Source: Stegostoma tigrinum
Taxonomy: Eukaryota
Assembly: GCF_030684315.1 (NCBI RefSeq)
Contig: NC_081365.1
Span: 39,330,985-39,394,984 of the forward strand
Length of the DNA stretch: 64,000 nt
Reading direction: 5' to 3'
Below are positions 1 through 64,000 of this stretch, piece after piece. A program made the position numbers and the translations under genes. Within the stretch, counting starts at the first letter, position 1. Every line of letters starts with the position of its first letter. Below the pieces are notes generated by a model. That model made no database searches, was not told the origin of the DNA, and worked only from the letters and a program-made list of their open reading frames with translations.

Positions 1-374
1 GTAAAGAAGGCAGTTTCCTTCCCTAAAGGACATGAGTGAATCAGATGGATTTTTGCAACAATCGACAATGGATTCACAGTCATCATTAGATTCTCAATTC
101 CAGATATTTTTTATTGAATTCAAATTCCACCATCTGCCATGGTGGGATTAGAACCCAGATCCCCAACTCTGGATTAAAAAGTCCAGCAATAATACCAGTA
201 GGCCATCGCCTCCCGTCTGTTCAACCTGCTACTCAACCAGGCCTTTTCAGAATTTTGGAAGCTTTAGGACAACAGTTCTGAAGAAGAGTCATACTAGACT
301 TGAAATACTACTCTGTTTCTCTCTCCACGGAGGCTACCAAAAACAGAAGTCACCAATACCTTACTGAGAATGGA

Positions 375-955
375 AAAACCAAAAGAACTGCAGATACGGT
401 GAATCAAGAACAAAAACAAAGTTGCTGGAAAAGCTCAGCAGATCTGGCAGCATCTGTGGAGGAGAAAACAGAGTTAACGTTTCAGGTCCGGTGACCCTTC
501 CTCAGAACTGATGGTGGCTGGGAAAACATCAGTTTATTTGCAGAAAATAAGGAGGTGAGTGGGGTAGGGAGTAAACGATAGAATAGAGCCCAAAGAGACA
601 AAAAGACAGTTGAACAGACAAAGTTGATGCTAACGATCAGGTTGGGAGGGGGAATAGTTGTTAATGGGGACTGTTAGTGACTAGCAACAGGAAACATGTA
701 GTGGCAGGCTATGTGGTAACGAGGCCCGGTGTGTGGGGTGGGGGACTGGGACATAGGGGTGTTTAAGGCCCGAAAATTATTGAACTTAATATCAAGTCCC
801 GAGGTCTGAAGGGCCCCCAAGTGGAAAATGAGGTGTTGTTCCTCCAGCTTGCGCTGGGCTTCACTGGAACACTGTAGCAAGCCAGAGACAGAGATGTTGA
901 CCAGGGAACAAGGTGGTGCATTGAAGTGGCAGGCAACAGTTTTGCGAGCAGAACA
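375..955 (-). mobile_element. PLE 3' fragment (GIY-YIG C-terminus plus pLTR)
   Basis: VACHFNAPPCS...GLLQCSSEAQRKLEEQHLIFHLGALQTSGL is homologous to the C-terminus of the 41066 ORF; hammerhead core downstream. Confidence 0.8.
476..505 (-). ncRNA. Minimal hammerhead motif of a second PLE family
   Basis: Reverse complement CTGAGGA-AGGGTCACCGGACCT-GAAACGTT; stem II GGGTC/GACCT differs from the 42723 family. Confidence 0.6.
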
Positions 956-1413
956 TTCAATGCACAATCCACAGCTGTAATCCACAAGACCTCCATCTAT
1001 ATCCATGCAACCTAGAAAAGCCTGAAATCGTGTCCAATTGTCTACTGTGTGCAACTAGCTTAAACAGCAGAACACTGCTTCCCTGCATGTTCTAACAGTG
1101 AAGAGGAATTCATACCTTTTAAAGATATTAACAGTGCATAATACCGCAGAGAGCTGCAACAGATGGCAATCTCTCAAACAAGCTGTCATATCTGATGAGC
1201 AAAGGAAAATTGCAGCTATTCTTTACAATGAGCTCATTCTGGGTGGCAGGGACAGGCAACTAAAGAGGGGATATGACAACAATAAACAACTGTTTTTCTT
1301 CATTGTTATTCTATTGTGACTGATCTCAAATGTTAGCAAACTACATCACAAGACCCTCAGGTGATTCCTCCCATTGTAAGTTACATGTCTATCCTATTTG
1401 TTATTAAACCAAA

Positions 1414-1607
1414 CTCCATCTTCGGTCCGCCTCCCCCTCTCTCCCTATTTATTCCAGTTCCCTCTCCCCATCCCCCTCTCTGATGAAGGGTCTAGGTCCG
1501 AAACGTCAGCTTTTGTGCTCCTGAGATGCTGCTTGGCCTGCTGTGTTCATCCAGCCTCGCATTTTATTATCATGGATTCTCCAGCATCTGCAGTTCCCAT
1601 TATCTCT
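1414..1607 (+). mobile_element. PLE 3' end fragment including terminal tail
   Basis: Near-identical to 42657-42811, plus ~30-nt tail GGATTCTCCAGCATCTGCAGTTCCCATTATCTC. Confidence 0.85.
1480..1507 (+). ncRNA. Minimal hammerhead motif in PLE 3' fragment
   Basis: CTGATGAAGGGTCTAGGTCCGAAACGTC. Confidence 0.65.
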
Positions 1608-3063
1608 GAAACTCATCTCACTACCTGTTTTCTATTTCTTAATGTAACAGAGTGCCCTGCTGAGATAATTGTATCTTTGAAACTCACCCTAGTATTCATA
1701 ATGATTAGGCCTTATGAGAATATCAACAAAAAATACTCAATTCAATTGCCTGTGCAAATGCTCCACCAACAAGCCTGTAAATCAAAATTATGCAGCAGTT
1801 CCCTTTAAAAACACAGCATTTTATACATAGTAGATTAAGCCCTTAGCAAGAGTCAAAATGCATTATTGACGATTTGATGGATAACACAGTTTAGAAAAAA
1901 GAGAAATTGCATTTCCATAGTGTCTATAATGCGACATGACAAAGTGGCCAATTAATTTTGCCTAGAATGTGAATGATGGAAACAGTCCACTCAGCATAAT
2001 CAGTCCATGCCAGCATTTACTAATACAGTGAGAAAATAATGATCATATTTCCTCATGCATTTCCATTTCCCTTTCTCCATAATTCAATGCCAATTCTGCC
2101 TCTATGACTAATCCTAAAAGAAACATATGTCAGGATTCTTTGTGTGAACATTTTTTTTCTGCTGTCTATTCTAATAAATATCATACTATAGCATCCAACC
2201 ACAATATCTAATTAACCTTAGCCAGTGGCCAACTCATTCTAATCATTAACAGGGTGAGGGCATCATTGACCAGGCAGCATTTATTGCCCAGAGGGCAGTT
2301 AAGAGTCAACCACATTGCTGTGGGCCTGGAGTCACATGTAGGCCAGACAAGGTAAGGCAGATCCTTCCCTAAGGGAGGTTAGTGAACCAGATGGGTTTAA
2401 GCGACAATCGACAATTCATGGTTATCATTAGATTCGCCCTCTGCCATGGCAGGATTTGGACCCAGGTCCCCAGAACATTATCAGTATACCACTAGGCCAT
2501 TACATCCCCAACTTGAGATTGGCTTCACTGTTAACTGCCAACTGACTTGCAATTTCACAAATTAAGAAAGTAAACTTAATTTTCAGTTTGCAAGAAAGTA
2601 CATTTTTTGTACTGGCTTCTGGTGGCTCATTGAAGAGGGGACTGGGCTCAGAGAACTTGCTGGCGATGTCAGTGGTCTTGGTATCCAGATGGCTCGGCTA
2701 TTGCTGGGGGGATACTGGCTCAATTTCCACTATGCCAGCTGGTAGAATTTAAATTAATGACTTAATAAAATCTGGAATTGAAATCCAGTCTCATTAATAA
2801 AGAACATGAAACAATTACCATTTGTCATAAAGACCCATCTGGTTCATAAATGCTCTTCTGAGAAGAAAATATGCAATCCTTACCTGGCCTGTTTTACATT
2901 TGAATCCAGACACACAGTAATGTGACTGACCCTTAACTGCCATCTGAAATGGCCTAAGAAACCAGAGATAATAGGAACTGAAGATGCTGGAGAATCCAAG
3001 ATAATAAAATGTGAGGCTGGATGAACACAGCAGGCCCAGCAGCATCTCAGGAGCACAAAAGCT

Positions 3064-3091
3064 GACGTTTCGGGCCTAGACCCTTCATCAG
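3064..3091 (-). ncRNA. Minimal hammerhead motif, left arm of palindromic mini-element
   Basis: Reverse complement reads CTGATGAAGGGTCTAGGCCCGAAACGTC, identical to 42723-42750. Confidence 0.72.
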
Positions 3092-3102
3092 AGAAGGGTC
3101 AT

Positions 3103-3130
3103 CTGATGAAGGATCTAGGCCCGAAACGTC
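3103..3130 (+). ncRNA. Minimal hammerhead motif, right arm of palindromic mini-element
   Basis: CTGATGAAGGATCTAGGCCCGAAACGTC, with one stem II mismatch. Confidence 0.65.
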
Positions 3131-4357
3131 AGCTTTTGTGCTCCTGAGATGCTGCTTGGCCTGCTGTGTTCATCCAGCCTCACATTTTATTATCTTGGCC
3201 TAAGAAACCATTCTGTTGCCCCAAACAGCACAAACATGGGAAGATATAGTTGTCACTGACCCACCGCAGCCTGCAAAGGGACTTCTGAATTTTTTTTTAA
3301 CGGCTATTTAGATGGACTATTAAATTCTCACTCTTAGTAAGTTTCCATTTTAAAAGCCCTTAGGCTCACCCTGATCCTTTCTTAGTCCGTAAATGTTTCA
3401 CTTTAATGCAGTACAAGCTTGAAGTGCAGCCATTGTTTTTATGTACGTAAATGGTGGCACTCACCTTACTCCTAACAAAGTCAATGTGTGAATGTTAATC
3501 AGGACACTCAATTTCTTTTTCAAATAACTTCATGCTTTTGTTTATACACTGAATGGGAGCCCATGCTTTCTAACTCTCACTTGGAGGAAAGCAGGGATAA
3601 TTTGAATGTAATCCATTCAGTTGGGAAGTGGAAACATCAGACTAGCCACTCATTTAACATCTTACCCAAAATCCATGGAATGTAAAATCTGGAGATGAGG
3701 GATATGGATGGCTGCTTCAGTCCCATCATTTTCCCACAGCACTGGTTAGATGAAACTGCATCTCTACTCCTACAGTACTGACAGCATGCTACTTTAAGAG
3801 TGAGGCTTGAAATTCTGAGTCAAAATTCTGACTCAGAAACAACATTGCTGAGGTGGAGGAGGAAGAAGTATGTGCTGTCAAAGCTAATCTGGTCATGAAA
3901 GTTCACTGCAGCATGTCTAACATGAGTCTCAGTTGGTTAGTAAGCAAAATGTAGTGATTACTCTCCTCAACAGACACTAGCTATTTGGAATAGTCTAGTA
4001 ATAGCTGGAATAAAATTCATAATTGAGTACATAATGACTCAGTAAGCATCCATGACAGAGGTGCCCAAATGCTGCATCATCTGGCTGCATGAACATGCTG
4101 CATTGAGATTCAGATGTAGCTTCAGATCTTAACATGACCTGTAGAGGCAAGGCCCTTCTCAGGGGAAAGACCTTCATAAGAATGTATCTACCCCTGCTTT
4201 AAAAATAATCAAGGTCACTGGAACTGTCCTCCTGAAAAGGTGGAGGAAGCAAAGACTTAATACCAACTGAGGAAAAAAGGTCTAATGTTGTTTGTAATTG
4301 CGTGACAAAACTAAACAGTGATCTGAGTTCTGGATTCTCCTGTAAGAGTAACCTTAT

Positions 4358-4651
4358 GGGCGGCACGGTGGCTCTGTGGTTAACACTGCAGCCTCACAGC
4401 ACCAGGGACCTAGGTTCAATTCCAGCCTCGGGCAACTGTCTGTGCAGAGTTTGCACATTCTCCCTGTGTCTGCGTGGGTTTCCTCCCACAGTCTAAAGAT
4501 GTGCAGGCTAGGTGGATCGGCCATGCTAAATTGCCCATAGTGTTCAGGGGTGTGTTGGTTATAGGGGGTTCCGTCTGGGAGGGATGCTGCATTGGGCAGT
4601 GTTGACTTGTTGGGCTGAAAGGCCTGTTTCCACACTGTAGGGAATCTAATC
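4358..4651 (+). mobile_element. HE1-type V-SINE
   Basis: tRNA-like head GGGCGGCACGGTGGC...GGTTCAATTCC, V-domain GAGTTTGCACATTCTCCC, CR1-like tail. Confidence 0.85.
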
Positions 4652-4679
4652 CAAACATTTTCTCCACCTTGACCTTGTC

Positions 4680-5480
4680 AAGATGTCTTAGGATCTTGCA
4701 TTTACTCAATCAGAATCAAATTGCATTTACTCTTGTAAAAATCCAGGGAATACATGCATAGTCTGTCCAATAGTTCTTCTTGAAGACTGTTTGTCCATTC
4801 CCAGATATTAGCCTGACAAACCTTCTCTGGACTGCTTCCAGTGCATTTACATGTCTTCTGAAGTAAGAGATTTTGAGTACAGGAGCAGGGATGTGTTGTT
4901 GCAGTTATACAGAGCCTTTGACCTAGAATATTGTGTGCAGTTTTGTGCCCATCCCTTCTGCTGTTTCATTGAATTCATTTATATAAATTGGAAACATTTG
5001 AGATCCCAGCACCATTTCCTGTGGCACAACACTCATTGCATCTTGCAAGCCTAAAGAAGAACCATTTATCCCGACTCTCTGATTCCTGTTCGCCGGCCAA
5101 TCTTCTATCCATGTCAAAATGCCACCTACTACAGCTCGAGACTTTATTTTCTACAATAACCTTCGATGTAGCACCTAATCAAATACCTTCTGCAAATATA
5201 AGTATACTGCACACATCCATTTCCTGTTATCCACATGTGTTTATTCCACAAAGTACTTTAATAGATTGGTCAAACACAATTTTCCTCTCACAAACCATGT
5301 TGACTCTACCTTAAATCTATTAACTGTCCCATTATAGCTTCCTTAATAACAGGCTTTATTGTTTATTTCCAGTGATGGATGTTAATTTCACTGGCCTGTA
5401 GCTTCCCGATTTCTGTGGGAGTTACAATTGCCATCTCCAATATTCTGGGATTTTCCGCAAATCAAGGGCATTTTTGGAAA
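4680..5480 (-). mobile_element. CR1 LINE fragment with internal inversion
   Basis: WIEDW.ANRNQRVGING and VPQ..VLG on minus; 4866-4944 lies in + orientation. Confidence 0.7.
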
Positions 5481-8419
5481 ATAAAAACTTGGAAAAGATA
5501 TCAGAACTATGTGAATTTTCAATGATAGTTTAAAGTTGGAATCTGATGTGATATGTTACCAGGAATGTGTGTGCAGCCACCAGGACAGGGAGATAGGTCA
5601 GTTTGTGTACCAGCTCCTCAGAGGGCAAGGTCACATTCCAGTTCTGTTGCAGGGGACATGGGTGATATCCTCTTTGACTTTGACTACAGAAAAATGATGA
5701 TGAATGTGCACACAAAAGCACTTGACGCATTGGCGTTGTCTGCCAAGTAGCCTGCGGTCACTGGATAGAAGCATGAGGAATCCACCTCCAGCAGATTAGA
5801 GGGTACTGTGGAGAGTCTGGAGCCCATGCTTTTTGCTATGAAGGGAGCATTTGATAACTGTAGTATCAGCCTTGACTGCAGCACAAACCAAATCCTACTG
5901 AAGTAACTGCACTGCATTGGAAACTCAGACAGAAGTCATCAGACTACCGGTTGCTAGTTTGCAGTCTCAAGGGCCAGACAGGTACCACAGACAGACGTCA
6001 AGGTGCTGCCTTGTAGCAGTGGAACATGAACCTGCTGTCCTCTCATCCTCCCATCATTGGCCTTGCTGCTGTCTGTCAGTCAGTTAACCAGCTCAGCCTG
6101 CTGCTGCCCGTGCTGAAGTGGTGTAGTCCAGAGCTGGACTCCTCAAGGCCCACAGTTGCTCAAGCCTGAGTTGCAAGGTCAGCTGCAGCTCTGCCAGTGA
6201 AGGTCAGCATCTAGGATAGCATTGCATAGGAGTGTTGGGTTAGACACGATCACTGCAAGGCAGACACAAAGGAAGTACAAACAATTATTAGCTTTTCTTG
6301 TATTGTTTACTACTGGCTGCATAAAGTCATTATATAATAATTGATGTGATTTTGAAGCAGGCCAAGGAGAATTTGCAAGTCTAATTCTGGGTATATTGTT
6401 TGGAAATGGTGGGTTCATGTAAATGCTGGCAAAGTCCCTATTAACTGAAGCAAAAACACACAAGATGGTCACATTCATGCGATCCAGTTGCATTTGGGAT
6501 ATATGGTTTCCTCCCTTCCTCCTTCTTCTCTCCACCTGCCAACGATGTGTCCTCGGGATCACAGAGAGATATTACCTGGGACCCTCATAATCATTACTGC
6601 GATAGAGGAGGCAGTGTACTGCATGGAGACCATCTCAGATGTTTCATCTACAAATTTCACCAATACCTTTCCCAGCACACAATAAACCAAGAAGTAAAAT
6701 CACTGTTTCAGGAGTCCATTAACCTGATGGTTTGTTCCAGTGTAGCAGGTGGTTCCATGTCTTTCAGTGTAGATCCTCCAACTTTGTGAGGTAAGATAGA
6801 AGGTCAGGAGACTCTGTACGGATGGGGCGGGAGGTAGCCAAGTGTCCCACAGCCACCCTGCGGCTAGAAGCTCATAGATGGTGGGAATTGTTAACTGTGT
6901 AAAATCATCAGGTGCTGCTAGGCTAGTGGGCATTTATTGAAATATCTCAACATATCACACATATCCAGTGTGTATGAACTGAATGATAACCCTGTGGCTA
7001 CAGTACTGCTACTTCATAGTGCCACATGGGTGCAGTTCTGAAGTACTGGAAAGCGTGTTATCATTATGAATACAAATGCCTCTCCATTCTGGGCCATTCT
7101 TCCTCATGGATAAAGTGGTTAATTTCTCCTCTTCTCCAAGAGTAAATCTGTCACCTCCAGGATACTTCTTTGCATAGCTAACATTTTGCTAATGCCATCA
7201 GTTTCTATCTGGAGGCATAGGAGATGCCTTCACAAAGGGTTTATTGGGCTTGACCTCTGAGCCACTGACATTCTGGCATGTGCCTTCTCCTCATGGCAGC
7301 CCCTTTGCATACATTGCTAACTCCTGAAAACAGATCTACAATTTTGTTTTTGGAGAGGAAAGTAAGTTTTTAAAAAAAATCTAAAGTCAGTGACTTTCCG
7401 TTCATGTTAAGATCCAAGCTGAGCAACTGGCACCTTAAGAGGTATTCAATAGAGCTTGACTTTTCTAGTGTGAGAAGTCAGAAATATTGTGCATCATACC
7501 AGAAGCCTTGGTATTGCAAAGAATGGAATGTTAAACAATGGGGTACATAATGAAATTTATAATTCAGAATCCCGCAATGCTTTACTCGTAAATACTGTAA
7601 AAGCATACAGGATGAAGGTTACCACAATGGGCAAGCCTTTGTATTTGGGCAAAGGCAAACAGAGAAAATAGTAAATGAAATGGGAGTATGAGACAAGTTG
7701 TGATGTGTTTTTTTTATAATCAAAATATACCAAGGATCTCTGTTTTACATGTATCTGCTTAATGCTGTTCCAGCAAAAGTAAGCTTTCAATGGGTTAAGT
7801 AAATAGCACAATGGTGCTACTGAATTATATTGTGTTTTCAAACAGTGTTCATAAAGTTGCCAACACAATTTGAGGTGAGAGGTTGCCATGGACACTTTCA
7901 CAATTATACATGCGGGTTCTATAATCTGACTGCTGAATGCTTTCAAGAAGGCCATACTTCTAAACAAATGGTTTTCACAGAAATGAATGAAACCCACAGA
8001 ACTTTTAACAACCCTTTGACAGCACATTTCCTTTATACAAAATGTTTATTCTGATGAGGACACAACAGTTATATAATACACTGATCATGCGTCTAAGGAT
8101 GGACACAACATAATTTGACCAAACATATATCTTGTGAGCGAAATATATGGCTTTTCTTCAAAACTCTTTCATATTTTCAGTCAACTTACAAAAATTACAT
8201 AATTTTAACCTAACTATTCGATCATGAAAATGCCACACTACAGGTCAAGTCGCAGCTTTTTAAATTAGCATACATAGTAATATATGGTATGCCTATGGAT
8301 TATAGGGAAGCTGATACAATAATTTTTCCAAGCAAAGACTATTCTACTGATTGCTTTTTCAGAAATAACATTGAACTTATAACAATGTTCTGTTTGCTCA
8401 CCATATTAAATGACTACAC

Positions 8420-8980
8420 TAATTTGCACTTATATAGTACTTCTAGCGCAACAAAATGTCCCAAGGCGCTTCACAGGGGAATTATAAAGCAAAATTAGAC
8501 TCTCAGCCACATTGGGCAGCGTTAGAGAAAATAACTAAATATTCAATCAAAGGATTGGTTTTCAGGAGCCTCTTAAGGGAAGAAAGATAGAAATTTAAAT
8601 GGATTTAGGGTGGCAATTCCAAAGTTTACACCTAAGCTACCAGTAGTGGAGTGAGTAATGATGCGCAAAGTCCAGAATTCATTGTGGGCAAATATCATAG
8701 GTCTTGTGGGGCTGGAGGATATTATAGAGATAGGGTGACGTGAGCCATAGAGGAGTCTGTACAGCAGGATGAGAATTTTAGTTCAAAGCATTGCTTGACT
8801 TGACACCAAAGTAGGTCAGTGATCGCAGGAAAAAGGGGAACAGAATTTGGTATAAGTAAGGATGCAGGCAGCAGAGTGCTAAATGACCTTAAATTTATGG
8901 ATTATAGAAAATGAGAGTTAAGCTAAGAATGCATTGAAATAGTTAGGCTAGTGCAAACAAAAACTTGAATGATTGCATAA
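8420..8980 (-). mobile_element. L2-like LINE 3' remnant
   Basis: TTGCACTTATATAG...CCCAAGGCGCTTCACAG terminal motif typical of L2 3' ends. Confidence 0.5.
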
Positions 8981-9399
8981 CATAGGAACGTTGAAGTCAG
9001 CCATTTGGCTTTTCAAGCCTGTGCATTCAATGAGATTGTGACTAACCTATGGCCTAATTACATATGGGAGAAACAAAACCCATGGAGTCCATGTACATAA
9101 TTCTGGTAAATTCACACTGCATTTCCTATTGGGTCAATATATCTTTCTTATGATGGCACCCAAAACTGCTCCAAATATTTAATATGTGGTCTAGCCAAGG
9201 CTTTGTATAGCTAAACAATAGCTTTTATCCCTTTATAGTCTAATCCACTAAATCTTCTCCCTGGATTACTGAGAGTTGATGTGGTGGAAAGGCTTGTGTG
9301 CATTGATGATCCCTTGAATAATGCAGTTTGGATGCCTCTAGTCTGTTCAATTTGGCATACCACGCTTGATTTAATCAATCTGCACAAGGAATTCAACCA

Positions 9400-10205
9400 A
9401 TGTAAATGATTTTTCTTTGGATAACAATTATCAACCCACACCTGCTAAATATTCCACCTCCTTTCTATCTCTGGAGTATGTTCAGCACTTCCCATAACTT
9501 GGCAGCCAACGCTCTCGAAAGGCCACCCTTAAGGAACTCCAGCACTGGTGTAGTTGTGTCAGCCTTCGACAAACTATTGCAGCAAGTGTTTGCATTAAGG
9601 GTCTGTGCAAGTCAACAAAAGACGTAGCACACAGAATAGCTGTCATTACCACTGTGCTGTGATCTAGTGGAATCTGGATTGTGCATCAGCAACCCAAAGA
9701 GTGTTTGGCAAATTCCACCAGCAATGATCCACATTTATCCTCCAGATTCAAGGAGTGGAACATTAACCAAATGCTTTTGACCTTCTTAAAGACAACTCCA
9801 CCATCATCCGGGCAAAACGCCTCCAAAATCAACTTCATAGACACTGTGTCTGTATACTTCAAAACTATCTTCTTCACCATGTCTAGTTTCTCAACTTTCA
9901 AAAGGCAAGTATTCTAGGGGATGATATGGAAAACACTGCACAGACATTCTGAAGCTCTCTCTGAAGCACAGCAACATTGACATTAGTCACTGGAAAGAAC
10001 TCGCTACAAATCATTCAGAGTGGTGAAAACTTGTCCACCAAGCTTCAAGTCCAAATACAGTAATGCTGAGATAGCACAGCAGCAGAGAAGGGAGGAAGAC
10101 AGCAAATACTACACACCAGATACCACTACTTTGTGGGACATCTTAGCCAAGTGCCCAAAGATTGAAGTGTCGAGAATCAGGCTAGCCAGTCACATGACCC
10201 ACAAC
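9400..10205 (+). mobile_element. RTE-clade LINE 3' remnant
   Basis: C-terminal KCPKIEVSRIRLASHM resembles the RTE C-terminal SRIGLxSH motif; heavily decayed. Confidence 0.5.
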
Positions 10206-10224
10206 AGAAACTCATACCCATGTA

Positions 10225-10935
10225 CTGAAAACAACAAATGCTGGAGATCACGGTGAGTCAGACAGCATCCACGGAGACATCAAGGTAATGTTTTGAATCC
10301 AGATGACTCTTCATCAGAGCTGAAGTGAAGTATGGAGGGGACAGCATTTATGCTATTGTTTGGGGCTGGAGGTAGTGGGTGTAGGGTGCTAGTGGCGAAA
10401 AGATGTTGATAGATCGGAATGTGAGAATGGCAGAACAATGACGTGTCTCCTGCCAGACCTGAAGAGACAATAACTGGGATTGCAGGGGGGAGGATGGGAC
10501 ATGATAACAAGCTAAAGGAAAGCGAAGAATTGGTTCACAGTTTAAATGTGTTCCAGAAGACTGTAAAATACCTAGTCTGAAGATGAGATATTGTTCCTTT
10601 TCAGTTTGCACTGTGATTCTGGACACTGGAACACTGCAGTATGCCGAGGACAGACGTGTGGGTGTGTGTGCAAGATGCTGTGTTAAAATAACAAAGTGTG
10701 AAGCTGGATGAACACAGCGGTTATCTTGGATAACAAACAATCTTGGATTCTCCAGCATCTGCAGTTCCCATCATCTCTGCTGTGTTAAAATGGCCAGCTG
10801 TAGGAAAGTCAGGATCTTGTGTGCGCACAGACCGGAGGCGTTCTGCAAAGTGGTCACCCAGTTTGCGTTTGGTCTCTCCAACGTAGAGTAGGCCACATTG
10901 GGTGCAGCGAATACAATACACAGGACTGGAGGAGG
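10225..10935 (-). mobile_element. PLE 3' fragment (GIY-YIG plus pLTR)
   Basis: YCIRCTQCGLLYVGETKRKLGDHFAE and EQYLIFRLGILQ; eroded hammerhead at 10287-10317. Confidence 0.8.
10690..10777. mobile_element. 88-bp scrambled PLE terminal micro-insertion with 14-bp TSD, nested in an older PLE
   Basis: TGCTGTGTTAAAAT at 10676-10689 and 10778-10791. Insert is an inverted pLTR-end fragment, filler, and the direct 3' tail. Confidence 0.8.
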
Positions 10936-11575
10936 CATTGGGTACACTTGTCTTTATTGGTCAGTGCATTAATTATAGGAGTTAGGATGTCATATTGCAG
11001 CTGTATAGGACATTGGTTAGGCCACTTTTGGAGTACTATCTTCAAATCTGATCTCCCTGCTACAGGAAAGATGTTGTTAAATTCAAAAGGGTGCAGAAAG
11101 CATTTCCAAGGATGTTGCTGGAATTGGAGTGTTTGAGCTTTAGAGAGAGGCTGAATAGGCTTAGAGCTATTTTCCCTGGATTGTCGGAGGCTGAGGGGTG
11201 ACTTATAAAAGTTTCTAAAATCATGAGGGGTATGAATAGGTTGAATAGACAAGATCATTTTCCTAGGGTAGGGGAGTCCAAAACTAGAGGTGTAAGGTGT
11301 AAGGGGAAAGATATAAAAGAAATCTAAGGAGCAACTTTTTCACTCAGAGCGTGGTACGTGAATGGAATGAGCTGCCAGAGGAAGTTGTGGAGTCTGATAC
11401 AATTACAACATTTAAAAGACATCTGGATGGGTACACAAATAGGAATGGTTTAGAGGGATATGGGCTAAATGCTGGCAAATGGGATTAGATTATTTCAGGA
11501 TATCTGGTTGGCATGGACGAGTTGGACCAAAGGGTCTGTTTCCACACTGTACAACTCTATGAGTCTGTGACTCTA
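10936..11575 (+). mobile_element. CR1 (HER1-like) LINE 3' fragment
   Basis: Decayed LYRTLVRP..EY, FFTQ.VV..WNELP region and tail GGACCAAAGGGTCTGTTTCC. Confidence 0.8.
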
Positions 11576-12813
11576 TATGTCTCAAACAAGAGATAGCAGG
11601 CATTTTTTTTGATCACTTTCCATGCCTAGTTTTATATACCTTTTAACGATCTGTGTACCAGGACTTTCATGTCTCTTTGGATGTCTCCGATTTTTAATTA
11701 TTTATCATTTAGGAATGAGTCAGATGAAAGGTTATCAACTTGAAATATTGACTCTGATTTTCCCAGCCTCCAGACTTGGCCATACTTACTGGGTATTTCC
11801 AGCATTTTCAGATATCTTTCAGATTTCCACCAAAGCCAGTGTTTTGCTCTTGGCCCATTTTCCTTAGGTCTTTATTTCCTGTCAGTCAATGAACTTTCTA
11901 TTCATGAAATAAATAACACATCAGACAAGGAGGATTGCATACTGGCTTCAGTGTAAAAACAAAAAAGTGTGAAACCTCAATTTAAAAAAAACGTAGAGTC
12001 ATGATTGTTAAAACAAATTTGGATGGTTAACTGCATGATACTTTAATGATCAAAAGTATGATTATCATGTGGGCAATATTGTAATCATTACATTTACACA
12101 CTAATAGGAGCAATCTAAGCAGCTACTCTATATTTTTGTGAAGGAGACATGTATTGGGATTCAGGAAAGTTGTCAAGTTTGCAAACCTATCTCATTTAAG
12201 AAAGTCCTCACCTGCTATATTTCCATTCCAGGGAGGGTGGTATAGGATGAGATGGAGCCTGCTGCTGGAGAGGCAGACCAGAGGCAACAATGGAGGCAGA
12301 TAGATGGTGGGACAGGCAGGGTCAAACACCCACTTCAGACTACTGTGAATATCAGGTCCTCTAGCCTTCAATCCCTTGCCCACATCCAGCCCATGGACCC
12401 AATTTCCAGAGCAGACACCGTTAACTCTTTGACCTCCTTCCAAACTGTGACATTTTGTATCAGTAAAAGCAGGCTGATCGCCAAACAGATAGGTTCAGCA
12501 CAAATGTCTGGCTGAGCTCCAAAAATGGAAAATCAACTTAGTTCTCAGGGAGAGGCAGAGGGGAGGGAATGCATTATTTGACTGGCATCTCTAGTACCTT
12601 GAAATGGCCATTTTATTGATGATTTTATTTCCCACTCTTTGCGTGTTTATTGACCAAAACCTAAGAGGTCCTGAATGAATTGAAGCTTCTGCACTTTGAT
12701 GACCCGAATGGCTGTGATTGGTTCACATCATAGTGTGAAGATAAGAGAGTTAATATACCTCAACGTGGATGTTGAATGGCTGTTGTATTTGGCTGCTATC
12801 TCTGGACAAAGGA

Positions 12814-12815
<2 letters not shown>

Positions 12816-12886
<71 letters not shown>
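12816..12886. repeat. Perfect (GT)n microsatellite, ~35 units
   Basis: Directly visible. Confidence 0.98.
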
Positions 12887-12889
<3 letters not shown>

Positions 12890-15800
12890 TGCGCATTTTG
12901 AACTGCGCATCACCAGGATTCAGGTGGTGAGGATAGGTGTGGTGTACAAGAGTTCATTACTTACATCATGTGGCAGCAAAAACTACTGGAAAAAGGAATG
13001 GAGGTGCAAGTGTCAGAATTGGATCCTGCTTACCATTACAAAATGTATCCTGAGTCAGCCCAGCTAGGCAAAATTCCAGGCCTATGCATGTGTGTGAGTA
13101 ACATCTATGAGGTACTCAAAGAGTTATCAGACAATGTAAACCATTTGTATCAATGGAAAGGTTATGATAACACTGAGTTTTCAATGGTGTATAACATCAC
13201 AATAGCATAGTTTTTTTTTCAGGTTCTCCATTATTTTGCTCGCCTCCCCCCCCCCGGCAACCCACAACCCCCAACCCCCAACCCCCACCCCACACCCATT
13301 TCCTCTTTGAAGTTTGTGGGTATCCATTTTCTTACAAAAATCCATTTGGAAATAAGATCTATTTCACCACTCATAAAATGATTAAAAGAATGGATGTCCA
13401 GAACCTCAACTTGAGCTACAAATCTTATTAAAAGAATTTTACGATAGGAATAATAGATTTAATACTTCATTAATCTTTAATTGGGTAGTTGCATAATATC
13501 TTCTTGCTTCTTTTTTGCTGAAGATCAATGTGTTGCACTGAGAAACTAACAATTAGTAGTACAGTTAAGAATACAGCAAATGAAAAAGGAGGGATGTATA
13601 TAATAACTGCATGTGCAATAATCCCAATGAATGGTAGAGTTACATTTTTCAATGGTAGGGTACGAAGAGAAAACGAGTTATAGAATATAATACATTATGT
13701 TTCAAAGCAGAATCTTTAGTGAAATTAATAACATTAATCAATTCTCCCTATTAGTGATTAGGTCCAGATATTAGGTCCTTTGGTTCATTGTCAATAAAGT
13801 GGAACATTCTTACTTTTTTTTATTAAACTCATAGATCTTACTTTAAACTTCTGGTGCAGGCTGTCTTTGTTTTAAAAATATGCGCCATGGGACAAACCTG
13901 GGTCAACCTTAATTACTAATTCTTCATCTAAACTCATAAATTTACAGTTGGTTTCTATGTTTGAGAAAGCTAGACACAGCCAACTCGCTGATATCTGATT
14001 GTATTGACTGCCAGCTGTGAATTTGGAAACATGGAGGTTGAAAATAGCTAAAATAACATTGTCACTGCATAATATTTACATCAACCACAAATTAGCCATT
14101 TTTTCCTGAACCAATCAGACTCAAAAAAATCCTTATTATGGATTACATCCCATGTCAAAAGAAGCCACCTAAGATTTGTGTGTTAATAATGAAAATAGTC
14201 AATATTTCAAGACAGCCAGCTTCTATGAAAATGGCATAACTGTCTGTTAAAATGAACCTAGGGGAAGGCTGGAATGCAAACAGTAAAGCAAAGAGATTGT
14301 AAGCCTCTCACATTTTCTAGCCATGTTCAATATCCAGGCTAATGGGCGAGAGGGCTTGCAAAAAATTAAATTTATCATGTACAAAATTGAAACAGATTCC
14401 AGGACACAAATGCTCAGAACATGTAACTTACTCTACACCACCCACGCCCTCAATATTTTCCTGAACCCAAACATTTAGATTCCTGGTTTTCCTCACATTT
14501 TACAGCCAAATGTTGCATATCACAGCAACCAGTAAAATCAATCTAAATGCTGTGAGCGTTTAACTGATTCCAATTTCCACATGCAAGAACTATTTGTAGT
14601 GCGTACCATTTGAAAGTGACTGATTTAATCTGAAGACTTTCTGAACCAGCATATGCATGGTACAGAAACAACATCAAGAATTTCCAGTCCTCACAAAGGA
14701 AACATAGTTTACTGTTTCTTTTCCCTTTATTCATTCACAGGATGAGGGCGTCACTGGCTGGACAGCATTTATTGTCCATCCCTAATTGCCCAGAGGGCAG
14801 ATATGAATGAGCCACATTGCTATGGGTCTGGAGTCACATGTAGGCTAGACCAGGTAAAGATGGCAGTTACCTTTCCTAAAGGACATTAGAGAAGCAGATG
14901 GTTTTTTGCCCCAACAACCAGCAAGGGTATTCATCACTATCAAACTCTTCATTCCAGATATTTATCAAATTCAAATTCCATCATTAAATTCCATGGCAGG
15001 ATTCAAACCCTGGTCCCCAAAACATGATCTGGGTCTATGGATTGACAGTCCAGCAATAATACCACTAGGCCATTGCCTTGCCTGGTTTCCTATTGTGAAC
15101 GCTAGTCATGACTCAGAAAATCTGTTGAATTTTTTCAGGCTGAATTGGGAGATTTAAGGAAAAAACCTGGTCCACATATTTAGATTATTGTCAACAACTG
15201 GAGAACATGTCAGTATCAAATAATGTAAGCATCATGAAGCAAGACATGCCTTGTCATTTCCTAACTTGTGAACCTCATATTTGGTATCACAATCAAAATG
15301 CACTGCCTGTTAATTTTTCAGATAAGTTTTGCCATTGTAATCAAATTGTGTGAATCCAAACATTCACTCATAAGCCAATGAAGATTCCCTATCTACAATG
15401 GTGTATGTTTAAATTGTGGGCTACAGTATTACATTTGGAAACGTATTGTAACCAAGAAAAGCAAAAGAATTACATAATTAAGTGGAAAAAATATATATAA
15501 TTGCATTAGTTGAACAAAAATTAATGTAAAGTAAATGAGTTTGAAATATAATTATGAATTAATAGACATACTATTTATACCGACACATGTCACAAAAACA
15601 ACTCAAAGTCATATAGCGCCTTTAGAACACAGAACATAGAACAATACAGCGCAGAACAGGCCCTTTGGCCCTCAATGTTGCGCCGACCTGTGAACTAATC
15701 TAAGCCCCTCCACCTACACTATCCCATCATTATCCATATGCTTATCCAAGGATTTACTATAGTAAAACATCTCGACAAGCAATGACACCAAGGGAAATTC

Positions 15801-16204
15801 ATCAATTCATAGCTCTATGTTAGAGAAAGAAATTTCTTTTTGAGTACAAGAACTTTCTTTTTGAATGGTGACAGGAGAGATGAGTGATGAGACACAATGT
15901 GTCTATATTCCTAACTAACTTACATGAATGGCTAACTCCACTTGAATTGTCATAACAGTTTGCCAACAAATTCATTTAATACTACAATATTGATATGCTA
16001 TAAGAAAATTGCATTCAAGCCAATACATTTATGCCAATACTTACACTGTAATCACCATTACTTCACTCTGATGTGATACAGCTCAAAATACTCCCCTGGG
16101 ACAAAGCCAATCCGAGAAAAGATAAACCTATAACTACATTTCTGAACTTTTTCACAATGTAGAGGATGTATTGCAAACATTTCACATTCCTATTATTTCA
16201 CATT

Positions 16205-18280
16205 ACTGAAGAGCAAGAACAAGCCAACACAATAATGGTTCAATGGAGAGTGTAGTGGGTATGCCAGGTGCAGCATGAGAAAATGAAGTGTCAAACTGGT
16301 GAAGCTACCAAACAAGACTACTTGTACACCAAACAGCATAAGCAGCAAGTGATAGACAAAAATAGGAGATCCCACAACCAACAGATCAGATCGAACTTCT
16401 GTAGTCCTGCCACATCCAGTTGTGAATGGTGGGAGACAATTAAACAACTCACTGGAGGAGGATGCTCCACAAATATTCCTTTCATCAATGATGGAAGAGC
16501 ACAGTGCATCAGTGCAAAACATAAGACTAAAGCAGTTGCAGCAACTTCAGCTAGAAATACCAATTGGGTGACTCATCTCAGTCTCATCTCAGATACGGTC
16601 ACTGGGAAGGTAGAGGGTTTTAGCTGTGACGGGCAGCATGTTGGTGCAGACTTGGAGGGCCAAAGAGCCTGGTCCTGTGCTGTAATTTTCTTTGTTCTTT
16701 GTTCTCCAGTGGTCCCCAGCATTACAGATACCAGTCTTCAGCCATTTTGATTTGCTGCACATGATAGCAAGAAGCAGTTGGAGACATTAGATATTGCAAA
16801 GGCTACAGGATCTGTCAACATTTCAGCAACAGTACTGATGGCTTGTGGTCCAGAGCTTGCTGCTCCCCTACGCAAGCTCTTTCAGTCCAATTACAACATT
16901 GGTATCTACCCAATAATATGGAAAATTGCCCAGGTACGTCCTACACAAAAAGTAGGTCACAGCCCAGCTGCCAATTATACAATGCCTAGTCTACAATGAA
17001 TCATCAGTAAAGTGATGGAGGGTGTCATCAACAGTGCTATCAAGCAGCATCTGCTCAACAATAACCTGCTTAGTGACACCCAGTTTGGGTTCCACCAGGG
17101 GCACTCAGCTCCTGACCTCATTATAGCCTTATTTCAAAAATGGACAAAAGAGCTGAATTCCAGAATTGAGCTGACAACGACTGTCCTTGATAGCAAAGCT
17201 GCATTTGACTGAGTGAGGCATCAAGAAAGCCAAGCAAAACTGGAATCAATGGATTTCAGGGGTAAATTCTTTAGTGGTTGGAGTCATCTCAGCTGCAGGA
17301 TACTTCCGCTAGAGTTCCTCAGGGTAGTGTCCTAAGGTCAGCCATCTTCAGCTGGTTCATCAGTGACAATTGCAAGGTCAGAAATGGGGATGTTCGCTGA
17401 TGATTGCACAATATTCAACACCATTTGTGACTCCTTAAATAGCAGCCTATGTTCAAATGCACAAGATCTGGCCAATATCCAGGCTTGGGCTGACAAGTGG
17501 CAACTAACATTCATGCTACACCAATTCCAGGCTATGGCCATCACCAATAAGAGACAATCTAACCACTGCCCCTTGACATTTAATGGCATCACCATCGCTG
17601 AATCCCCCACCATGAATATTCTGGGGGTTGTCATTGGTCAGAAACTCAACTGGACTTGCCACATAAATACAGTAACTGCAAGAGTAGGTCAGGGGCTAGG
17701 AATACTACAATGAGTAACTCACATCCTGACTCCCAAAAGCCTGTGCATCATCTACAAGTCAGGAGTGTGACAGAATACTCCCCACTTTCGTGGATCAGTG
17801 AAGCTGAACAACACTCAAAAAGTTTGGCACTATACAGAATAAAGCAGCCCACTTGACTGATACTACATCCACAAGTATCCATGCCCTCCACCACCATTAC
17901 TCAGTAGCATCAGTGTGTACTACCTACAAGATGCACTGCAGAAATTCACCAAAGATCATCTGACAGCGCCTTCTAAACTCACAACCACTTCCATCTAGAA
18001 GGATGAGGGCAGCAGATACATGGGAACACCGTCATCTTCAAGTTCCCCTCCACACCAGTCACCATCCTGACATGGAAATGTATCAGCGTTTCTTCACTGT
18101 AGTTGGGTCAAAATCCTAGAATTCACTTTCCCATGGCATTGTGGATCAACTCATAGCAGGTGCACTGCAGGGGTTCAAAAAGGCAGCTCACCATACTTTC
18201 TCAAGAACAACCAGGGATGGACAATAAAAGCTAGCCAGCTAGCTACATCCATATCGTACATCCCACAAATGAATAAAAAA
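16205..18280 (+). mobile_element. Decayed CR1-group LINE, family B (RT plus long 3' region). Other pieces at ~25880-26640 with 27575-28130(+), 30320-32720(-), 34760-35400(-), 52950-54160(+), 55150-55920(+)
   Basis: WKIAQV, QFGFHQGHSAPDL, LDSKAAFD, VPQGSVL and MFADD non-LTR RT motifs with many stops. A CR1 tail fragment is nested at ~16600-16705. Confidence 0.8.
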
Positions 18281-19394
18281 GAGCTGTGACAGTAATTTTC
18301 CAATTGAGGCTATCTGGATATCTTGCCCAAGAAGGTTCCAGCACTTTTTATTTCTGTACTGTGAAATGGTATTGTCTGTGGTTCACATTGATAAAAACCA
18401 TTTTAAGATGTTAAGTTTCACTGAAAAAGGCATTTTGCTGAAGGCGTTCATTTTTAACTCATCAGGACAATTCACAAGAATATCATCCAAGGAGGAAAAA
18501 AACAACATCCATACTGAATGAGAGGAGAATGCTGATTGGGTTGGCAAGTGAACAATAATTGGTTGAAGTGTTGCCATTGAGATGTGCCATATGTTCAGTT
18601 CAGAGTTATGATCTCAGTTGATTTAATGATTGGACAAGACAGATTCCAGACAGGAACCCAGCTTGATAGGTCATACTTTTATTTGCTTTAGTTTGAACTA
18701 AGTGGTCTCTCATTGAAATGCAAGTAAGTATGTAGTGCTGCAGACTTGCTTTGATAATAAAACAGAAGTTTATTACAAAACAAATGTCAAAATAGTCATC
18801 CAAACTATCTATTCGTTACAGAAACTTCTAAGTATTAAAAGCACTCTAAAAGTCTCATTTATCACAAAACACTCCATAATAAAATGAAAACAAGCAAACA
18901 GCTTTTGTATAGTACCAAACTGTCACTTCTGGTACAATTCCAAACATCACTCACATAACACTGACACTGGTATACCTGTATCTAACGTCCTAGTGGCTTT
19001 CAGTCACTTGCAACTTCCGGAGTAGAACTATGATAGCTTCTCGCTGGTGTGATCATACATCTAAGGTTCAATGTACTCAGTTTAAGTAAACACTTCTGTG
19101 CTTTTAATCCCAGCACAAGGTCTGGTATTAACACTAACCTTTCACTCCAAGGTAATCTATTCATTCAATCTATTATTCCCTTTTCAGGAGTATTGTTGTA
19201 TGCAACCATCCTGTTCCAAAGTCTTCCCAGGATTAAAATGCTACTCAAAGGTCAAAGCAAAATGAAAAGTCTCTCAATTATTGGAATTTCCCTTAAACAT
19301 AAAGCATCCTCAAATATCAAATCTCTCTACAAATCTTTGAGGCCCAATTATTATTCCATGCAGGATCACACACTTTCTGAAACGAATATCAGAC

Positions 19395-20160
19395 CATAAG
19401 ATATAGGAGCAGAAGTAGGCCATTTGGCCCATCCACTCTATTCTGCCATTTGTTAATGGTTGATATTTTTCTCAGTCGCATTCTCCTACCTTTTTGCCGA
19501 AACCTTTGATCACTTTTCTAATCAAGAATCTATCTCTTTGTGTTAAAAAACCACTCAATGACTCGACCTCGACAGTCTTCTGTGGCAATGAGTTCCTTAA
19601 AATCACCAATCTCTGGCTGATGAAATTCCTCCTCATCTCAGTTCTGAAAAGTCATCCCATATTGTATTCTATCTGCCATTTCTTTGTCCACTATCCTAGC
19701 CTATCCAAGTCCTTTTGCATCCTCCATGCTTCCTCAACACTACCTGTCCCTCTACCTATCTTTGTGTCATCTGCAAACTTAGCAATAATGCCCTCAGTTC
19801 CTTCGTCCAAAGTGTTAATGTATAACGTGAGCAGCTATGGTCCCAACACTGACCACTGCAGAACTCCAACAGTCACTGGCTGCCATCTAAAAAGGACCCT
19901 CTCAGCCTTCTGCCAGTCAGTTAATCCTTTATTCATGCTAATACCTTGGTCCTAATATCATGGGCTCTTACCTTATTGAGCAGTTTCCTGTGCAGCACCT
20001 TCTAGAAATCCAAATAGGTCACGCCCACTGGATCTCCTTTGTCTATCTTGCTGATTACCTCCTCTTAGAGTTGTAACAGATTTGTCAGACATGATCTTCC
20101 CCGATGAAGATATACTGACTTAGCCCTATTTTACCAAACACTTCCAAGTACCCCACAAGT
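19395..20160 (-). mobile_element. CR1 LINE fragment; further CR1 3' pieces at ~15625-15750(-), 25480-25870(-), 46433-46660(-), 53495-53750(+)
   Basis: CATAAGATATAGGAGCAGAAGTAGGCCATT tail; TTTGTGTCATCTGCAAACTT is KFADDTK on the minus strand. Confidence 0.75.
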
Positions 20161-21048
20161 CATCCAACAAAAAAAACAATAGTGCACAATACCTTTCATT
20201 CTACAGCCAGGCTTCAAAAACTGTTTTTAAAAGAAGCTGCCAAGATGACAAAAATAATTACTGGTTAACTATTAACGTCAGACACACAGAGAAACCCATC
20301 AGTTACTAACTCAAAATCCAGATCCAAACTTATGCCAAATATTATTAAAAATTATACACATGAACCCTATAGTTTGCATCACAAATGCCAAATTAAAAAG
20401 TTTGACAAAATGCACTCAAGCCCTGTACCACCAAATGGCTATTTATTTTAATTCTTTTCACAGCATGTATAGATTACTATACGAGTATCTGGGTGTATGC
20501 AGAGGACAGTAGAGACAGTCAAACTCTATATTCCTTTACCTGAATATTCCATTTATATAGACTGCATTGTAAAAAGATTTTTAATATTTGCCTTCATAAT
20601 TGCGTACATTTCTTTAAACATCCCCAGACCAGTCTCATTCCAAAAGTTCTCTCCTGATGCATGATTAGGAAAGTAACTTAGAAGCAAAGATAACTTTTCT
20701 GACATTCAGAGACAGGAAAAAAGATTCTCACCTGCCATTAGGTGAAGCAGATAACGTTAATAGAAGCATTTAACTCTCTCAAGGTATATCTGTCAGACGG
20801 GCTAGCAATAAATACAGTTCAATTTTCCAAAACAACTGTTCAAAGTCCTTTTTCAAACTCAGACTAGAACACTGAGTAGGGGCAAATATATTTGGGTTAA
20901 GTCAGAAAAAGAGGATTATGTTGAACTATACCATAATGACTTCCAGTGTATATTGGCAACAGCAATTCCTCTTCTTGCCAATAAAACCAAAGACAAAGGG
21001 TGGCTGAGGGGGGAATGGGCTACACAAGAGGGATTTTGTCAACTATGT

Positions 21049-21263
21049 TCAGAGATAATGGGAACTGCAGATGCTGGAGAATCCAAGATAACAAAGTGTG
21101 AAGCTGGATGAACAAACTGGCCAAGCTGCATCTTAGGAGCATAAAAGCTGATGTTTCGGGCCTAGACCCTTCTGATGAAGGGCGTAGGTTTGAAATGTCA
21201 GCTTTTATGCTCCTAAGATGCAGCTTGGCCTGCTGTGTTCATCCAGCCCCGCACTTTGTCATC
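21049..21263. mobile_element. Palindromic PLE-derived mini-element (older copy)
   Basis: Same family and layout as 2965-3195. TSD TTTTGTCAACTRTGT at 21034-21048 and 21264-21278. Confidence 0.85.
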
Positions 21264-21612
21264 TTTTGTCAACTGTGTGTCACTCCATATGGCTTTATCA
21301 GAAGTGTACACCACTTTTGTCCTCTTTCTTTTACTCACTTGTTTATACAATTTCAATTAAAATTTAAAGTGCTGGTAAATGCAAGCAAGCTTTTCAGTGC
21401 TGAAACCCACAATCAGCTGATTGTGTTGCAGTTACGACTGGTCTATTAGATATCCTCCCATCAAACAAAGAGCCTCTGCACCATAGATACTACCTTCCTG
21501 TACAACTCAATTGCTATTAACATTAGACTTAAGAGTGTTGCACTAACGTTTATCAAATTTAAATTTCGCCTGTAAATATATGCCATTACATTGAATTCAA
21601 TTCATTCATGTG

Positions 21613-22833
21613 TGTTATACAGAGAAAGAGAGGTTAAATTAAAGAAAAACCCTGAAGTTTATTTTAAGTAACAAGTAACAATTTACTTATTTAACCCTTA
21701 GAGTGAACAAATTAACAGAACTACCAACAAACCGAACAATTCCACCCAACTCCTAACTATTCACTAACTGAACAAAATTCCACTGGTATGCTAGTCCAAT
21801 AAACACAAGTCCCACTTATACAACCCAAGTCGTAAGAAAGAAAGTGAAATACAACTTGGTCTCACAAAGTCCACACAGAATGTGTCGTCTGGAAAGGTCT
21901 GCCTTCTCTGCTATTTCTCCAGTCATAAACACTTTACTTCCACTGATCATGCTGTCGGGGATGTTTTCTCTATGAAGACTCTCAGCTAGCAGTGTCAGCT
22001 ACTTTTTATAGAAAATGTGGTGCTTTCTGAGAGAGCTCAGATAGGGGAAGGTGATGGCCTAGTGGTATTATTGCTGAGCTGTTAATCCAGAGGACTAGAT
22101 AAAATTCTGGGGACCCGGGTTTGAAACCCCCCATGCCAGATGGTGGAATTTGAATTTAATAAATATCTGGAATTAACAGTCTAATAATAACCATGAATCC
22201 ACTGTTGATTGTCAGGAAAAACCCAACTGGTTCACTAATGTTCTTCAGGGAAGAATACTCTCGTCCTTACTTGGTCTGGCCTACATGTGACTCCAGACCC
22301 ACGGCAATGTGGTTGACTCTTAACTGCCCTCTCGGCAATTAGAGATGGGCAATAAATGCTGCCTAGCCAGTGACACTCTCATCCCGTGAATGAGTTAAAG
22401 AAAATATTTAGTGATTTCTTACGAGAGCTAGGTGCTTATTTCTCAGATGACAGTTCGCTCTCATGCTGATTTTCAAAAACCCTCTCCTTATATACCTTAG
22501 ATGAATTATCAATTTTCCTACATTAGCATTGGCCTAAGGTTGTCAAAACTGTCAAATTTAAATTCAATTGGCTTTTAATCACTAAATGCTTGGTTTAAGT
22601 TAATTGGCTGATTCCAGCTCATTGCCAAAACATGAAAGCATACCATGGTTTCCAATCACACAGTTGATACATGTTTCAGCTGCTACAGACAAATTTTCAT
22701 TTTAATCTCCAAACATAGAAAAGTACATCACCTCTTAAAGGGACTATGCACTCTTCTCCCTTATCTTTATTTTACAAACAAATTCTAGCTTTTTGCCTTC
22801 CAATTAACGATTATCCTACATAATTTTGTAACA
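21613..22833. mobile_element. Solo LTR (Gypsy/ERV-like) interrupted by a SINE
   Basis: Termini TGTTATA...TGTAACA; 4-bp TSD TGTG at 21609-21612 and 22834-22837. Confidence 0.65.
22044..22400 (+). mobile_element. tRNA-derived SINE, family 2 (best copy). Related copies at ~1-214(-), 2250-2510(-), 2720-2964(+), 14735-15080(-), 31130-31440(+), 52620-52900(+)
   Basis: A box TGGCCTAGTGG, B box GGTTTGAAACC, shared core CTGGCCTACATGTGACTCCAG; 3' tail matches LINE family B. Confidence 0.8.
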
Positions 22834-23434
22834 TGTGCATAATCATTATTTGTTAAGATTCACATAGTCAGAAAGCTAAATGTACGGCACGCCTCATTGT
22901 TGACGTATACTGATAATTACAGAGATATAAAGTACATTTCATGCAGGGAGAGTTTTTTTTTGTTCACTGTTTATCGAAAGTTCATGTTGCTATCCAGAGT
23001 TATACACACCATTCCAAACGCGTGGCTGAACTTGCAGGCTTAGTTAACCCTTCATTCAATGCATTACAAAGAACTTTCTCATAGGTCAGTCTCAGTGGAG
23101 GTAATGGAAATATTGCACTGAACATAAAGCCCTGTACGGCCTCTATCTGCCAAACCCCAGCTCCATATCACTCCTTCTCTGAGCTGGACACACATTTTGA
23201 TAGTACCAATAGTGCTCTTTTGGCTTCTAATTTTTTTAAACCTTGAATGATTGTTTTCTTCACTCCTCTCCCTGCTAGAATCAGGATGCCAGGAGCTTCC
23301 CGCTCTCTTCCCTATGCTCCCGACTCCATCAATGAATTTTATCTTTACTCTAAGTATAATTATTGACCATATGCACACTGAGTTGGGTCACAATGATGGC
23401 AGAGCGCATAGAGCTGGATATGTAACAGGCATGG

Positions 23435-23630
23435 TGAATGCTGGAGAAACTCAGCAGGTAAGATAACATTTGTGAAGAGAAAAACAGTTAATGTCAGAAC
23501 TGAAGCAGTCATATCAGACTCAAAACATTAACTCTGTTTCTCTGTCCACAGATGCTGCCAGATCTGCTGAGTTTCTCCAACACTTTTTGAGTCTGCTTTG
23601 GATTTCCAGCATCAACAGTATTTTGCATTG
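23435..23630. mobile_element. Degenerate palindromic PLE 3'-end element (third family)
   Basis: TGCTGGAGAAACTCAGCAG is mirrored by CTGCTGAGTTTCTCCAACA; eroded CTGAAG..GTC..GAC..AAAACATT core near the centre. No TSD seen. Confidence 0.6.
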
Positions 23631-26600
23631 ATCTACCAGAGTGGGATGTCCTCTCTTACTATCATCTGTATTTGGCTCTGTCCAGTAAACTTGTTGCTGT
23701 TGCTGTTCATTTGCAAGATTGCTGATCTCACATTACTACAGTCTTCATTCTCTGTCTTCCAATCGATGTCTCTTGCGTTCCTACATGACCCTGGCTTCAC
23801 TGATCACCCTTGCTGGTTCCAAGCCTCGAAGGAAGCTGCTATTCTGCTCCTCCCCTCAAATTTGTCACAGACTTAAACAAAGCAAATTGCTGACATATAA
23901 CTGCACAAGGTGACAGGTGTACTCTATCTTTGAACAACCAGGGACCAAATGTCACAAGGTTCTCATTTCTAAAGTGCAGTCTTATGGGACTTGTAACTCA
24001 AGCTTTGTTTATCTCTCTCCACAGGTGCTGCCAGGCCAAAGTTTCTCCAGCACTCTGTTTTTATGTCACAAGATTTTCATTTGCTGCTGAAGTCATTTTT
24101 GAGCTGGGTTATACTTTAGGTTTTATGCTAATAAGTATTTATGTGATGCAAGTAAATAATAAATATGACCATGCCACAGGCCACTGTGAAGCTCAGTACA
24201 CCATAAATATGTTGCAATCTCTGCACTTGAACCTACCACTGGGAAATTGAGACTTCATATCCCATCTAATTAAGATACGCTACTCATTATACCTCCCATA
24301 ATGCTTAAGCTTACATACATAACTTGAGGCTATGATGTAGCCTTTTATCCCAACAATAACTGATCCAGCATTTTATTTTTGTTTTTGTGTTTTTTAAGTG
24401 TACGCGTTAACTTTGTCGAACTGTTAATATCACAGCTTTATTGTGGTTATAAATTTAAAAGGTTTTCAAACCCTCTTTCAACTTCTTGAACGTACCACCC
24501 TGAAATCTTCAATGGCTGAGATTTCACAGGAAGAATTCTCTAAACTGGGGCACTCTAACTTCAAAGGACTCAGCGCTTGAAGATTCAATGTTTCCTCTCA
24601 TTAAGATGCATGGATTGAAGAATGTTGAGACCCCAAGCTGCAGATTAGGACTGACTTTGAATAAAATTTAAATATCTTTGGAAAATCTTCCAGTTGAGAA
24701 AAAGCCGGTTCAGTCATGAATTAAATATTGTTTGCTTTCGGTCTGTAAAAGACTGTACTTCAGTAACCATGCACTATCAATTATCATGCCTGAAAATAGG
24801 GGTTGAGAATCTACCAAGCCTTTACATTTTAAACACAATTTAAGGATTAATTTCATCGTGAATCTTCTACCTGGAGCTGGCTTTCTGGAGTTGTGGTTCA
24901 TGCTGTTTCCTAAGCCCCAGGGTGTGTGTTTGCTTTAAACAAGCAAGAGCGATAAATAATTAACTGTCAATTACAAAACTGATCACTGGAACTGCTTTAA
25001 GTGTAGAGAGCAGCTGAGACACAAAACCATGCAAAGTCATTTCAAGTAAGACAGCCAAGTTGTTTGAAAAGGGATATGCACACATACTTGATAATATTTT
25101 GATTCTGGAAAACATTATCAATGACCAATAGGTCAATTGACCTGGTGTTAGTTTGGAAAAAGTCATAAATTTAAATTAAGAACTTACAATCTTTTCCTGC
25201 AAATATGTCAGTGTTTCCAAAAGGGCTGATAATATTTTTAACGTATGTGGTTGTAAAATGGAGTAGAAGACATCCTGGAAACTTGAAAAACCTGTATTAG
25301 ATCCTGGGAGAGATACAGTTACACTGCCTGATGCAAAATAGCTCTCAACTTAATTGTACTAGCTCTGTGCAAAATGTATCACAGAGTGGTTTCAGAACAG
25401 GATAGAATTTGACTAATTGTGCCTGTGCTGAATCTCTGAAAAAGTAACTTAGCAAGTGCCACTACCAAGCCTTCTTTCTGGATCGTCTTCCTTTGCAATT
25501 AATAATCCAATTCCTTGTCAACTGAACCTGAATTCAGTACACCGTCTGTCAGTGCAATCCAGATATTAACCACTCATTTTTCCTCATATTTCTGTTGCTT
25601 CTCTTGTTAATAAATGTCGTCTGTGCAGTCCTGTTCCATCTATTCTTCCATAATGGAAATAGGTTTTCCCTATCTACCCTGTGCAGGAGTCTTATTATTT
25701 TGAACACTTCCATCAAATCTGATAGCCTCCCCTTCAACAAGAAAAATAATCACAATCTCTCCAGTTTATAACTAACTAAAGATTCTCACACCAGAACCAT
25801 TTCTGTCTCTTTTTAATGCATTCTCTCCAATGCCATTACGTTTTTCCTGAAGGATGGTGCCTGGAAGCAGTTATTTCCACCACTAAAGTGATGGAAGATG
25901 TCGTCAACAGTTTCATCAAGCTGCACCTGCTCACTGATGCCCAGTTTGGGTTCTGCCAGGGCCAATCAGCTCCTGACAACATTCCAGCCTTGGTTTAAAC
26001 ATGCTCAAAAGCACTAGTCCCAGAGGCGAGGTGAGAGTGACACCCCTTGACATCATGGCAGCATTCAACCAAGTGTAACATCAAGCAGCCATAACAAAAC
26101 TGGAATCAATGGGAAATAGTGGAAAACTCTTGATAGGTTGGAGTCATAGCTGAAAGATAGGAAGAAGGCTGTGGTTTTTGGATGTCATCTCAGTCATCTC
26201 AGCTCCAGGACATCTCTGTAGGTGGTCAGGATAGTGTCCTAGACTCCACCATCTTCAAATGCTTCATCAACAGCCTTCCCTCCAGTATAAGGTCAGAAGT
26301 GGGGATGTTGACTGATGATTGCATAATGTTCAGCACCACCCGCAGCTCTTCAAATACTGGAGCAGTTCATGTTTAAATACAATAAGAGCTTGACAATATT
26401 TACACTGAGCTGACAAATGGCAAGTAACATTCATGCCACACAAATGCTAGGCAATGATCATTTCTAATAAGAGACAATCATCTCCGCTCTTGACACTAAA
26501 TGGCATTACAATCACTGAATTCCCCACGGTCAGCATCCTAGGGAGTTACCATTGCCCAGAATTTCAACTGGACTCACCATACATATGTGGCTACAACAGC

Positions 26601-26652
26601 AGGTCAGAGGCTAGGAGCAGGAGCAAGTTACTCACCTCCCGAGTTCCTGCAA

Positions 26653-27574
26653 TGTTGGGTTTTAAAATGATATCTTCAAACCAGACCACAAAATGTCTGC
26701 GGCACGGTGGCTCAGTGGTTGGCACTGCGGCTTCACAGCGCCAGGGGCCCGGGTTTGATTCCTGCCTCAGGCGACTGTCTGTGTGGAGTTTGCACATTCT
26801 CCCTGTGTCTGCTTGGGTTTCCTCCGGGCGCTCCGGTTTCCTCCCACAGCCCAAAGATGTGCAGGCTAGGTGGATTGGCCATGCTAAATTGCCCGTAGTG
26901 TCCAGGGGTGTGTGGGTTATAGGGGGAGGGGTCTGGCTGGGATGCTTCAAGGGGCAGTGTGGACTTGTTGGGCCAAAAGGCCTGTTTCCACACTGTAGGG
27001 AATCTAATCTAAAAGGTTTAATCATTAAGGGTTAATTGTTCATGGCAAGAAACAATTGTTGGAAAGCAGAGAGTACATGAAAAGTAGGCCTGTTTTGACT
27101 AGGAGGTTACTGTATGACACTGAATTGTCTGTGAGAACTGTCCTGTTGTGCAGTTACGTGGGGCCACATGGGTTTATTTCTCAGCCTGTTTTGAACCTTG
27201 AGAAAGTTCTGCTGTCATGATGAAATGGGGGTTCATCGTATTACCTCAGATTCAGATTGAATTAATACCAGGGACTTTGACATACTCCTCAGACTTTTGA
27301 CCACTGGACTGGAGTTCTCTAGATCAGTGCCATGGAATACCATTGCCAAAGTCCCTGTTGGATGGAAGGCAATGCGAGATTCACATGTTTATATTTATTA
27401 TATACACATATTATATAGTTTAGGCTAATAGATACAGTCATCAAATTGCATACGTTTCTAATATATACTAAGTAGGTTAAGATAATAAATTTACTTCATT
27501 TTAAAGTGCACATGTCTTCTTGCACTAATTTTGGTCAGACATTAAAGAATCCATTAGGTACTTTCAGCCTAACA
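26653..27574 (+). mobile_element. Possible solo LTR inside a LINE, itself carrying an HE1 SINE
   Basis: TGTTGGG...CCTAACA termini and AATAAA near 27485; splits LINE family B. No clear TSD. Confidence 0.45.
26699..27010 (+). mobile_element. HE1-type V-SINE
   Basis: Full head, V-domain and tail, ending in (AATCT)n. Confidence 0.88.
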
Positions 27575-28386
27575 ACATACTCCCAAACCCGATCAGCCAT
27601 CAACAAGGCATAAGTCAGCTGAGTAATGAGATACTCCCCTCTTATTTGGATGAGTGCAGCTCCAACAAAACTCAAGAAGTTTGACATCACCCAGGACAAA
27701 GCAGCCCACTTGACTGACGTCACATCCAAAAGCATCCGTTCCCTCTACTATTGACATTCAGTAGTAGCAATGTGTCCCGCCTACAAAATGTGCTGCAGAA
27801 ATTCACCAAACATCATTCAACAGCACCTTCCAAAGCAATAACCACTTCTATCTAGAAGGACAAGGGCAACAGTTACATGGGAATACCACCACCTTCAAAT
27901 TCCCTCCAAGTTTCTCACCATCCTGACTTAGAAATAAATCACTATTCCTTAAGTGCTGCTGGGTCAAAATCCTGGAATTCCCTCCCTAATTGCATTGTGA
28001 GTCAATTTACAGCACATTTACTGCAGCAGTTCACAAAGGCCATTCACCACCATCTTCTCAAAGGTAACTAGGGACAGGCAATAAATTTTGGCCAACCAGT
28101 GATTCCACACCCCATGAGTGAATATAAAATAACTATCAAAAGTACAATATTCCAGTTGAGGCTAAAATAGTATTCCATACATGTTACCCACAACCTCCTT
28201 GCTTTTTTATCCAATGTCTCTAACAACAAAGCTTAGGAAGCTGTATGCTTATTAACCACTCTCTCAACCTTTCCCTTCATCTTCAACAACTTATGCACTT
28301 GAACATCAAGGTTGCTGAATCCATTTTTAGAAATGTATCCTTCAGTTTACATTGGGTCTTCTTTCTTTTTCTGCTAAAATTAATTT

Positions 28387-28687
28387 TAGATTAGATTAGA
28401 TTCCCTACAGTGTGGAAACAGGACCTTTGGCCCAACAAGTCCTCACCGTCCCTTGAAGCATCCCACCCAGACCCCTCCCCCATAACCCACACACCCCTGG
28501 ACACTACGGGCAATTTAGCATGGCCTAGCCACCTAAACCGCACATCTTTGGACTGTGGGACGAAATCCATGCAGACACGGGGAGAATGTGCAAACTCCAC
28601 ACAGACAGTCGCCCGAGGTGGGAATCGACCCCAGGTCCCTGGCGCTGTGAGGCTGCAGTGCTAACCACTGAGCCACCATGCCGCCCC
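28387..28687 (-). mobile_element. HE1-type V-SINE
   Basis: Reverse-complement copy with (TAGAT)n tail. Confidence 0.85.
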
Positions 28688-28794
28688 AGTATTTAACTCC
28701 TTAAATCATTTAGCTCCTCTCTGTTTAAATTTTACCTACTACTTATCCACTCAATCCAACACCTCTTGTCTGTAACCTTTGAATTTCTGCACTA

Positions 28795-30210
28795 TCTAAG
28801 GTTTCAGCGAAGATTTTTAGCTTGGGTTGTGGATGAGATTGTTGACTTGCTCACCAAGCTGGCTTATTTTTGTTCAGATGTTTCGTCGCCATGCTAGGTA
28901 ACATCATCAGTGAGGCCTACAATGAAACAATATTGTTCTACTCCTGACCCGTCCGTTATGATGAGTTGAGTAATTTCTGGTTTTGTTCTGTACAGGTTTG
29001 TATATGGGGTCCAATTCTATATGTTTGTTGATTGCATTATGGGTTGAGAACCGTGCCTCTAGGAATTCCCGTGCATGTCTACATTTGGCTTCGGCTACTA
29101 TGGTTATGTTGTCCCAATTAAACCGATGGCCTTCATTGTCTGAGTGTACTAATATTAAGGAAAGTTCATTGTGTAGTTTTGCTGCAAGTTGATGCTCATG
29201 TATCGTCTTGGCTAGTTTCCTTCCTGTCTGTCTGATGGCAGTTGTTGCATGGTAAACTACGTTGGTTCTGCATGCTGTGAGAGTAGGGTCTTTAATCCTT
29301 GTGAGTATTTTTCATAGAGTGGCTGTGGGCTTGGATGCTACCATCATTCCTAACTTTTGTCGGAGTCTTGTCAGTTCTGATATGTTCTTGATAAAGGGCA
29401 GTGTGGCCAGTGTGTTAGGGCGTACTGTGTCCTCTTGGTGGTGTCTATTTAGTAGGTAGTTGCGGATAACTTGTAGGCATATCCGTTCATAGTGAAGATT
29501 TTATAAAGGTGCTCTTCCACTTTCCTGCGTAGTTCTGGTGTTTTGCAGCGAGTAGTGGCCCATTTAAGTAGTGTCCTCATACAGCTTTGTTTGTGGATGT
29601 TGGGGTGGTTGCTGTGGAAGTTGAGGATTTGGTCAGTGTGGGTTGGTTTCCAATATACCGAGGTTTGGGATTCCCCATTGGTCATACGTTCAACTCTGAT
29701 GTCCAGAAATGGAAGCTGATTGTTGTTTTCATTTTCTTTTGTGAATTTAATTCTGGCGAATATGTTGTTGTTGAGGTAGAGGGTCTCTTCTAGTTTGGTG
29801 CGTTTAATGAGGACAAATGTGTCACCCATGTACCAGATCCACAGTTTAGATTGAGCGTGGGGGAGGGTGGTGTGTTCTAGTCTTTGCATGACTGCCTCTG
29901 CGATAAGTCCTGCGATGGGGGTGAGTCTATGGGTGTGCCATTGATCTGCTTGTATACTTGAATTTTAAAGGCAAACTATGTGGTGAGGCATAAGTCTAGT
30001 AGTTTGAGTATGTTGTCATTGTTGATGGAGCTGCTGGTCTGAGTTCCTGCTTCCTTTAGTAATGTGACCAGTGTTTCTTTGGCTAGTGGGATGTCGATTG
30101 ACGTGAATAATACTGTGATGACAAAGGATACCATATTCTCAACATCACTGATTTTTATATTGTTGAGAGTACTGCAGACTTCTTGGGTTGAGTGGATGGA
30201 ATGGGGTGCA
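28795..30210 (-). mobile_element. Decayed Poseidon-type Penelope-like element
   Basis: LWIWYMGDTFV (decayed RYVDD), IKFTKE..NNQLPFLDI, SVYWKPTHTDQILNFHSNHP; upstream MVSFVITVLFTSI; 3' hammerhead. Clade call from overall motif style. Confidence 0.8.
28877..28910 (-). ncRNA. Hammerhead motif at 3' end of Poseidon-type PLE
   Basis: Reverse complement CTGATGA-T-GTTACC(TAGCAT)GGCGAC-GAAACATC; flanks TCA/TGA can form a short stem I. Confidence 0.6.
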
Positions 30211-32040
30211 TTATCTTCCTAACTGTTCACCATGTTTCCAAGCTTCAGCTATCAGCTGTAAGTTTTGAAGTGCCCTGCACAGCAGAATCCAAGTCTTTTT
30301 TTTTCCACTTTGATTATGGATGTGGGCATCGCTGGCATCATTTATTGCTCATCACCAATTGCCTTTGAGAAGAAGGTGGTGCCTTCTTGAAGCACTATAG
30401 TCCATGGGAGGTAGGTTCCCCCAAAGTGCTCTTAGGAAGAGAGCTCCAGGTTTTTGATCCAGCAACAGTGAATGAATGGCATGATTGTCCCGATTCGGAA
30501 TATTGTGTGTCTTGGGGGAAATTTTGCAGGTGATTGTGTTCCCATGCATATGCTACCCTTGTCCTTCTAGGTGGTGGAGACTATGGTGCTGGAAGATGCT
30601 TTCAATGCAGCCGTGATGAATTGATGCATTACATCTTGTAGATGGTACACACCGCTGTTATTGAGCTTTGGTGATGGAGGGAGTGAATGGTGAAGGTGGT
30701 AGCTAGAATACCAATCAAGTGGACTCTTGTGTCCTGGATTCTGTTGAACATCAAATTTTGTTGCACCTGCACACATCCAAGCAAGTGGAGAGTAGCCATC
30801 ATACTCCTGATTTGTGCCTTGCAGATGGTGGACAAGCTCTGGGGAGTCAGGAGATGAATTTGTCCCTACAAAATTCTTAACCTTTGACCTGTTGTCATAA
30901 CTAGAGTGTTTCTGTGGCTAGTACAGTTCAGTCACTGGTGAGGATGTTGATACAACAATGGTAATCTTGATGAGCATGAAATAAAATTGGTTAGATTCTC
31001 TATTTTTTGTAGGTGGTCATTACCTGGTATGTGCATGGCATGTAAGTTCCTTGTCACTTATTAGTCTAAAGTCAGATGTTGCCCAGGTCTTGCTGCATTT
31101 GTGCACAGGTTACTTTAGCATTGTGGAGCTGGTGGCAAAGTGGTAATGTCACTGGAACAGTAACACACAACCCCAGGCTAATATTTTGTGGATGTGGTTT
31201 CAAATTCCACTCAGTACAAGTTGGAATATGAATTCAATAAAAATCCGTAATTAAAAGCTAGCCTAATTGTTGACTGTGAAAGCACTGTTGATTGTTGTAA
31301 CAATCTAGCTGGTTCACCGTCCTTTAGGAAAGGAGATCTGCCATTGACACCTAGTCTGGTCTGCATGTGACTCCAGTTAAACAGGAATATTGTTGTCTCT
31401 TAACTGTGCTCTGGGCAATTAGGAACAAGCAACAAATGTTGAACACAAAGCAATCTGTGAACATGCCCACTTCTGAACTAAGATGGAGAGGATTAATCAA
31501 GTAGCTGAAAACGGTTGCTGGGCCCACGATACAATCCTGAAAAGCTCTTGCAGTGATGTCCTAGAACTTTGAACTGCCATAAGCAACTTTCTTTGTGCTG
31601 GATACGACTCCAACAAATGCAGAGTTTACCAGATTCCCATTGACTTCAGTTTTGTTGGAGCTTAATGATACCATAGTCAGTCTAATAATGATAATAAACA
31701 GCAGTCATTCCCAACTCATGTCCTGAATTTAGCTTTTTGTCAGATCTGAACAAAAGTGGTGATGAGGTCAAGAGATTAGTCACCCTGTTGGAATCCAAAC
31801 TGAGCAGGTTATTTCTCAGCAAGTGCTGTTTGATAATGCTGTTAGTGACCCTTTCTGTTACATTTCTGATATTCGAGAGCAGACCAATGGGTCTACAATT
31901 AGCCAGAACGGGTTTGTGCTACTTTTTGTAGACAGAATGTATTTACACTCCTATGTAGATGCCAGTGTTGTAGTGGGTCTGCAACAGCTTAGTTTCAGTC
32001 ACAGCTGATGTACAGCATGAATCTTTGGTACCACTGGCAT

Positions 32041-32620
32041 TGTGAACTGTGGGATTTATACGTATAATGTTTAACGTTAGTCGCTGCAGCTTGGTACTTT
32101 GGAGTTGATCTAGTAGCTAGTGGGTTTTCCTGATTAATTTCCTAATTAACTTATAAATATTTCTATGGTCATGGCGATTTATTTTAAAACCAGTTTTTGA
32201 AGCCTGGCTGTAAAGTAAAAGTACATTTGTGTGCCAATTGGCTTCTGTTTATTTTGGATAGTTTGCAACTCTGTGGTAAATCTACGACCTCAGAGAGAAT
32301 TGTTGGACAGTTCTGGAATTGGCTTTTCAGATTGTCGTTGGCACTCTTGGCTTAGACAGCAAAACTTTTAATTTCACTTTTAACTTTGAGTACTGTTAAT
32401 CCTGGGAATTTAGAAATGTATAGGCTCAGATTACTCTCGTTTATCTAAAGTCCTTTTTTAATAGACATCCAGTTTATTGTTAAAGTAAACCCTTTGTATG
32501 CTCATCATTAAGCGAGAGACCACCTTGTTAAAAACAAAACAATAAGAATGAGATCTATCAAGTCATGTTTCTGTCTGGGATCTGACTTGTCCAGTAGTAA
32601 TATTTGATGATATCATAACA
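32041..32620 (+). mobile_element. Probable solo LTR inserted in a LINE; related reverse copy at ~18604-20383 split by a CR1
   Basis: TGTG...ATAACA termini. 32480-32620 is similar to the reverse complement of 18604-18790. The LINE resumes on both sides. Confidence 0.55.
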
Positions 32621-35600
32621 TTATCAGGACCCATAGCAGAGTGTGGTGCCTTTAGCTATTTCTTGATATTGTGAAGTAAATTGAAATGATTGGAGACTGG
32701 CAACTGTGATTCTAGGACCCTTCTTCAGCCTGAAAATCTTTCATTAGCTATTATTCTATCAACTTTGTATCCATGGTCTGGATTTTCCCAGACCCCCAAT
32801 GACCATGGGCAATGCAGAGTAAGTTGGGATAATATGACTGACTGCAGGATGTGATTCCTGACCTAGACAAAATCAAAGTCGAATTCTGTGCCCAAGGTTT
32901 GAGTGATGATAGGAGAATCTTGTTAATAAATAGGGAGAGGCTCATTGCATGCATTTACATCTCATTATTAACTACTGTCACATCATAGTGTTTGCTATTC
33001 GCTAACGTGGCTGAGTGCAACTAGACAGGAACAATCCCAGAAATGAGAGCCAGAGAGGAAACCTGGTACATTTCTCCATGGGCAGCAAACATACTTAAAA
33101 GCATGCCAGCACCTTCCATTGTAATGTTGCTGCCAGGTGGATTTGCACACAGAGATGGGCATCTATGCCATGTATCAGAACAGGGTGCGTTTCGGGGATC
33201 TTTGCTTGCTTTCTGAGCACTCACTCATTTTGTGCCTGATTGGATGCTGTGCCTTGCTTTGCCTTTTTATGCTTTCCTGCCTCATTTAGAAGAGGCTTAA
33301 GCTACGTGTGTCTTGCCTTGCATTTTAGCACAGGCATAAAGCCAGGCAGCCTGTCATGGTTTAGTGACAATCAGGGCTGGATATGTTGCTATATGGTACA
33401 GACTGCTTCCATATTGTCCCTTAGCATTTGCCAACAGCTTATGTAGCAAGCACTCAATGTGCTTCAATCAAATCCTTTAGTTTAAGCGAAGGATACTTCA
33501 GTCAAGTCAAGAAAGACTGTTGTCAGATTGGGGGCATTGCCACAGTCAGCCAAGGGCAATGATCAATTTCAGTCCAATAGCTGGGCCGTGGTCAATCAGT
33601 TGCTTGGGCAGAAGTCCCATATCATGAGAATGAACTGCCAGCCTTTGTTTACATTTAACTATCCATCAGCACTAATGTGTGCATTCAATGCGTCAACAAT
33701 TCTACCAACCACAGTCCACCTGACAATCATTTATCACTTTCTTCTTGTCAAATATATATGTTGGTTTCCACCCTGAATTGTCATCCCCATGAAATGTCCT
33801 GATAAGTGCAAGATGAGAAGCTTCCACAAAACATGTCTTTCTTCAGTAATATTCAAGTTTCATATTACCAAATGACGAATAATTTTATTTTGGTTTCTGC
33901 AGCTTGGCTACTAGGGAATTCTAGATGAGTTGGCAGGCTAGGTAATGGGGGAGAAATGATAGTACTCATGCCAAGCCATACTTACAAGTACTAATGTAGC
34001 ACAGAGGTATGAGTGGTCATAGGCACAGGTAAAAGTTTTTAGATGGCATGATTACAGTATGGGAGTAAGGGGATGTAGAGGATTGAGAGGGGTGAGGATT
34101 AGAGGAATTTAATATTTTTTATTTTTACATTTTGAACATAGTATTGGAGTCCTGAAGCAGGCTTTCTGCCCAACTTATCTCAGCAATTGATAGTTTCTTC
34201 AGGACTTCTCAAATCACCACCCCGCTACCACCCATCCTGTCCCTCCAACCCACCAGCCACTCCAAACCAAAAAATAGCCGGCTTTCAAAGTCAGAAATTT
34301 TCCCATCTCTTTGCATTCAGCAATGTCTTAAAGTGAAAGCTAAAGGTAGAGAGGCTGACAGGTTTAGACTGGGAATTCCAGAGATTATGACCAACGCAGC
34401 TGAAGTAATGGCCATCATTATAAAAAGGAATGAACAAGAAACTAGAGCGAAGAAAGTGCAGAGATCCCAAAGACTGTCGTACTAGAGAATTTTAGAGAGA
34501 GAGATGATTAGATGCATAGAATCTGTTGTCATCTTTTCAAATGATGTCATGAGTGACAGAAAAATAGGAGGGTGACAAGAATTGATCCTTAGCGGCTTTC
34601 AGAGGTAATAGTACAAGATGAGGAAAAGAAGGTATTTGACATGATGCAGTGGCTATGGCTGGATAGAATGGAACAAATTGAGTGCAGTTCTACAAACTGA
34701 AATGATAAGGGAGAGATTTTTAATTCATGCAAGGGATGGGAGTGTCCCTGGAAAACCAAGGATTTATCATGCATCCTTCATCACCTGACTCTTCTTGGTG
34801 GTAGAAGTTGTGGGTTTGGGAGGTGCTACCAAAGAAGCCTGGCTAAGTTATTCGAGTACCACCTACAAAATGCTGTCACTCAGCATCAGTGTTGAAGGGA
34901 ATGAATGTTTAAGGTGGTGGATGATGTGTTGATCAAGTGGCTGCTTTGTCCTAGACGTTGTCAAGTTTCCTAAATGTTCTTAGAGCTTTTTGCATCCAGG
35001 TACGTTGAGCATAAACTATCACACTCCTGATTTGTGTCTTGTCAGAGTTGTAAAATCTTTAGGGAGTCAGGTGATGAAGTACTTACTTTAGAAACCCTAG
35101 CCTCATCCAGTCAGTGTTAATGTGGACAGGCTGCTTAAGTATCCGATCAATCATCAAGAATGTTGATAGGAAGGATTCTGTGATGATGCCACTGCTAACC
35201 ATCAAAGGGAGACTTGCAAACCAGTTTCAGAGAATGCCAAAAGCAGCTAGTTAGGTTTTCTTGTTGCAAGTAATCATTGCTTTGCACTTCTGTGGTGCAA
35301 ATGTGACTTATCACTTATCAGGCCAAATCTGAATATTGTCTGGGTCTTGATGCACATGGCACAGATTGCTTCGTACCAACAGTGGCCAGCTGTGTCAAGG
35401 ATCACAGAAGGTTGGGGAGGATCAGAATGAAGTGTATTATGTTCACAGTCACCAAGCATATAATTTGTATCATCGACGAGGGCAATTTCAATTACTGTGG
35501 CAGGGACTGAATTGGAGATTTTTAAAATTAAGCTACACAGGACACATACCTCTTCAATTAGCCTTCATCTTATTTTCGTTTTGATAATGTTAGTGATAAT

Positions 35601-38066
35601 ATCTAGTTAAATCTGGATACTTATTCATTTCAACAGTTTCTCCATTACAGTGAGATCAGAATTCGCATTTAATTGGCAGAATGGTTCTGACATTATCAGT
35701 TTCAGTACAAATCACAAGAAAAATACTACTTACTAAGTTGGTAATATTAAACAAATTCTTTTGTTGTATAGTTAATCTCTAAATTCAGTAAAAACGGCAC
35801 TGATTCCTTGACCTGTTTATTTAAAAGGTTTTGAATCATCCTATGAAATAACATTGGGCTGATTGTCTAACTCTAGATCAAACCTGAAAACAACTTTAAT
35901 GGGTTTAGAGAAGCTAGATTTCAAAACAGTTGTAATGTGTCCACAGAGGGTCTATTATGGTGTATATGTTCCAGCTGGGTTACAAATTTCAATGTGTTTA
36001 CAAATCAATTTAGTCATGTAGTGATAAACTGCAGTTTCATATTTCTCTAAAATGTGCTGGGTGAAAAATCTTCAGGGTATCTGCAAAGGCGATGTGAGTT
36101 AAAAATGCCAATTCGGGCTGTCTTTCTCCTCTCCCTTATCTACCTGCATTCCCTCCCCATGAACCTCATGTGAGGATAACGGATCCACTTAAATAGCATA
36201 CCTTATTCATGTGGCTTCTCATGGGTGAGAGTTTAGACAACAAACACTAGTTGGTTATTTCCTTGGATTCCACTCAAAAGCACCAATCCCAAATGTACCC
36301 AGAGGCTTCCTCTTCCTCCTTGGCCATGCGAAGCAGTCTTTCTCCTCATCCAAACCATTATAAGTGAACACTTCATACTCCCCCTATGTGGTTGTGCCCA
36401 CAGCAAACAGCTGCTTCCTCCACACCAAACCCTGCAATCATGTCCATAAATGTACTGCCCTAATACCTTCATCATGCCCAAAACCTTCATTCCCATTTGC
36501 TTGCCATTATTTCAAGTGGATGCCACACACATTTCACTGCGATCATAACCAGGGTCAGGTATCGCAGAAGAGTTTGTGCATCTACAATATATATATAGCC
36601 CTGCTGCAAAAGATTTTCATGCTCTCTGCCTTCCTGACTCTTTGATTTTTTACTGGGCTCCTGTGCTTCCTTTCCACCTCCACGTTCATTTCAAAGTCCT
36701 ACTGTCCAGGGTCATCAATGAGGAACAACTAATTGGATGTGGTACAGAAAGACGTAACTGAATGGACAATGTTTTTCAAACATCTCCTTTCTATGTTGCT
36801 GCACGCTGATCTAACACAAAGAAATTTTTAGTGCACATATTAGTCTCGTCATCTCAAGACAGGTAGCTTTTCTGCTCACACAGTTCTATTATGTCAAAGT
36901 CAATTAGCATTCATGGATAAAGGTTTTGGATTTCAACATTGCTGCAGTCACCCTCTGAATGAGCTCTCAGAGGCAGGTTTGCAACTTGCAACCATGGAGA
37001 GACAATATTTGACTTATTTCAGTATTTTGACTTTGTAGCCCATATGCCACCTCCATCAGTGATAACCAAATCACACTTCAAAATGTGATCAAAACATCTT
37101 GTACATCCCAGAGACAAATGCTAAAATACATATTGAAAACATCAATGAGGAGAACAACTGTAGAAGTTATTAAAACTGTTTTCCAAACAAAGTAACTTCT
37201 TGCCACCCATTAATTGGAAAATCCCATCCTGACAGATCAAAGGCAGATCCGTAGCTTTGAGGTACAGACCACACAATATTTAGCTTTGAAATGGGGGCAG
37301 GATTGAGACTATTTACAATTGGAACCAATATAGATTAAAAGAAAATAAAAGCAGAAAAAACTAGAAACAGAATAGTGGTGTAGCTATAAAGCGGAAGTTC
37401 ATGTTTTCAGAGTGTTTACTTCATCAGAACTGATTACCCACTTATTCTAAATGGATCATTGCTAGTATTAAAACAATACTATCTGCAGAATCTAGGTTTC
37501 TGCAGCCTTTACGGACAGATGGGTTTGAATTAAAACTGAGCCCAGGATTCAATTCCAGTCATAAGGATCGGATTTCCTTGCTGCACTCCCATATGGCTCA
37601 ACTTTCACTACAAGATATAATGTCAACTCTGCATCACCTCAAACTGCAAAATTCAGAAATCTGTGATACCAAGCACAGATTTATTTGCAGAATTGTTTGC
37701 CACTATACAAACACTGAAATGCTGATTTAAATACACATTTACTACATTTTTGTTCAAGCAGTGGAGGAGTGACCTTCCAAAAGCTAATTGGCATAGACCT
37801 TTTTTTAAAATAGATAGAAAATTGCTGACAAGGAAGGCAATGGCACGAGCCATTAGACTGATTGATGGGAAAATGCTTTGATTATTGGAAAAGTTTGTGA
37901 TATTTCTGTCAGAGACATCCTTTGGATGTCTCTATTGGTAAATATACCACACTGAGTTGTAAAGACAAGAAAGCTTCAGGTTTTCATTCTCTGTTGACAT
38001 ATCACCCCATGGAGGTCTTTGCCTCCTTGTGTGGAATAAAATCTGCTCTCTGCTACTTCAGGTGTA

Positions 38067-38139
38067 GCTGAAATAGCTTAGTTAGAAGAGCATTAGACTG
38101 AAGCTGTAAAGGTCCCTGGTTCGATTCTGGGTTTTGGCA
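38067..38139 (+). pseudogene. tRNA-Phe(GAA) pseudogene
   Basis: 73 nt colinear with vertebrate cytosolic tRNA-Phe (GCTGAAATAGCTTAG...GACTGAAGC...GGTTCGATT...TTTTGGCA). 10 substitutions versus the recalled consensus, including invariant G18>A and C40>G breaking the anticodon stem; 4 are CpG transitions. Confidence 0.85.
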
Positions 38140-38161
38140 AAATATACAAGAAACTCCACTT

Positions 38162-38282
38162 TGGTGGCGTTTTATGGTGTGATAGTAGGGTCCCTACCTC
38201 TGAGTTAGAAGGCATGGGTTCAAGTTCTACCTGGTCGAGAGGTGTGTCATAACGCATTTGAACAGGTTGATTAAAATATCTA
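38162..38282 (+). mobile_element. Short tRNA-derived SINE-like element; related copies at ~57291-57402(+) and ~55085-55155(-)
   Basis: TGGTGTRRTRGT...CCTACCT...TTCAAGTTC head and common end TTAAAATATCT. Confidence 0.55.
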
Positions 38283-38959
38283 TTTGTGGTTCAGATATGA
38301 TGCTCTGATAATGTAAGTCAACAGGCAGTTAACTTTAAAGGGCACAGCTAAGCTTGATCAAGTCTTCACTTATTTTGATCCATATGCACCTCTAACAGGA
38401 GCCACTAGCTAATGAGCACCAGGTATCAGGCTTCCTGTCTATAGCTCAGGGTCACAGAGGCTCATTATAACACTCTAGCTGCCGCTCCATCAGATTCGGT
38501 TAGCTGCAGCTCGCTCAGCATAGGCAGAGGATCAAACCCAGATTTATGACTCAGTTATGTGGTAAAAATCTGCTGAACCATAAAGGGATCTTTGATTTTG
38601 GCTTCGAACTTGGCTGTGAATTGTTACTTATTCATAACCTGTTCAGATATTGAAGAGAGGCTTCATCCACCCTGTGTTGAGGACAGGAATCTTTTTTCCA
38701 AAATAAAGGGGATTTTCCTCCCATTTTCCCATCAAAGTCTGGAGTGTGAAGTGCTTCTAAGTGGAATTATCCAAAGACAAGACTGGTCTTAGTTGTGCTG
38801 CCAATTGCAGTTGAATAACCCATTGACACACTATGTCATGCAGTGCAGCCACTTGACTAAGGTAACAGGTTGAATGTTACCATAGGATCAGCGGCCTGAA
38901 CTGTTACACACTGGACAGGAGAAGAGAACATTGAGAAAGGAAGGACAATGGTATTAGAA

Positions 38960-39276
38960 AACCCATCGAGTCCACACCAACCCTCCAAAGAGCATCCCAA
39001 CCATATCTCCCACCCTCCTCTCATCCCATCCCACTAACCCTGCATTTCTCATGGCTAATCCACCTTGCCTGCACACTACAGGGTAATTTACCACAGCCAA
39101 TCCGCCTAAACTGCACATCTTTGGACAGTGGGAGGAAACCAGAGCAGCCACAGGAAACCCACACAGACACAGGGAGTACATGCAAACTCCACATAGACAG
39201 TCACCAAAGTCTAAAATTGAACTCAGGCCCCTGGAGCTGTGACGCAGCAGTACTAACCAGTAAGCCACTGTGCCGC
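38960..39276 (-). mobile_element. HE1-type V-SINE, older subfamily
   Basis: Head and V-domain recognisable, more diverged. Confidence 0.8.
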
Positions 39277-41065
39277 TCCTTCTGCCACAGGTACCCAAGA
39301 CTGATTACACATGCACAAAAACAGCATGCTCCCCAAATAGTATTTAATGCTTGTTATCTTGTGTGGGATATAACATGCCTTGGGCAGTTTTTGAGGGCTT
39401 CACCGACATATTATTAAATTAGTTATAATTTTCCACGACTGCTTTATAAACTTTTATTTTAATTTTTGTTTTGCAAGATGTAGCGGCAAATATGAACATT
39501 ATTTGCAATAAGAAAGCTTCTATTGACAGCCAAGATACCAATCTAATCAGCATAAGCTTATTACTCCACTGCATGCAATTGCAGAGACAGTTAAAGTAAA
39601 CAGCTGTCTCTGACTGAGTGCAATTTACAGGAAATGGTTAGTCTCTCACTTTCTGGACCTCATTTATAAAAGGCAACCATGTCAGCTCTCCATTTATGTC
39701 ACTGAAGTGTTTCCACAAAATGTTCACTCTGCTAATGTTTTAGGGAACATCTCAATTATACAATGGAGTACATTTCAGGGCACGACAGGTAATGAAAAAA
39801 AGCACACACAAAATTGCACCAGTTTGGACAAGTGTTTTTGCGTCCCTCTATTTTGTTTTCAACCTATTTGCATGTCATATGCATTTTCTGCTATGAAACT
39901 GCTATCAAGCAGTGATTGGAAAATTTCTTTAGAAGAAAGCAAACTGCTTTGAAAAAATGTCCTTTGATGTATTTAGACACACAGGTAGACAATTGCTGTT
40001 AAATTAAAAGATAAATATTGTTATCAACATGCTTGGTCTATCACTTGCAATTAACTGCCTTTTAAATAACAGAAAATAATTTTGAAACACTATACAGAGC
40101 TAATGGCAAAATATTTATCCTTGTAGCAAAACCTCACTTCAACAGCATCTTCAAAAACCAGCAAATTGACATATTAGCAGTAGCTTCCAATTGTGATTAA
40201 TTCAGTTTGGGCACAGGACCAGTTCTAGCATTCTTTTAAAAACACAGATTTGATTATTACTGGACAGAATTTGCAGTTATATATCCACAATCATTTAGTT
40301 TGATTTCATCTCCTGCACTCATCTTACTGATGTTGGGTGAACTGTATGGAAAACACCAAAACATAACCTCCAGGCCCACAACTAACATTTTGGTGATAAC
40401 AAGGTGTGGAGCTGGATGAACACAGCAGGCCAAGCAGCATCAGAGGAGCAGGAAAGCTGACGTTTCGGGCCTAGACCCTACATCAGAAAAGGGGGATGGG
40501 GTGAGGGAACTGGAATAAATAGGGAGAGAGGGGGAGGCGGACCGAAGATGGAGAGAAAAGAAGATAGGTGGAGAGAGTATAGGTGGGGAGGTAGGGAGGG
40601 GATAGGTCAGTCCAGGGAAGATGGACAGGTTAAGGAGGTGGGATGAGGTTAGTAGGTAGATGGGGGTGCCGCTTGGGGTGGGAGGAAGGGATGGGTGAGA
40701 GGAAGAACAGGTTAGGGAGGCAGAGACAGGTTGGACTGGTTTTGGGATGCAGTGGGTGGGGGGGAAGAGCTGGGCTGGTTGTGTGGTGCAGTGGGGGGAG
40801 GGGACGAACTGGGCTGGTTTAGGGATGCAGTAGGGGAAGGGGAGATTTTGAAACTGGTGAAGTCCACATTGATACCATTAGACTGCAGAGTTCAGCTAGG
40901 CGGATGAGGGTGTCGGTAGAGGGGGACTGGTCGGGCCTGCGGGACAGGAAGAAGCGGAGGGCCTTGAGGCCATCTGCATGCGGAATGCAGGTGTATAGGG
41001 ACTGGACGTCCATGGTGAAGATGAGGTGTTGGGGGCCAGGGAATTGGAAGTCCTGGAGGAGGTGG

Positions 41066-42499
41066 AGGCCCTCCGCTTCTTCCTGTCCCGCAGGCCCGAC
41101 CAGTCCCCCTCCACCGACACCCTCATCCGCCTAGCTGAACTCGTCCTCACACTCAACAACTTCTCTTTTGACTCCTCCCACTTCCTACAGACTAAGGGGG
41201 TGGCCATGGGCACCCGCATGGGCCCCAGCTATGCCTGCCTCTTTGTAGGTTACGTGGAACAGTCCCTCTTCCGCACCTACACAGGCCCCAAACCCCACCT
41301 CTTCCTCCGGTACATTGATGACTGTATTGGCGCCGCCTCTTGCTCCCCAGAGGAGCTTGAACAGTTCATCCACTTCACCAACACCTTCCACCCCAACCTT
41401 CAGTTCACCTGGGCCATCTCCAGCACATCCGTCACCTTCCTGGACCTCTCAGTCTCCATCTCAGGCAACCAGCTTGTAACTGATGTCCATTTCAAGCCCA
41501 CCGACTCCCACAGCTACCTAGAATACACCTCCTCCCACTCAACATCCTGCAAAAATTCCATCCCCTATTCCCAATTCTTCCGCCTCCGCCGCATCTGCTC
41601 CCACGATAAGACATTCCACTCCCGCACATCCCAGATGTCCAAGTTCTTTAAGGACCGCAACTTTCCCCCCACAGTGATCGAGAACGCCCTTGACCGCGTC
41701 TCCCGTATTTCCCGCAACACATCCCTCACACCCCGCTCCCCCCACAACCGCCCAAAGAGGATTCCCCTCGTTCTCACACACCACCCTACCAACCTCCGGT
41801 TACAACGCATCATCCTCCGACACTTCCGCCATTTACAATCCGACCCCACCACCCAAGACATTTTTCCATCCCCACCCCTGTCTGCTTTCCAGAGAGACCA
41901 CTCTCTCTGTGACTCCCTTGTTCGCTCCACACTGCCCTCCAACCCCACCACACCCGGCACCTTCCCCTGCAACCGCAGGAAATGCTACACTTGCCCCCAC
42001 ACCTCCTCCCTCACCCCTATCCCCGGCCCCAAGATGACATTCCACATTAAGCAGAGGTTCACCTGCACATCTGCCAATGTGGTATACTGCATCCACTGTA
42101 CCCGGTGTGGCTTCCTCTACATTGGGGAAACCAAGCGGAGGCTTGGAGACCGCTTTGCAGAACACCTCCGCTCAGTTCGCAACCAACAACTGCACCTCCC
42201 AGTTGCAAACCATTTCCACTCCCCCTCCCATTCTCTAGATGACATGTCCGTCATGGGCCTCCTGCAGTGCCACAATGATGCCACCCGAAGGTTGCAGGCA
42301 ACTCATATTCCGCCTGGGAACCCTGCAGCCATATGGTATCAATGTGGACTTCACCAGTTTCAAAATCTCCCCTTCCCCTACTGCATCCCTAAACCAGCCC
42401 AGTTCGTCCCCTCCCCCCACTGCACCACACAACCAGCCCAGCTCTTCCCCCCCACCCACTGCATCCCAAAACCAGTCCAACCTGTCTCTGCCTCCCTAA
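41066..42499 (+). pseudogene. PLE reverse transcriptase / GIY-YIG endonuclease ORF (5'-truncated, one frameshift near 42298)
   Basis: QTKGVAMGTRMGPSYA, LRYIDD, FLDL and FKPTD RT motifs. PCNRRKCYTC Cys linker (Neptune-type). NVVYCIHCTRCGFLYIGET GIY-YIG motif. C-terminus QLIFRLGTLQPYGIN continues in a shifted frame. Confidence 0.9.
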
Positions 42500-42722
42500 C
42501 CGGTTCTTCCTCTCACCCATCCCTTCCTCCCACCCCAAGCCGCACCCCCATCTACCTATAACCTCATCCCACCTCCTTGACCTGTCCGTCTTCCCTGGAC
42601 TGACCTATCCCCTCCCTACCTCCCCACCTACACTCTCTCCACCTATCTTCTTTTCTCTCCATCTTCGGTCCGCCTCCCCCTCTCTCCCTATTTATTCCAG
42701 TTACCTCTCCCCATCCCCCTCT

Positions 42723-42750
42723 CTGATGAAGGGTCTAGGCCCGAAACGTC
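42723..42750 (+). ncRNA. Minimal type I hammerhead ribozyme motif in PLE pLTR
   Basis: CTGATGA-A-GGGT(CTAG)GCCC-GAAACGTC: conserved core, stem II hairpin, palindromic ACGT in place of helix III, GUC triplet. Confidence 0.75.
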
Positions 42751-42811
42751 AGCTTTTGTGCTCCTGAGATGCTGCTTGGCCTGCTGTGTTCATCCAGCCT
42801 CACATTTTATT

Positions 42812-43290
42812 AACCAAGTTATAGTCCAACAGGTTTATTTGAAGAGACAAGCTTTCACAGCCTTGCTCCCTCTTCATGTGTTGGTGAGAAAGGTGGAATC
42901 AGACACAGAATTTATAAGTAAAAGATCAAAGGATCATAGCACTGATGAGGATGTATTAAACAAACCTACGATGCTATTAAATCTTTAATGAGTTGGAAGA
43001 TTTTAATTGATTAATATGTAGATGTAAACCCCTGATTCCTTTCCAGTCACTGCCCCAAGAGAACTAATGGTTTTATCAGTATGAAGAACAGGTGACATTT
43101 TAGGCCAGGCAAATTAGGGGTCAGACCTTGTTTAGAATCCATTTGTATTTTGTTTGGAGTCAGACTGGTGTTATTTCGAAAGTAGGAATTTATGAAAAGC
43201 CATATAGCCCAACTGTCTATAAATTGTGTGTTTTTTGAACAAAATATAATGTATCCACAAATACAAATTCACCCCATAGATTTACATGGG
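42812..43290 (-). mobile_element. PLE 3' remnant of the 50371 family
   Basis: GTTATAGTCCAACAGGTTTATTTG terminal motif is shared with the 50371-50576 arms. Confidence 0.55.
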
Positions 43291-43536
43291 TGTATGTGTG
43301 AGGGAGAGAGACAGTGAGTGTGTAAGGGATGTAGAGAGACAATGAGTGTGATGTGTGAGGTGGAGGGGAGAGCAAGAGTGCGCGCACGCGTGTGTGTGTG
43401 TGTGAGAGTGAGTGAGTGACAGTGAGCGTGTGAGGGAGGTAGAGAGAGAGTGAGTATGTGTGTATGAGGTGGAGGGGGGAGCGGGAAAGTGCGCGTGTGT
43501 GTGTGTGAGTGAGAGACAGAGAAACAGTGTGTGTGT
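43290..43536. repeat. Mixed (GT)/(GA) low-complexity tract with higher-order repetition
   Basis: Recurrent GAGAGACAGTGAGTG and GAGGTGGAGGGGGAG blocks. Confidence 0.8.
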
Positions 43537-43779
43537 TGGCTGTCAATGCTTGGTGTCAGCAAATGTGGGTAATTGTTTGGGGGTGGAATGTGAATCTCTT
43601 CCTTGTTTGAAGCGTTCCAGTTGCCTCATTTAAATCATAGCATGGCATGCAAATTTAGGAATGCCTCTGGCACCAAACGAAACACGGTAGAAATGTGACT
43701 TTTAGTGCATTTACAGTCAGAAATGGTTCTGTTGCAGCACACATATTTAGCAGAAACAACAATCAAAAACTTCAATGTC

Positions 43780-44700
43780 ACCCCCCCAACAATTGAAAAT
43801 GAATTAATTGTGTCAATTTTAGATCAGAATACAATATTGAAATTATACGAAAGTAACTGGTAGGGATGAGGACCTGCAGTTTACTAAGTGACAACATGCA
43901 TGGATTTTGGAGGTGAACATTCTGCTCAACAAATGTTTTGACATATTAAGATAATATAAATAAACCAACGCAATCCAAGTTCCTACGTTATAGAGTACTT
44001 CAACCATCACGAAGTCTTTGACAAAGTCCTATATGAAAAACACAAATTAAATAAAATCTTTAAACATTTACGATAGGATACAAGAGTAGGTAAGGAATCA
44101 GATAACAAAAAGGAAATGTTAGTTGTGAACACTGCAACTTAATCTGTTGCACCCAAATATTTTTCCAAAAAGCTTGCAGCAGGGTACAGATTGAGAGGCT
44201 TGACTAAAATGTCGAACTGTCAGCTATCACTGGTGATGTACTGTGATGGATTGAGAACTGGGTAAATGCCTACTACAGGAAGAGGTTAAATAATTTTGGA
44301 TCTATTTAGAGAGCGATCATTACAATATTTCATTAGGACCATTGTTAATTATCATTTTAGCTCAGTTAGCTAGGCTAGATATAAGCTTGGGGGAATGATC
44401 GTCAAGTTTAGAGATGATAGTAAGATTTATGCAATAGTTAAGGCTGTAAATAATCCTTTCAAATGGATCTAGATGAGAGGCGAATTGGGCTCTTAACTGG
44501 CAATTGACGTTTAAATTACAAAATGCAATGTTATTCCCACAGGCAATGCTGGATAAGTATTAATGTGTGAGTACTGAATATATTCAGGAGAAATACTGAA
44601 GCTGGCGGAGAAAGAATTTGGGCATTCCAGTGCATAAATTGCTTTGGCTTCTTGACTAAAGACTTGAATTAAGTGCTATTGAGTGAACACAACGTTAAAA
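43780..44700 (+). mobile_element. Very old CR1 RT remnant
   Basis: Traces of QHGF, CSTN, FDKV, LGPLL and DDSK motifs. Confidence 0.5.
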
Positions 44701-44979
44701 CATACTTATGGGACAGTGCACTATCATCCTCATATGAGGTCTATGTTAAGATATTAGTTTTGGTTTCCCAAAGTGAGAGCTTTGTCAGTTTTTGGTTGAT
44801 GGGATATGATAAGATGTCATCTTCTAGATTAGTTTTGATCATCTAAAAGATTGGGGAGAGGGGGCAATGTCCATTCACATGTAAGGCAATTGAAAAAGAT
44901 ATTTCTACACTTTTAAGATGAACTATTTATTTTTAAAATATGATTCTGTGCCTCTCCCAGAAGACGGCAAGGCTCCTAG

Positions 44980-45275
44980 GATGGTGACGGTGACGGCGAG
45001 CACGAGGGGGCATAGCTTTAAATTGAGGGGTGAAAGATATAGGACAGATGTCAGAGGTAGTTTCTTTACTCAGAGAGTAGTAAGGGAATGGAACGCTTTG
45101 CCTGCAACGGTAGTAGATTCGCCAACTTTAGGTACATTTAAGTCGTCATTGGACAAGCATATGGACGTACATGGAATAGTGTAAGTTAGATGGGCTTGAG
45201 ATCAGTATGACAGGTCGGCACAACATCGAGAGCCGAAGGGCCTGTACTGTGCTGTAATGTTCTATATATGTTCTA
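44980..45275 (+). mobile_element. Young CR1 LINE 3' end
   Basis: Intact STRGHSFKL...[14 protein letters not shown] peptide, retained CpGs, CR1 tail. Confidence 0.85.
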
Positions 45276-46901
45276 TAAACATTGTGTTGTACAAGGCATT
45301 ACAACTGTATGGATGGGAAGGTTTGGATGAACAGTTTATCTTTACAGATCCATCATTTCCTAAATCATGGCAAACATTTTAGTGACTCCAGTAACAGTCA
45401 GCAACCTAAACCACTCACTCAAAACAAATACTAACATTCTTTAAAAACCAGTGTACTATGTTAGTGCAACAATCCAAAATAAGGAATTCAGATGTCAATG
45501 GAAAACTACTTGCTCTGCATCTACTATACAGAATTAGTAACCTTTTTTAGTGTATGTATACGGAGGAGTTGAAGAACTAACGCTGAGATTAAGTCTGTTT
45601 GCAGTAATCCTGCAAGTGTGTCTAGTCCTGGGATGCTTGTATCTCTCGCTTAATCATGAAGCTTTGCTGTAATCTCAAGCCACAAACTCATTACATTCGG
45701 TTGTCCTTCTGGTTTAACTATACCAAGTGAAATTGCAAAAACACTTATGGCTACTTCGCTATCAAGATGGTATTTAAGGCAAGCCTGATCCAGGTCAGAC
45801 ACAATGGGCCAAATGGCCTTCTATTGTGCTTTAAGGCTTTTCATGTTTCTAAGACCAGGCTTCCCTCCCCAATGGAATTTTAAGACGTTGAAGCACAAAC
45901 AAAAGAGAATTATCCAAATATGTGAGGTATCGAGCACTCAACGTGGAAGAAACCAATGGTGTAGAATGCAAATAGATAATACTTCTGAGGTGAATGAGTT
46001 TTACATTATTCAGATCAAATGAAATTCTTTGCTAATCGTGCACAAATGCAGATTTTTAAGTGAGTATCGGTGTGATACTGGAAGGAAGCTTTTCAAATAT
46101 TTCATTTTCTTTACTGCAAGCAGTAAATGGTATCTTATTTATATTCCGACATGTTTCCCAGATTACAGACATCTTCTCCTGTAAACATGGTCCCAGATGA
46201 AGCACATTATTAAGAATCTTGGCACACAAAATATTACTGTAACCACTTATTTTGAATAATGTATCACACCTGGGCTCAATTTCAAAGAGACCTTGTCTAT
46301 CGTCTGTATTTTAGTGAAGATTGAATGCAGGAGTAAATGAATGAGAAAACTACTTCAATAATAAGGTAAAGCTCTGCAAATGCAATACTAGAAAATCCAT
46401 TGTCTACAGTGAATATTTCTATTAGGTTCCAGAGTCATAGAGTTATACAGCATGGAAACAGATCCTTTGGTCCAACTTGTCTGTATCAACCAGATATCCT
46501 AAAATGATTTAATCCCACTTGCCAGCATTTGGACCATATCCCTTTAAATTCTTCCTATTCATGTACCAATCTAGATGCCTTTTAAATGTCATAATTGTAT
46601 ACCCCTCCACCACCTGTTCTGGCAGTTTGTTCCATGCATGAACCATTCTCTATGTGAAAACGTTGGTTGAACAGACTTGAAAGTTAATTTAACCAAGCAC
46701 AAGTTTGAACCACTTTCAATACAGAAAACCTATTCAGCTTTATGTTACTGCAACATCTGTGAAATAATTATACCCTGACACTGTTACAAAAGTACATGTT
46801 GCTTCTTCAAAGGGAATGCAGCACATTTCATGTTGCCTTGTTATTACCTGTTACACGCTACTGTAACAAAGATGAACAGTGCAAAGCCAGGGATCACTTA
46901 C

Positions 46902-47279
46902 CTGTCAGGTTCCCCTTAGCATTGTAGGATCCCCAGTAGGTTGATTCTGTGTTAGGAGTGTGGCATTCATATTCCCCTGTGTCTCGTAGTTGTAGATTGG
47001 TGATGTGTAAGAGTGCTGAGTCTCCATCAATTCTCTCAACGTAGACCTCATTATTATGGACTCTCTCTGCATAAACAGCATAGGGGTAACCAGGATCATT
47101 TGTGCTGACTATCTGGATTTGCCTTTCAGGTGCAGAAGGCAGATAGATGGACCATTCAAAATTCTGCTGTGTGGAACCTACATATCCAGATACATTACAC
47201 CAAATGGTTATGTGGTATCCTTCTGCTCTGATCAATGGGCCTTCCTGTACCTGGACATGTCTTTGAGCTGCACACAGGC
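46902..47279 (-). CDS. IGSF3: Internal coding exon: end of signal peptide plus first V-type Ig domain of an IGSF3-like (EWI family, IGSF3/CD101 branch) protein
   Basis: Translation (G)LCAAQRHVQVQEGPLIRAEGYHITIWCNVSGY...QQNFEWSIYLPSAPERQIQIVST...LLHITNLQLRDTGEYECHTPNTESTYWGSYNAKGNLT closely matches IGSF3 Ig1 as recalled, with canonical Cys/Trp and DxGxYxC. Acceptor tttctcttttgcAG precedes 47279 and donor G|GTAAGT follows 46902. Length 378 nt, phase 1-1. Confidence 0.9.
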
Positions 47280-47407
47280 CTGCAAAAGAGAAACAATAGA
47301 TGTACGAAGTTAGATGACTTCTCAGAAACAATCCACGAGACCACTTAAATCCAAATGTTCCTTGCCTCCTTCTTTCCCACCACTTATGCCTCCCAATTTT
47401 CTCTGAG

Positions 47408-48370
47408 AGCCATAGAGTCATACAGCATGGAAACAGACTCTTCGGTCCAACTAGTCCATGCTGACCATAATGCCAAACCAAATTAGTCCCATCTGCTTGT
47501 TCTTGACCCATATGCCTTCAAACACTTTTTGATTCATGTACTTATCCAAATGTCTTCTGAATGTTGTAACAGTATCCACATCCACCTCTTCCTCTGGAAG
47601 TTCATTCCACACAAAAACCACTCGCTGTTAAAAAAGTTGTCCCTCATGTCTTTCTCCTCTCACCTTAAAAATATGCCTCCTGTCTTGAAATCTCCCACCT
47701 TAGGGAAAATAGAACATTACAGCACAGTACAGGCCCTTCGGCCCTCGAATACACCTGCCATTCACCTTATCTACACTCCTCATGATTTTACAGACCTAAA
47801 TAAGTTCACCCCTCAACTTCCCACGCTCCATGAAAAAAGTCCCAGCCATTCCAGCCCCTCCTTATAACTCAAACCCTCCATTCCTGATAACATCTTAGTA
47901 AATCTTTTCTGAACACTCTCCAGCTTAATAATATCCTTCCTATAACAGGAGACCAGAACGGCACACAGTACTCCAGAAGAAGCCTCACCAACGTCTTGCA
48001 CAACCTTGACAAGACATCTCAATTCCCATCATGAAAGGTCTGAGCAATGGAGGCAAGTGTACTAAGCTGCCCTGTCTACATTTGAGCAAATTTCAAAGAA
48101 TTATGTTCCTGAACCTGACAGGTCTCTCTGTTCTACAATACTACCCAAGGCCCTAATTTTAATTGTATAAGTTCTGCCCTTGTTTGTTTTACCGAACTGC
48201 AATAACTCACATTTATTCAAATTAAACTCTATCTGCCACTCCTCAGCATGTTGACCCAACTGATCAATATCAGTCTGTAATCTTAGATAATCTTCCTTAC
48301 TGTCCACTATACCACCAATTTTTGTGTCACCTGCAGACTTAATAACTATGTGTTCTATATTCTCAATTAA
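47408..48370 (-). mobile_element. CR1 LINE 3' fragment
   Basis: AGDTKIGGIVDSKEDYLRLQTDIDQL...WQIEFNLNKC and KDIIKLESVQKRFTKML; tail at 47410-47520. Confidence 0.85.
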
Positions 48371-50370
48371 ATCATTTTCACCACAGTGGACATATTCTGT
48401 CCAAGTGCAGATCAGTGCCTGAGAATTCTCAGTGCACTCAGGGATCATCAGAAACATCCAAAAAATGGAGAAGATGAAAAAAAGGAGAGTATACACAGTA
48501 GATCTGGAGTTGGGAGGAGCTCCTTCCCCATCACTGTTCTGCATGAGAAGGGAATTAATGAAAATGTTTTCTGACACTTCTGTAATTGTCTCCAGTACCA
48601 TTGTGAAGCAAGAGAAATTTTTATGTTGAACATCCCACCAGTTTCTCGTGCATTTTATAGAATGATCAATTATCATTAGTATAATACTACTTTGCACATT
48701 TAAATTGATCCACTACTTATTTCAGCTAGCCTCAGGGATGTTCAGAGTCAGTGAAGAGGAGTAGGAACACTGGTTGTACACATTAGAAACAGGCCTTCAC
48801 ATTCACATTTGACATAAACTACATCAGTTTTTGAATAAAGTAAAGAAAAGCAGTGCATGCACTTTTTTCTTGAATGTGGCCCAGACCAAATACCAAGATG
48901 ACAGATCAGGCCCACATTTAATTTAACTCTTCTGATCGGCAAATTGAAAGAATCAGCTTGTTGCTTTGATTTGTATCTTCAGTTAGCTTTTAAATACTTT
49001 CCTGAAGAACAAAGTTCAAATCATAAACGCATCATACATGCTTTCAGCTAGATATTATTACACTAGCCCAAGAATTTCTACTACAGATGCTGGTTTCCTT
49101 TTGCAATTTTAGATGTTGATGAAAATTGATGAAAAATTTGTCCCTGTTGTGACAGAAAATGAATGGCTTGTCGCTGAAGAGATTATACCATTTTTCAATT
49201 TTTTAATATTTCATGCTTCAGTGCTGAAGAACAGTAAGAAAAGCAGAAGCAAAATCATTAATTATATTTTGGTCTGTCTTTCCTTATAAGCCAGAGCGTA
49301 AATGGTCAGAAACAGCTGAATATTATTGTGAACACGTGTGTTATAAACCAAATAGAAAGGATTTATACTGCACTTTGATATCCCTTCATTTTAATTTTGT
49401 TTCAATACAAATTAGTTTTATTTTACAAAGTCACAGAAATTTCAAACAAAAGACTATTTGAGAATTTCCATCTATGCTGGCTGTCTTCTTTAATCCAATT
49501 AGCCAGCCTGAGACCTGAGACGACACCCAGTAGAGCATTAGTTAACAGAATTGACAAGTGTTGGTAGAATATTTAACGATGAAGTTACTGCTAATGCAGA
49601 TGTTGGCCTTATTGGAGGTGTACAAGTTGTGGATCAATTTAAGGTGTAAATATAAATTAAAATTTATATTTTCATGCATTGAAGTTCTGTTAGGAATTTT
49701 CTAATCGTCTGCTGCAACTTTAAGAAAACTACATTGGAAGCCCGGAGAAACTGCATGAATTCACCCCCCTCCCCACCTCAGCCACAGAAATGCAGCCACA
49801 GTATTCGTACCATCACTGTTCTTCACAAATTAACAGCTACCTCAATGCAATTGCCAGTGAGCTCTGATTCACAGCACACAGTTACACGGCTGATGGATTT
49901 ATGCAAATTTTGTTTTAGAAAACATAACAGGCTTCTAGTACTGCTGTTCATTTAAGGTTTGAGTAGGGCGTAATTTTCTCCCTGTTGTAAATATTACTTG
50001 AAGCTAACATCAGAATCTGTCGTCTAGCAGTTGACTTAAAAATAACAAGAAATACATTTTCCTCCTCTGGCCAAAGTTCTCATCTCTATTTTCCTGAGGG
50101 CGCTTACCTTACTATTACAGAGCATTCCAATGATTGCTGGAACCCTTGAGTAAATGATTGTTAATCTGTGAACCTTCACTGTGAACAATGATGCTGGATT
50201 GGTTAGCATTACAGCCAAGTTCGATGCTGTACAAAATAGCCTATGTAAATTTGTTATGATCAGGTGAGAAGGGAGACTATTGACTTCACTCTTTTTAACA
50301 CCTCTCTCAGTCAGTTGCAACAAATATTTTTATTTCTCTTTAGGCATGAAACTATATCACACCTCAATTA

Positions 50371-50576
50371 TGATGTGGAGGTGTCAGTGTTGGACTGGAA
50401 TGGGCATGGTCAGAAATCACATGACACCAGTTATAGTCCAACAGTTTTATTTGAGAACACAAGTTTCCATAGCCTCAGTCCTTCTTCAGGTGTTAGGAAG
50501 ACTAAGGCTCCAAAAGTTTGTGTTTTCAAATAAACCTGTTGGACTATAACCTTGTGTCCTGTGATTTCTGACTTTG
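50371..50576. mobile_element. Palindromic mini-element of a different PLE family
   Basis: Inverted arms GTCAGAAATCAC...TTATAGTCCAACAG and CTGTTGGACTATAA...GTGATTTCTGAC. TSD CACACCTCAATTA at 50358-50370 and 50577-50589. Degenerate CTGAAGA...GAAA core on the minus strand at the centre. Confidence 0.8.
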
Positions 50577-51320
50577 CACACCTCAATTAGAGCTTGGTTA
50601 AGTAGATCAAAATGGAGGAGCCAATTCTAAGGTTTACTTGAATACAATAAAATGGAATTTCACCATTTACTACTGACAGTGAGTTTTCAATTAATAATGC
50701 ACGTCCCAAATTCTCTCAGCACTGACTTTTGGGGTCAATGAAAGAGTCAAGCAGAGTGGCTTCGCATCCTTCCTTATAAATCCATTTTTCCTGGTGTCTG
50801 CTGTGAAGCAGCTGTTGACAAAGGTCCATGTGTGTATTCCTGAGTCTACTCATTGATCTTCCGGGCTGGCTAAATGGCAGGCAAGCCTTTCATTGCCCAT
50901 TATGTGAAATTATCACACATGTACAGATTAAACAGGAGACACAGATCTATGTTTCTTGATGCTTCGCTGAGTAACAGTGCCCCTCAATATAAATGTTCAT
51001 TGTGATTTAGCTGGTTTTGTGTATTTCAAATAGATTTGCATTAATCTGGCATCAGGTGAACACACAAATATTTTAGGTCAGTATTTTTCCTTCTTAATAT
51101 CATGTTTAATCTTCAAAAGATCTCCAGTATAACAATGAGATGACAGTGATTGAATATTGATAATCCATTTTACATTATGAGTGCAACAATCTGTCATTCA
51201 CTCAGAGGCATGTATTTGCATTTCACAGAAGAGTCACTGGCTCGGTAGAAGTAAAATTGCCATAATCACAGAGAACCATAGGGCTGCCCTTTCAGTAAAG
51301 AGAGACAACTGAGTAAAGAT

Positions 51321-51544
51321 TGTAGCATGGTCAGCCAGCTAGACCTAACAGAATATGAGTTCCCTGATTGGGGTTGTTAATCTGGTCCAATCAGGGAGCC
51401 TTGGCTGACGTAAAAGGATGAATATCAGGGATAATGAACCCCGAATGCCTGACTCAGTTTCAGGCAGTGCTATTGTCAAAGGCTATGCATTTGTAAATAA
51501 GAGGTGATTAGTGTTGGGATGCCAGCCTCTAAAGAGTTATTTCA
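51321..51544 (+). mobile_element. Short solo-LTR-like insertion within a minus-strand tRNA-SINE (~51255-51690)
   Basis: TG...CA termini, inverted CCAAT pair, TATA-like and polyA-like words; host SINE is continuous across it. Confidence 0.5.
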
Positions 51545-54174
51545 GACGGGCGGTAGTTTAACCTGAGGGTCACCACACCTCAAACAAGGGGAGAGGTGGA
51601 GAAGGCAGGGAACATCAACTGGTGTGGGAATTTAACCTACGCTGTCACTGTCACTCTGCATCGCAAACCGGCCATCCAATCTAAGTGACCACCCTCTACT
51701 GGATAAACAATAGCAGAATTCCTATTTGTAAAGAAGAAATGATAAGGGCAGTTGTGCAAGAGCAACCTCAGTTGAACTGTACCAACTGGTTGAATTCTAG
51801 CTACAACTGTTATTTGTGGGTAATGACACGTCATGCAGTGCTGCATTTCGATAGGTAACTTGAACCCAGAGTTAAGTCTCAGTAGATTGAGATTCTGCAG
51901 AAAGAAGTTATGGTCTGTTTTGCATCTGAGGCGCTTGGACCTTTACAGTTAATTTACACTGCAGAAGCTGAAAGAGAGTTTGAAAATGGGTGGTATAAAT
52001 ACATCATAAATTAATTTAGAGGTGAAAATTGGCGTGCTCTTACAAACCCACTCAGCAATCACAGCACCTTTGTTGAGGAATGTACAATTGCATCAGAAAT
52101 CTAATATTTCCCACTTTTTCTGCTTCAGTTTCATAAATTGAATTTTCCAAGTAACAAGACCTAAATCGACAGCAATTAAGGTGTGATTTCACAAACTGTA
52201 CTTGTGTGTGAGAGAAAAATGATTCTACGAGCTAAAGTGCAATTGTCAAAGTGTAAAGTGAAACAGCTCACCATGTAGAGTGACAGTGCATGAATATTAG
52301 GAGATAACTTTATCCATGCTAAATATTATAATCAGAACTCATACCGCAAACATGGAATTAAAAGGAGAAACTACAGTTTCAACTGAGCTGTCTTTTTAAA
52401 TATCATTGCAATTCGAACTGTTCACAACACATGGAAAAAACATCATTGGTTCGTTGTTGATAATATGAGAAGTGTCCAGAAACCAAAGAACGTGCAAAGT
52501 GATAAAAAAACATGAAAAATAAGCTGGAACCCAAAATTAGAATCTGAATTGTTCATGGTTTGAAATTTTGTCAGAGAGTCAGGATGATCCCCTGGACAGT
52601 ACAGGGCTGAGCTGATAATGGGTGAAGTAATAGAGTAATGATAATATCCGTGGACCACTAATCCAGAGGCTCAAGCTAAAACTTTGGCAACATGGGTTCA
52701 AATCCCACATGGTAGCTGCAGGAATTCAAACAAACCTAAATCTTGAATTAAATGGTCAGTAGTGGTGGTCATTGTTCACTGTGATTACAAATCCATCTCG
52801 ATCACAAGTTTGCTTTAGGGCAGGAAATCTGCCATCCTTACCTAGTTTGGTCTACATTCTGTGACTCAGCAACGCTGCTGACCCTGCAATGGCCCAGCAA
52901 GACACCTATCCCTAGAAATGAAAACACAGGGATGTACTTTTTGGAGGGAGTCGTACTAGGAATCATCAGTACCTCCAGTCCCCTTAAGTCTAGTAGCACT
53001 GAGTCAAACATGGGCAAAGAAACCTTCTGCTTATTACCACGTAAGCTGCACAAACCCATCCCTACCTCACAGTCCTTGTGGAGAGAAAGTCCTGTCTTTG
53101 CTTTGAACGTATCCTCCATTATGTTCTGTGACAATACTACTTTAGTACAATATGAAAAGATGTCAAACAGATTTAACAGCTTAAACTGGGCATCAATGGC
53201 GTGCTGCTGGCCACCAGCAGCAAAGAATTACAGTTAACCTCAATCTGTAACCTCATGGCCCATCATATACCCAACTCTGCTATTGCCACCAAATCAGGGA
53301 ACCAACCCTGGATCAATGAAGAGTACAGGAAAGCATGCCAGGAGCAGCACCCAGTGATACTTAAAGGGGAGGGCTCACAAATGACTAAAAGAGCATGCAA
53401 CAACAAAAGTTAAGTGATCTTACAACTAATGGATGGGATCTAAGCTCTGCACACTGCACATCCAGTCATGAATGTGGTGGACAATTAAACAACTTTTGGA
53501 ATACTGCATTTAATTCTGGTCTCCCTGCTATAAGAAACATGCTAAACTTAAAAGGGTTCAGAAAAGATTTATAAGGATATTACCAGGTTTGGAGGGTTTG
53601 AGCTATAGGGAGAGGGTGAATAGGTTGGTGCTTTTTCCCCCTGGGGAATCAGAGGATGAGGGGTGACCTAATAGAGGTTTATAAAATCATGAGGGGCATG
53701 GATAGCCAAAGTTTGTTTCCTAGGATATGGGAGTCCAAAACTAGAGGGTATAGGAACTCTTTGACTCTACACTGAAAATTGGAGCAGGTTCCACAACTAT
53801 CCCCATCGTTAATGATGCAGCTCAACACATCAGTGCAATAGGTGATACTGAAACATTTGCATTCATATTCGGCCAAAAGTGCTGAGTAAGTGATCCATCT
53901 TGGGCTCCTGCAGAAGTCCCCAGTACTACAGATGCCAATCTTCAAACAATTCAGTTCTTGTGATATCAAGAAACAGCTGAAGGTACTGGAAACTGCTGAG
54001 ACCACAAGTTCTGACAACATTACACAAGTATTAAAAGCTGGTACTCCTCCACTTGCTGCAAACCTAGCCAGATTTTTCAGAACATCTACAACACTGGCAC
54101 CTACCCAGGAATGTGTTCACAAAATAAAAAACAGGACAAATCCTACCTGGTCAGTTCCAGCCCCAGCTGTCTAT

Positions 54175-54520
54175 CCATTAAAACGGAAACTAAAGGTCTC
54201 TCTACTTTATTCAACTTAAAGTGAACAGAAAATACAGCTTCCTCTGCTCTTTTAAACAGAAAGTAAATGTCTCTTGATACTGTCTCTGTCAAACACTCCC
54301 ATGACAAAGTCAGCACAGAGTTAGATGAAGAGTAAAACACCTTCTACTCTTTTAGTTAAATATCCACTCACTCTTTAAAACTTTAAAAGTAAAGGTACCT
54401 TGACACTGTCCCCATCAAACACTCCCAGGGCAGGAACAACACAGGGTTAGATACAAAATAAAGCTTTCTCACCAGTTTTAAATGAAAAGTAAAGCTACTT
54501 CTACTCTTTTTAAAAATGGA
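54175..54520 (+). repeat. Degenerate tandem repeat
   Basis: Two copies of ACTGTC..ATCAAACACTCCCA...GTTAGAT..A.AGTAAA interleaved with AAAG..CTCTACTCTTT blocks. Confidence 0.65.
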
Positions 54521-54549
54521 ACAGAAACTTATTAAATTAAAATAATGCC

Positions 54550-54840
54550 ACTGGGCTGATGCTGCAGCCTAGCCCCTGCAGTGTCCACTAGTTTCTAAAG
54601 GCCTCTGTAGTGTCGGTGAGCTCTTTCTTCTCCCTAGTAGGGATGTAACCAGGAAAGAGGGGCAGACAGTCAGGAACAACAAGCCTGTGCACGGCCCGTT
54701 GCCTGGACTTGATGATAGTCACCTTGGCCAAGGTCTGGAGCAGACCCATGTCCAGCACCCCCGACACTGTGTGCCCGTAGATCAAGAGTGTAGGACTCAA
54801 GTGCAACCAAAATTTAAGGAGCATCCCATTCAAAAAACCC
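54550..54840 (-). mobile_element. Tx1 (L1-clade) retrotransposon ORF2 C-terminal fragment
   Basis: LLKFWLHLSPTLLIYGH...LLQTLAKVTIIKSRQR...PLF matches the Tx1 FSP.L.IFG...LL.LAK..I.KSR pattern. Confidence 0.7.
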
Positions 54841-57800
54841 AAAAAAAGGGCCACAAGTGGAAATAAGGTATATATGAAATACCTTTTCCTCCAAATCATG
54901 AAGTTACTTAATGTCTGATGGCTCAGGACTGCTGCATGCAGTACTGTCCACCCCCAGTGTGAATGCCCATGGCTCTCCCTCTTAATCAAGGCTCAGTTCT
55001 TAAAACCAACAAAATAGTCCTAAAACCTGTCTACCAAACAGAGTTCTTGCAGATAGTGGTCCTCCCTAGGTATTCTCCCACACATATCTGGTGTGGATCA
55101 GATTTGAACCCGGGCCTCCTGGTCTGGAAGTAGGGGCATAACCTCTGCTCCACGATGTCATCTTTCCAACTGCGTCTGCTTCATCATCAGAAAGGTGATG
55201 GAAAGGGTCAACAACAGCTCTTTCAAGCAGCACTTGCTCAGCAATAACCTGCTCCTAACCTCATTCCAGACTAACATGAATTATGTCACTGAGTGACCCA
55301 ATATCAACATCCTCAGGGGCTTACTACAGACCAGAAACTGAACTTGGTCAGCAATATAAACACTGTGGCTACAAGAGCACATCAAAGTCTAGAGAATCCA
55401 TGTTAACTCACTTCCTGTCTCCCCAAAGCCTGCCCACCATTTACAAGGCACAAGTCAACAGTGTGATGGAATTCTCTTCATTTTCGTGGACGTGTGCAGA
55501 AACAGCACTCAAGCAGCTCAAGACCATCCAAGGCAAAGAGCTCATTTGACTGGCATCTCATACATCACCTTCAACATTGACTTCCCCCTCCGTCACCAAT
55601 GCTCAGGGAAGCATCCCTACAATATGCACTGCAGCAACTCACCAAAGCTTCTTTGACAAAACCAAACTCATGAACCCGACCACTTAGATGTGGTAGCAGC
55701 AAATGAACTGGAGCGTTATGACCCACAAGATCCTCTTCAAACCAGGTATAATTCTGACATGGGACTATTTCAACGTTCCTGCACAGTCGTTGGGTCAAAA
55801 TCCTGGACCTCCTTTCCTAACAGCACTGTGGATGTACCTACCTCCCCATGAAATGTAGTGATTCAAAACGCACCTTCTCAAGGACAGTTAGAAATGGACG
55901 ATAAATGTTGGCCCTACCTGAAGATCTATGATCCCTCTAAATTTTCCTGCCACTGCATGGAACTCTGAGGTCGATGCACGGGTACAGCTTCCGAAACTGG
56001 AGATCAACATCAGACCAACCCAGCTGGAACATTGCCAATGATGGCCACATCCCCATTGACAAATGACTATTAAAAATAGAGTCAGGGTGAATCTGAGCAG
56101 GGTCCAAGGAGATGCAAGCATATAAATTAGTTGGGATGAGCATGAGCAGAATACATACATTAGCGTTTATTTGTGGTTAAACCTCTGCCAGCAGTTTCAG
56201 TTATTCTCTGAATATGGACTCAAGGAAAATAATAACAGTGACCATTTTCACATATTTTCTACAAGAATTCTATGTGGAAATTTTCATCAAAAAGTGACTG
56301 AAACAATGGAGATGTATCGATGTCCAAGCAACTCCCTTGAACAGCACTAACTTTATTCCCTTTTTCTAAGCTACAGCCATCAATGCAGCTGCTTGACCAA
56401 AACAAAACCCAGTAGCAAAGGATGCACTGAGAATCCTTTCTGGGCACACGCGTATTTACTGGCATATGCAGTCAATACTTGGTGACTGGTTATTGCTTAC
56501 AACAGGACTGAAGTCATTCTTCATCCTGCAATGTCCCAAGCAAGACAGAACAAAAGATTCATCACAGGAACTGATTTTAAAAATACATCAAGCATACTCT
56601 TCAGAGTTACTTTTTGAAATAAACAAATAAATCAGCATGCAAAAATTGAATATTCCCAGTTTGTGCTTCCATAAGTAAAAATATTCTCACCTACTGGGCT
56701 CTCTTGTTGGAAATCATTTTTTAAACTTAATTCTAGCTTTTCCTGAAATTGTTGTTCCTGGTGGAGGGGTCTAGTTCCAAGCTTCTTACAGGTTTACAAT
56801 TGCACATTAATGTCAAGGTTCTTCAACAGACAGTTTATTGACATCAAAGTGCAGTCCAATCATGCTCTGCACATTCCAGCAGATATGTATTGTGTCACAA
56901 TCCTGGATGTTCACCAGATTTGGAGATGTCCACCTCTTCTCACTTTCACCTCCCCTGAAGGCTTAGTTCTTTGCTGACCTGTAGCTGGGATCAGCTAACT
57001 CAAGAAAGACTGAAAGGAGATCCTGATCATCATCCGGATGAGTTAGGGCTTTGAACAGTTCAGTAACAAATTTGTCTTCTTCCAGATGCACCATGCCCTA
57101 TGATGCCCACTTGTGTACCTTGACTCTCGCCACTGGCAGAAGTGCTCGCTATTCATGTCATTCTGTAACTGTGAATAATCAACCCAACATTTTAGGGCAA
57201 TCGTTGATGAAGCAAGTAGTTAAACAACCGAACGGGAGTAATTGATTACTGAATTGACTGGATCGATTTTATCAATATATTGTAACAGAAGTAGTCCTGT
57301 GGTGTAGTGGTCATGCTCCTACCTATGGTCCAGAGGTTCTGATTTCAAGTTCCACCCGACTCATAGTTGTATCATGTCAGAACAGAGTGATTTAAAATAT
57401 CTCTTGGAAAAGAGAACAATCGAGGCCAACGTGTGGAAGGAGCAGTAAAACTGTACACTTGATAAACTCAATGTGTCATGGTTTCTCTCTCATGGATGAT
57501 ATTCCATCAGAACATCATTGAGTCTGTCATATAAAGTGTCTGTATGCTGCAGCCATACAGGAGATTGTCTCATAAACTTTCAAGTTAATGGTGATAGATT
57601 GGAAAAAGGGGAGATGCAACAAAACCTTTCAGTCACTGAAAGTAAGTGTCATGGTTGGGTGATCACCAAAGCACTTCCTTCCTCTCTCAATTTAAATCTT
57701 GCATCCTTGAATCACATGATTCCTGGACTCCTGAAACAGCATTCAGGTTAATTGGTCTAACACACAGGGTTTCACAACAGCATGGGTATGATATTCACAG

Positions 57801-57909
57801 TAACCGTCGCAACTTGGGAAATCTTTCATCCTGTATGAATCCACACCAATTGTAAAATTTATTCTATTATGTTAGTTGGGAATATGATTCTGCCAAGTTG
57901 TACAAGTCC

Positions 57910-58390
57910 TGAACAAAGAAAACTAAAGAACTGTGAATGCTGCCAATTAGAAACAAAAACAGAAATTGCAGAGAAAACGCAGCAGATCTGGCAGTATCTG
58001 TGGACAGCAAGCAGTGTTAACATGTTGGATCCAGTGACCCTTCTTTAGAATTGATTGTGGCTAAGAAAAGCTTGGTATATATGCTGAAGATGGGGTGGGG
58101 GAAGTAGGGAGGAGTAAATGATGGGCCAAGATGAAGCCCAAAGTGAGAGAAAACAACTATTAGATGGACAAAGGAGTGCATAAAGGTCAGTCTGGCAGAA
58201 CGAATAGCTACTCGTGGAGACTATTAGTAGCTAACAATGGAATGGTTGTGGTAAGAGGCCATGTGAAGACAAGGCCTGGAGTGTGGGGTAAGGACTTCGG
58301 AGAAGGTGCTTTTGAACTCAACATTGAGTCCCAAAGGCTGCAGGGTTCCAAGCAGAAATGAGATGCTTTTCTTCCAGCTTGTACTGAGCT
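57910..58390 (-). mobile_element. Decayed PLE 3' fragment
   Basis: Colinear with 375-850; SFLLGTLQPLGLNVEF peptide. Confidence 0.7.
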
Positions 58391-58625
58391 TGAAGACAGG
58401 GGAAGTATTCATGTTTGGTGTGAAGAACAAGCTTGACAGATCAAACATTCTTTCACGTTCATATTTTCATGCTTTCGGAAACTTAATTTCAAAATCTGTA
58501 GAGGCTGCAGCCATTTCGTAAATGAATAACTTTAGTCTGACTGTTCAGTATTGTTGGTAGAAGTTCACCAGCCATCATGTCTGTAATGTACGGGTGCTCT
58601 GGGTGAATGGTAGAAGCATGGTAGA

Positions 58626-58933
58626 GCGGCACGGTGCCTCAGTGGTTAGCACTGCAGCCTCACAGCACCAGGGACCCGGGTTCGATTCCAGCCTCAGGTG
58701 ACTGTGTGGAGTTTGCACATTCTCTCCATGTCTGCGTGGGTTTCCTCCGGGTGCTCCGGTTTCCTCCCACAGTCCAAAGATGTGCAGAGTAGGTGGATCA
58801 GCCATGCTAAATTACCCATAGTGTTCAGGGGTGTGTGGGTTATAGGGGAATGGGTCTGGGTGGGGTGCTTCAAGGGGCGATGTAGACTTGTTGGGCCGAA
58901 GGGCTTGTTTCCACACTGTAGGGAATCTAATCT
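58626..58933 (+). mobile_element. HE1-type V-SINE
   Basis: Full-length copy. Confidence 0.88.
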
Positions 58934-61374
58934 GAGTGTTACACTTCTTTGCACAAGCAGCTAGAGTGCCAAACAACTGATTCAAATCAGCTTGTCAGAG
59001 AGAGTGTGTATTTGCTTCATGACACCCATGTCACATGCATCTTGGCAAGTAACTTTTAAAAGGATGGCTAGTTTCATAGCAACAAAAAGTTATTTTTTTT
59101 AAGAAAATGTAAAAATATGGGGCTGGGAAAAGCAGGTGTTTGAAGAGCACAGGTTAGTTCCAACTTGGCCGGTCTACACACCCCTCCAGTACAACATCCC
59201 AATTGGTCAGATGATTCTGTCAGAAAGTCTATTGCAGAATGCTTCATCACCAGAAATTTCCAAAAGTACAATATGTACCTTGATTGGTGGGAAGAAAGAT
59301 CCTCCCCATCAGATCATTTTTGCATACGTAGATTCTCAGGGCCTCTAATTGTCACACAAGGTGTTTTGCTGGGAAAGGTGGGTTATCTATCTCCTGCTGA
59401 CATGTGCTTTTGCAAAGCAGGTCTGTAAAGAGACATAACGGTTTTGTTCATCCTGAGCATCTCTGTGCTCTATGGGCTGTTCATAGGGATATACAGTGAA
59501 AAAATCATCAACTGTGACTGAAGGACCATTGTGAAAGATGTCTTTTGGTCTTCCAGTACAAAAATATTATCCAGCACCAAGGGGTTTTGCAAAGTTTCCA
59601 GACTGTCAGTACACTGTTGGAGGTGGACCTTGGATTGCATTCCTCACCACACAGCCATAGACCTCGAGATATGCTGGTTTATGTAATTTATTCATGGATA
59701 ACTCTTTGTAGTGCAAAACTGGCAAGTTTCAGACAGGGCTGGCCAGTCACTCATCCAGCTGATTTTCCTTTTATTTTTGTAAACGATTTATTCATAAAAG
59801 TACATTACTTAAATGTTCACCATTGACATTATTTAGGGTACAAACCAATTCAATTTATTCCAATTCTACATATTACTACACTTACAATTACAGACTGAAG
59901 GATTTCCATCCCCCAGTTTTTGGCCTCTCAGCATGTAGTCGTGAACCAGGGAATGTGCTAGTCTGCAACTTCAACAGTGCCCTAAGAGACTGGAAACTGT
60001 GCAAAATCTCTGGAACAATATCTTTAATATTGGATGTCTTATGCAAATATCACACAACTGCAATTGTAGTGAGGCACCTCACTTGAACCACATCTTGTAC
60101 AGAAAAGACTTGAATTACATTGCATTTTCAACAATGCTCAATCTGCAGAGTCATGGAATGTAATCTAAAATTTATGGTTTGTAGTACATTTTTGGAAAAA
60201 AAATTGAATAAGTCATTTCACCAACTATCCTACACTGAGGCACTGGAGCTAGTGTAAAAAGCCTCAATCCACTTAAACAAGCGAATGTTTGAAATTAAAT
60301 ACAAGTCTTAAATACAGTTTGTAATTGTAAATGTGGCAAATGCCACATCATGAAGAAAATTAATATGTACTGCAATCAACTAAACATATTATTCAAACTG
60401 TTCTGCACTTCTCCAAAATTTTATGACTGAAACATGTTTTTAAATAAACAAAAATGTTTATAGCTATCTCACCAACTGTTACCTCAGGACACGTAGCAAG
60501 TATCCCCGGTATAATTTAAGTACCTCAATGTTACTACCCATGCTAGTACTCATGCATGCTAGTATTATCATGGCAACAGTCAACTGCAACCTCAATGTTT
60601 TTGCGTAAGCAGATGGACAGCAAGTTGTAGTAAGGATACTCTTAACACTGAAAATTTCCATGGTTCTGTACAGAGGACTAAGGAAACAAAATGAGTGAAA
60701 CAAGTAAGGCATATAAAAATAGAGGAAAAGAAAGCTTTGATTTCATTCTGTTTACATAGCATTCCACTTGGACAGGTTCTTCACATCCTAAATCAAAAAC
60801 ATGTTCGACCCAACATCATATTTAAAAGTTCCATTTTGCAATCCTTACTGCACAGACGTTATTTATGTGGTGGAAGGCAGGAGAAATACAATCTGAAAAA
60901 TTATATGCATGGGAGTGGGAGCAAGTGATTTGCATCAATGCTACTTGGGTTTGTGGAATATACCTTTGTTGTGAAGGTATTGGAAATTCCCAGAAGTTCT
61001 CAGCCAAGAATGTACTGAGAAAAAATAATACAGGTTAGTGAAGTGTTAAAATAAATAAAGAAAATAAAAGGTAATGGAAATGGGAGAGGGGAAGAGCAGG
61101 AGTTTCAGTCACCAAGTGGTAACTATTTGAAAATGTGCACATTTTCTGTTCAGAATACTGCTGCAATACTATTGTTTTGGTCATTAAACCTTAATAATCA
61201 ACATTAAAAATGTATAGAAAACATCAATTTTAATAATATTATTGGTTAGAAAATGTGCATGTTACATGAGCCATGAACTGAATTTTTAAAAGGATCTAGC
61301 TCAACCTCCTGATAGTCTTTCTTCATTAACAAAGAAGTTTAAAAACTTCAGAAAAAAAAACTGTATCTTCTCTG

Positions 61375-61650
61375 GCCTGCTGCAGATTGGCGAAATGCAG
61401 CTCATTAGACTGAGATGGTCCATTTGCATATTTTATTTTTAATCAGACCATCTGTTCGAAGTTGGTGCGACTTGAGTAATTATGATGGAGAAATGGAATA
61501 TCTCATCATAGCTTTCCGAACCTCGTCAAAGCCTCCAGGCGGATGGGCAGAGTTTAGCGATATAGACCAGTGCGTTTTACAATCTCGCCTGAAAGCCAGA
61601 AACCAATTAAAAGCTCTCCTGATACGCCCAGTGCTGTGCAGCAGCAGGTT
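61375..61650. promoter_or_regulatory. Candidate constrained non-coding element (enhancer-like)
   Basis: About 10 CpGs in ~240 bp against a CpG-depleted background; octamer ATTTGCAT at 61422-61429; TAATTA, CTCATTA and CCAATTA homeodomain-type words; no repeat similarity noticed. Confidence 0.35.
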
Positions 61651-63844
61651 AACAGGAGTGATGGTGGGATTTTTAGATGAATACATTGAATAACTTTAAT
61701 TTGACTGTGCACAAGTGCTAGGGATCCCAGTTACTGAACAAACTCATCCTTGACATTTGCTGTTGTAAAAATTATAGAAGTTGGAGCCTGAAGGAATTCT
61801 CATGAATTCACTAAATCACTACCAAATTTCTGATTTCACAAGCCTGTCAATGATCATTCATTTGAATATTGAAAACTGTTATTTTTCTGATATTTGTTGC
61901 AGTTATGATGTATCAGAAGCTTGTCATTGAACTGAAACAATCTTTATATTTAAGTTTGCATCATGGATGGTGCTAAAGTGTACATGTGCTGGTGATCCTG
62001 CAGCATTGCCAACTGTTAACAAGTTCAGCACAGACACTAAAATAATTCTTTTGAAAACTTAGAGCTTTATGTGGAAGCCTGCTGTTCTCTTGTACATTTA
62101 GCAGTAAGATAAAAGTGGATACTTCACTCAGAATATCACAGGGCCAGCATTCCTTGCTGGCCTGTGCCCAAACTCACAGCAAGCAAAGCAGTTGATGTGT
62201 GCTCAATCAGACCATTCCTGAGTGCATATACTGTTCCTCCACCAGACTAGAGCAGCCTCTGTGCTCTATTTACATGATATCTTGTAATTGGGCAAAAGCT
62301 CAGTCTCCAGAGGAAGCAGATTCATGCACATGAATTAGTATAGCAGACCTGAAGCAGATTAAAGGCACATTGCTGTTCTGCCTCACTGTTGTCAAGATGG
62401 GTTAGATTCAACATCACCACTTCTGTTTCTTGAATATTGCTGAACAGAGATATGTTGCTGAAGCTTTATGTGATGCACTCTTCAAGACAGGTGCAGTAAT
62501 GTCAAATTTCAAATGATCACAGCAATTTACATCACAGAAGAAAAGGGTGCTGGTTAGTAGCAAGATGATTCCGATTTACTAAAACATTGCCACGCAGCAA
62601 GCGACAGGGGAGCTCTCGGCTCTCCAGGCTTATGGGTAATTCAAAGAAGGCACAAAGCTTGAACACATTCTTTTTGTTTGCAGTCCAAATCAAATGATGA
62701 GCATCAGGCAAAAACCTTCAGCAAAGTATCTATCTTCCACAAGATTCAAGTTTTGTACCACAAAGTTACTAGTTCTGGTTCTGTCTAGCTATATTTGATC
62801 TGATTTTACTGTCTTACAACATTTGGCCTTATCAGTTGTGTTATCTGGTTCAAGTTACCCTTGGGTTGTTACTGAGTTCAAATTAGTCACCATACTTTGC
62901 CACATAATAAGACCATACACATCAAGAACACTTCAAAGGGCATTATGAGATCACAAAAGACACTTCAGAAGCACAAGGCTTTTTTTGCCCCCTCTCTTGT
63001 AGTGAATTAGCTGGTTATATCAAGCAATATTTGAGGAAGATGTGGATGCCCTGCTTTCAAAGGCAATTACTAATAAGCACCTGCTTCAGGAAGTCTAGGG
63101 AAGAAAAGTGGTGATGGTTCTTTGACTGCAGCCTGGGTATTTGGCAGCCCTTTCGTATGATAAGGCGATTATCATCAGAATGACTCTTCAAGATATAAGG
63201 CATTAGTTGGGTTGAAACTCACCTGGGCTGCCGTAATATGCTGCCTTATTGCTAAAATGCTCTCATTTTCTCCCCTAGCATCCAAAACTGAAATGGATTA
63301 TACTCCTCCATTATTGCTTCCTTCCTGACTAACAGGTGGACTTAATGAATTCCTTCGGATTTATCTTGTTTTCTCTTTTGCTATTTCAAACCTTTAAGGT
63401 ATCCTGCAATTATAAAAGATATTCAAAAGAAAACTAAAAGCAAATCAGCAGTAAATGAGGCAAATGGAAAACAGAAAAGGACCTACAAAAAAAAAGCCAA
63501 GTTACTAATAGCTAACATTTGTTACACTGACTTTGAGTGTGTAACTTTTCACTAGAAAAGAAAACTGGAAAGGGGAAGGAGAAGGCCAAAGAGGTAGGGA
63601 ATCAATGGAGATTTCTATCATGTGAGTGAAACTGCCTGCTAATTGATGAATAGGTGCCTATTAGATAAGGTCACCATTCAGGTGAGTCAAATACATATAA
63701 ATGACTAAACAACATTTAAATCAGGGTGAGAAGATTTGTGATTGGTCTAAGCAAAGAAAGTCAGAGGAAAAGGCAGGAAAATTAAAACAGTCATCGGAAT
63801 TTTAAGCAGAAAATATTGGCAAAATGCGTAAGGTCAACCAATCC

Positions 63845-63940
63845 TATGAAGAAAGGGTCTAGGCACGAAACAACAGCTTTTGTGCTCCTGAGATGCTGCT
63901 TGGCCTGCTGTGTTCATCCAGCTCCACACTTTGTTATCTT
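63845..63940 (+). mobile_element. PLE pLTR end fragment beginning at the hammerhead core
   Basis: ATGAAGAAAGGGTCTAGGCACGAAAC...CTTTGTTATCTT. Another CTGATGAAGGG begins at ~63984 and runs off the window. Confidence 0.75.
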
Positions 63941-64000
63941 AGCTCAAAAAAACTGTTGGCATAGGGTCTTGCCTTCACAATTTCTGATGAAGGGTTTATT

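What the first reader, a model, noticed from the sequence alone, without database searches (positions are those of the whole stretch)
2950..3210. Palindromic double-hammerhead mini-retroelement with a 15-bp TSD
Seen: a 231-bp insert made only of two back-to-back ~97-bp copies of a PLE 3' end. Each arm starts 1-2 nt before a CTGATGA...GAAACGTC core, the spacer is 9 nt (GAAGGGTCA, itself a piece of the core), one arm has an extra ~30-nt tail, and the TSD is perfect. Established: PLE pLTRs carry minimal hammerheads, can be inverted, and have a short 3' tail. Inference: a non-coding, MITE-looking but retro-derived unit with a ribozyme core on both strands. It is either a self-propagating retrozyme-like family or the stereotyped minimal product of PLE insertion.
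Basis: partly seen in the sequence, partly recalled or inferred. Interest (0 to 1): 0.8.

Follow-up and report, generated by a model that had tools for sequence, protein, structure and literature searches.

The report
Mirror-image mini Penelope insertion in shark
A 231-base insert made of two mirror-image copies of the last 97 bases of a Penelope-like jumping gene is real and landed after two shark species split, but it looks like the smallest version of that element's usual two-sided insertion scar, not a new self-copying element.

Summary
Arms 2996-3092 and 3102-3198 are 97 nt and 98% complementary, with a 9-nt spacer. One arm carries a 31-nt tail (2965-2995). A perfect 15-bp direct repeat flanks the insert. 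A contig from a related species (coded organism C) joins 2949 directly to 3196, so its orthologous site is empty and this is a true lineage-specific insertion.

The arms are the 3' end of a reverse transcriptase plus GIY-YIG endonuclease element (a Penelope-like element, PLE) that is present at very high copy number.

An inverted 5'-truncated partner, a 30-40-nt tail on one side and a target duplication are the published PLE insertion signature. A PLE protein has been shown in vitro to nick and extend both target strands from two internal start sites.

The window holds five head-to-head PLE structures, and each has a different junction. One pair was copied from two different templates. I found no copy sharing the focal junction. 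The best reading is therefore a dead-end minimal product of one double-primed insertion.

Arm 5' ends do cluster within a few bases upstream of CUGAUGA. I attribute this to run-off on short RNAs that start about 30 nt downstream of a TATA-like box; this is untested.

As RNA, the whole insert is a 97-bp hairpin, so neither hammerhead can fold.

Earlier first-reader notes describe similar units on other DNA of this genome (s1-882242, s1-882234).

The parts
2950..2964 (.). Left copy of the target-site duplication, TGGCCTAAGAAACCA. The last 2 nt (CA) could also be templated by the element.
   Evidence: family D3, 100% identical. The empty site in organism C has one copy (record 15).
2965..2995 (-). 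The 31-nt 3' 'tail' of the left arm (33 nt if CA at 2963-2964 is counted). It lies between the two reverse-transcription start sites; both sites read ...ATTATCT.
   Evidence: The same tail ends copies C (1576-1606), B-left and G-right. A one-sided tail of 30-40 nt is described for PLEs in PMC8557442 and PMC11167929.
2996..3094 (-). Left arm, sense on the minus strand. It is a PLE 3' end that starts 3 nt upstream of CUGAUGA. The min-hammerhead core is 3064-3091, with an intact helix II (GGGU/GCCC).
   Evidence: Positions 3093-3094 match the native upstream sequence TC of copies C and D.
3095..3101 (.). Junction filler AGGGTCA. Together with GA at 3093-3094 it reads GAAGGGTC, an exact copy of arm nucleotides 7-14, followed by one extra A. 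I read this as the mark of a brief fold-back and a template jump.
   Evidence: The mechanism is inferred.
3102..3198 (+). Right arm without a tail. It starts 1 nt upstream of CUGAUGA (3103-3109). GAAAC is at 3123-3127 and GUC at 3128-3130. The G>A change at 3113 breaks the third pair of helix II. The last 3 nt (TGG) overlap the TSD.
3196..3210 (.). Right copy of the target-site duplication. The inferred nick sites are AACCA^TT on the top strand and GGCCA^TT on the bottom strand, 15 bp apart.
   Evidence: The nick positions are inferred from the TSD ends.
21052..21264 (.). Copy B. A second, older palindromic mini-insert with a tail on one side. The TSD is TTTTGTCAACTrTGT, 15 nt with 1 mismatch. 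The centre is CCCTTC-TGAT-GAAGGG and lacks the focal spacer.
10690..10777 (.). Copy G. An 88-bp head-to-head insert made only of the last ~30-60 nt of the element plus one tail. It has a perfect 14-bp TSD, TGCTGTGTTAAAAT.
40397..42812 (.). Pair E(-)/D(+). A 2.4-kb head-to-head PLE pair. D (41066-42812) carries the reverse transcriptase C-terminal half, a CX4CXXC linker, GIY-YIG, the 3' UTR and the arm. E is an inverted copy with an internal deletion.
1414..1608 (+). Copy C. A solo copy with 65 nt of native upstream sequence (including TATTTAT at 1446-1452), the arm and the tail. A contig from organism C aligns only from 1609 onward.
63846..63940 (+). Copy F. A solo arm without a tail whose 5' end lies at the hammerhead start. 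A further arm, K, begins at 63979 at the window edge.
23439..23620 (.). Copy I. An old head-to-head structure from a diverged PLE family. One arm starts about 7 nt upstream of the CUGA box and the other starts inside GAAAC.

Best explanation
The insert is the minimal form of the normal two-sided insertion product of a Penelope-like retrotransposon. It comes from one integration event and cannot transpose again.

Proposed steps, with their status:
1. The PLE endonuclease nicked both target strands 15 bp apart, each after CCA^TT. The duplication is shown; the nick positions are inferred from it.
2. Each 3'-OH primed reverse transcription on a PLE RNA at one of the element's two internal start sites, both reading ...AUCU(C)UG. 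The top-strand primer used the distal site, which gives the 31-33-nt tail. The bottom-strand primer used the proximal site, which gives no tail. This is inferred from the anatomy and from in vitro data on the Anolis PLE.
3. Both cDNAs stopped within 3 nt of the 5' edge of the hammerhead motif. After a short fold-back (GAAGGGTC plus A) the two cDNAs were joined head to head by template jumping. This step is inferred.

Why the 5' ends fall at the hammerhead edge: I think most templates are short RNAs that start there. The only TATA-like box of the 3' UTR lies 28-33 nt upstream of the observed ends. This is an untested hypothesis and I give it about 0.35.

Consequences: the product lacks that promoter region. 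Its transcript would be a perfect hairpin, so neither ribozyme copy can fold.
For: A real insertion. An organism-C contig joins 2949 to 3196, and two organism-A samples carry both flank junctions.

The arms are a PLE 3' end. Copy D has one ORF with sub-threshold RVT_1 and GIY-YIG matches, a YIDD motif and a CX4CXXC linker. It has 670 homologues at E<=1e-10, many of them carrying RVT_1 and GIY-YIG; the closest are 94% (Stegostoma tigrinum) and 86% (Rhincodon typus) identical. The 3' UTR and the arm follow this ORF directly.

Published signature. An inverted 5'-truncated copy, a one-sided 30-40-nt tail and a variable TSD are described in PMC8557442. The Anolis PLE protein cleaves and extends both strands, starts at two internal sites whose interval is the tail, and is predicted to be a dimer (PMC11167929).

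Different junctions. The five head-to-head structures in the window (A, B, G, I, D/E) all differ. Contigs show further variants: 3090>1475, 3094>1474/1476 and 3094>3138-3151, including spacer-less perfect palindromes. Another 2409 joints of unclassified kind were flagged but not listed.

Two templates. E has an internal deletion of about 1175 nt that D lacks. D and E differ at 15 of the last 112 nt but at only 6 of 368 nt upstream (Fisher p = 2e-6).

Both primers end in CA and can pair with UG at either start site.

5' ends cluster. By my reading of the copy alignments, 7 of 14 arm ends lie within 15 nt of the hammerhead start (binomial 6e-8).

TATA-like box. It sits at -34/-35 in the main family and in families H and J.

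The insert RNA folds as a hairpin of -186.8 kcal/mol, z = -24.
Against: Copy numbers per junction could not be measured. De Bruijn contigs collapse identical copies, and most joints were not listed.

Some junction variants have k-mer depth 20-100 times the single-copy level. This could reflect re-amplification rather than recurrence.

Copy B fits a single-cDNA snap-back exactly (CCCTTC-ATCA-GAAGGG). The focal copy cannot distinguish snap-back from two cDNAs.

No RNA data were available, so the start-site idea is untested. Drosophila virilis Penelope uses a TATA-less promoter whose start site lies about 120 nt upstream of its hammerhead (PMC2377424; Cervera 2014).

The 5' end of a complete unit in this genome is therefore unknown.
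Confidence: 0.72

Rival explanations
1. A self-propagating, non-autonomous palindromic family (retrozyme-like or SINE-like). The 231-bp unit would be transcribed, recognised by the PLE reverse transcriptase through its 3' arm, and copied as a whole.
For: Two palindromic units (A and B) share the same layout, with the tail on one side and the centre near CUGAUGA, within one 64-kb window. Contigs from organisms A and B span similar centres (records 6, 7, 29, 30). Several junction forms have k-mer depth far above single copy. An earlier first-reader note reads similar units as a family (s1-882242).
Against: A and B differ by 17 nt at the centre and come from different subfamilies. No listed contig shares the focal spacer. 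The unit lacks the upstream TATA-like region. In the Anolis system the RNA must extend well past the start sites, and the tail-less arm has none of that sequence. A 97-bp perfect hairpin RNA would be a poor template.
Confidence: 0.1
2. The same PLE event, but made from a single cDNA. The first cDNA snapped back on the native CCCTTC...GAAGGG inverted repeat at the hammerhead start and copied itself. No second primed cDNA was involved.
For: The native sequence has CCCTTC and GAAGGG flanking the start of CUGAUGA. The centre of copy B is exactly the predicted snap-back product. The focal spacer GAAGGGTC is a fold-back copy.
Against: The outer end of the tail-less arm coincides with the proximal start site in A, B and F, which points to a second initiation. 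The D/E arms come from different templates. Spacer-less perfect palindromes seen in contigs cannot form by snap-back. In vitro, both strands are extended.
Confidence: 0.13
3. A DNA-level origin: a foldback or MITE-type DNA transposon, or an assembly artefact of a palindromic long read.
For: The unit has a MITE-like look, being short, palindromic and TSD-flanked. The exact centre is not confirmed by an independent contig.
Against: The arms are the 3' end of a reverse transcriptase/endonuclease element. The tail is asymmetric. The flank/insert junctions are confirmed in two samples, and the site is empty in a sister species.
Confidence: 0.03

Closest known systems
Canonical PLE insertion architecture: a partial tandem or inverted 5'-truncated copy with a one-sided 30-40-bp tail (Evgen'ev & Arkhipova 2005; Arkhipova 2006; Craig et al. 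2021, PMC8557442)
   Same: Two 5'-truncated copies lie head to head. The tail is on one end only. There is a TSD. The hammerhead lies in the terminal repeat region.
   Different: Both copies are cut down to 97 nt, so no ORF or UTR is left and the two CUGAUGA boxes lie 11 nt apart. Both 5' ends fall at the hammerhead edge.
Anolis Poseidon PAc in vitro system (Frangieh et al. 2024, PMC11167929)
   Same: Both target strands are used as primers. There are two adjacent internal start sites, and the interval between them is the tail. The start sites lie about 100-130 nt 3' of the hammerhead. Nicks fall next to an ATT motif.
   Different: Here 2-3 nt of primer/RNA microhomology (CA/UG) is possible at both start sites, whereas PAc showed no homology. 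The joining of the two products was not observed in vitro. The linker is Neptune-type rather than Poseidon.
Minimal hammerheads of metazoan PLEs (Cervera & De la Pena 2014, PMC4209133)
   Same: The CUGAUGA and GAAA boxes, the extra base before helix II, the G10.1-C11.1 pair, the palindromic ACGU in place of helix III, and the GUC site are all present. That paper already noted dual motifs 100-700 bp apart on opposite strands.
   Different: The arms lack the 5' strand of helix I, and the native element offers only 2 bp there. The two motifs are base-paired to each other in any transcript of the insert.
Animal non-LTR retrozymes (bioRxiv 10.64898/2026.07.22.740005)
   Same: Short non-coding units derived from PLE terminal regions that carry type-I hammerheads. 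Solo 'monomers' are common.
   Different: Retrozymes are head-to-tail tandem repeats thought to move through circular RNA. This unit is an inverted pair with a TSD, and no tandem copies were seen.
L1 twin priming
   Same: Both target strands prime cDNA in one event, which produces an inverted structure inside a single TSD.
   Different: Twin priming gives an inversion of different parts of one RNA. Here both arms are the same 3' segment, each started at a dedicated internal site.

Membership tests
Penelope-like element (insertion product) | The sequence is homologous to the 3' end of an element encoding reverse transcriptase plus GIY-YIG endonuclease in one ORF. | tested here: met
   Copy D has its ORF at 41026-42561, with RVT_1 (E = 0.0025) and GIY-YIG (E = 0.0057), both below Pfam's cut-offs. 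It has 670 homologues, many with precomputed RVT_1 and GIY-YIG domains. The arm follows its 3' UTR.
Penelope-like element (insertion product) | [quoted passage not shown] | tested here: met
   The tail is 31-33 nt at 2965-2995 and is absent from the right arm. The same tail is present in copies B, C and G.
Penelope-like element (insertion product) | An adjacent inverted 5'-truncated copy and a target-site duplication. | tested here: met
   One search shows the inverted repeat and the 15-bp repeat. One search shows the empty site.
Penelope-like element (insertion product) | Preference for AT-rich or ATT nick sites. | tested here: inconclusive
   Both inferred nicks are CCA^TT. Flanks after tail ends are AT-rich across 742 contigs. 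The TSDs of B and G do not show a clear ATT.
PLE minimal hammerhead ribozyme | CUGAUGA and GAAA boxes, an unpaired base between positions 9 and 10.1, a G10.1-C11.1 pair, a palindromic 15.2-16.2, and a GUH cleavage triplet. | tested here: met
   Read directly. Helix II is kept by different pairs in families H (GGGUC/GACCU) and J (GAGUC/GAUUC).
PLE minimal hammerhead ribozyme | A helix I of 4-5 bp formed by the bases 5' of CUGAUGA and those 3' of the cut site. | tested here: not met
   The arms keep only 1-3 nt 5' of the box. The native main-family sequence allows 2 bp. Family H allows 4 bp.
PLE minimal hammerhead ribozyme | A match to a curated hammerhead covariance model. | tested here: not met
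   No Rfam hammerhead hit at E<=10 on the insert or on a native copy, and none at gathering score in the window. This is expected for motifs without helix III.
PLE minimal hammerhead ribozyme | Self-cleavage after GUC. | not testable with these tools
   The insert folds as a full hairpin. In single arms the lowest-energy fold pairs CUGAUG with CGUCAG.
Non-LTR retrozyme | Head-to-tail tandem units, each with a hammerhead, giving unit-length circular RNA. | tested here: not met
   The orientation is inverted. No tandem repeat was found in 1-6000.
MITE / foldback DNA transposon | Terminal inverted repeats recognised by a transposase, with a short fixed-length TSD. | tested here: not met
   The arms are a retroelement 3' end and the ends are asymmetric because of the tail. 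The TSDs are 14-15 bp.

The most novel reading that the evidence does not exclude
The 97-nt arm is a discrete retrotransposition unit. Every 5'-truncated PLE copy that keeps its 3' UTR would fire a TATA-driven promoter whose start site lies at the 5' edge of the hammerhead. The resulting short RNAs carry the reverse-transcriptase entry sites and would be copied to their ends on one or both nicked strands. This would account for much of the very large number of solo and mirror-image arms. It would also make these scars a natural record of symmetric double priming by a dimeric PLE enzyme. Any transcribed mirror-image copy would in addition be a ready-made hairpin RNA directed against the element.
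Probability: 0.3. Interest if true: 0.6.

Novelty: new member of a known kind. Interest (0 to 1): 0.38.

Why it matters
How PLEs build their inverted and tandem terminal structures is still listed as an open question (PMC8557442). Extension of both target strands has so far been seen only in vitro (PMC11167929).

Clean, young mini-inserts like this one have a proven empty site, both start sites used in one event, and a readable junction. They are in vivo evidence for double priming, and they could be counted genome-wide to work out the joining rules.

The tight clustering of 5' ends at the hammerhead edge is, as far as I could find, not described. It gives a testable hint about where PLE template RNAs begin.

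It does not add a new class of mobile element or a working double ribozyme.

Tried and rejected
Rfam scans of the insert, of a native copy and of the whole window gave no hammerhead hit. The insert matched only generic microRNA-hairpin models below threshold.

phmmer of the PLE ORF against PDB sequences found nothing.

The protein-atlas search could not read a new sequence.

I could therefore not fetch full-length shark PLE loci to see where a complete unit starts.

I checked whether the PLE ORF starts inside the arm, as it does in Anolis PAc. The only ATG frame stops right after the tail (TGA), and no homologue's N-terminus matches an arm translation. I rejected this idea.

I considered hammerhead cleavage as the source of the 5' ends. 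The ends lie 24-30 nt upstream of GUC, so I rejected it.

I considered an intron 3' splice site at the hammerhead edge, as in D. virilis. There is no AG at that position, so I rejected it.

The only raw reads on offer were bisulfite libraries, which are too unlike the reference to lay. I used assembled contigs instead, and these cannot give copy numbers.

I did not type the Anolis PAc sequence from the paper's supplement into any tool. I compared it by eye only.
Full report
**1. What is there**

- The repeat finder reports inverted arms 2996-3092 and 3102-3198: 97 nt, 98% complementary, with 9 nt between them.
- It also reports a perfect 15-nt direct repeat, TGGCCTAAGAAACCA, at 2950-2964 and 3196-3210.
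- The insert is 2965-3195 (231 bp). It consists of a 31-nt stretch (2965-2995), the reverse-complement arm, the spacer GAAGGGTCA, and the forward arm.
- The two arms differ at two positions. Each arm carries one private change relative to other copies.
- Each strand reads CUGAUGA-A-GGGUCUAGGCCC-GAAAC-GUC in its 3' half.

**2. It is a true, lineage-specific insertion**

I laid public assembled contigs on 1350-3600.
- In two samples of the source species (coded organism A), contigs run without a difference from unique flank into the insert on both sides (2452-2992 and 3175-3600).
- In a related species (organism C), one 1241-nt contig aligns to 2764-2949 and continues directly at 3196-3600. That is the empty site with a single copy of the 15-mer.
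- Flank divergence between the two species is about 6-7%. The arms differ by 2%, so the insertion is younger than the species split.
- A contig from organism C also aligns to the window only from 1609, directly after the solo copy at 1414-1608. This is consistent with that copy being absent there, although the upstream side was not listed.
- The exact central junction was not covered by a listed contig. It rests on the window assembly.

**3. What the arms are**

BLAST and a profile search inside the window find many further copies.

Copy D (41066-42812, + strand) shows the context.
- It has an ORF (41026-42561) with a YIDD reverse-transcriptase motif, a CX4CXXC motif and a GIY-YIG motif.
- Its Pfam matches to RVT_1 and GIY-YIG are weak.
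- After the ORF comes a C/T-rich 3' UTR and then the arm.
- The word-indexed protein search found 670 homologues at E<=1e-10. The closest are 94% identical (Stegostoma tigrinum) and 86% identical (Rhincodon typus). Many carry precomputed RVT_1 and GIY-YIG domains.

Reverse transcriptase followed by a GIY-YIG endonuclease in one ORF defines Penelope-like elements (PLEs). The CX2-5CXXC linker is described for the Neptune and Nematis clades (PMC8557442). The arm is therefore the last 97 nt of a PLE.

Summed k-mer depth over the arm is five orders of magnitude above single-copy flanks. This is a crude sign of very high copy number, not a count.

**4. Comparison with what is known of PLE insertions**

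- Craig et al. 2021 describe an inverted 5'-truncated copy next to the main copy. They also describe a 30-40-bp tail that is often present at only one end, and a variable target duplication.
- Frangieh et al. 2024 showed that the Anolis PLE protein cleaves and extends both target strands. It starts reverse transcription at two adjacent internal sites, and the tail is the interval between them. The protein is predicted to be a dimer, and hammerhead cleavage is not needed.
- Cervera and De la Pena 2014 defined the minimal PLE hammerhead. They already noted pairs of motifs 100-700 bp apart on opposite strands.
- The focal insert has all of these marks in miniature. The 31-nt stretch at 2965-2995 is the tail: the same sequence ends copies C, B-left and G-right.
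- Both the tail end and the tail-less arm end read ...ATTATCT followed by (C)TG. The two flanking primers...AACCA-3' on the top strand and ...GGCCA-3' on the bottom strand, both end in CA, which can pair with that UG.
- The simplest reading is two nicks 15 bp apart, each after CCA^TT. Each nick primed cDNA at one of the two start sites.

**5. Family or independent products?**

The window contains five head-to-head PLE structures, and no two share a junction.
- **A** is the focal insert.
- **B** (21052-21264) comes from another subfamily. It has a 15-nt TSD with one mismatch and a 4-nt centre, CCCTTC-TGAT-GAAGGG. It is 17 nt shorter at the centre than A.
- **G** (10690-10777) is 88 bp, has a perfect 14-nt TSD, and its junction lies near the 3' end.
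- **I** (about 23439-23620) is an old structure from a diverged PLE family.
- **D/E** is the 2.4-kb pair.

In D/E the arms cannot be copies of each other.
- E lacks about 1175 nt that D has.
- The two differ at 15 of the last 112 nt but at only 6 of 368 nt upstream (Fisher p = 2e-6).
- This argues for two primed cDNAs from two templates rather than one snapped-back cDNA.

The contigs add more junction variants near the hammerhead start.
- Examples are 3090>1475 with an extra T, 3094>1474, 3094>1476 and 3094>3138-3151.
- Decoded, 3094>1476 is a spacer-less perfect palindrome, ...CATCAGAGAG|CTCTCTGATG....
- Another 2409 joints of unclassified kind were flagged but not listed.
- Contigs from a third species (organism B) also span palindrome centres, with 3-9 gap letters relative to the focal one.

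I saw no copy with the focal spacer. Contigs collapse identical repeats, so per-junction copy numbers cannot be read. Several junction forms have depth 20-100 times single copy, which could mean recurrence or some re-amplification. I therefore hold the family reading at about 0.1 rather than zero.

**6. Where the arms begin**

I measure positions from the C of CUGAUGA.
- The focal arms start at -3 and -1.
- The commonest contig-derived start is -4, with others at -5, -6 and +1.
- Solo copies F and K start at about -1 to -3. Copy B starts at +2 and +6. The right arm of I starts at about -7.
- By this reading, 7 of 14 arm copies in the window begin within a 15-nt span. The binomial probability against uniform truncation over 500 nt is 6e-8.
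- The ends lie 24-30 nt upstream of the GUC site, so hammerhead cleavage does not make them.

Two observations suggest run-off at a real RNA 5' end followed by end-to-end template jumping. One is the focal filler (an exact copy of arm nucleotides 7-14 plus one A). The other is the spacer-less palindromes.

A possible cause is a promoter. In the main family, the only all-A/T heptamer in the 70 nt upstream is TATTTAT at -34/-35. Family H has AAATAAA at -34, and family J has CATAAAT at about -35. The box therefore lies 28-33 nt upstream of the observed ends, which is the usual TATA-to-start spacing. This spacing comes from my own knowledge, not from a tool result.

For comparison:
- In Drosophila virilis, the 3' pseudo-LTR can drive outward transcription. 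However, that promoter is TATA-less, and its start site lies about 120 nt upstream of the hammerhead (PMC2377424).
- The Anolis consensus has TATATATT about 45 nt upstream of its CUGAGGA (read by eye).

I have no RNA data and could not fetch full-length elements, so this remains a hypothesis at about 0.35.

**7. The ribozyme**

The motif meets four hallmarks listed by Cervera and De la Pena: the boxes, the extra base before helix II, the G10.1-C11.1 pair, and the palindromic ACGU.

Helix II is kept by different base pairs in diverged families H and J. The motif is therefore conserved in source elements.

In the focal insert, however:
- the 5' strand of helix I is missing;
- one arm has a G>A change that breaks a helix II pair (3113);
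- no Rfam hammerhead model matches;
- the whole insert folds as a 97-bp hairpin of -186.8 kcal/mol, z = -24;
- single arms have no unusual stability, and their best fold pairs CUGAUG with CGUCAG.

A working double hammerhead is unlikely.

**8. Verdict**

The retro-derived, PLE-terminus reading is right.

This is a new member of a known kind. It has some value as in vivo evidence for two-strand priming, and for the 5'-end hot spot.

Earlier first-reader notes on other DNA of this genome describe the same pattern: s1-882242, s1-882234, s1-882079 and s1-882068. I used them as leads only.

Noticed in passing
window 1604-1609 joined to 2998-3002 (contigs): Many contigs of organism A (6-28 per variant per run, about 90 in the listed rows of X1) carry an arm plus tail followed directly by an inverted tail-less arm, that is, a 3'-to-3' arrangement with the tail as the loop. 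For comparison, 742 contigs end in unrelated AT-rich flank after the tail. None was listed for organisms B or C. The cause could be self-targeting of the tail by the endonuclease, tandem palindromic units, or a native stem-loop. It is unexplained.
   Followed up: partly
window 3046 joined to 3162 with CTGAGATG between: A single rearranged head-to-head junction inside the arm has very high k-mer depth: 854 and 3008, against about 10 and 50 for unique sequence. At least one odd junction form therefore seems to have been amplified.
   Followed up: no
window 40397-42812: The inverted partners D and E are 98% alike over about 370 nt of 3' UTR but only 87% alike in the last 112 nt. The change point lies about 20 nt 5' of the hammerhead. 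E also lacks about 1175 nt of ORF. The terminal module appears to be exchanged between subfamilies.
   Followed up: partly
window 385-1054 (-): This is the 3' part of a diverged PLE family. It has an endonuclease C-terminal ORF (674-1054) and a hammerhead variant CUGAGGA...GAAAC-GUU. A 4-bp helix I is possible, and helix II is kept by compensatory changes.
   Followed up: partly
window 10239-10330 (-): A third PLE family with CUGAUGA-A-GAGUC...GAUUC-AAAAC-AUU. It is a decayed hammerhead that still has its native upstream sequence.
   Followed up: no
window 2243-2490: An unrelated, very high-copy repeat (SINE-like) with huge k-mer depth in organisms A and C, and many contigs breaking at 2283, 2289 and 2357.
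   Followed up: no
window 38067-38139 (+): A tRNA match above Rfam's gathering score (47.2 bits). It was not examined, and it may be a tRNA-derived SINE head.
   Followed up: no
protein P0002: The NCBI gene model LOC125456532 of Stegostoma tigrinum is a PLE remnant. Its predicted protein reads through the 3' UTR and ends in the translated hammerhead (...SLMKGLRPKRQLLCS). Other hits carry names such as 'divergent protein kinase domain 1C isoform X2' and 'chitinase domain-containing protein 1 isoform X1', which suggests that PLE fragments have been merged into host gene models.
   Followed up: no
window 1608-1685: TGAAACTCA occurs right after the tail of copy C and again 69 nt later. The sequence between contains a tail-like GAGATAAT. 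This may be a further small PLE-related insertion.
   Followed up: no

Follow-up and report, generated by a model that had tools for sequence, protein, structure and literature searches.

5' breakpoints of PLE insertions cluster at the upstream edge of the hammerhead in Stegostoma tigrinum

PLE copies in the window

The stretch analyzed here (the window) is a 64,000-nt segment of Stegostoma tigrinum, NC_081365.1 positions 39,330,985-39,394,984. It holds long and short PLE copies (Table 1), with offsets counted throughout from C3, the first C of CTGANGA. In the long family A copy the pLTR (42318-42812) follows the ORF, has its hammerhead core at 42723 and is repeated at 40397-40904. The PLE frames were missed by a Pfam scan at E 0.001, and the matches of the family A ORF to RVT_1 (E 0.0017) and GIY-YIG (E 0.0007) both lie below the Pfam cut-offs. 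The same ORF retrieved 272 proteins of at least 717 aa at E <= 1e-40, the best with 55% identity across the whole query; among the 120 proteins listed, many carry PF00078 and some PF01541. An RT followed by a C-terminal GIY-YIG, a pLTR with a hammerhead, a one-sided tail and an inverted 5'-truncated copy with TSD identify these elements as EN+ PLEs. The ORF translation also contains C-x4-C-x2-C, which matches the linker defining Neptune (CX2-5CxxC before GIY-YIG) in sections of PMC8557442, where Nematis is described with a linker motif too; family A has a Neptune-type linker.

Table 1. PLE copies in the window, with 5' ends given relative to C3
Feature	Positions	Strand	5' ends	TSD	Details
Family B single arm	270-339	+	-5		3' part missing
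Long family B copy	380-945	-	far upstream of core		tail; hammerhead with C3 at 505
Family A single arm with tail (counterexample)	1414-1608	+	-66
Family A head-to-head palindrome	2965-3195		-3 (to -7) and -1	15 bp, 2950-2964 / 3196-3210	tail-bearing arm - (2965-3094), junction insert, tail-less arm + (3102-3195); arm identity 95/97
Long, older family B-like copy	10250-10654	-	well upstream		C3 at 10317
Tiny family A head-to-head insertion (counterexample)	10690-10777		+60 and +89	14 bp, 10676-10689 / 10778-10791	without hammerhead; templated junction insert
Family A palindrome	21049-21263		long arm +5, short arm -1/-2	14/15, 21034-21048 / 21264-21278	arm identity 73/86; joined over 2-3 nt of microhomology
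Family B palindrome	23435-23632		-5/-6 and 0 (both at core)	none found	tail on + arm; arm identity 47/57; helix II missing from left arm
Family B-like single arm	23962-24062	+	-7	13 bp (12/13)	both ends fixed by TSD
Separate PLE remnant	~28800-30200	-	far upstream		RT and endonuclease-like frames; own hammerhead (C3 28910)
Inverted part of long family A copy	40394-41065	-			510-nt pLTR arm of a different subfamily and inverted 177-nt ORF piece
Long family A copy	41066-42812	+			RT and GIY-YIG ORF remnant; pLTR 42318-42812; core 42723-42729; predicted cleavage between 42750 and 42751
Family C copy adjoining long family A copy	42813-42900	-	apparently continues upstream of its core
Family C palindrome	50371-50576		~-5 to -8 and +3 to +5	13 bp, 50358-50370 / 50577-50589	tail-bearing arm on -; arm identity 63/76
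Long, older family B copy	57925-58391	-	well upstream
Family A single tail-less arm	63847-63940	+	-2 to +7	none found	starts at decayed core

A motif scan found the parts of a minimal hammerhead (CUGANGA, helix II, GAAA, a short palindromic helix III region and an NUH triplet); Rfam returned weak miRNA matches and no hammerhead family match at E <= 5. Exact-pattern scans of metagenome and viral contigs gave no matches. A protein-guided scan found no loci in viral contigs and 24 distant loci in metagenomes (23-39% identity over longer stretches, 42-51% over ~40-55 residues), with a strict hammerhead in 4 of the 24 and a hammerhead-centred palindrome in none of them.

Breakpoints at the hammerhead core

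Four of the palindromes are head-to-head PLE 3' ends from three families. As a preliminary description had claimed, their arms meet at or inside the core, one arm in all four is longer by a short tail, three are flanked by TSDs of 13-15 bp, those at 2965 and 21049 belong to one family and those at 50371 and 23435 differ in sequence, and the single arm near 63845 begins at the core. The tail measures ~34 nt, and the families are A (2965 and 21049), C (50371) and B (23435). Tails are also seen at 1414 and 10740, and TSDs were found at 5 of the 10 loci searched in the window. The two family A palindromes have different junctions and centres, and short snap-back inserts lie at the junctions at 2965, 10690 and 23435, the last of which falls on a built-in TCAG/CTGA inverted 4-mer (-6 to +3).

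The recurrence of this architecture, also put forward in that description, stands for four of six head-to-head loci (binomial P 6e-5 to 2.4e-3), while its list of examples was selective: it missed the counterexamples at 10690 and at 40394-42812, the latter with its head-to-head junction inside the RT ORF, away from the core. Six other copies reach well past the core on its upstream side (one of them, at 42813, apparently so), and two additional single arms, at 270 and 23962, begin at it. Of the 15 PLE loci counted, 7 have no 5' end more than 10 nt away from the core (binomial P 2e-6 to 9e-4). Both ranges span four smooth length nulls. The candidates 11721 and 63985 were excluded before the count, the first for its decay and the second because the end of the window cuts it. 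Breakpoints spread smoothly along the pLTR had been named as the outcome that would speak against an inversion point at the core; the window P values and a contig peak at -1 depart from such a spread. It is at the upstream edge of the hammerhead that the 5' breakpoints concentrate.

The contig peak comes from public contigs of the same organism (run X15), in which 731 contigs with unrelated flanks begin at 42722 (-1); contigs from four of the 21 runs listed were analyzed. The loose letters before this position have a median length of 255 nt, agree with one another at only 0.37 and are AT-rich. None of the five other places listed for this run shows such a 5' peak (24 of 1228 loose-end rows were listed, six per run); the other "before" rows there (269, 365 and 211) have loose letters of 13-15 nt with agreement 0.67-0.77 and lie near indels of the reference copy. 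Median depth is ~9 M across the 400 nt upstream and then 28.7, 39.3 and 46.7 M, contig depth not being copy number and the X15 counts being incomplete. In a different organism (run X7), 145 contigs break at the same place (115 nt, agreement 0.38). The rows listed for run X9, which has low coverage and too few unique flanks, include no loose end at 42722, and loose ends of run X13 at 42721/42755 were hammerhead-only matches to another family and so were left uncounted. Only 1 of the 15 joints listed is between opposite strands (42730/42762), so the genome-wide peak reflects plain 5' ends more than inversion points. One 41-nt tandem joint was also present.

Could the clustering be an artefact of a reading directed at hammerheads, of short copies being ~100 nt anyway, and of alignment ends piling up where subfamilies diverge? 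Eight of the 15 window loci do lie away from the core, only six loose-end rows per run were listed, and the pile-up is real in simulation: ends of a T-rich subfamily that lie anywhere between -1 and -6 (at most -14) collect at -1, so that the X15 peak is not a single-base one and its resolution is ~-1 to -14. However, the pile-up reaches no further than -14, even the most favourable of the smooth nulls leaves the core enriched (P 7e-4 to 9e-4), the loose flanks are AT-rich, unlike the pyrimidine-rich pLTR, and copies bounded by TSDs fix their ends without any reference alignment. We consider an artefact very improbable.

Where the element RNA may begin

Our preferred reading, held at somewhat less than an even chance, is that the template RNA begins at helix I and that two cDNAs copied through to its 5' end are joined to each other there. 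It draws on the clustering, the TSDs, a distinct junction in each palindrome of the same family, and 3' ends with and without tail, the tail-less end being a fixed class (1048 contigs end behind 42812, like the short arms and single arms). The element RNA would start 1-7 nt before the core, most simply by transcription initiation on helix I. The protein would nick both target strands 13-15 bp apart; the cDNA primed by one nick would begin at the tail start site, ~125 nt from the RNA 5' end, and that primed by the other nick at the tail-less site, ~90 nt from it. Both cDNAs would run off the RNA, and their 3' ends would pair through 2-4 nt, in some cases once short templated inserts had been added. 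A single arm would mean that only one cDNA was made, and priming at the far pLTR of the same RNA would give the long, smoothly truncated insertions.

The preliminary description had instead proposed that the ribozyme fold sets where the RT stalls, after which the cDNA folds back or switches template; its placing of the breakpoints at the hammerhead 5' edge is borne out, and the role it gave to the fold is not. A predicted alternative hairpin of family A (0 to +29, ~-11 kcal/mol) does begin exactly at C3, the snap-back inserts would suit a fold-back, one contig joint (+28) falls at the hairpin's 3' foot, and head-to-head palindromes were read as self-priming in passages of Arkhipova 2013 (PMC3846280). 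However, the RT reads RNA 3' to 5', so a stall at this hairpin is expected to leave ends near +29, and at -1 the fold has already been copied. The hairpin that the cDNA itself can form at the core has an energy of just -1 to -3 kcal/mol, which does not represent a local minimum (the 30-bp duplex gives ~-61 kcal/mol, with RNA:RNA parameters as a stand-in); self-priming was rejected on this energy. With the peak at -1, this weak hairpin leaves stall or fold-back unsupported. Short arms moreover share the tail-less end with single copies, and Naiad PLEs, described without canonical hammerheads in sections of PMC8557442, invert too. In the long family A copy, the pLTR arms differ at 26/504 nt, among them four linked alleles that make up 5-9% of the X15 depth, and the inverted ORF piece differs at 1/77, which argues for two templates, of different subfamilies, in one insertion. 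Variants common to both arms of the short palindromes are compatible with fold-back as well as with twin priming. Altogether we find the stall or fold-back model improbable. A branch-point stall at the core was dropped, since it predicts +4 and many AGs lie downstream; a splice acceptor at -24 of family A had no loose end near 42699 among the rows listed.

The RNA 5' end could also be made by processing, a 5'-to-3' exonuclease trimming longer or read-through transcripts to the hammerhead fold or to a bound PLE protein, with cDNAs running off there. In every family the ends lie where the local helix is predicted to have its 5' foot (0/-1 in A; -6 in B, with observed ends at -5 to -7; helix I arm at -5 in C, by eye). 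In the Anolis work (passages of PMC11167929), a protein-binding motif is proposed between hammerhead and tail, and the protein assists cleavage. The Drosophila virilis start site, placed ~121 nt upstream of helix I (46 + 75 nt) in parts of PMC2377424, favours processing and speaks against a start on helix I; an intron end of the same element lies at helix I in the account of PMC4209133.

Exonuclease-resistant RNAs need more elaborate folds, and a hairpin of only ~-11 kcal/mol therefore counts against an exonuclease block. The extra G described below also argues weakly against processing, by suggesting a cap. We regard processing as unlikely, if less so than a stall; its one surviving role for the fold is that the fold, or a protein bound to it, may protect the RNA 5' end at that spot.

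For a start on helix I, cap-G signatures and initiator motifs are the relevant background ideas; the term cap-G signature was absent from the papers listed by our literature search. The two joints landing on -2 and -4 (among the 12 of 220 rows listed) each carry one G untemplated by the reference, a weak hint of a capped RNA start; against it, none of the core-proximal 5' ends in the window has an extra G, and the loose-end consensus ends in T. In families A and B, initiator-like motifs would put +1 at -4. Against this, the family A pLTR contains the TCT-like motif at 7 places, and by eye, family C has no motif at the core. The +28 joint lands on 42751, the first base after the predicted cut, a weak hint that the predicted hammerhead may cleave itself.

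A few short master copies that start at the core could have been amplified as units, SINE-like or MITE-like. Very many short copies exist, and some joints reach depths of 125-545, where contigs that look single-copy have 15-28; some structures may therefore be multiplied. Against this, junctions differ between palindromes of the same family, the flanks are as heterogeneous as noted above, the same offset recurs in three families, arms come from several subfamilies, and a master would still require an RNA starting at the core; amplification of masters is thus rather improbable. These copies are not MITEs, which repeat a single fixed palindrome around a constant centre (the centres of 2965 and 21049 differ, and arms are single or inside a retroelement). 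Nor are they non-LTR retrozymes, given in parts of bioRxiv 2026.07.22.740005 as tandem head-to-tail units each with a hammerhead, because the window copies are single or inverted.

A wider proposal, which we offer as speculative and doubtful, would extend the start on helix I to vertebrate PLE RNAs in general. From its 5' pLTR, each active element would shed cDNAs of 90-125 nt that resemble strong-stop products, and pairing by a protein dimer would build hammerhead-centred palindromes anew at each insertion. The genome would then bear the footprint of capped starts (the extra G at -2/-4) and of in vivo cleavage (the jumps at +28). If true, the template jumps at +28 would mean that minimal hammerheads cut in the germ line.

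Comparison with known systems

As an architecture, this is nothing unusual among PLEs. EN+ PLE insertions with an inverted pLTR, a tail and a TSD are described in sections of Arkhipova 2013 (PMC3846280) and Craig 2021 (PMC8557442), and the head-to-head inverted 5'-truncated copy, one-sided tail of 30-40 bp, TSD and palindromic junction are shared here. The unit here, however, is often two hammerhead-to-end arms of ~200 bp in all, and the TSDs are 13-15 bp compared with 8-10 bp in Adineta. No report of a breakpoint at the hammerhead 5' edge was found in our literature search.

Poseidon of Anolis carolinensis, in the passages cited from Frangieh 2024 (PMC11167929), likewise starts cDNA at two sites that flank the tail, cuts and extends both strands and has a hammerhead upstream whose cleavage is unneeded, and its product length tracks the template 5' end. 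That work maps cDNA starts, whereas cDNA ends are mapped here; it found no RNA-seq ends at the cleavage site, on which one contig joint lands here. Family A differs from Poseidon in its Neptune-type linker. With the minimal PLE hammerheads presented in parts of Cervera and de la Pena 2014 (PMC4209133), our motifs share the CUGANGA and GAAA core, helix II, the absence of helix III and a palindromic ACGU. The motif pairs there are 100-700 bp apart on opposite strands, whereas here they stand head to head within ~10 nt, and the family A helix I has only 2 bp.

Completion of PLE insertion, head-to-head inversion and the role of the hammerhead are named as open questions in sections of PMC8557442 and PMC11167929. 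A sharp endpoint at helix I across families provides a positional readout from very many natural events, and a PLE explanation would account for hairpin repeats that may be annotated as MITEs or microRNA precursors. LINE-1 twin priming, as treated in passages of PMC10760644, shares a second priming event at the target site, the joining of two cDNAs through microhomology and a retained TSD; LINE-1, however, inverts a part of the RNA lying further upstream, whereas here both cDNAs cover one and the same segment, begun at two start sites and in one case copied from two subfamilies.

Elements and their setting

The window (GC 41%, animal DNA) holds repeats that presumably resemble those of cartilaginous fishes, and it includes an immunoglobulin V-set exon which we take to resemble IGSF3/IGSF8. 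Family A of the Penelope-like elements (PLEs) is represented by a long copy, to whose terminal part the arms at 2965, 21049 and 63847 align. The frame of this copy gave weak Pfam matches to RVT_1 and GIY-YIG, under the curated cut-offs, and a search at E <= 1e-40 brought up 272 long relatives, of which the top one had 55% identity across the entire query. A C-x4-C-x2-C linker precedes its GIY-YIG motif, a type described as typical of Neptune and Nematis PLEs in the accessible text of PMC8557442. Families B and C each carry their own minimal hammerhead. The assignment of family C to the PLEs rests on its hammerhead, tail (the ~34-nt extension of one arm), inverted arm and target site duplication (TSD), without an associated ORF. 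Families A and B share the core of a splice-acceptor-like tail motif. Two loci outside the window were also noted, one (L010) with a 343-bp palindrome at 1401-1743 and a PLE-like frame downstream, the other (L006) with direct repeats at 97 and 3392 and a hammerhead motif in each.

Features of the window discussed in the text
Position	Strand	Feature	Remarks
1573-1608		Tail	Pyrimidine tract and tandem CAG, splice-acceptor-like, as in other tails
2965-3195		Palindrome, family A	Short insert at junction, composed of nearby sense and antisense pieces
10690-10777		88-bp head-to-head insertion	Last 30 nt of pLTR (the PLE repeat), snap-back insert, tail; 14-bp TSD; hammerhead absent
11716-11850		Old copy (11721), family B-like	With tail; seemingly starts near core; too decayed for scoring
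21049-21263		Palindrome, family A	Simple 2-3 nt microhomology join
23435-23632		Palindrome, family B	TSD searched for, none found
28800-30200	-	Decayed PLE, different family	Own hammerhead at 28910; adjoins SINE-like repeat
38067-38139	+	tRNA-like, Rfam 47.2 bits	Possibly pseudogene or SINE head
40394-42812		Seemingly one insertion, three pieces, two subfamily templates	510-nt pLTR and 177-nt RT piece, both inverted, then direct copy; TSD searched for, none found; right end adjoins truncated family C copy
41066-42812		Long copy, family A
46894-47517	-	Immunoglobulin V-set exon	Pfam E 1.3e-9
50371-50576		Palindrome, family C
63985-64000		Start of hammerhead core at window end

Positions of 5' ends

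The preliminary description placed the breakpoints of PLE copies at the hammerhead core, and this position is upheld both by window counts against smooth nulls and by contig 5' ends. All four of its head-to-head palindromes are confirmed: the arms match at 95/97 (2965), 73/86 (21049), 63/76 (50371) and 47/57 (23435) positions, the first three have TSDs (15 bp, 15 bp with one mismatch, and 13 bp, in this order), and in every one of the four the tail sits on one arm only. The two family A palindromes have unlike centres and are therefore separate events. Single arms at 270 and 23962 (13-bp TSD) also begin at the core. Taking as core-located any locus whose 5' ends all lie no more than 10 nt from C3, the base that opens the core CTGANGA, we counted 7 of the 15 PLE loci (P 2e-6 to 9e-4), 4/6 head-to-head loci (P 6e-5 to 2.4e-3) and 3/6 family A loci (P 0.002 to 0.025), the ranges covering four smooth length nulls that are simple choices made for this analysis. 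Copies 11721 and 63985 were dropped prior to the count, and the copy at 42813, with its apparent upstream extension, was scored against the finding. Six copies in the window, that at 42813 among them, reach upstream of the core; the 88-bp insertion is a counterexample, as is the long composite insertion, whose inversion point lies within the RT frame.

Contigs from 4 of 21 public runs were placed on segment 42283-42882. In one set (X15), whose contigs contain 0.90 of the window's words and may derive from the window's own source, at least 12246 of 233618 placed contigs match only partly. Among the rows listed (six loose-end places in X15; the best 24 of 1228 rows for all runs together; X15 counts incomplete), at least 731 X15 contigs have a loose end at 42722 (offset -1 from C3), with upstream letters of median 255 nt that are AT-rich and heterogeneous (agreement 0.37); the other upstream loose ends are homogeneous, measure 13-15 nt and sit close to indels of the reference copy. 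Beyond the pLTR end, at least 1048 contigs continue into unrelated flank. X15 depth, which does not equal copy number, has a median of ~9 M across the 400 nt upstream and climbs to 28.7, 39.3 and 46.7 M over the core. Loose ends at 42722 occur in 145 contigs of another organism (X7); among the rows listed for X9 there was none at that position, and those of X13 were set aside as matching the hammerhead only. In simulation, a T-rich subfamily makes ends that truly lie between -1 and -6 (as far as -14 with strict scoring) collapse onto -1, and the peak is therefore a zone rather than a single base. Of the 15 joints listed, a single one switches strand (42730/42762, with one of its ends at the core); the contigs thus concern 5' ends generally, and the evidence on inversion points comes mainly from the window's 4/6 head-to-head loci. 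That 5' ends gather at the edge of the hammerhead is a real feature. Some contigs step back by 41 nt (42721-42761), which would give a tandem hammerhead and possibly the seed of a retrozyme-like dimer.

Proposed mechanisms: stalling, transcription start or trimming

The same description proposed that the hammerhead fold stalls reverse transcriptase, the cDNA then folding back or switching template, and this mechanism probably does not hold. The predicted hairpin of family A RNA spans 0 to +29 (-11.4 kcal/mol), and an enzyme moving 3' to 5' would reach its foot at +29 and have copied all of it by the peak at -1, past the fold. The cDNA hairpin near the core amounts to -1 to -3 kcal/mol and is not a minimum along the pLTR, versus about -61 for the duplex (RNA:RNA parameters). 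Against stalling and fold-back also stand the short arms, which share their tail-less end point with single copies, and the Naiads, which, in the accessible text of PMC8557442, form inverted structures without canonical hammerheads. Likewise, between the two pLTR arms of the long copy there are 26 differences in 504 positions, whereas the inverted RT piece differs from the direct copy at 1/77 over their 77-nt overlap, which points to two templates. Four of the 26 differences are linked alleles (5-9% of X15 depth, 53-97% of X7 depth); the arm differences may also stem from gene conversion or from a second insertion.

The RNA end may be a transcription start on helix I. Capped transcripts can leave an extra G, and joints landing on -2 and -4 carry one untemplated G each (depths 304 and 125; among the best 12 of 220 joints, listed without strand kind), while initiator-like motifs place +1 at -4 in families A and B. 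However, the extra G is absent from window copies, the TCT-like motif matches seven times in the family A pLTR, and the D. virilis start lies ~121 nt upstream of helix I (accessible text of PMC2377424 and PMC4209133). Alternatively, the RNA may have a trimmed end that its fold or a protein protects, the ends following the 5' foot of a predicted local helix in every family. Among the joints listed from the pLTR end, the one of greatest depth falls on 42751, the base directly following the predicted hammerhead cut. It comes in two variants, of depth 545 and, with an additional A, 129 (listed without strand kind), and may record run-off at cleaved RNA followed by a jump to a new template, although 42751 also lies 2 nt inside the predicted hairpin's 3' foot and a single amplified locus could yield the same joint.

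A proposed template start at helix I, and known systems

For these families, the reading that we prefer, by inference, is that the template RNA would begin at helix I, with run-off cDNAs forming arms and palindromes. Priming at the first tail would produce run-off cDNAs of ~90 and ~125 nt; one would leave a single arm, and two joined by microhomology a palindrome with the tail on one side. According to the accessible text of Frangieh et al. (PMC11167929), a PLE protein cleaves each of the two strands in vitro and extends it, cDNA synthesis is initiated at two sites that bound the tail, product length tracks where the template's 5' end lies, and hammerhead cleavage is dispensable.

The architecture itself is known: pLTRs inverted head to head, the tail, the TSD and palindromes at junctions have been described before (PMC3846280, PMC8557442), and so have hammerhead pairs on opposite strands (PMC4209133). 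In the literature searched, main texts with few subscription papers, 5'-end clustering at the hammerhead edge was not found, nor was anything on it in the accessible text of PMC6155905 and a retrozyme preprint (bioRxiv 2026.07.22.740005). Microhomology joining likewise occurs in LINE-1 twin priming (accessible text of PMC10760644).
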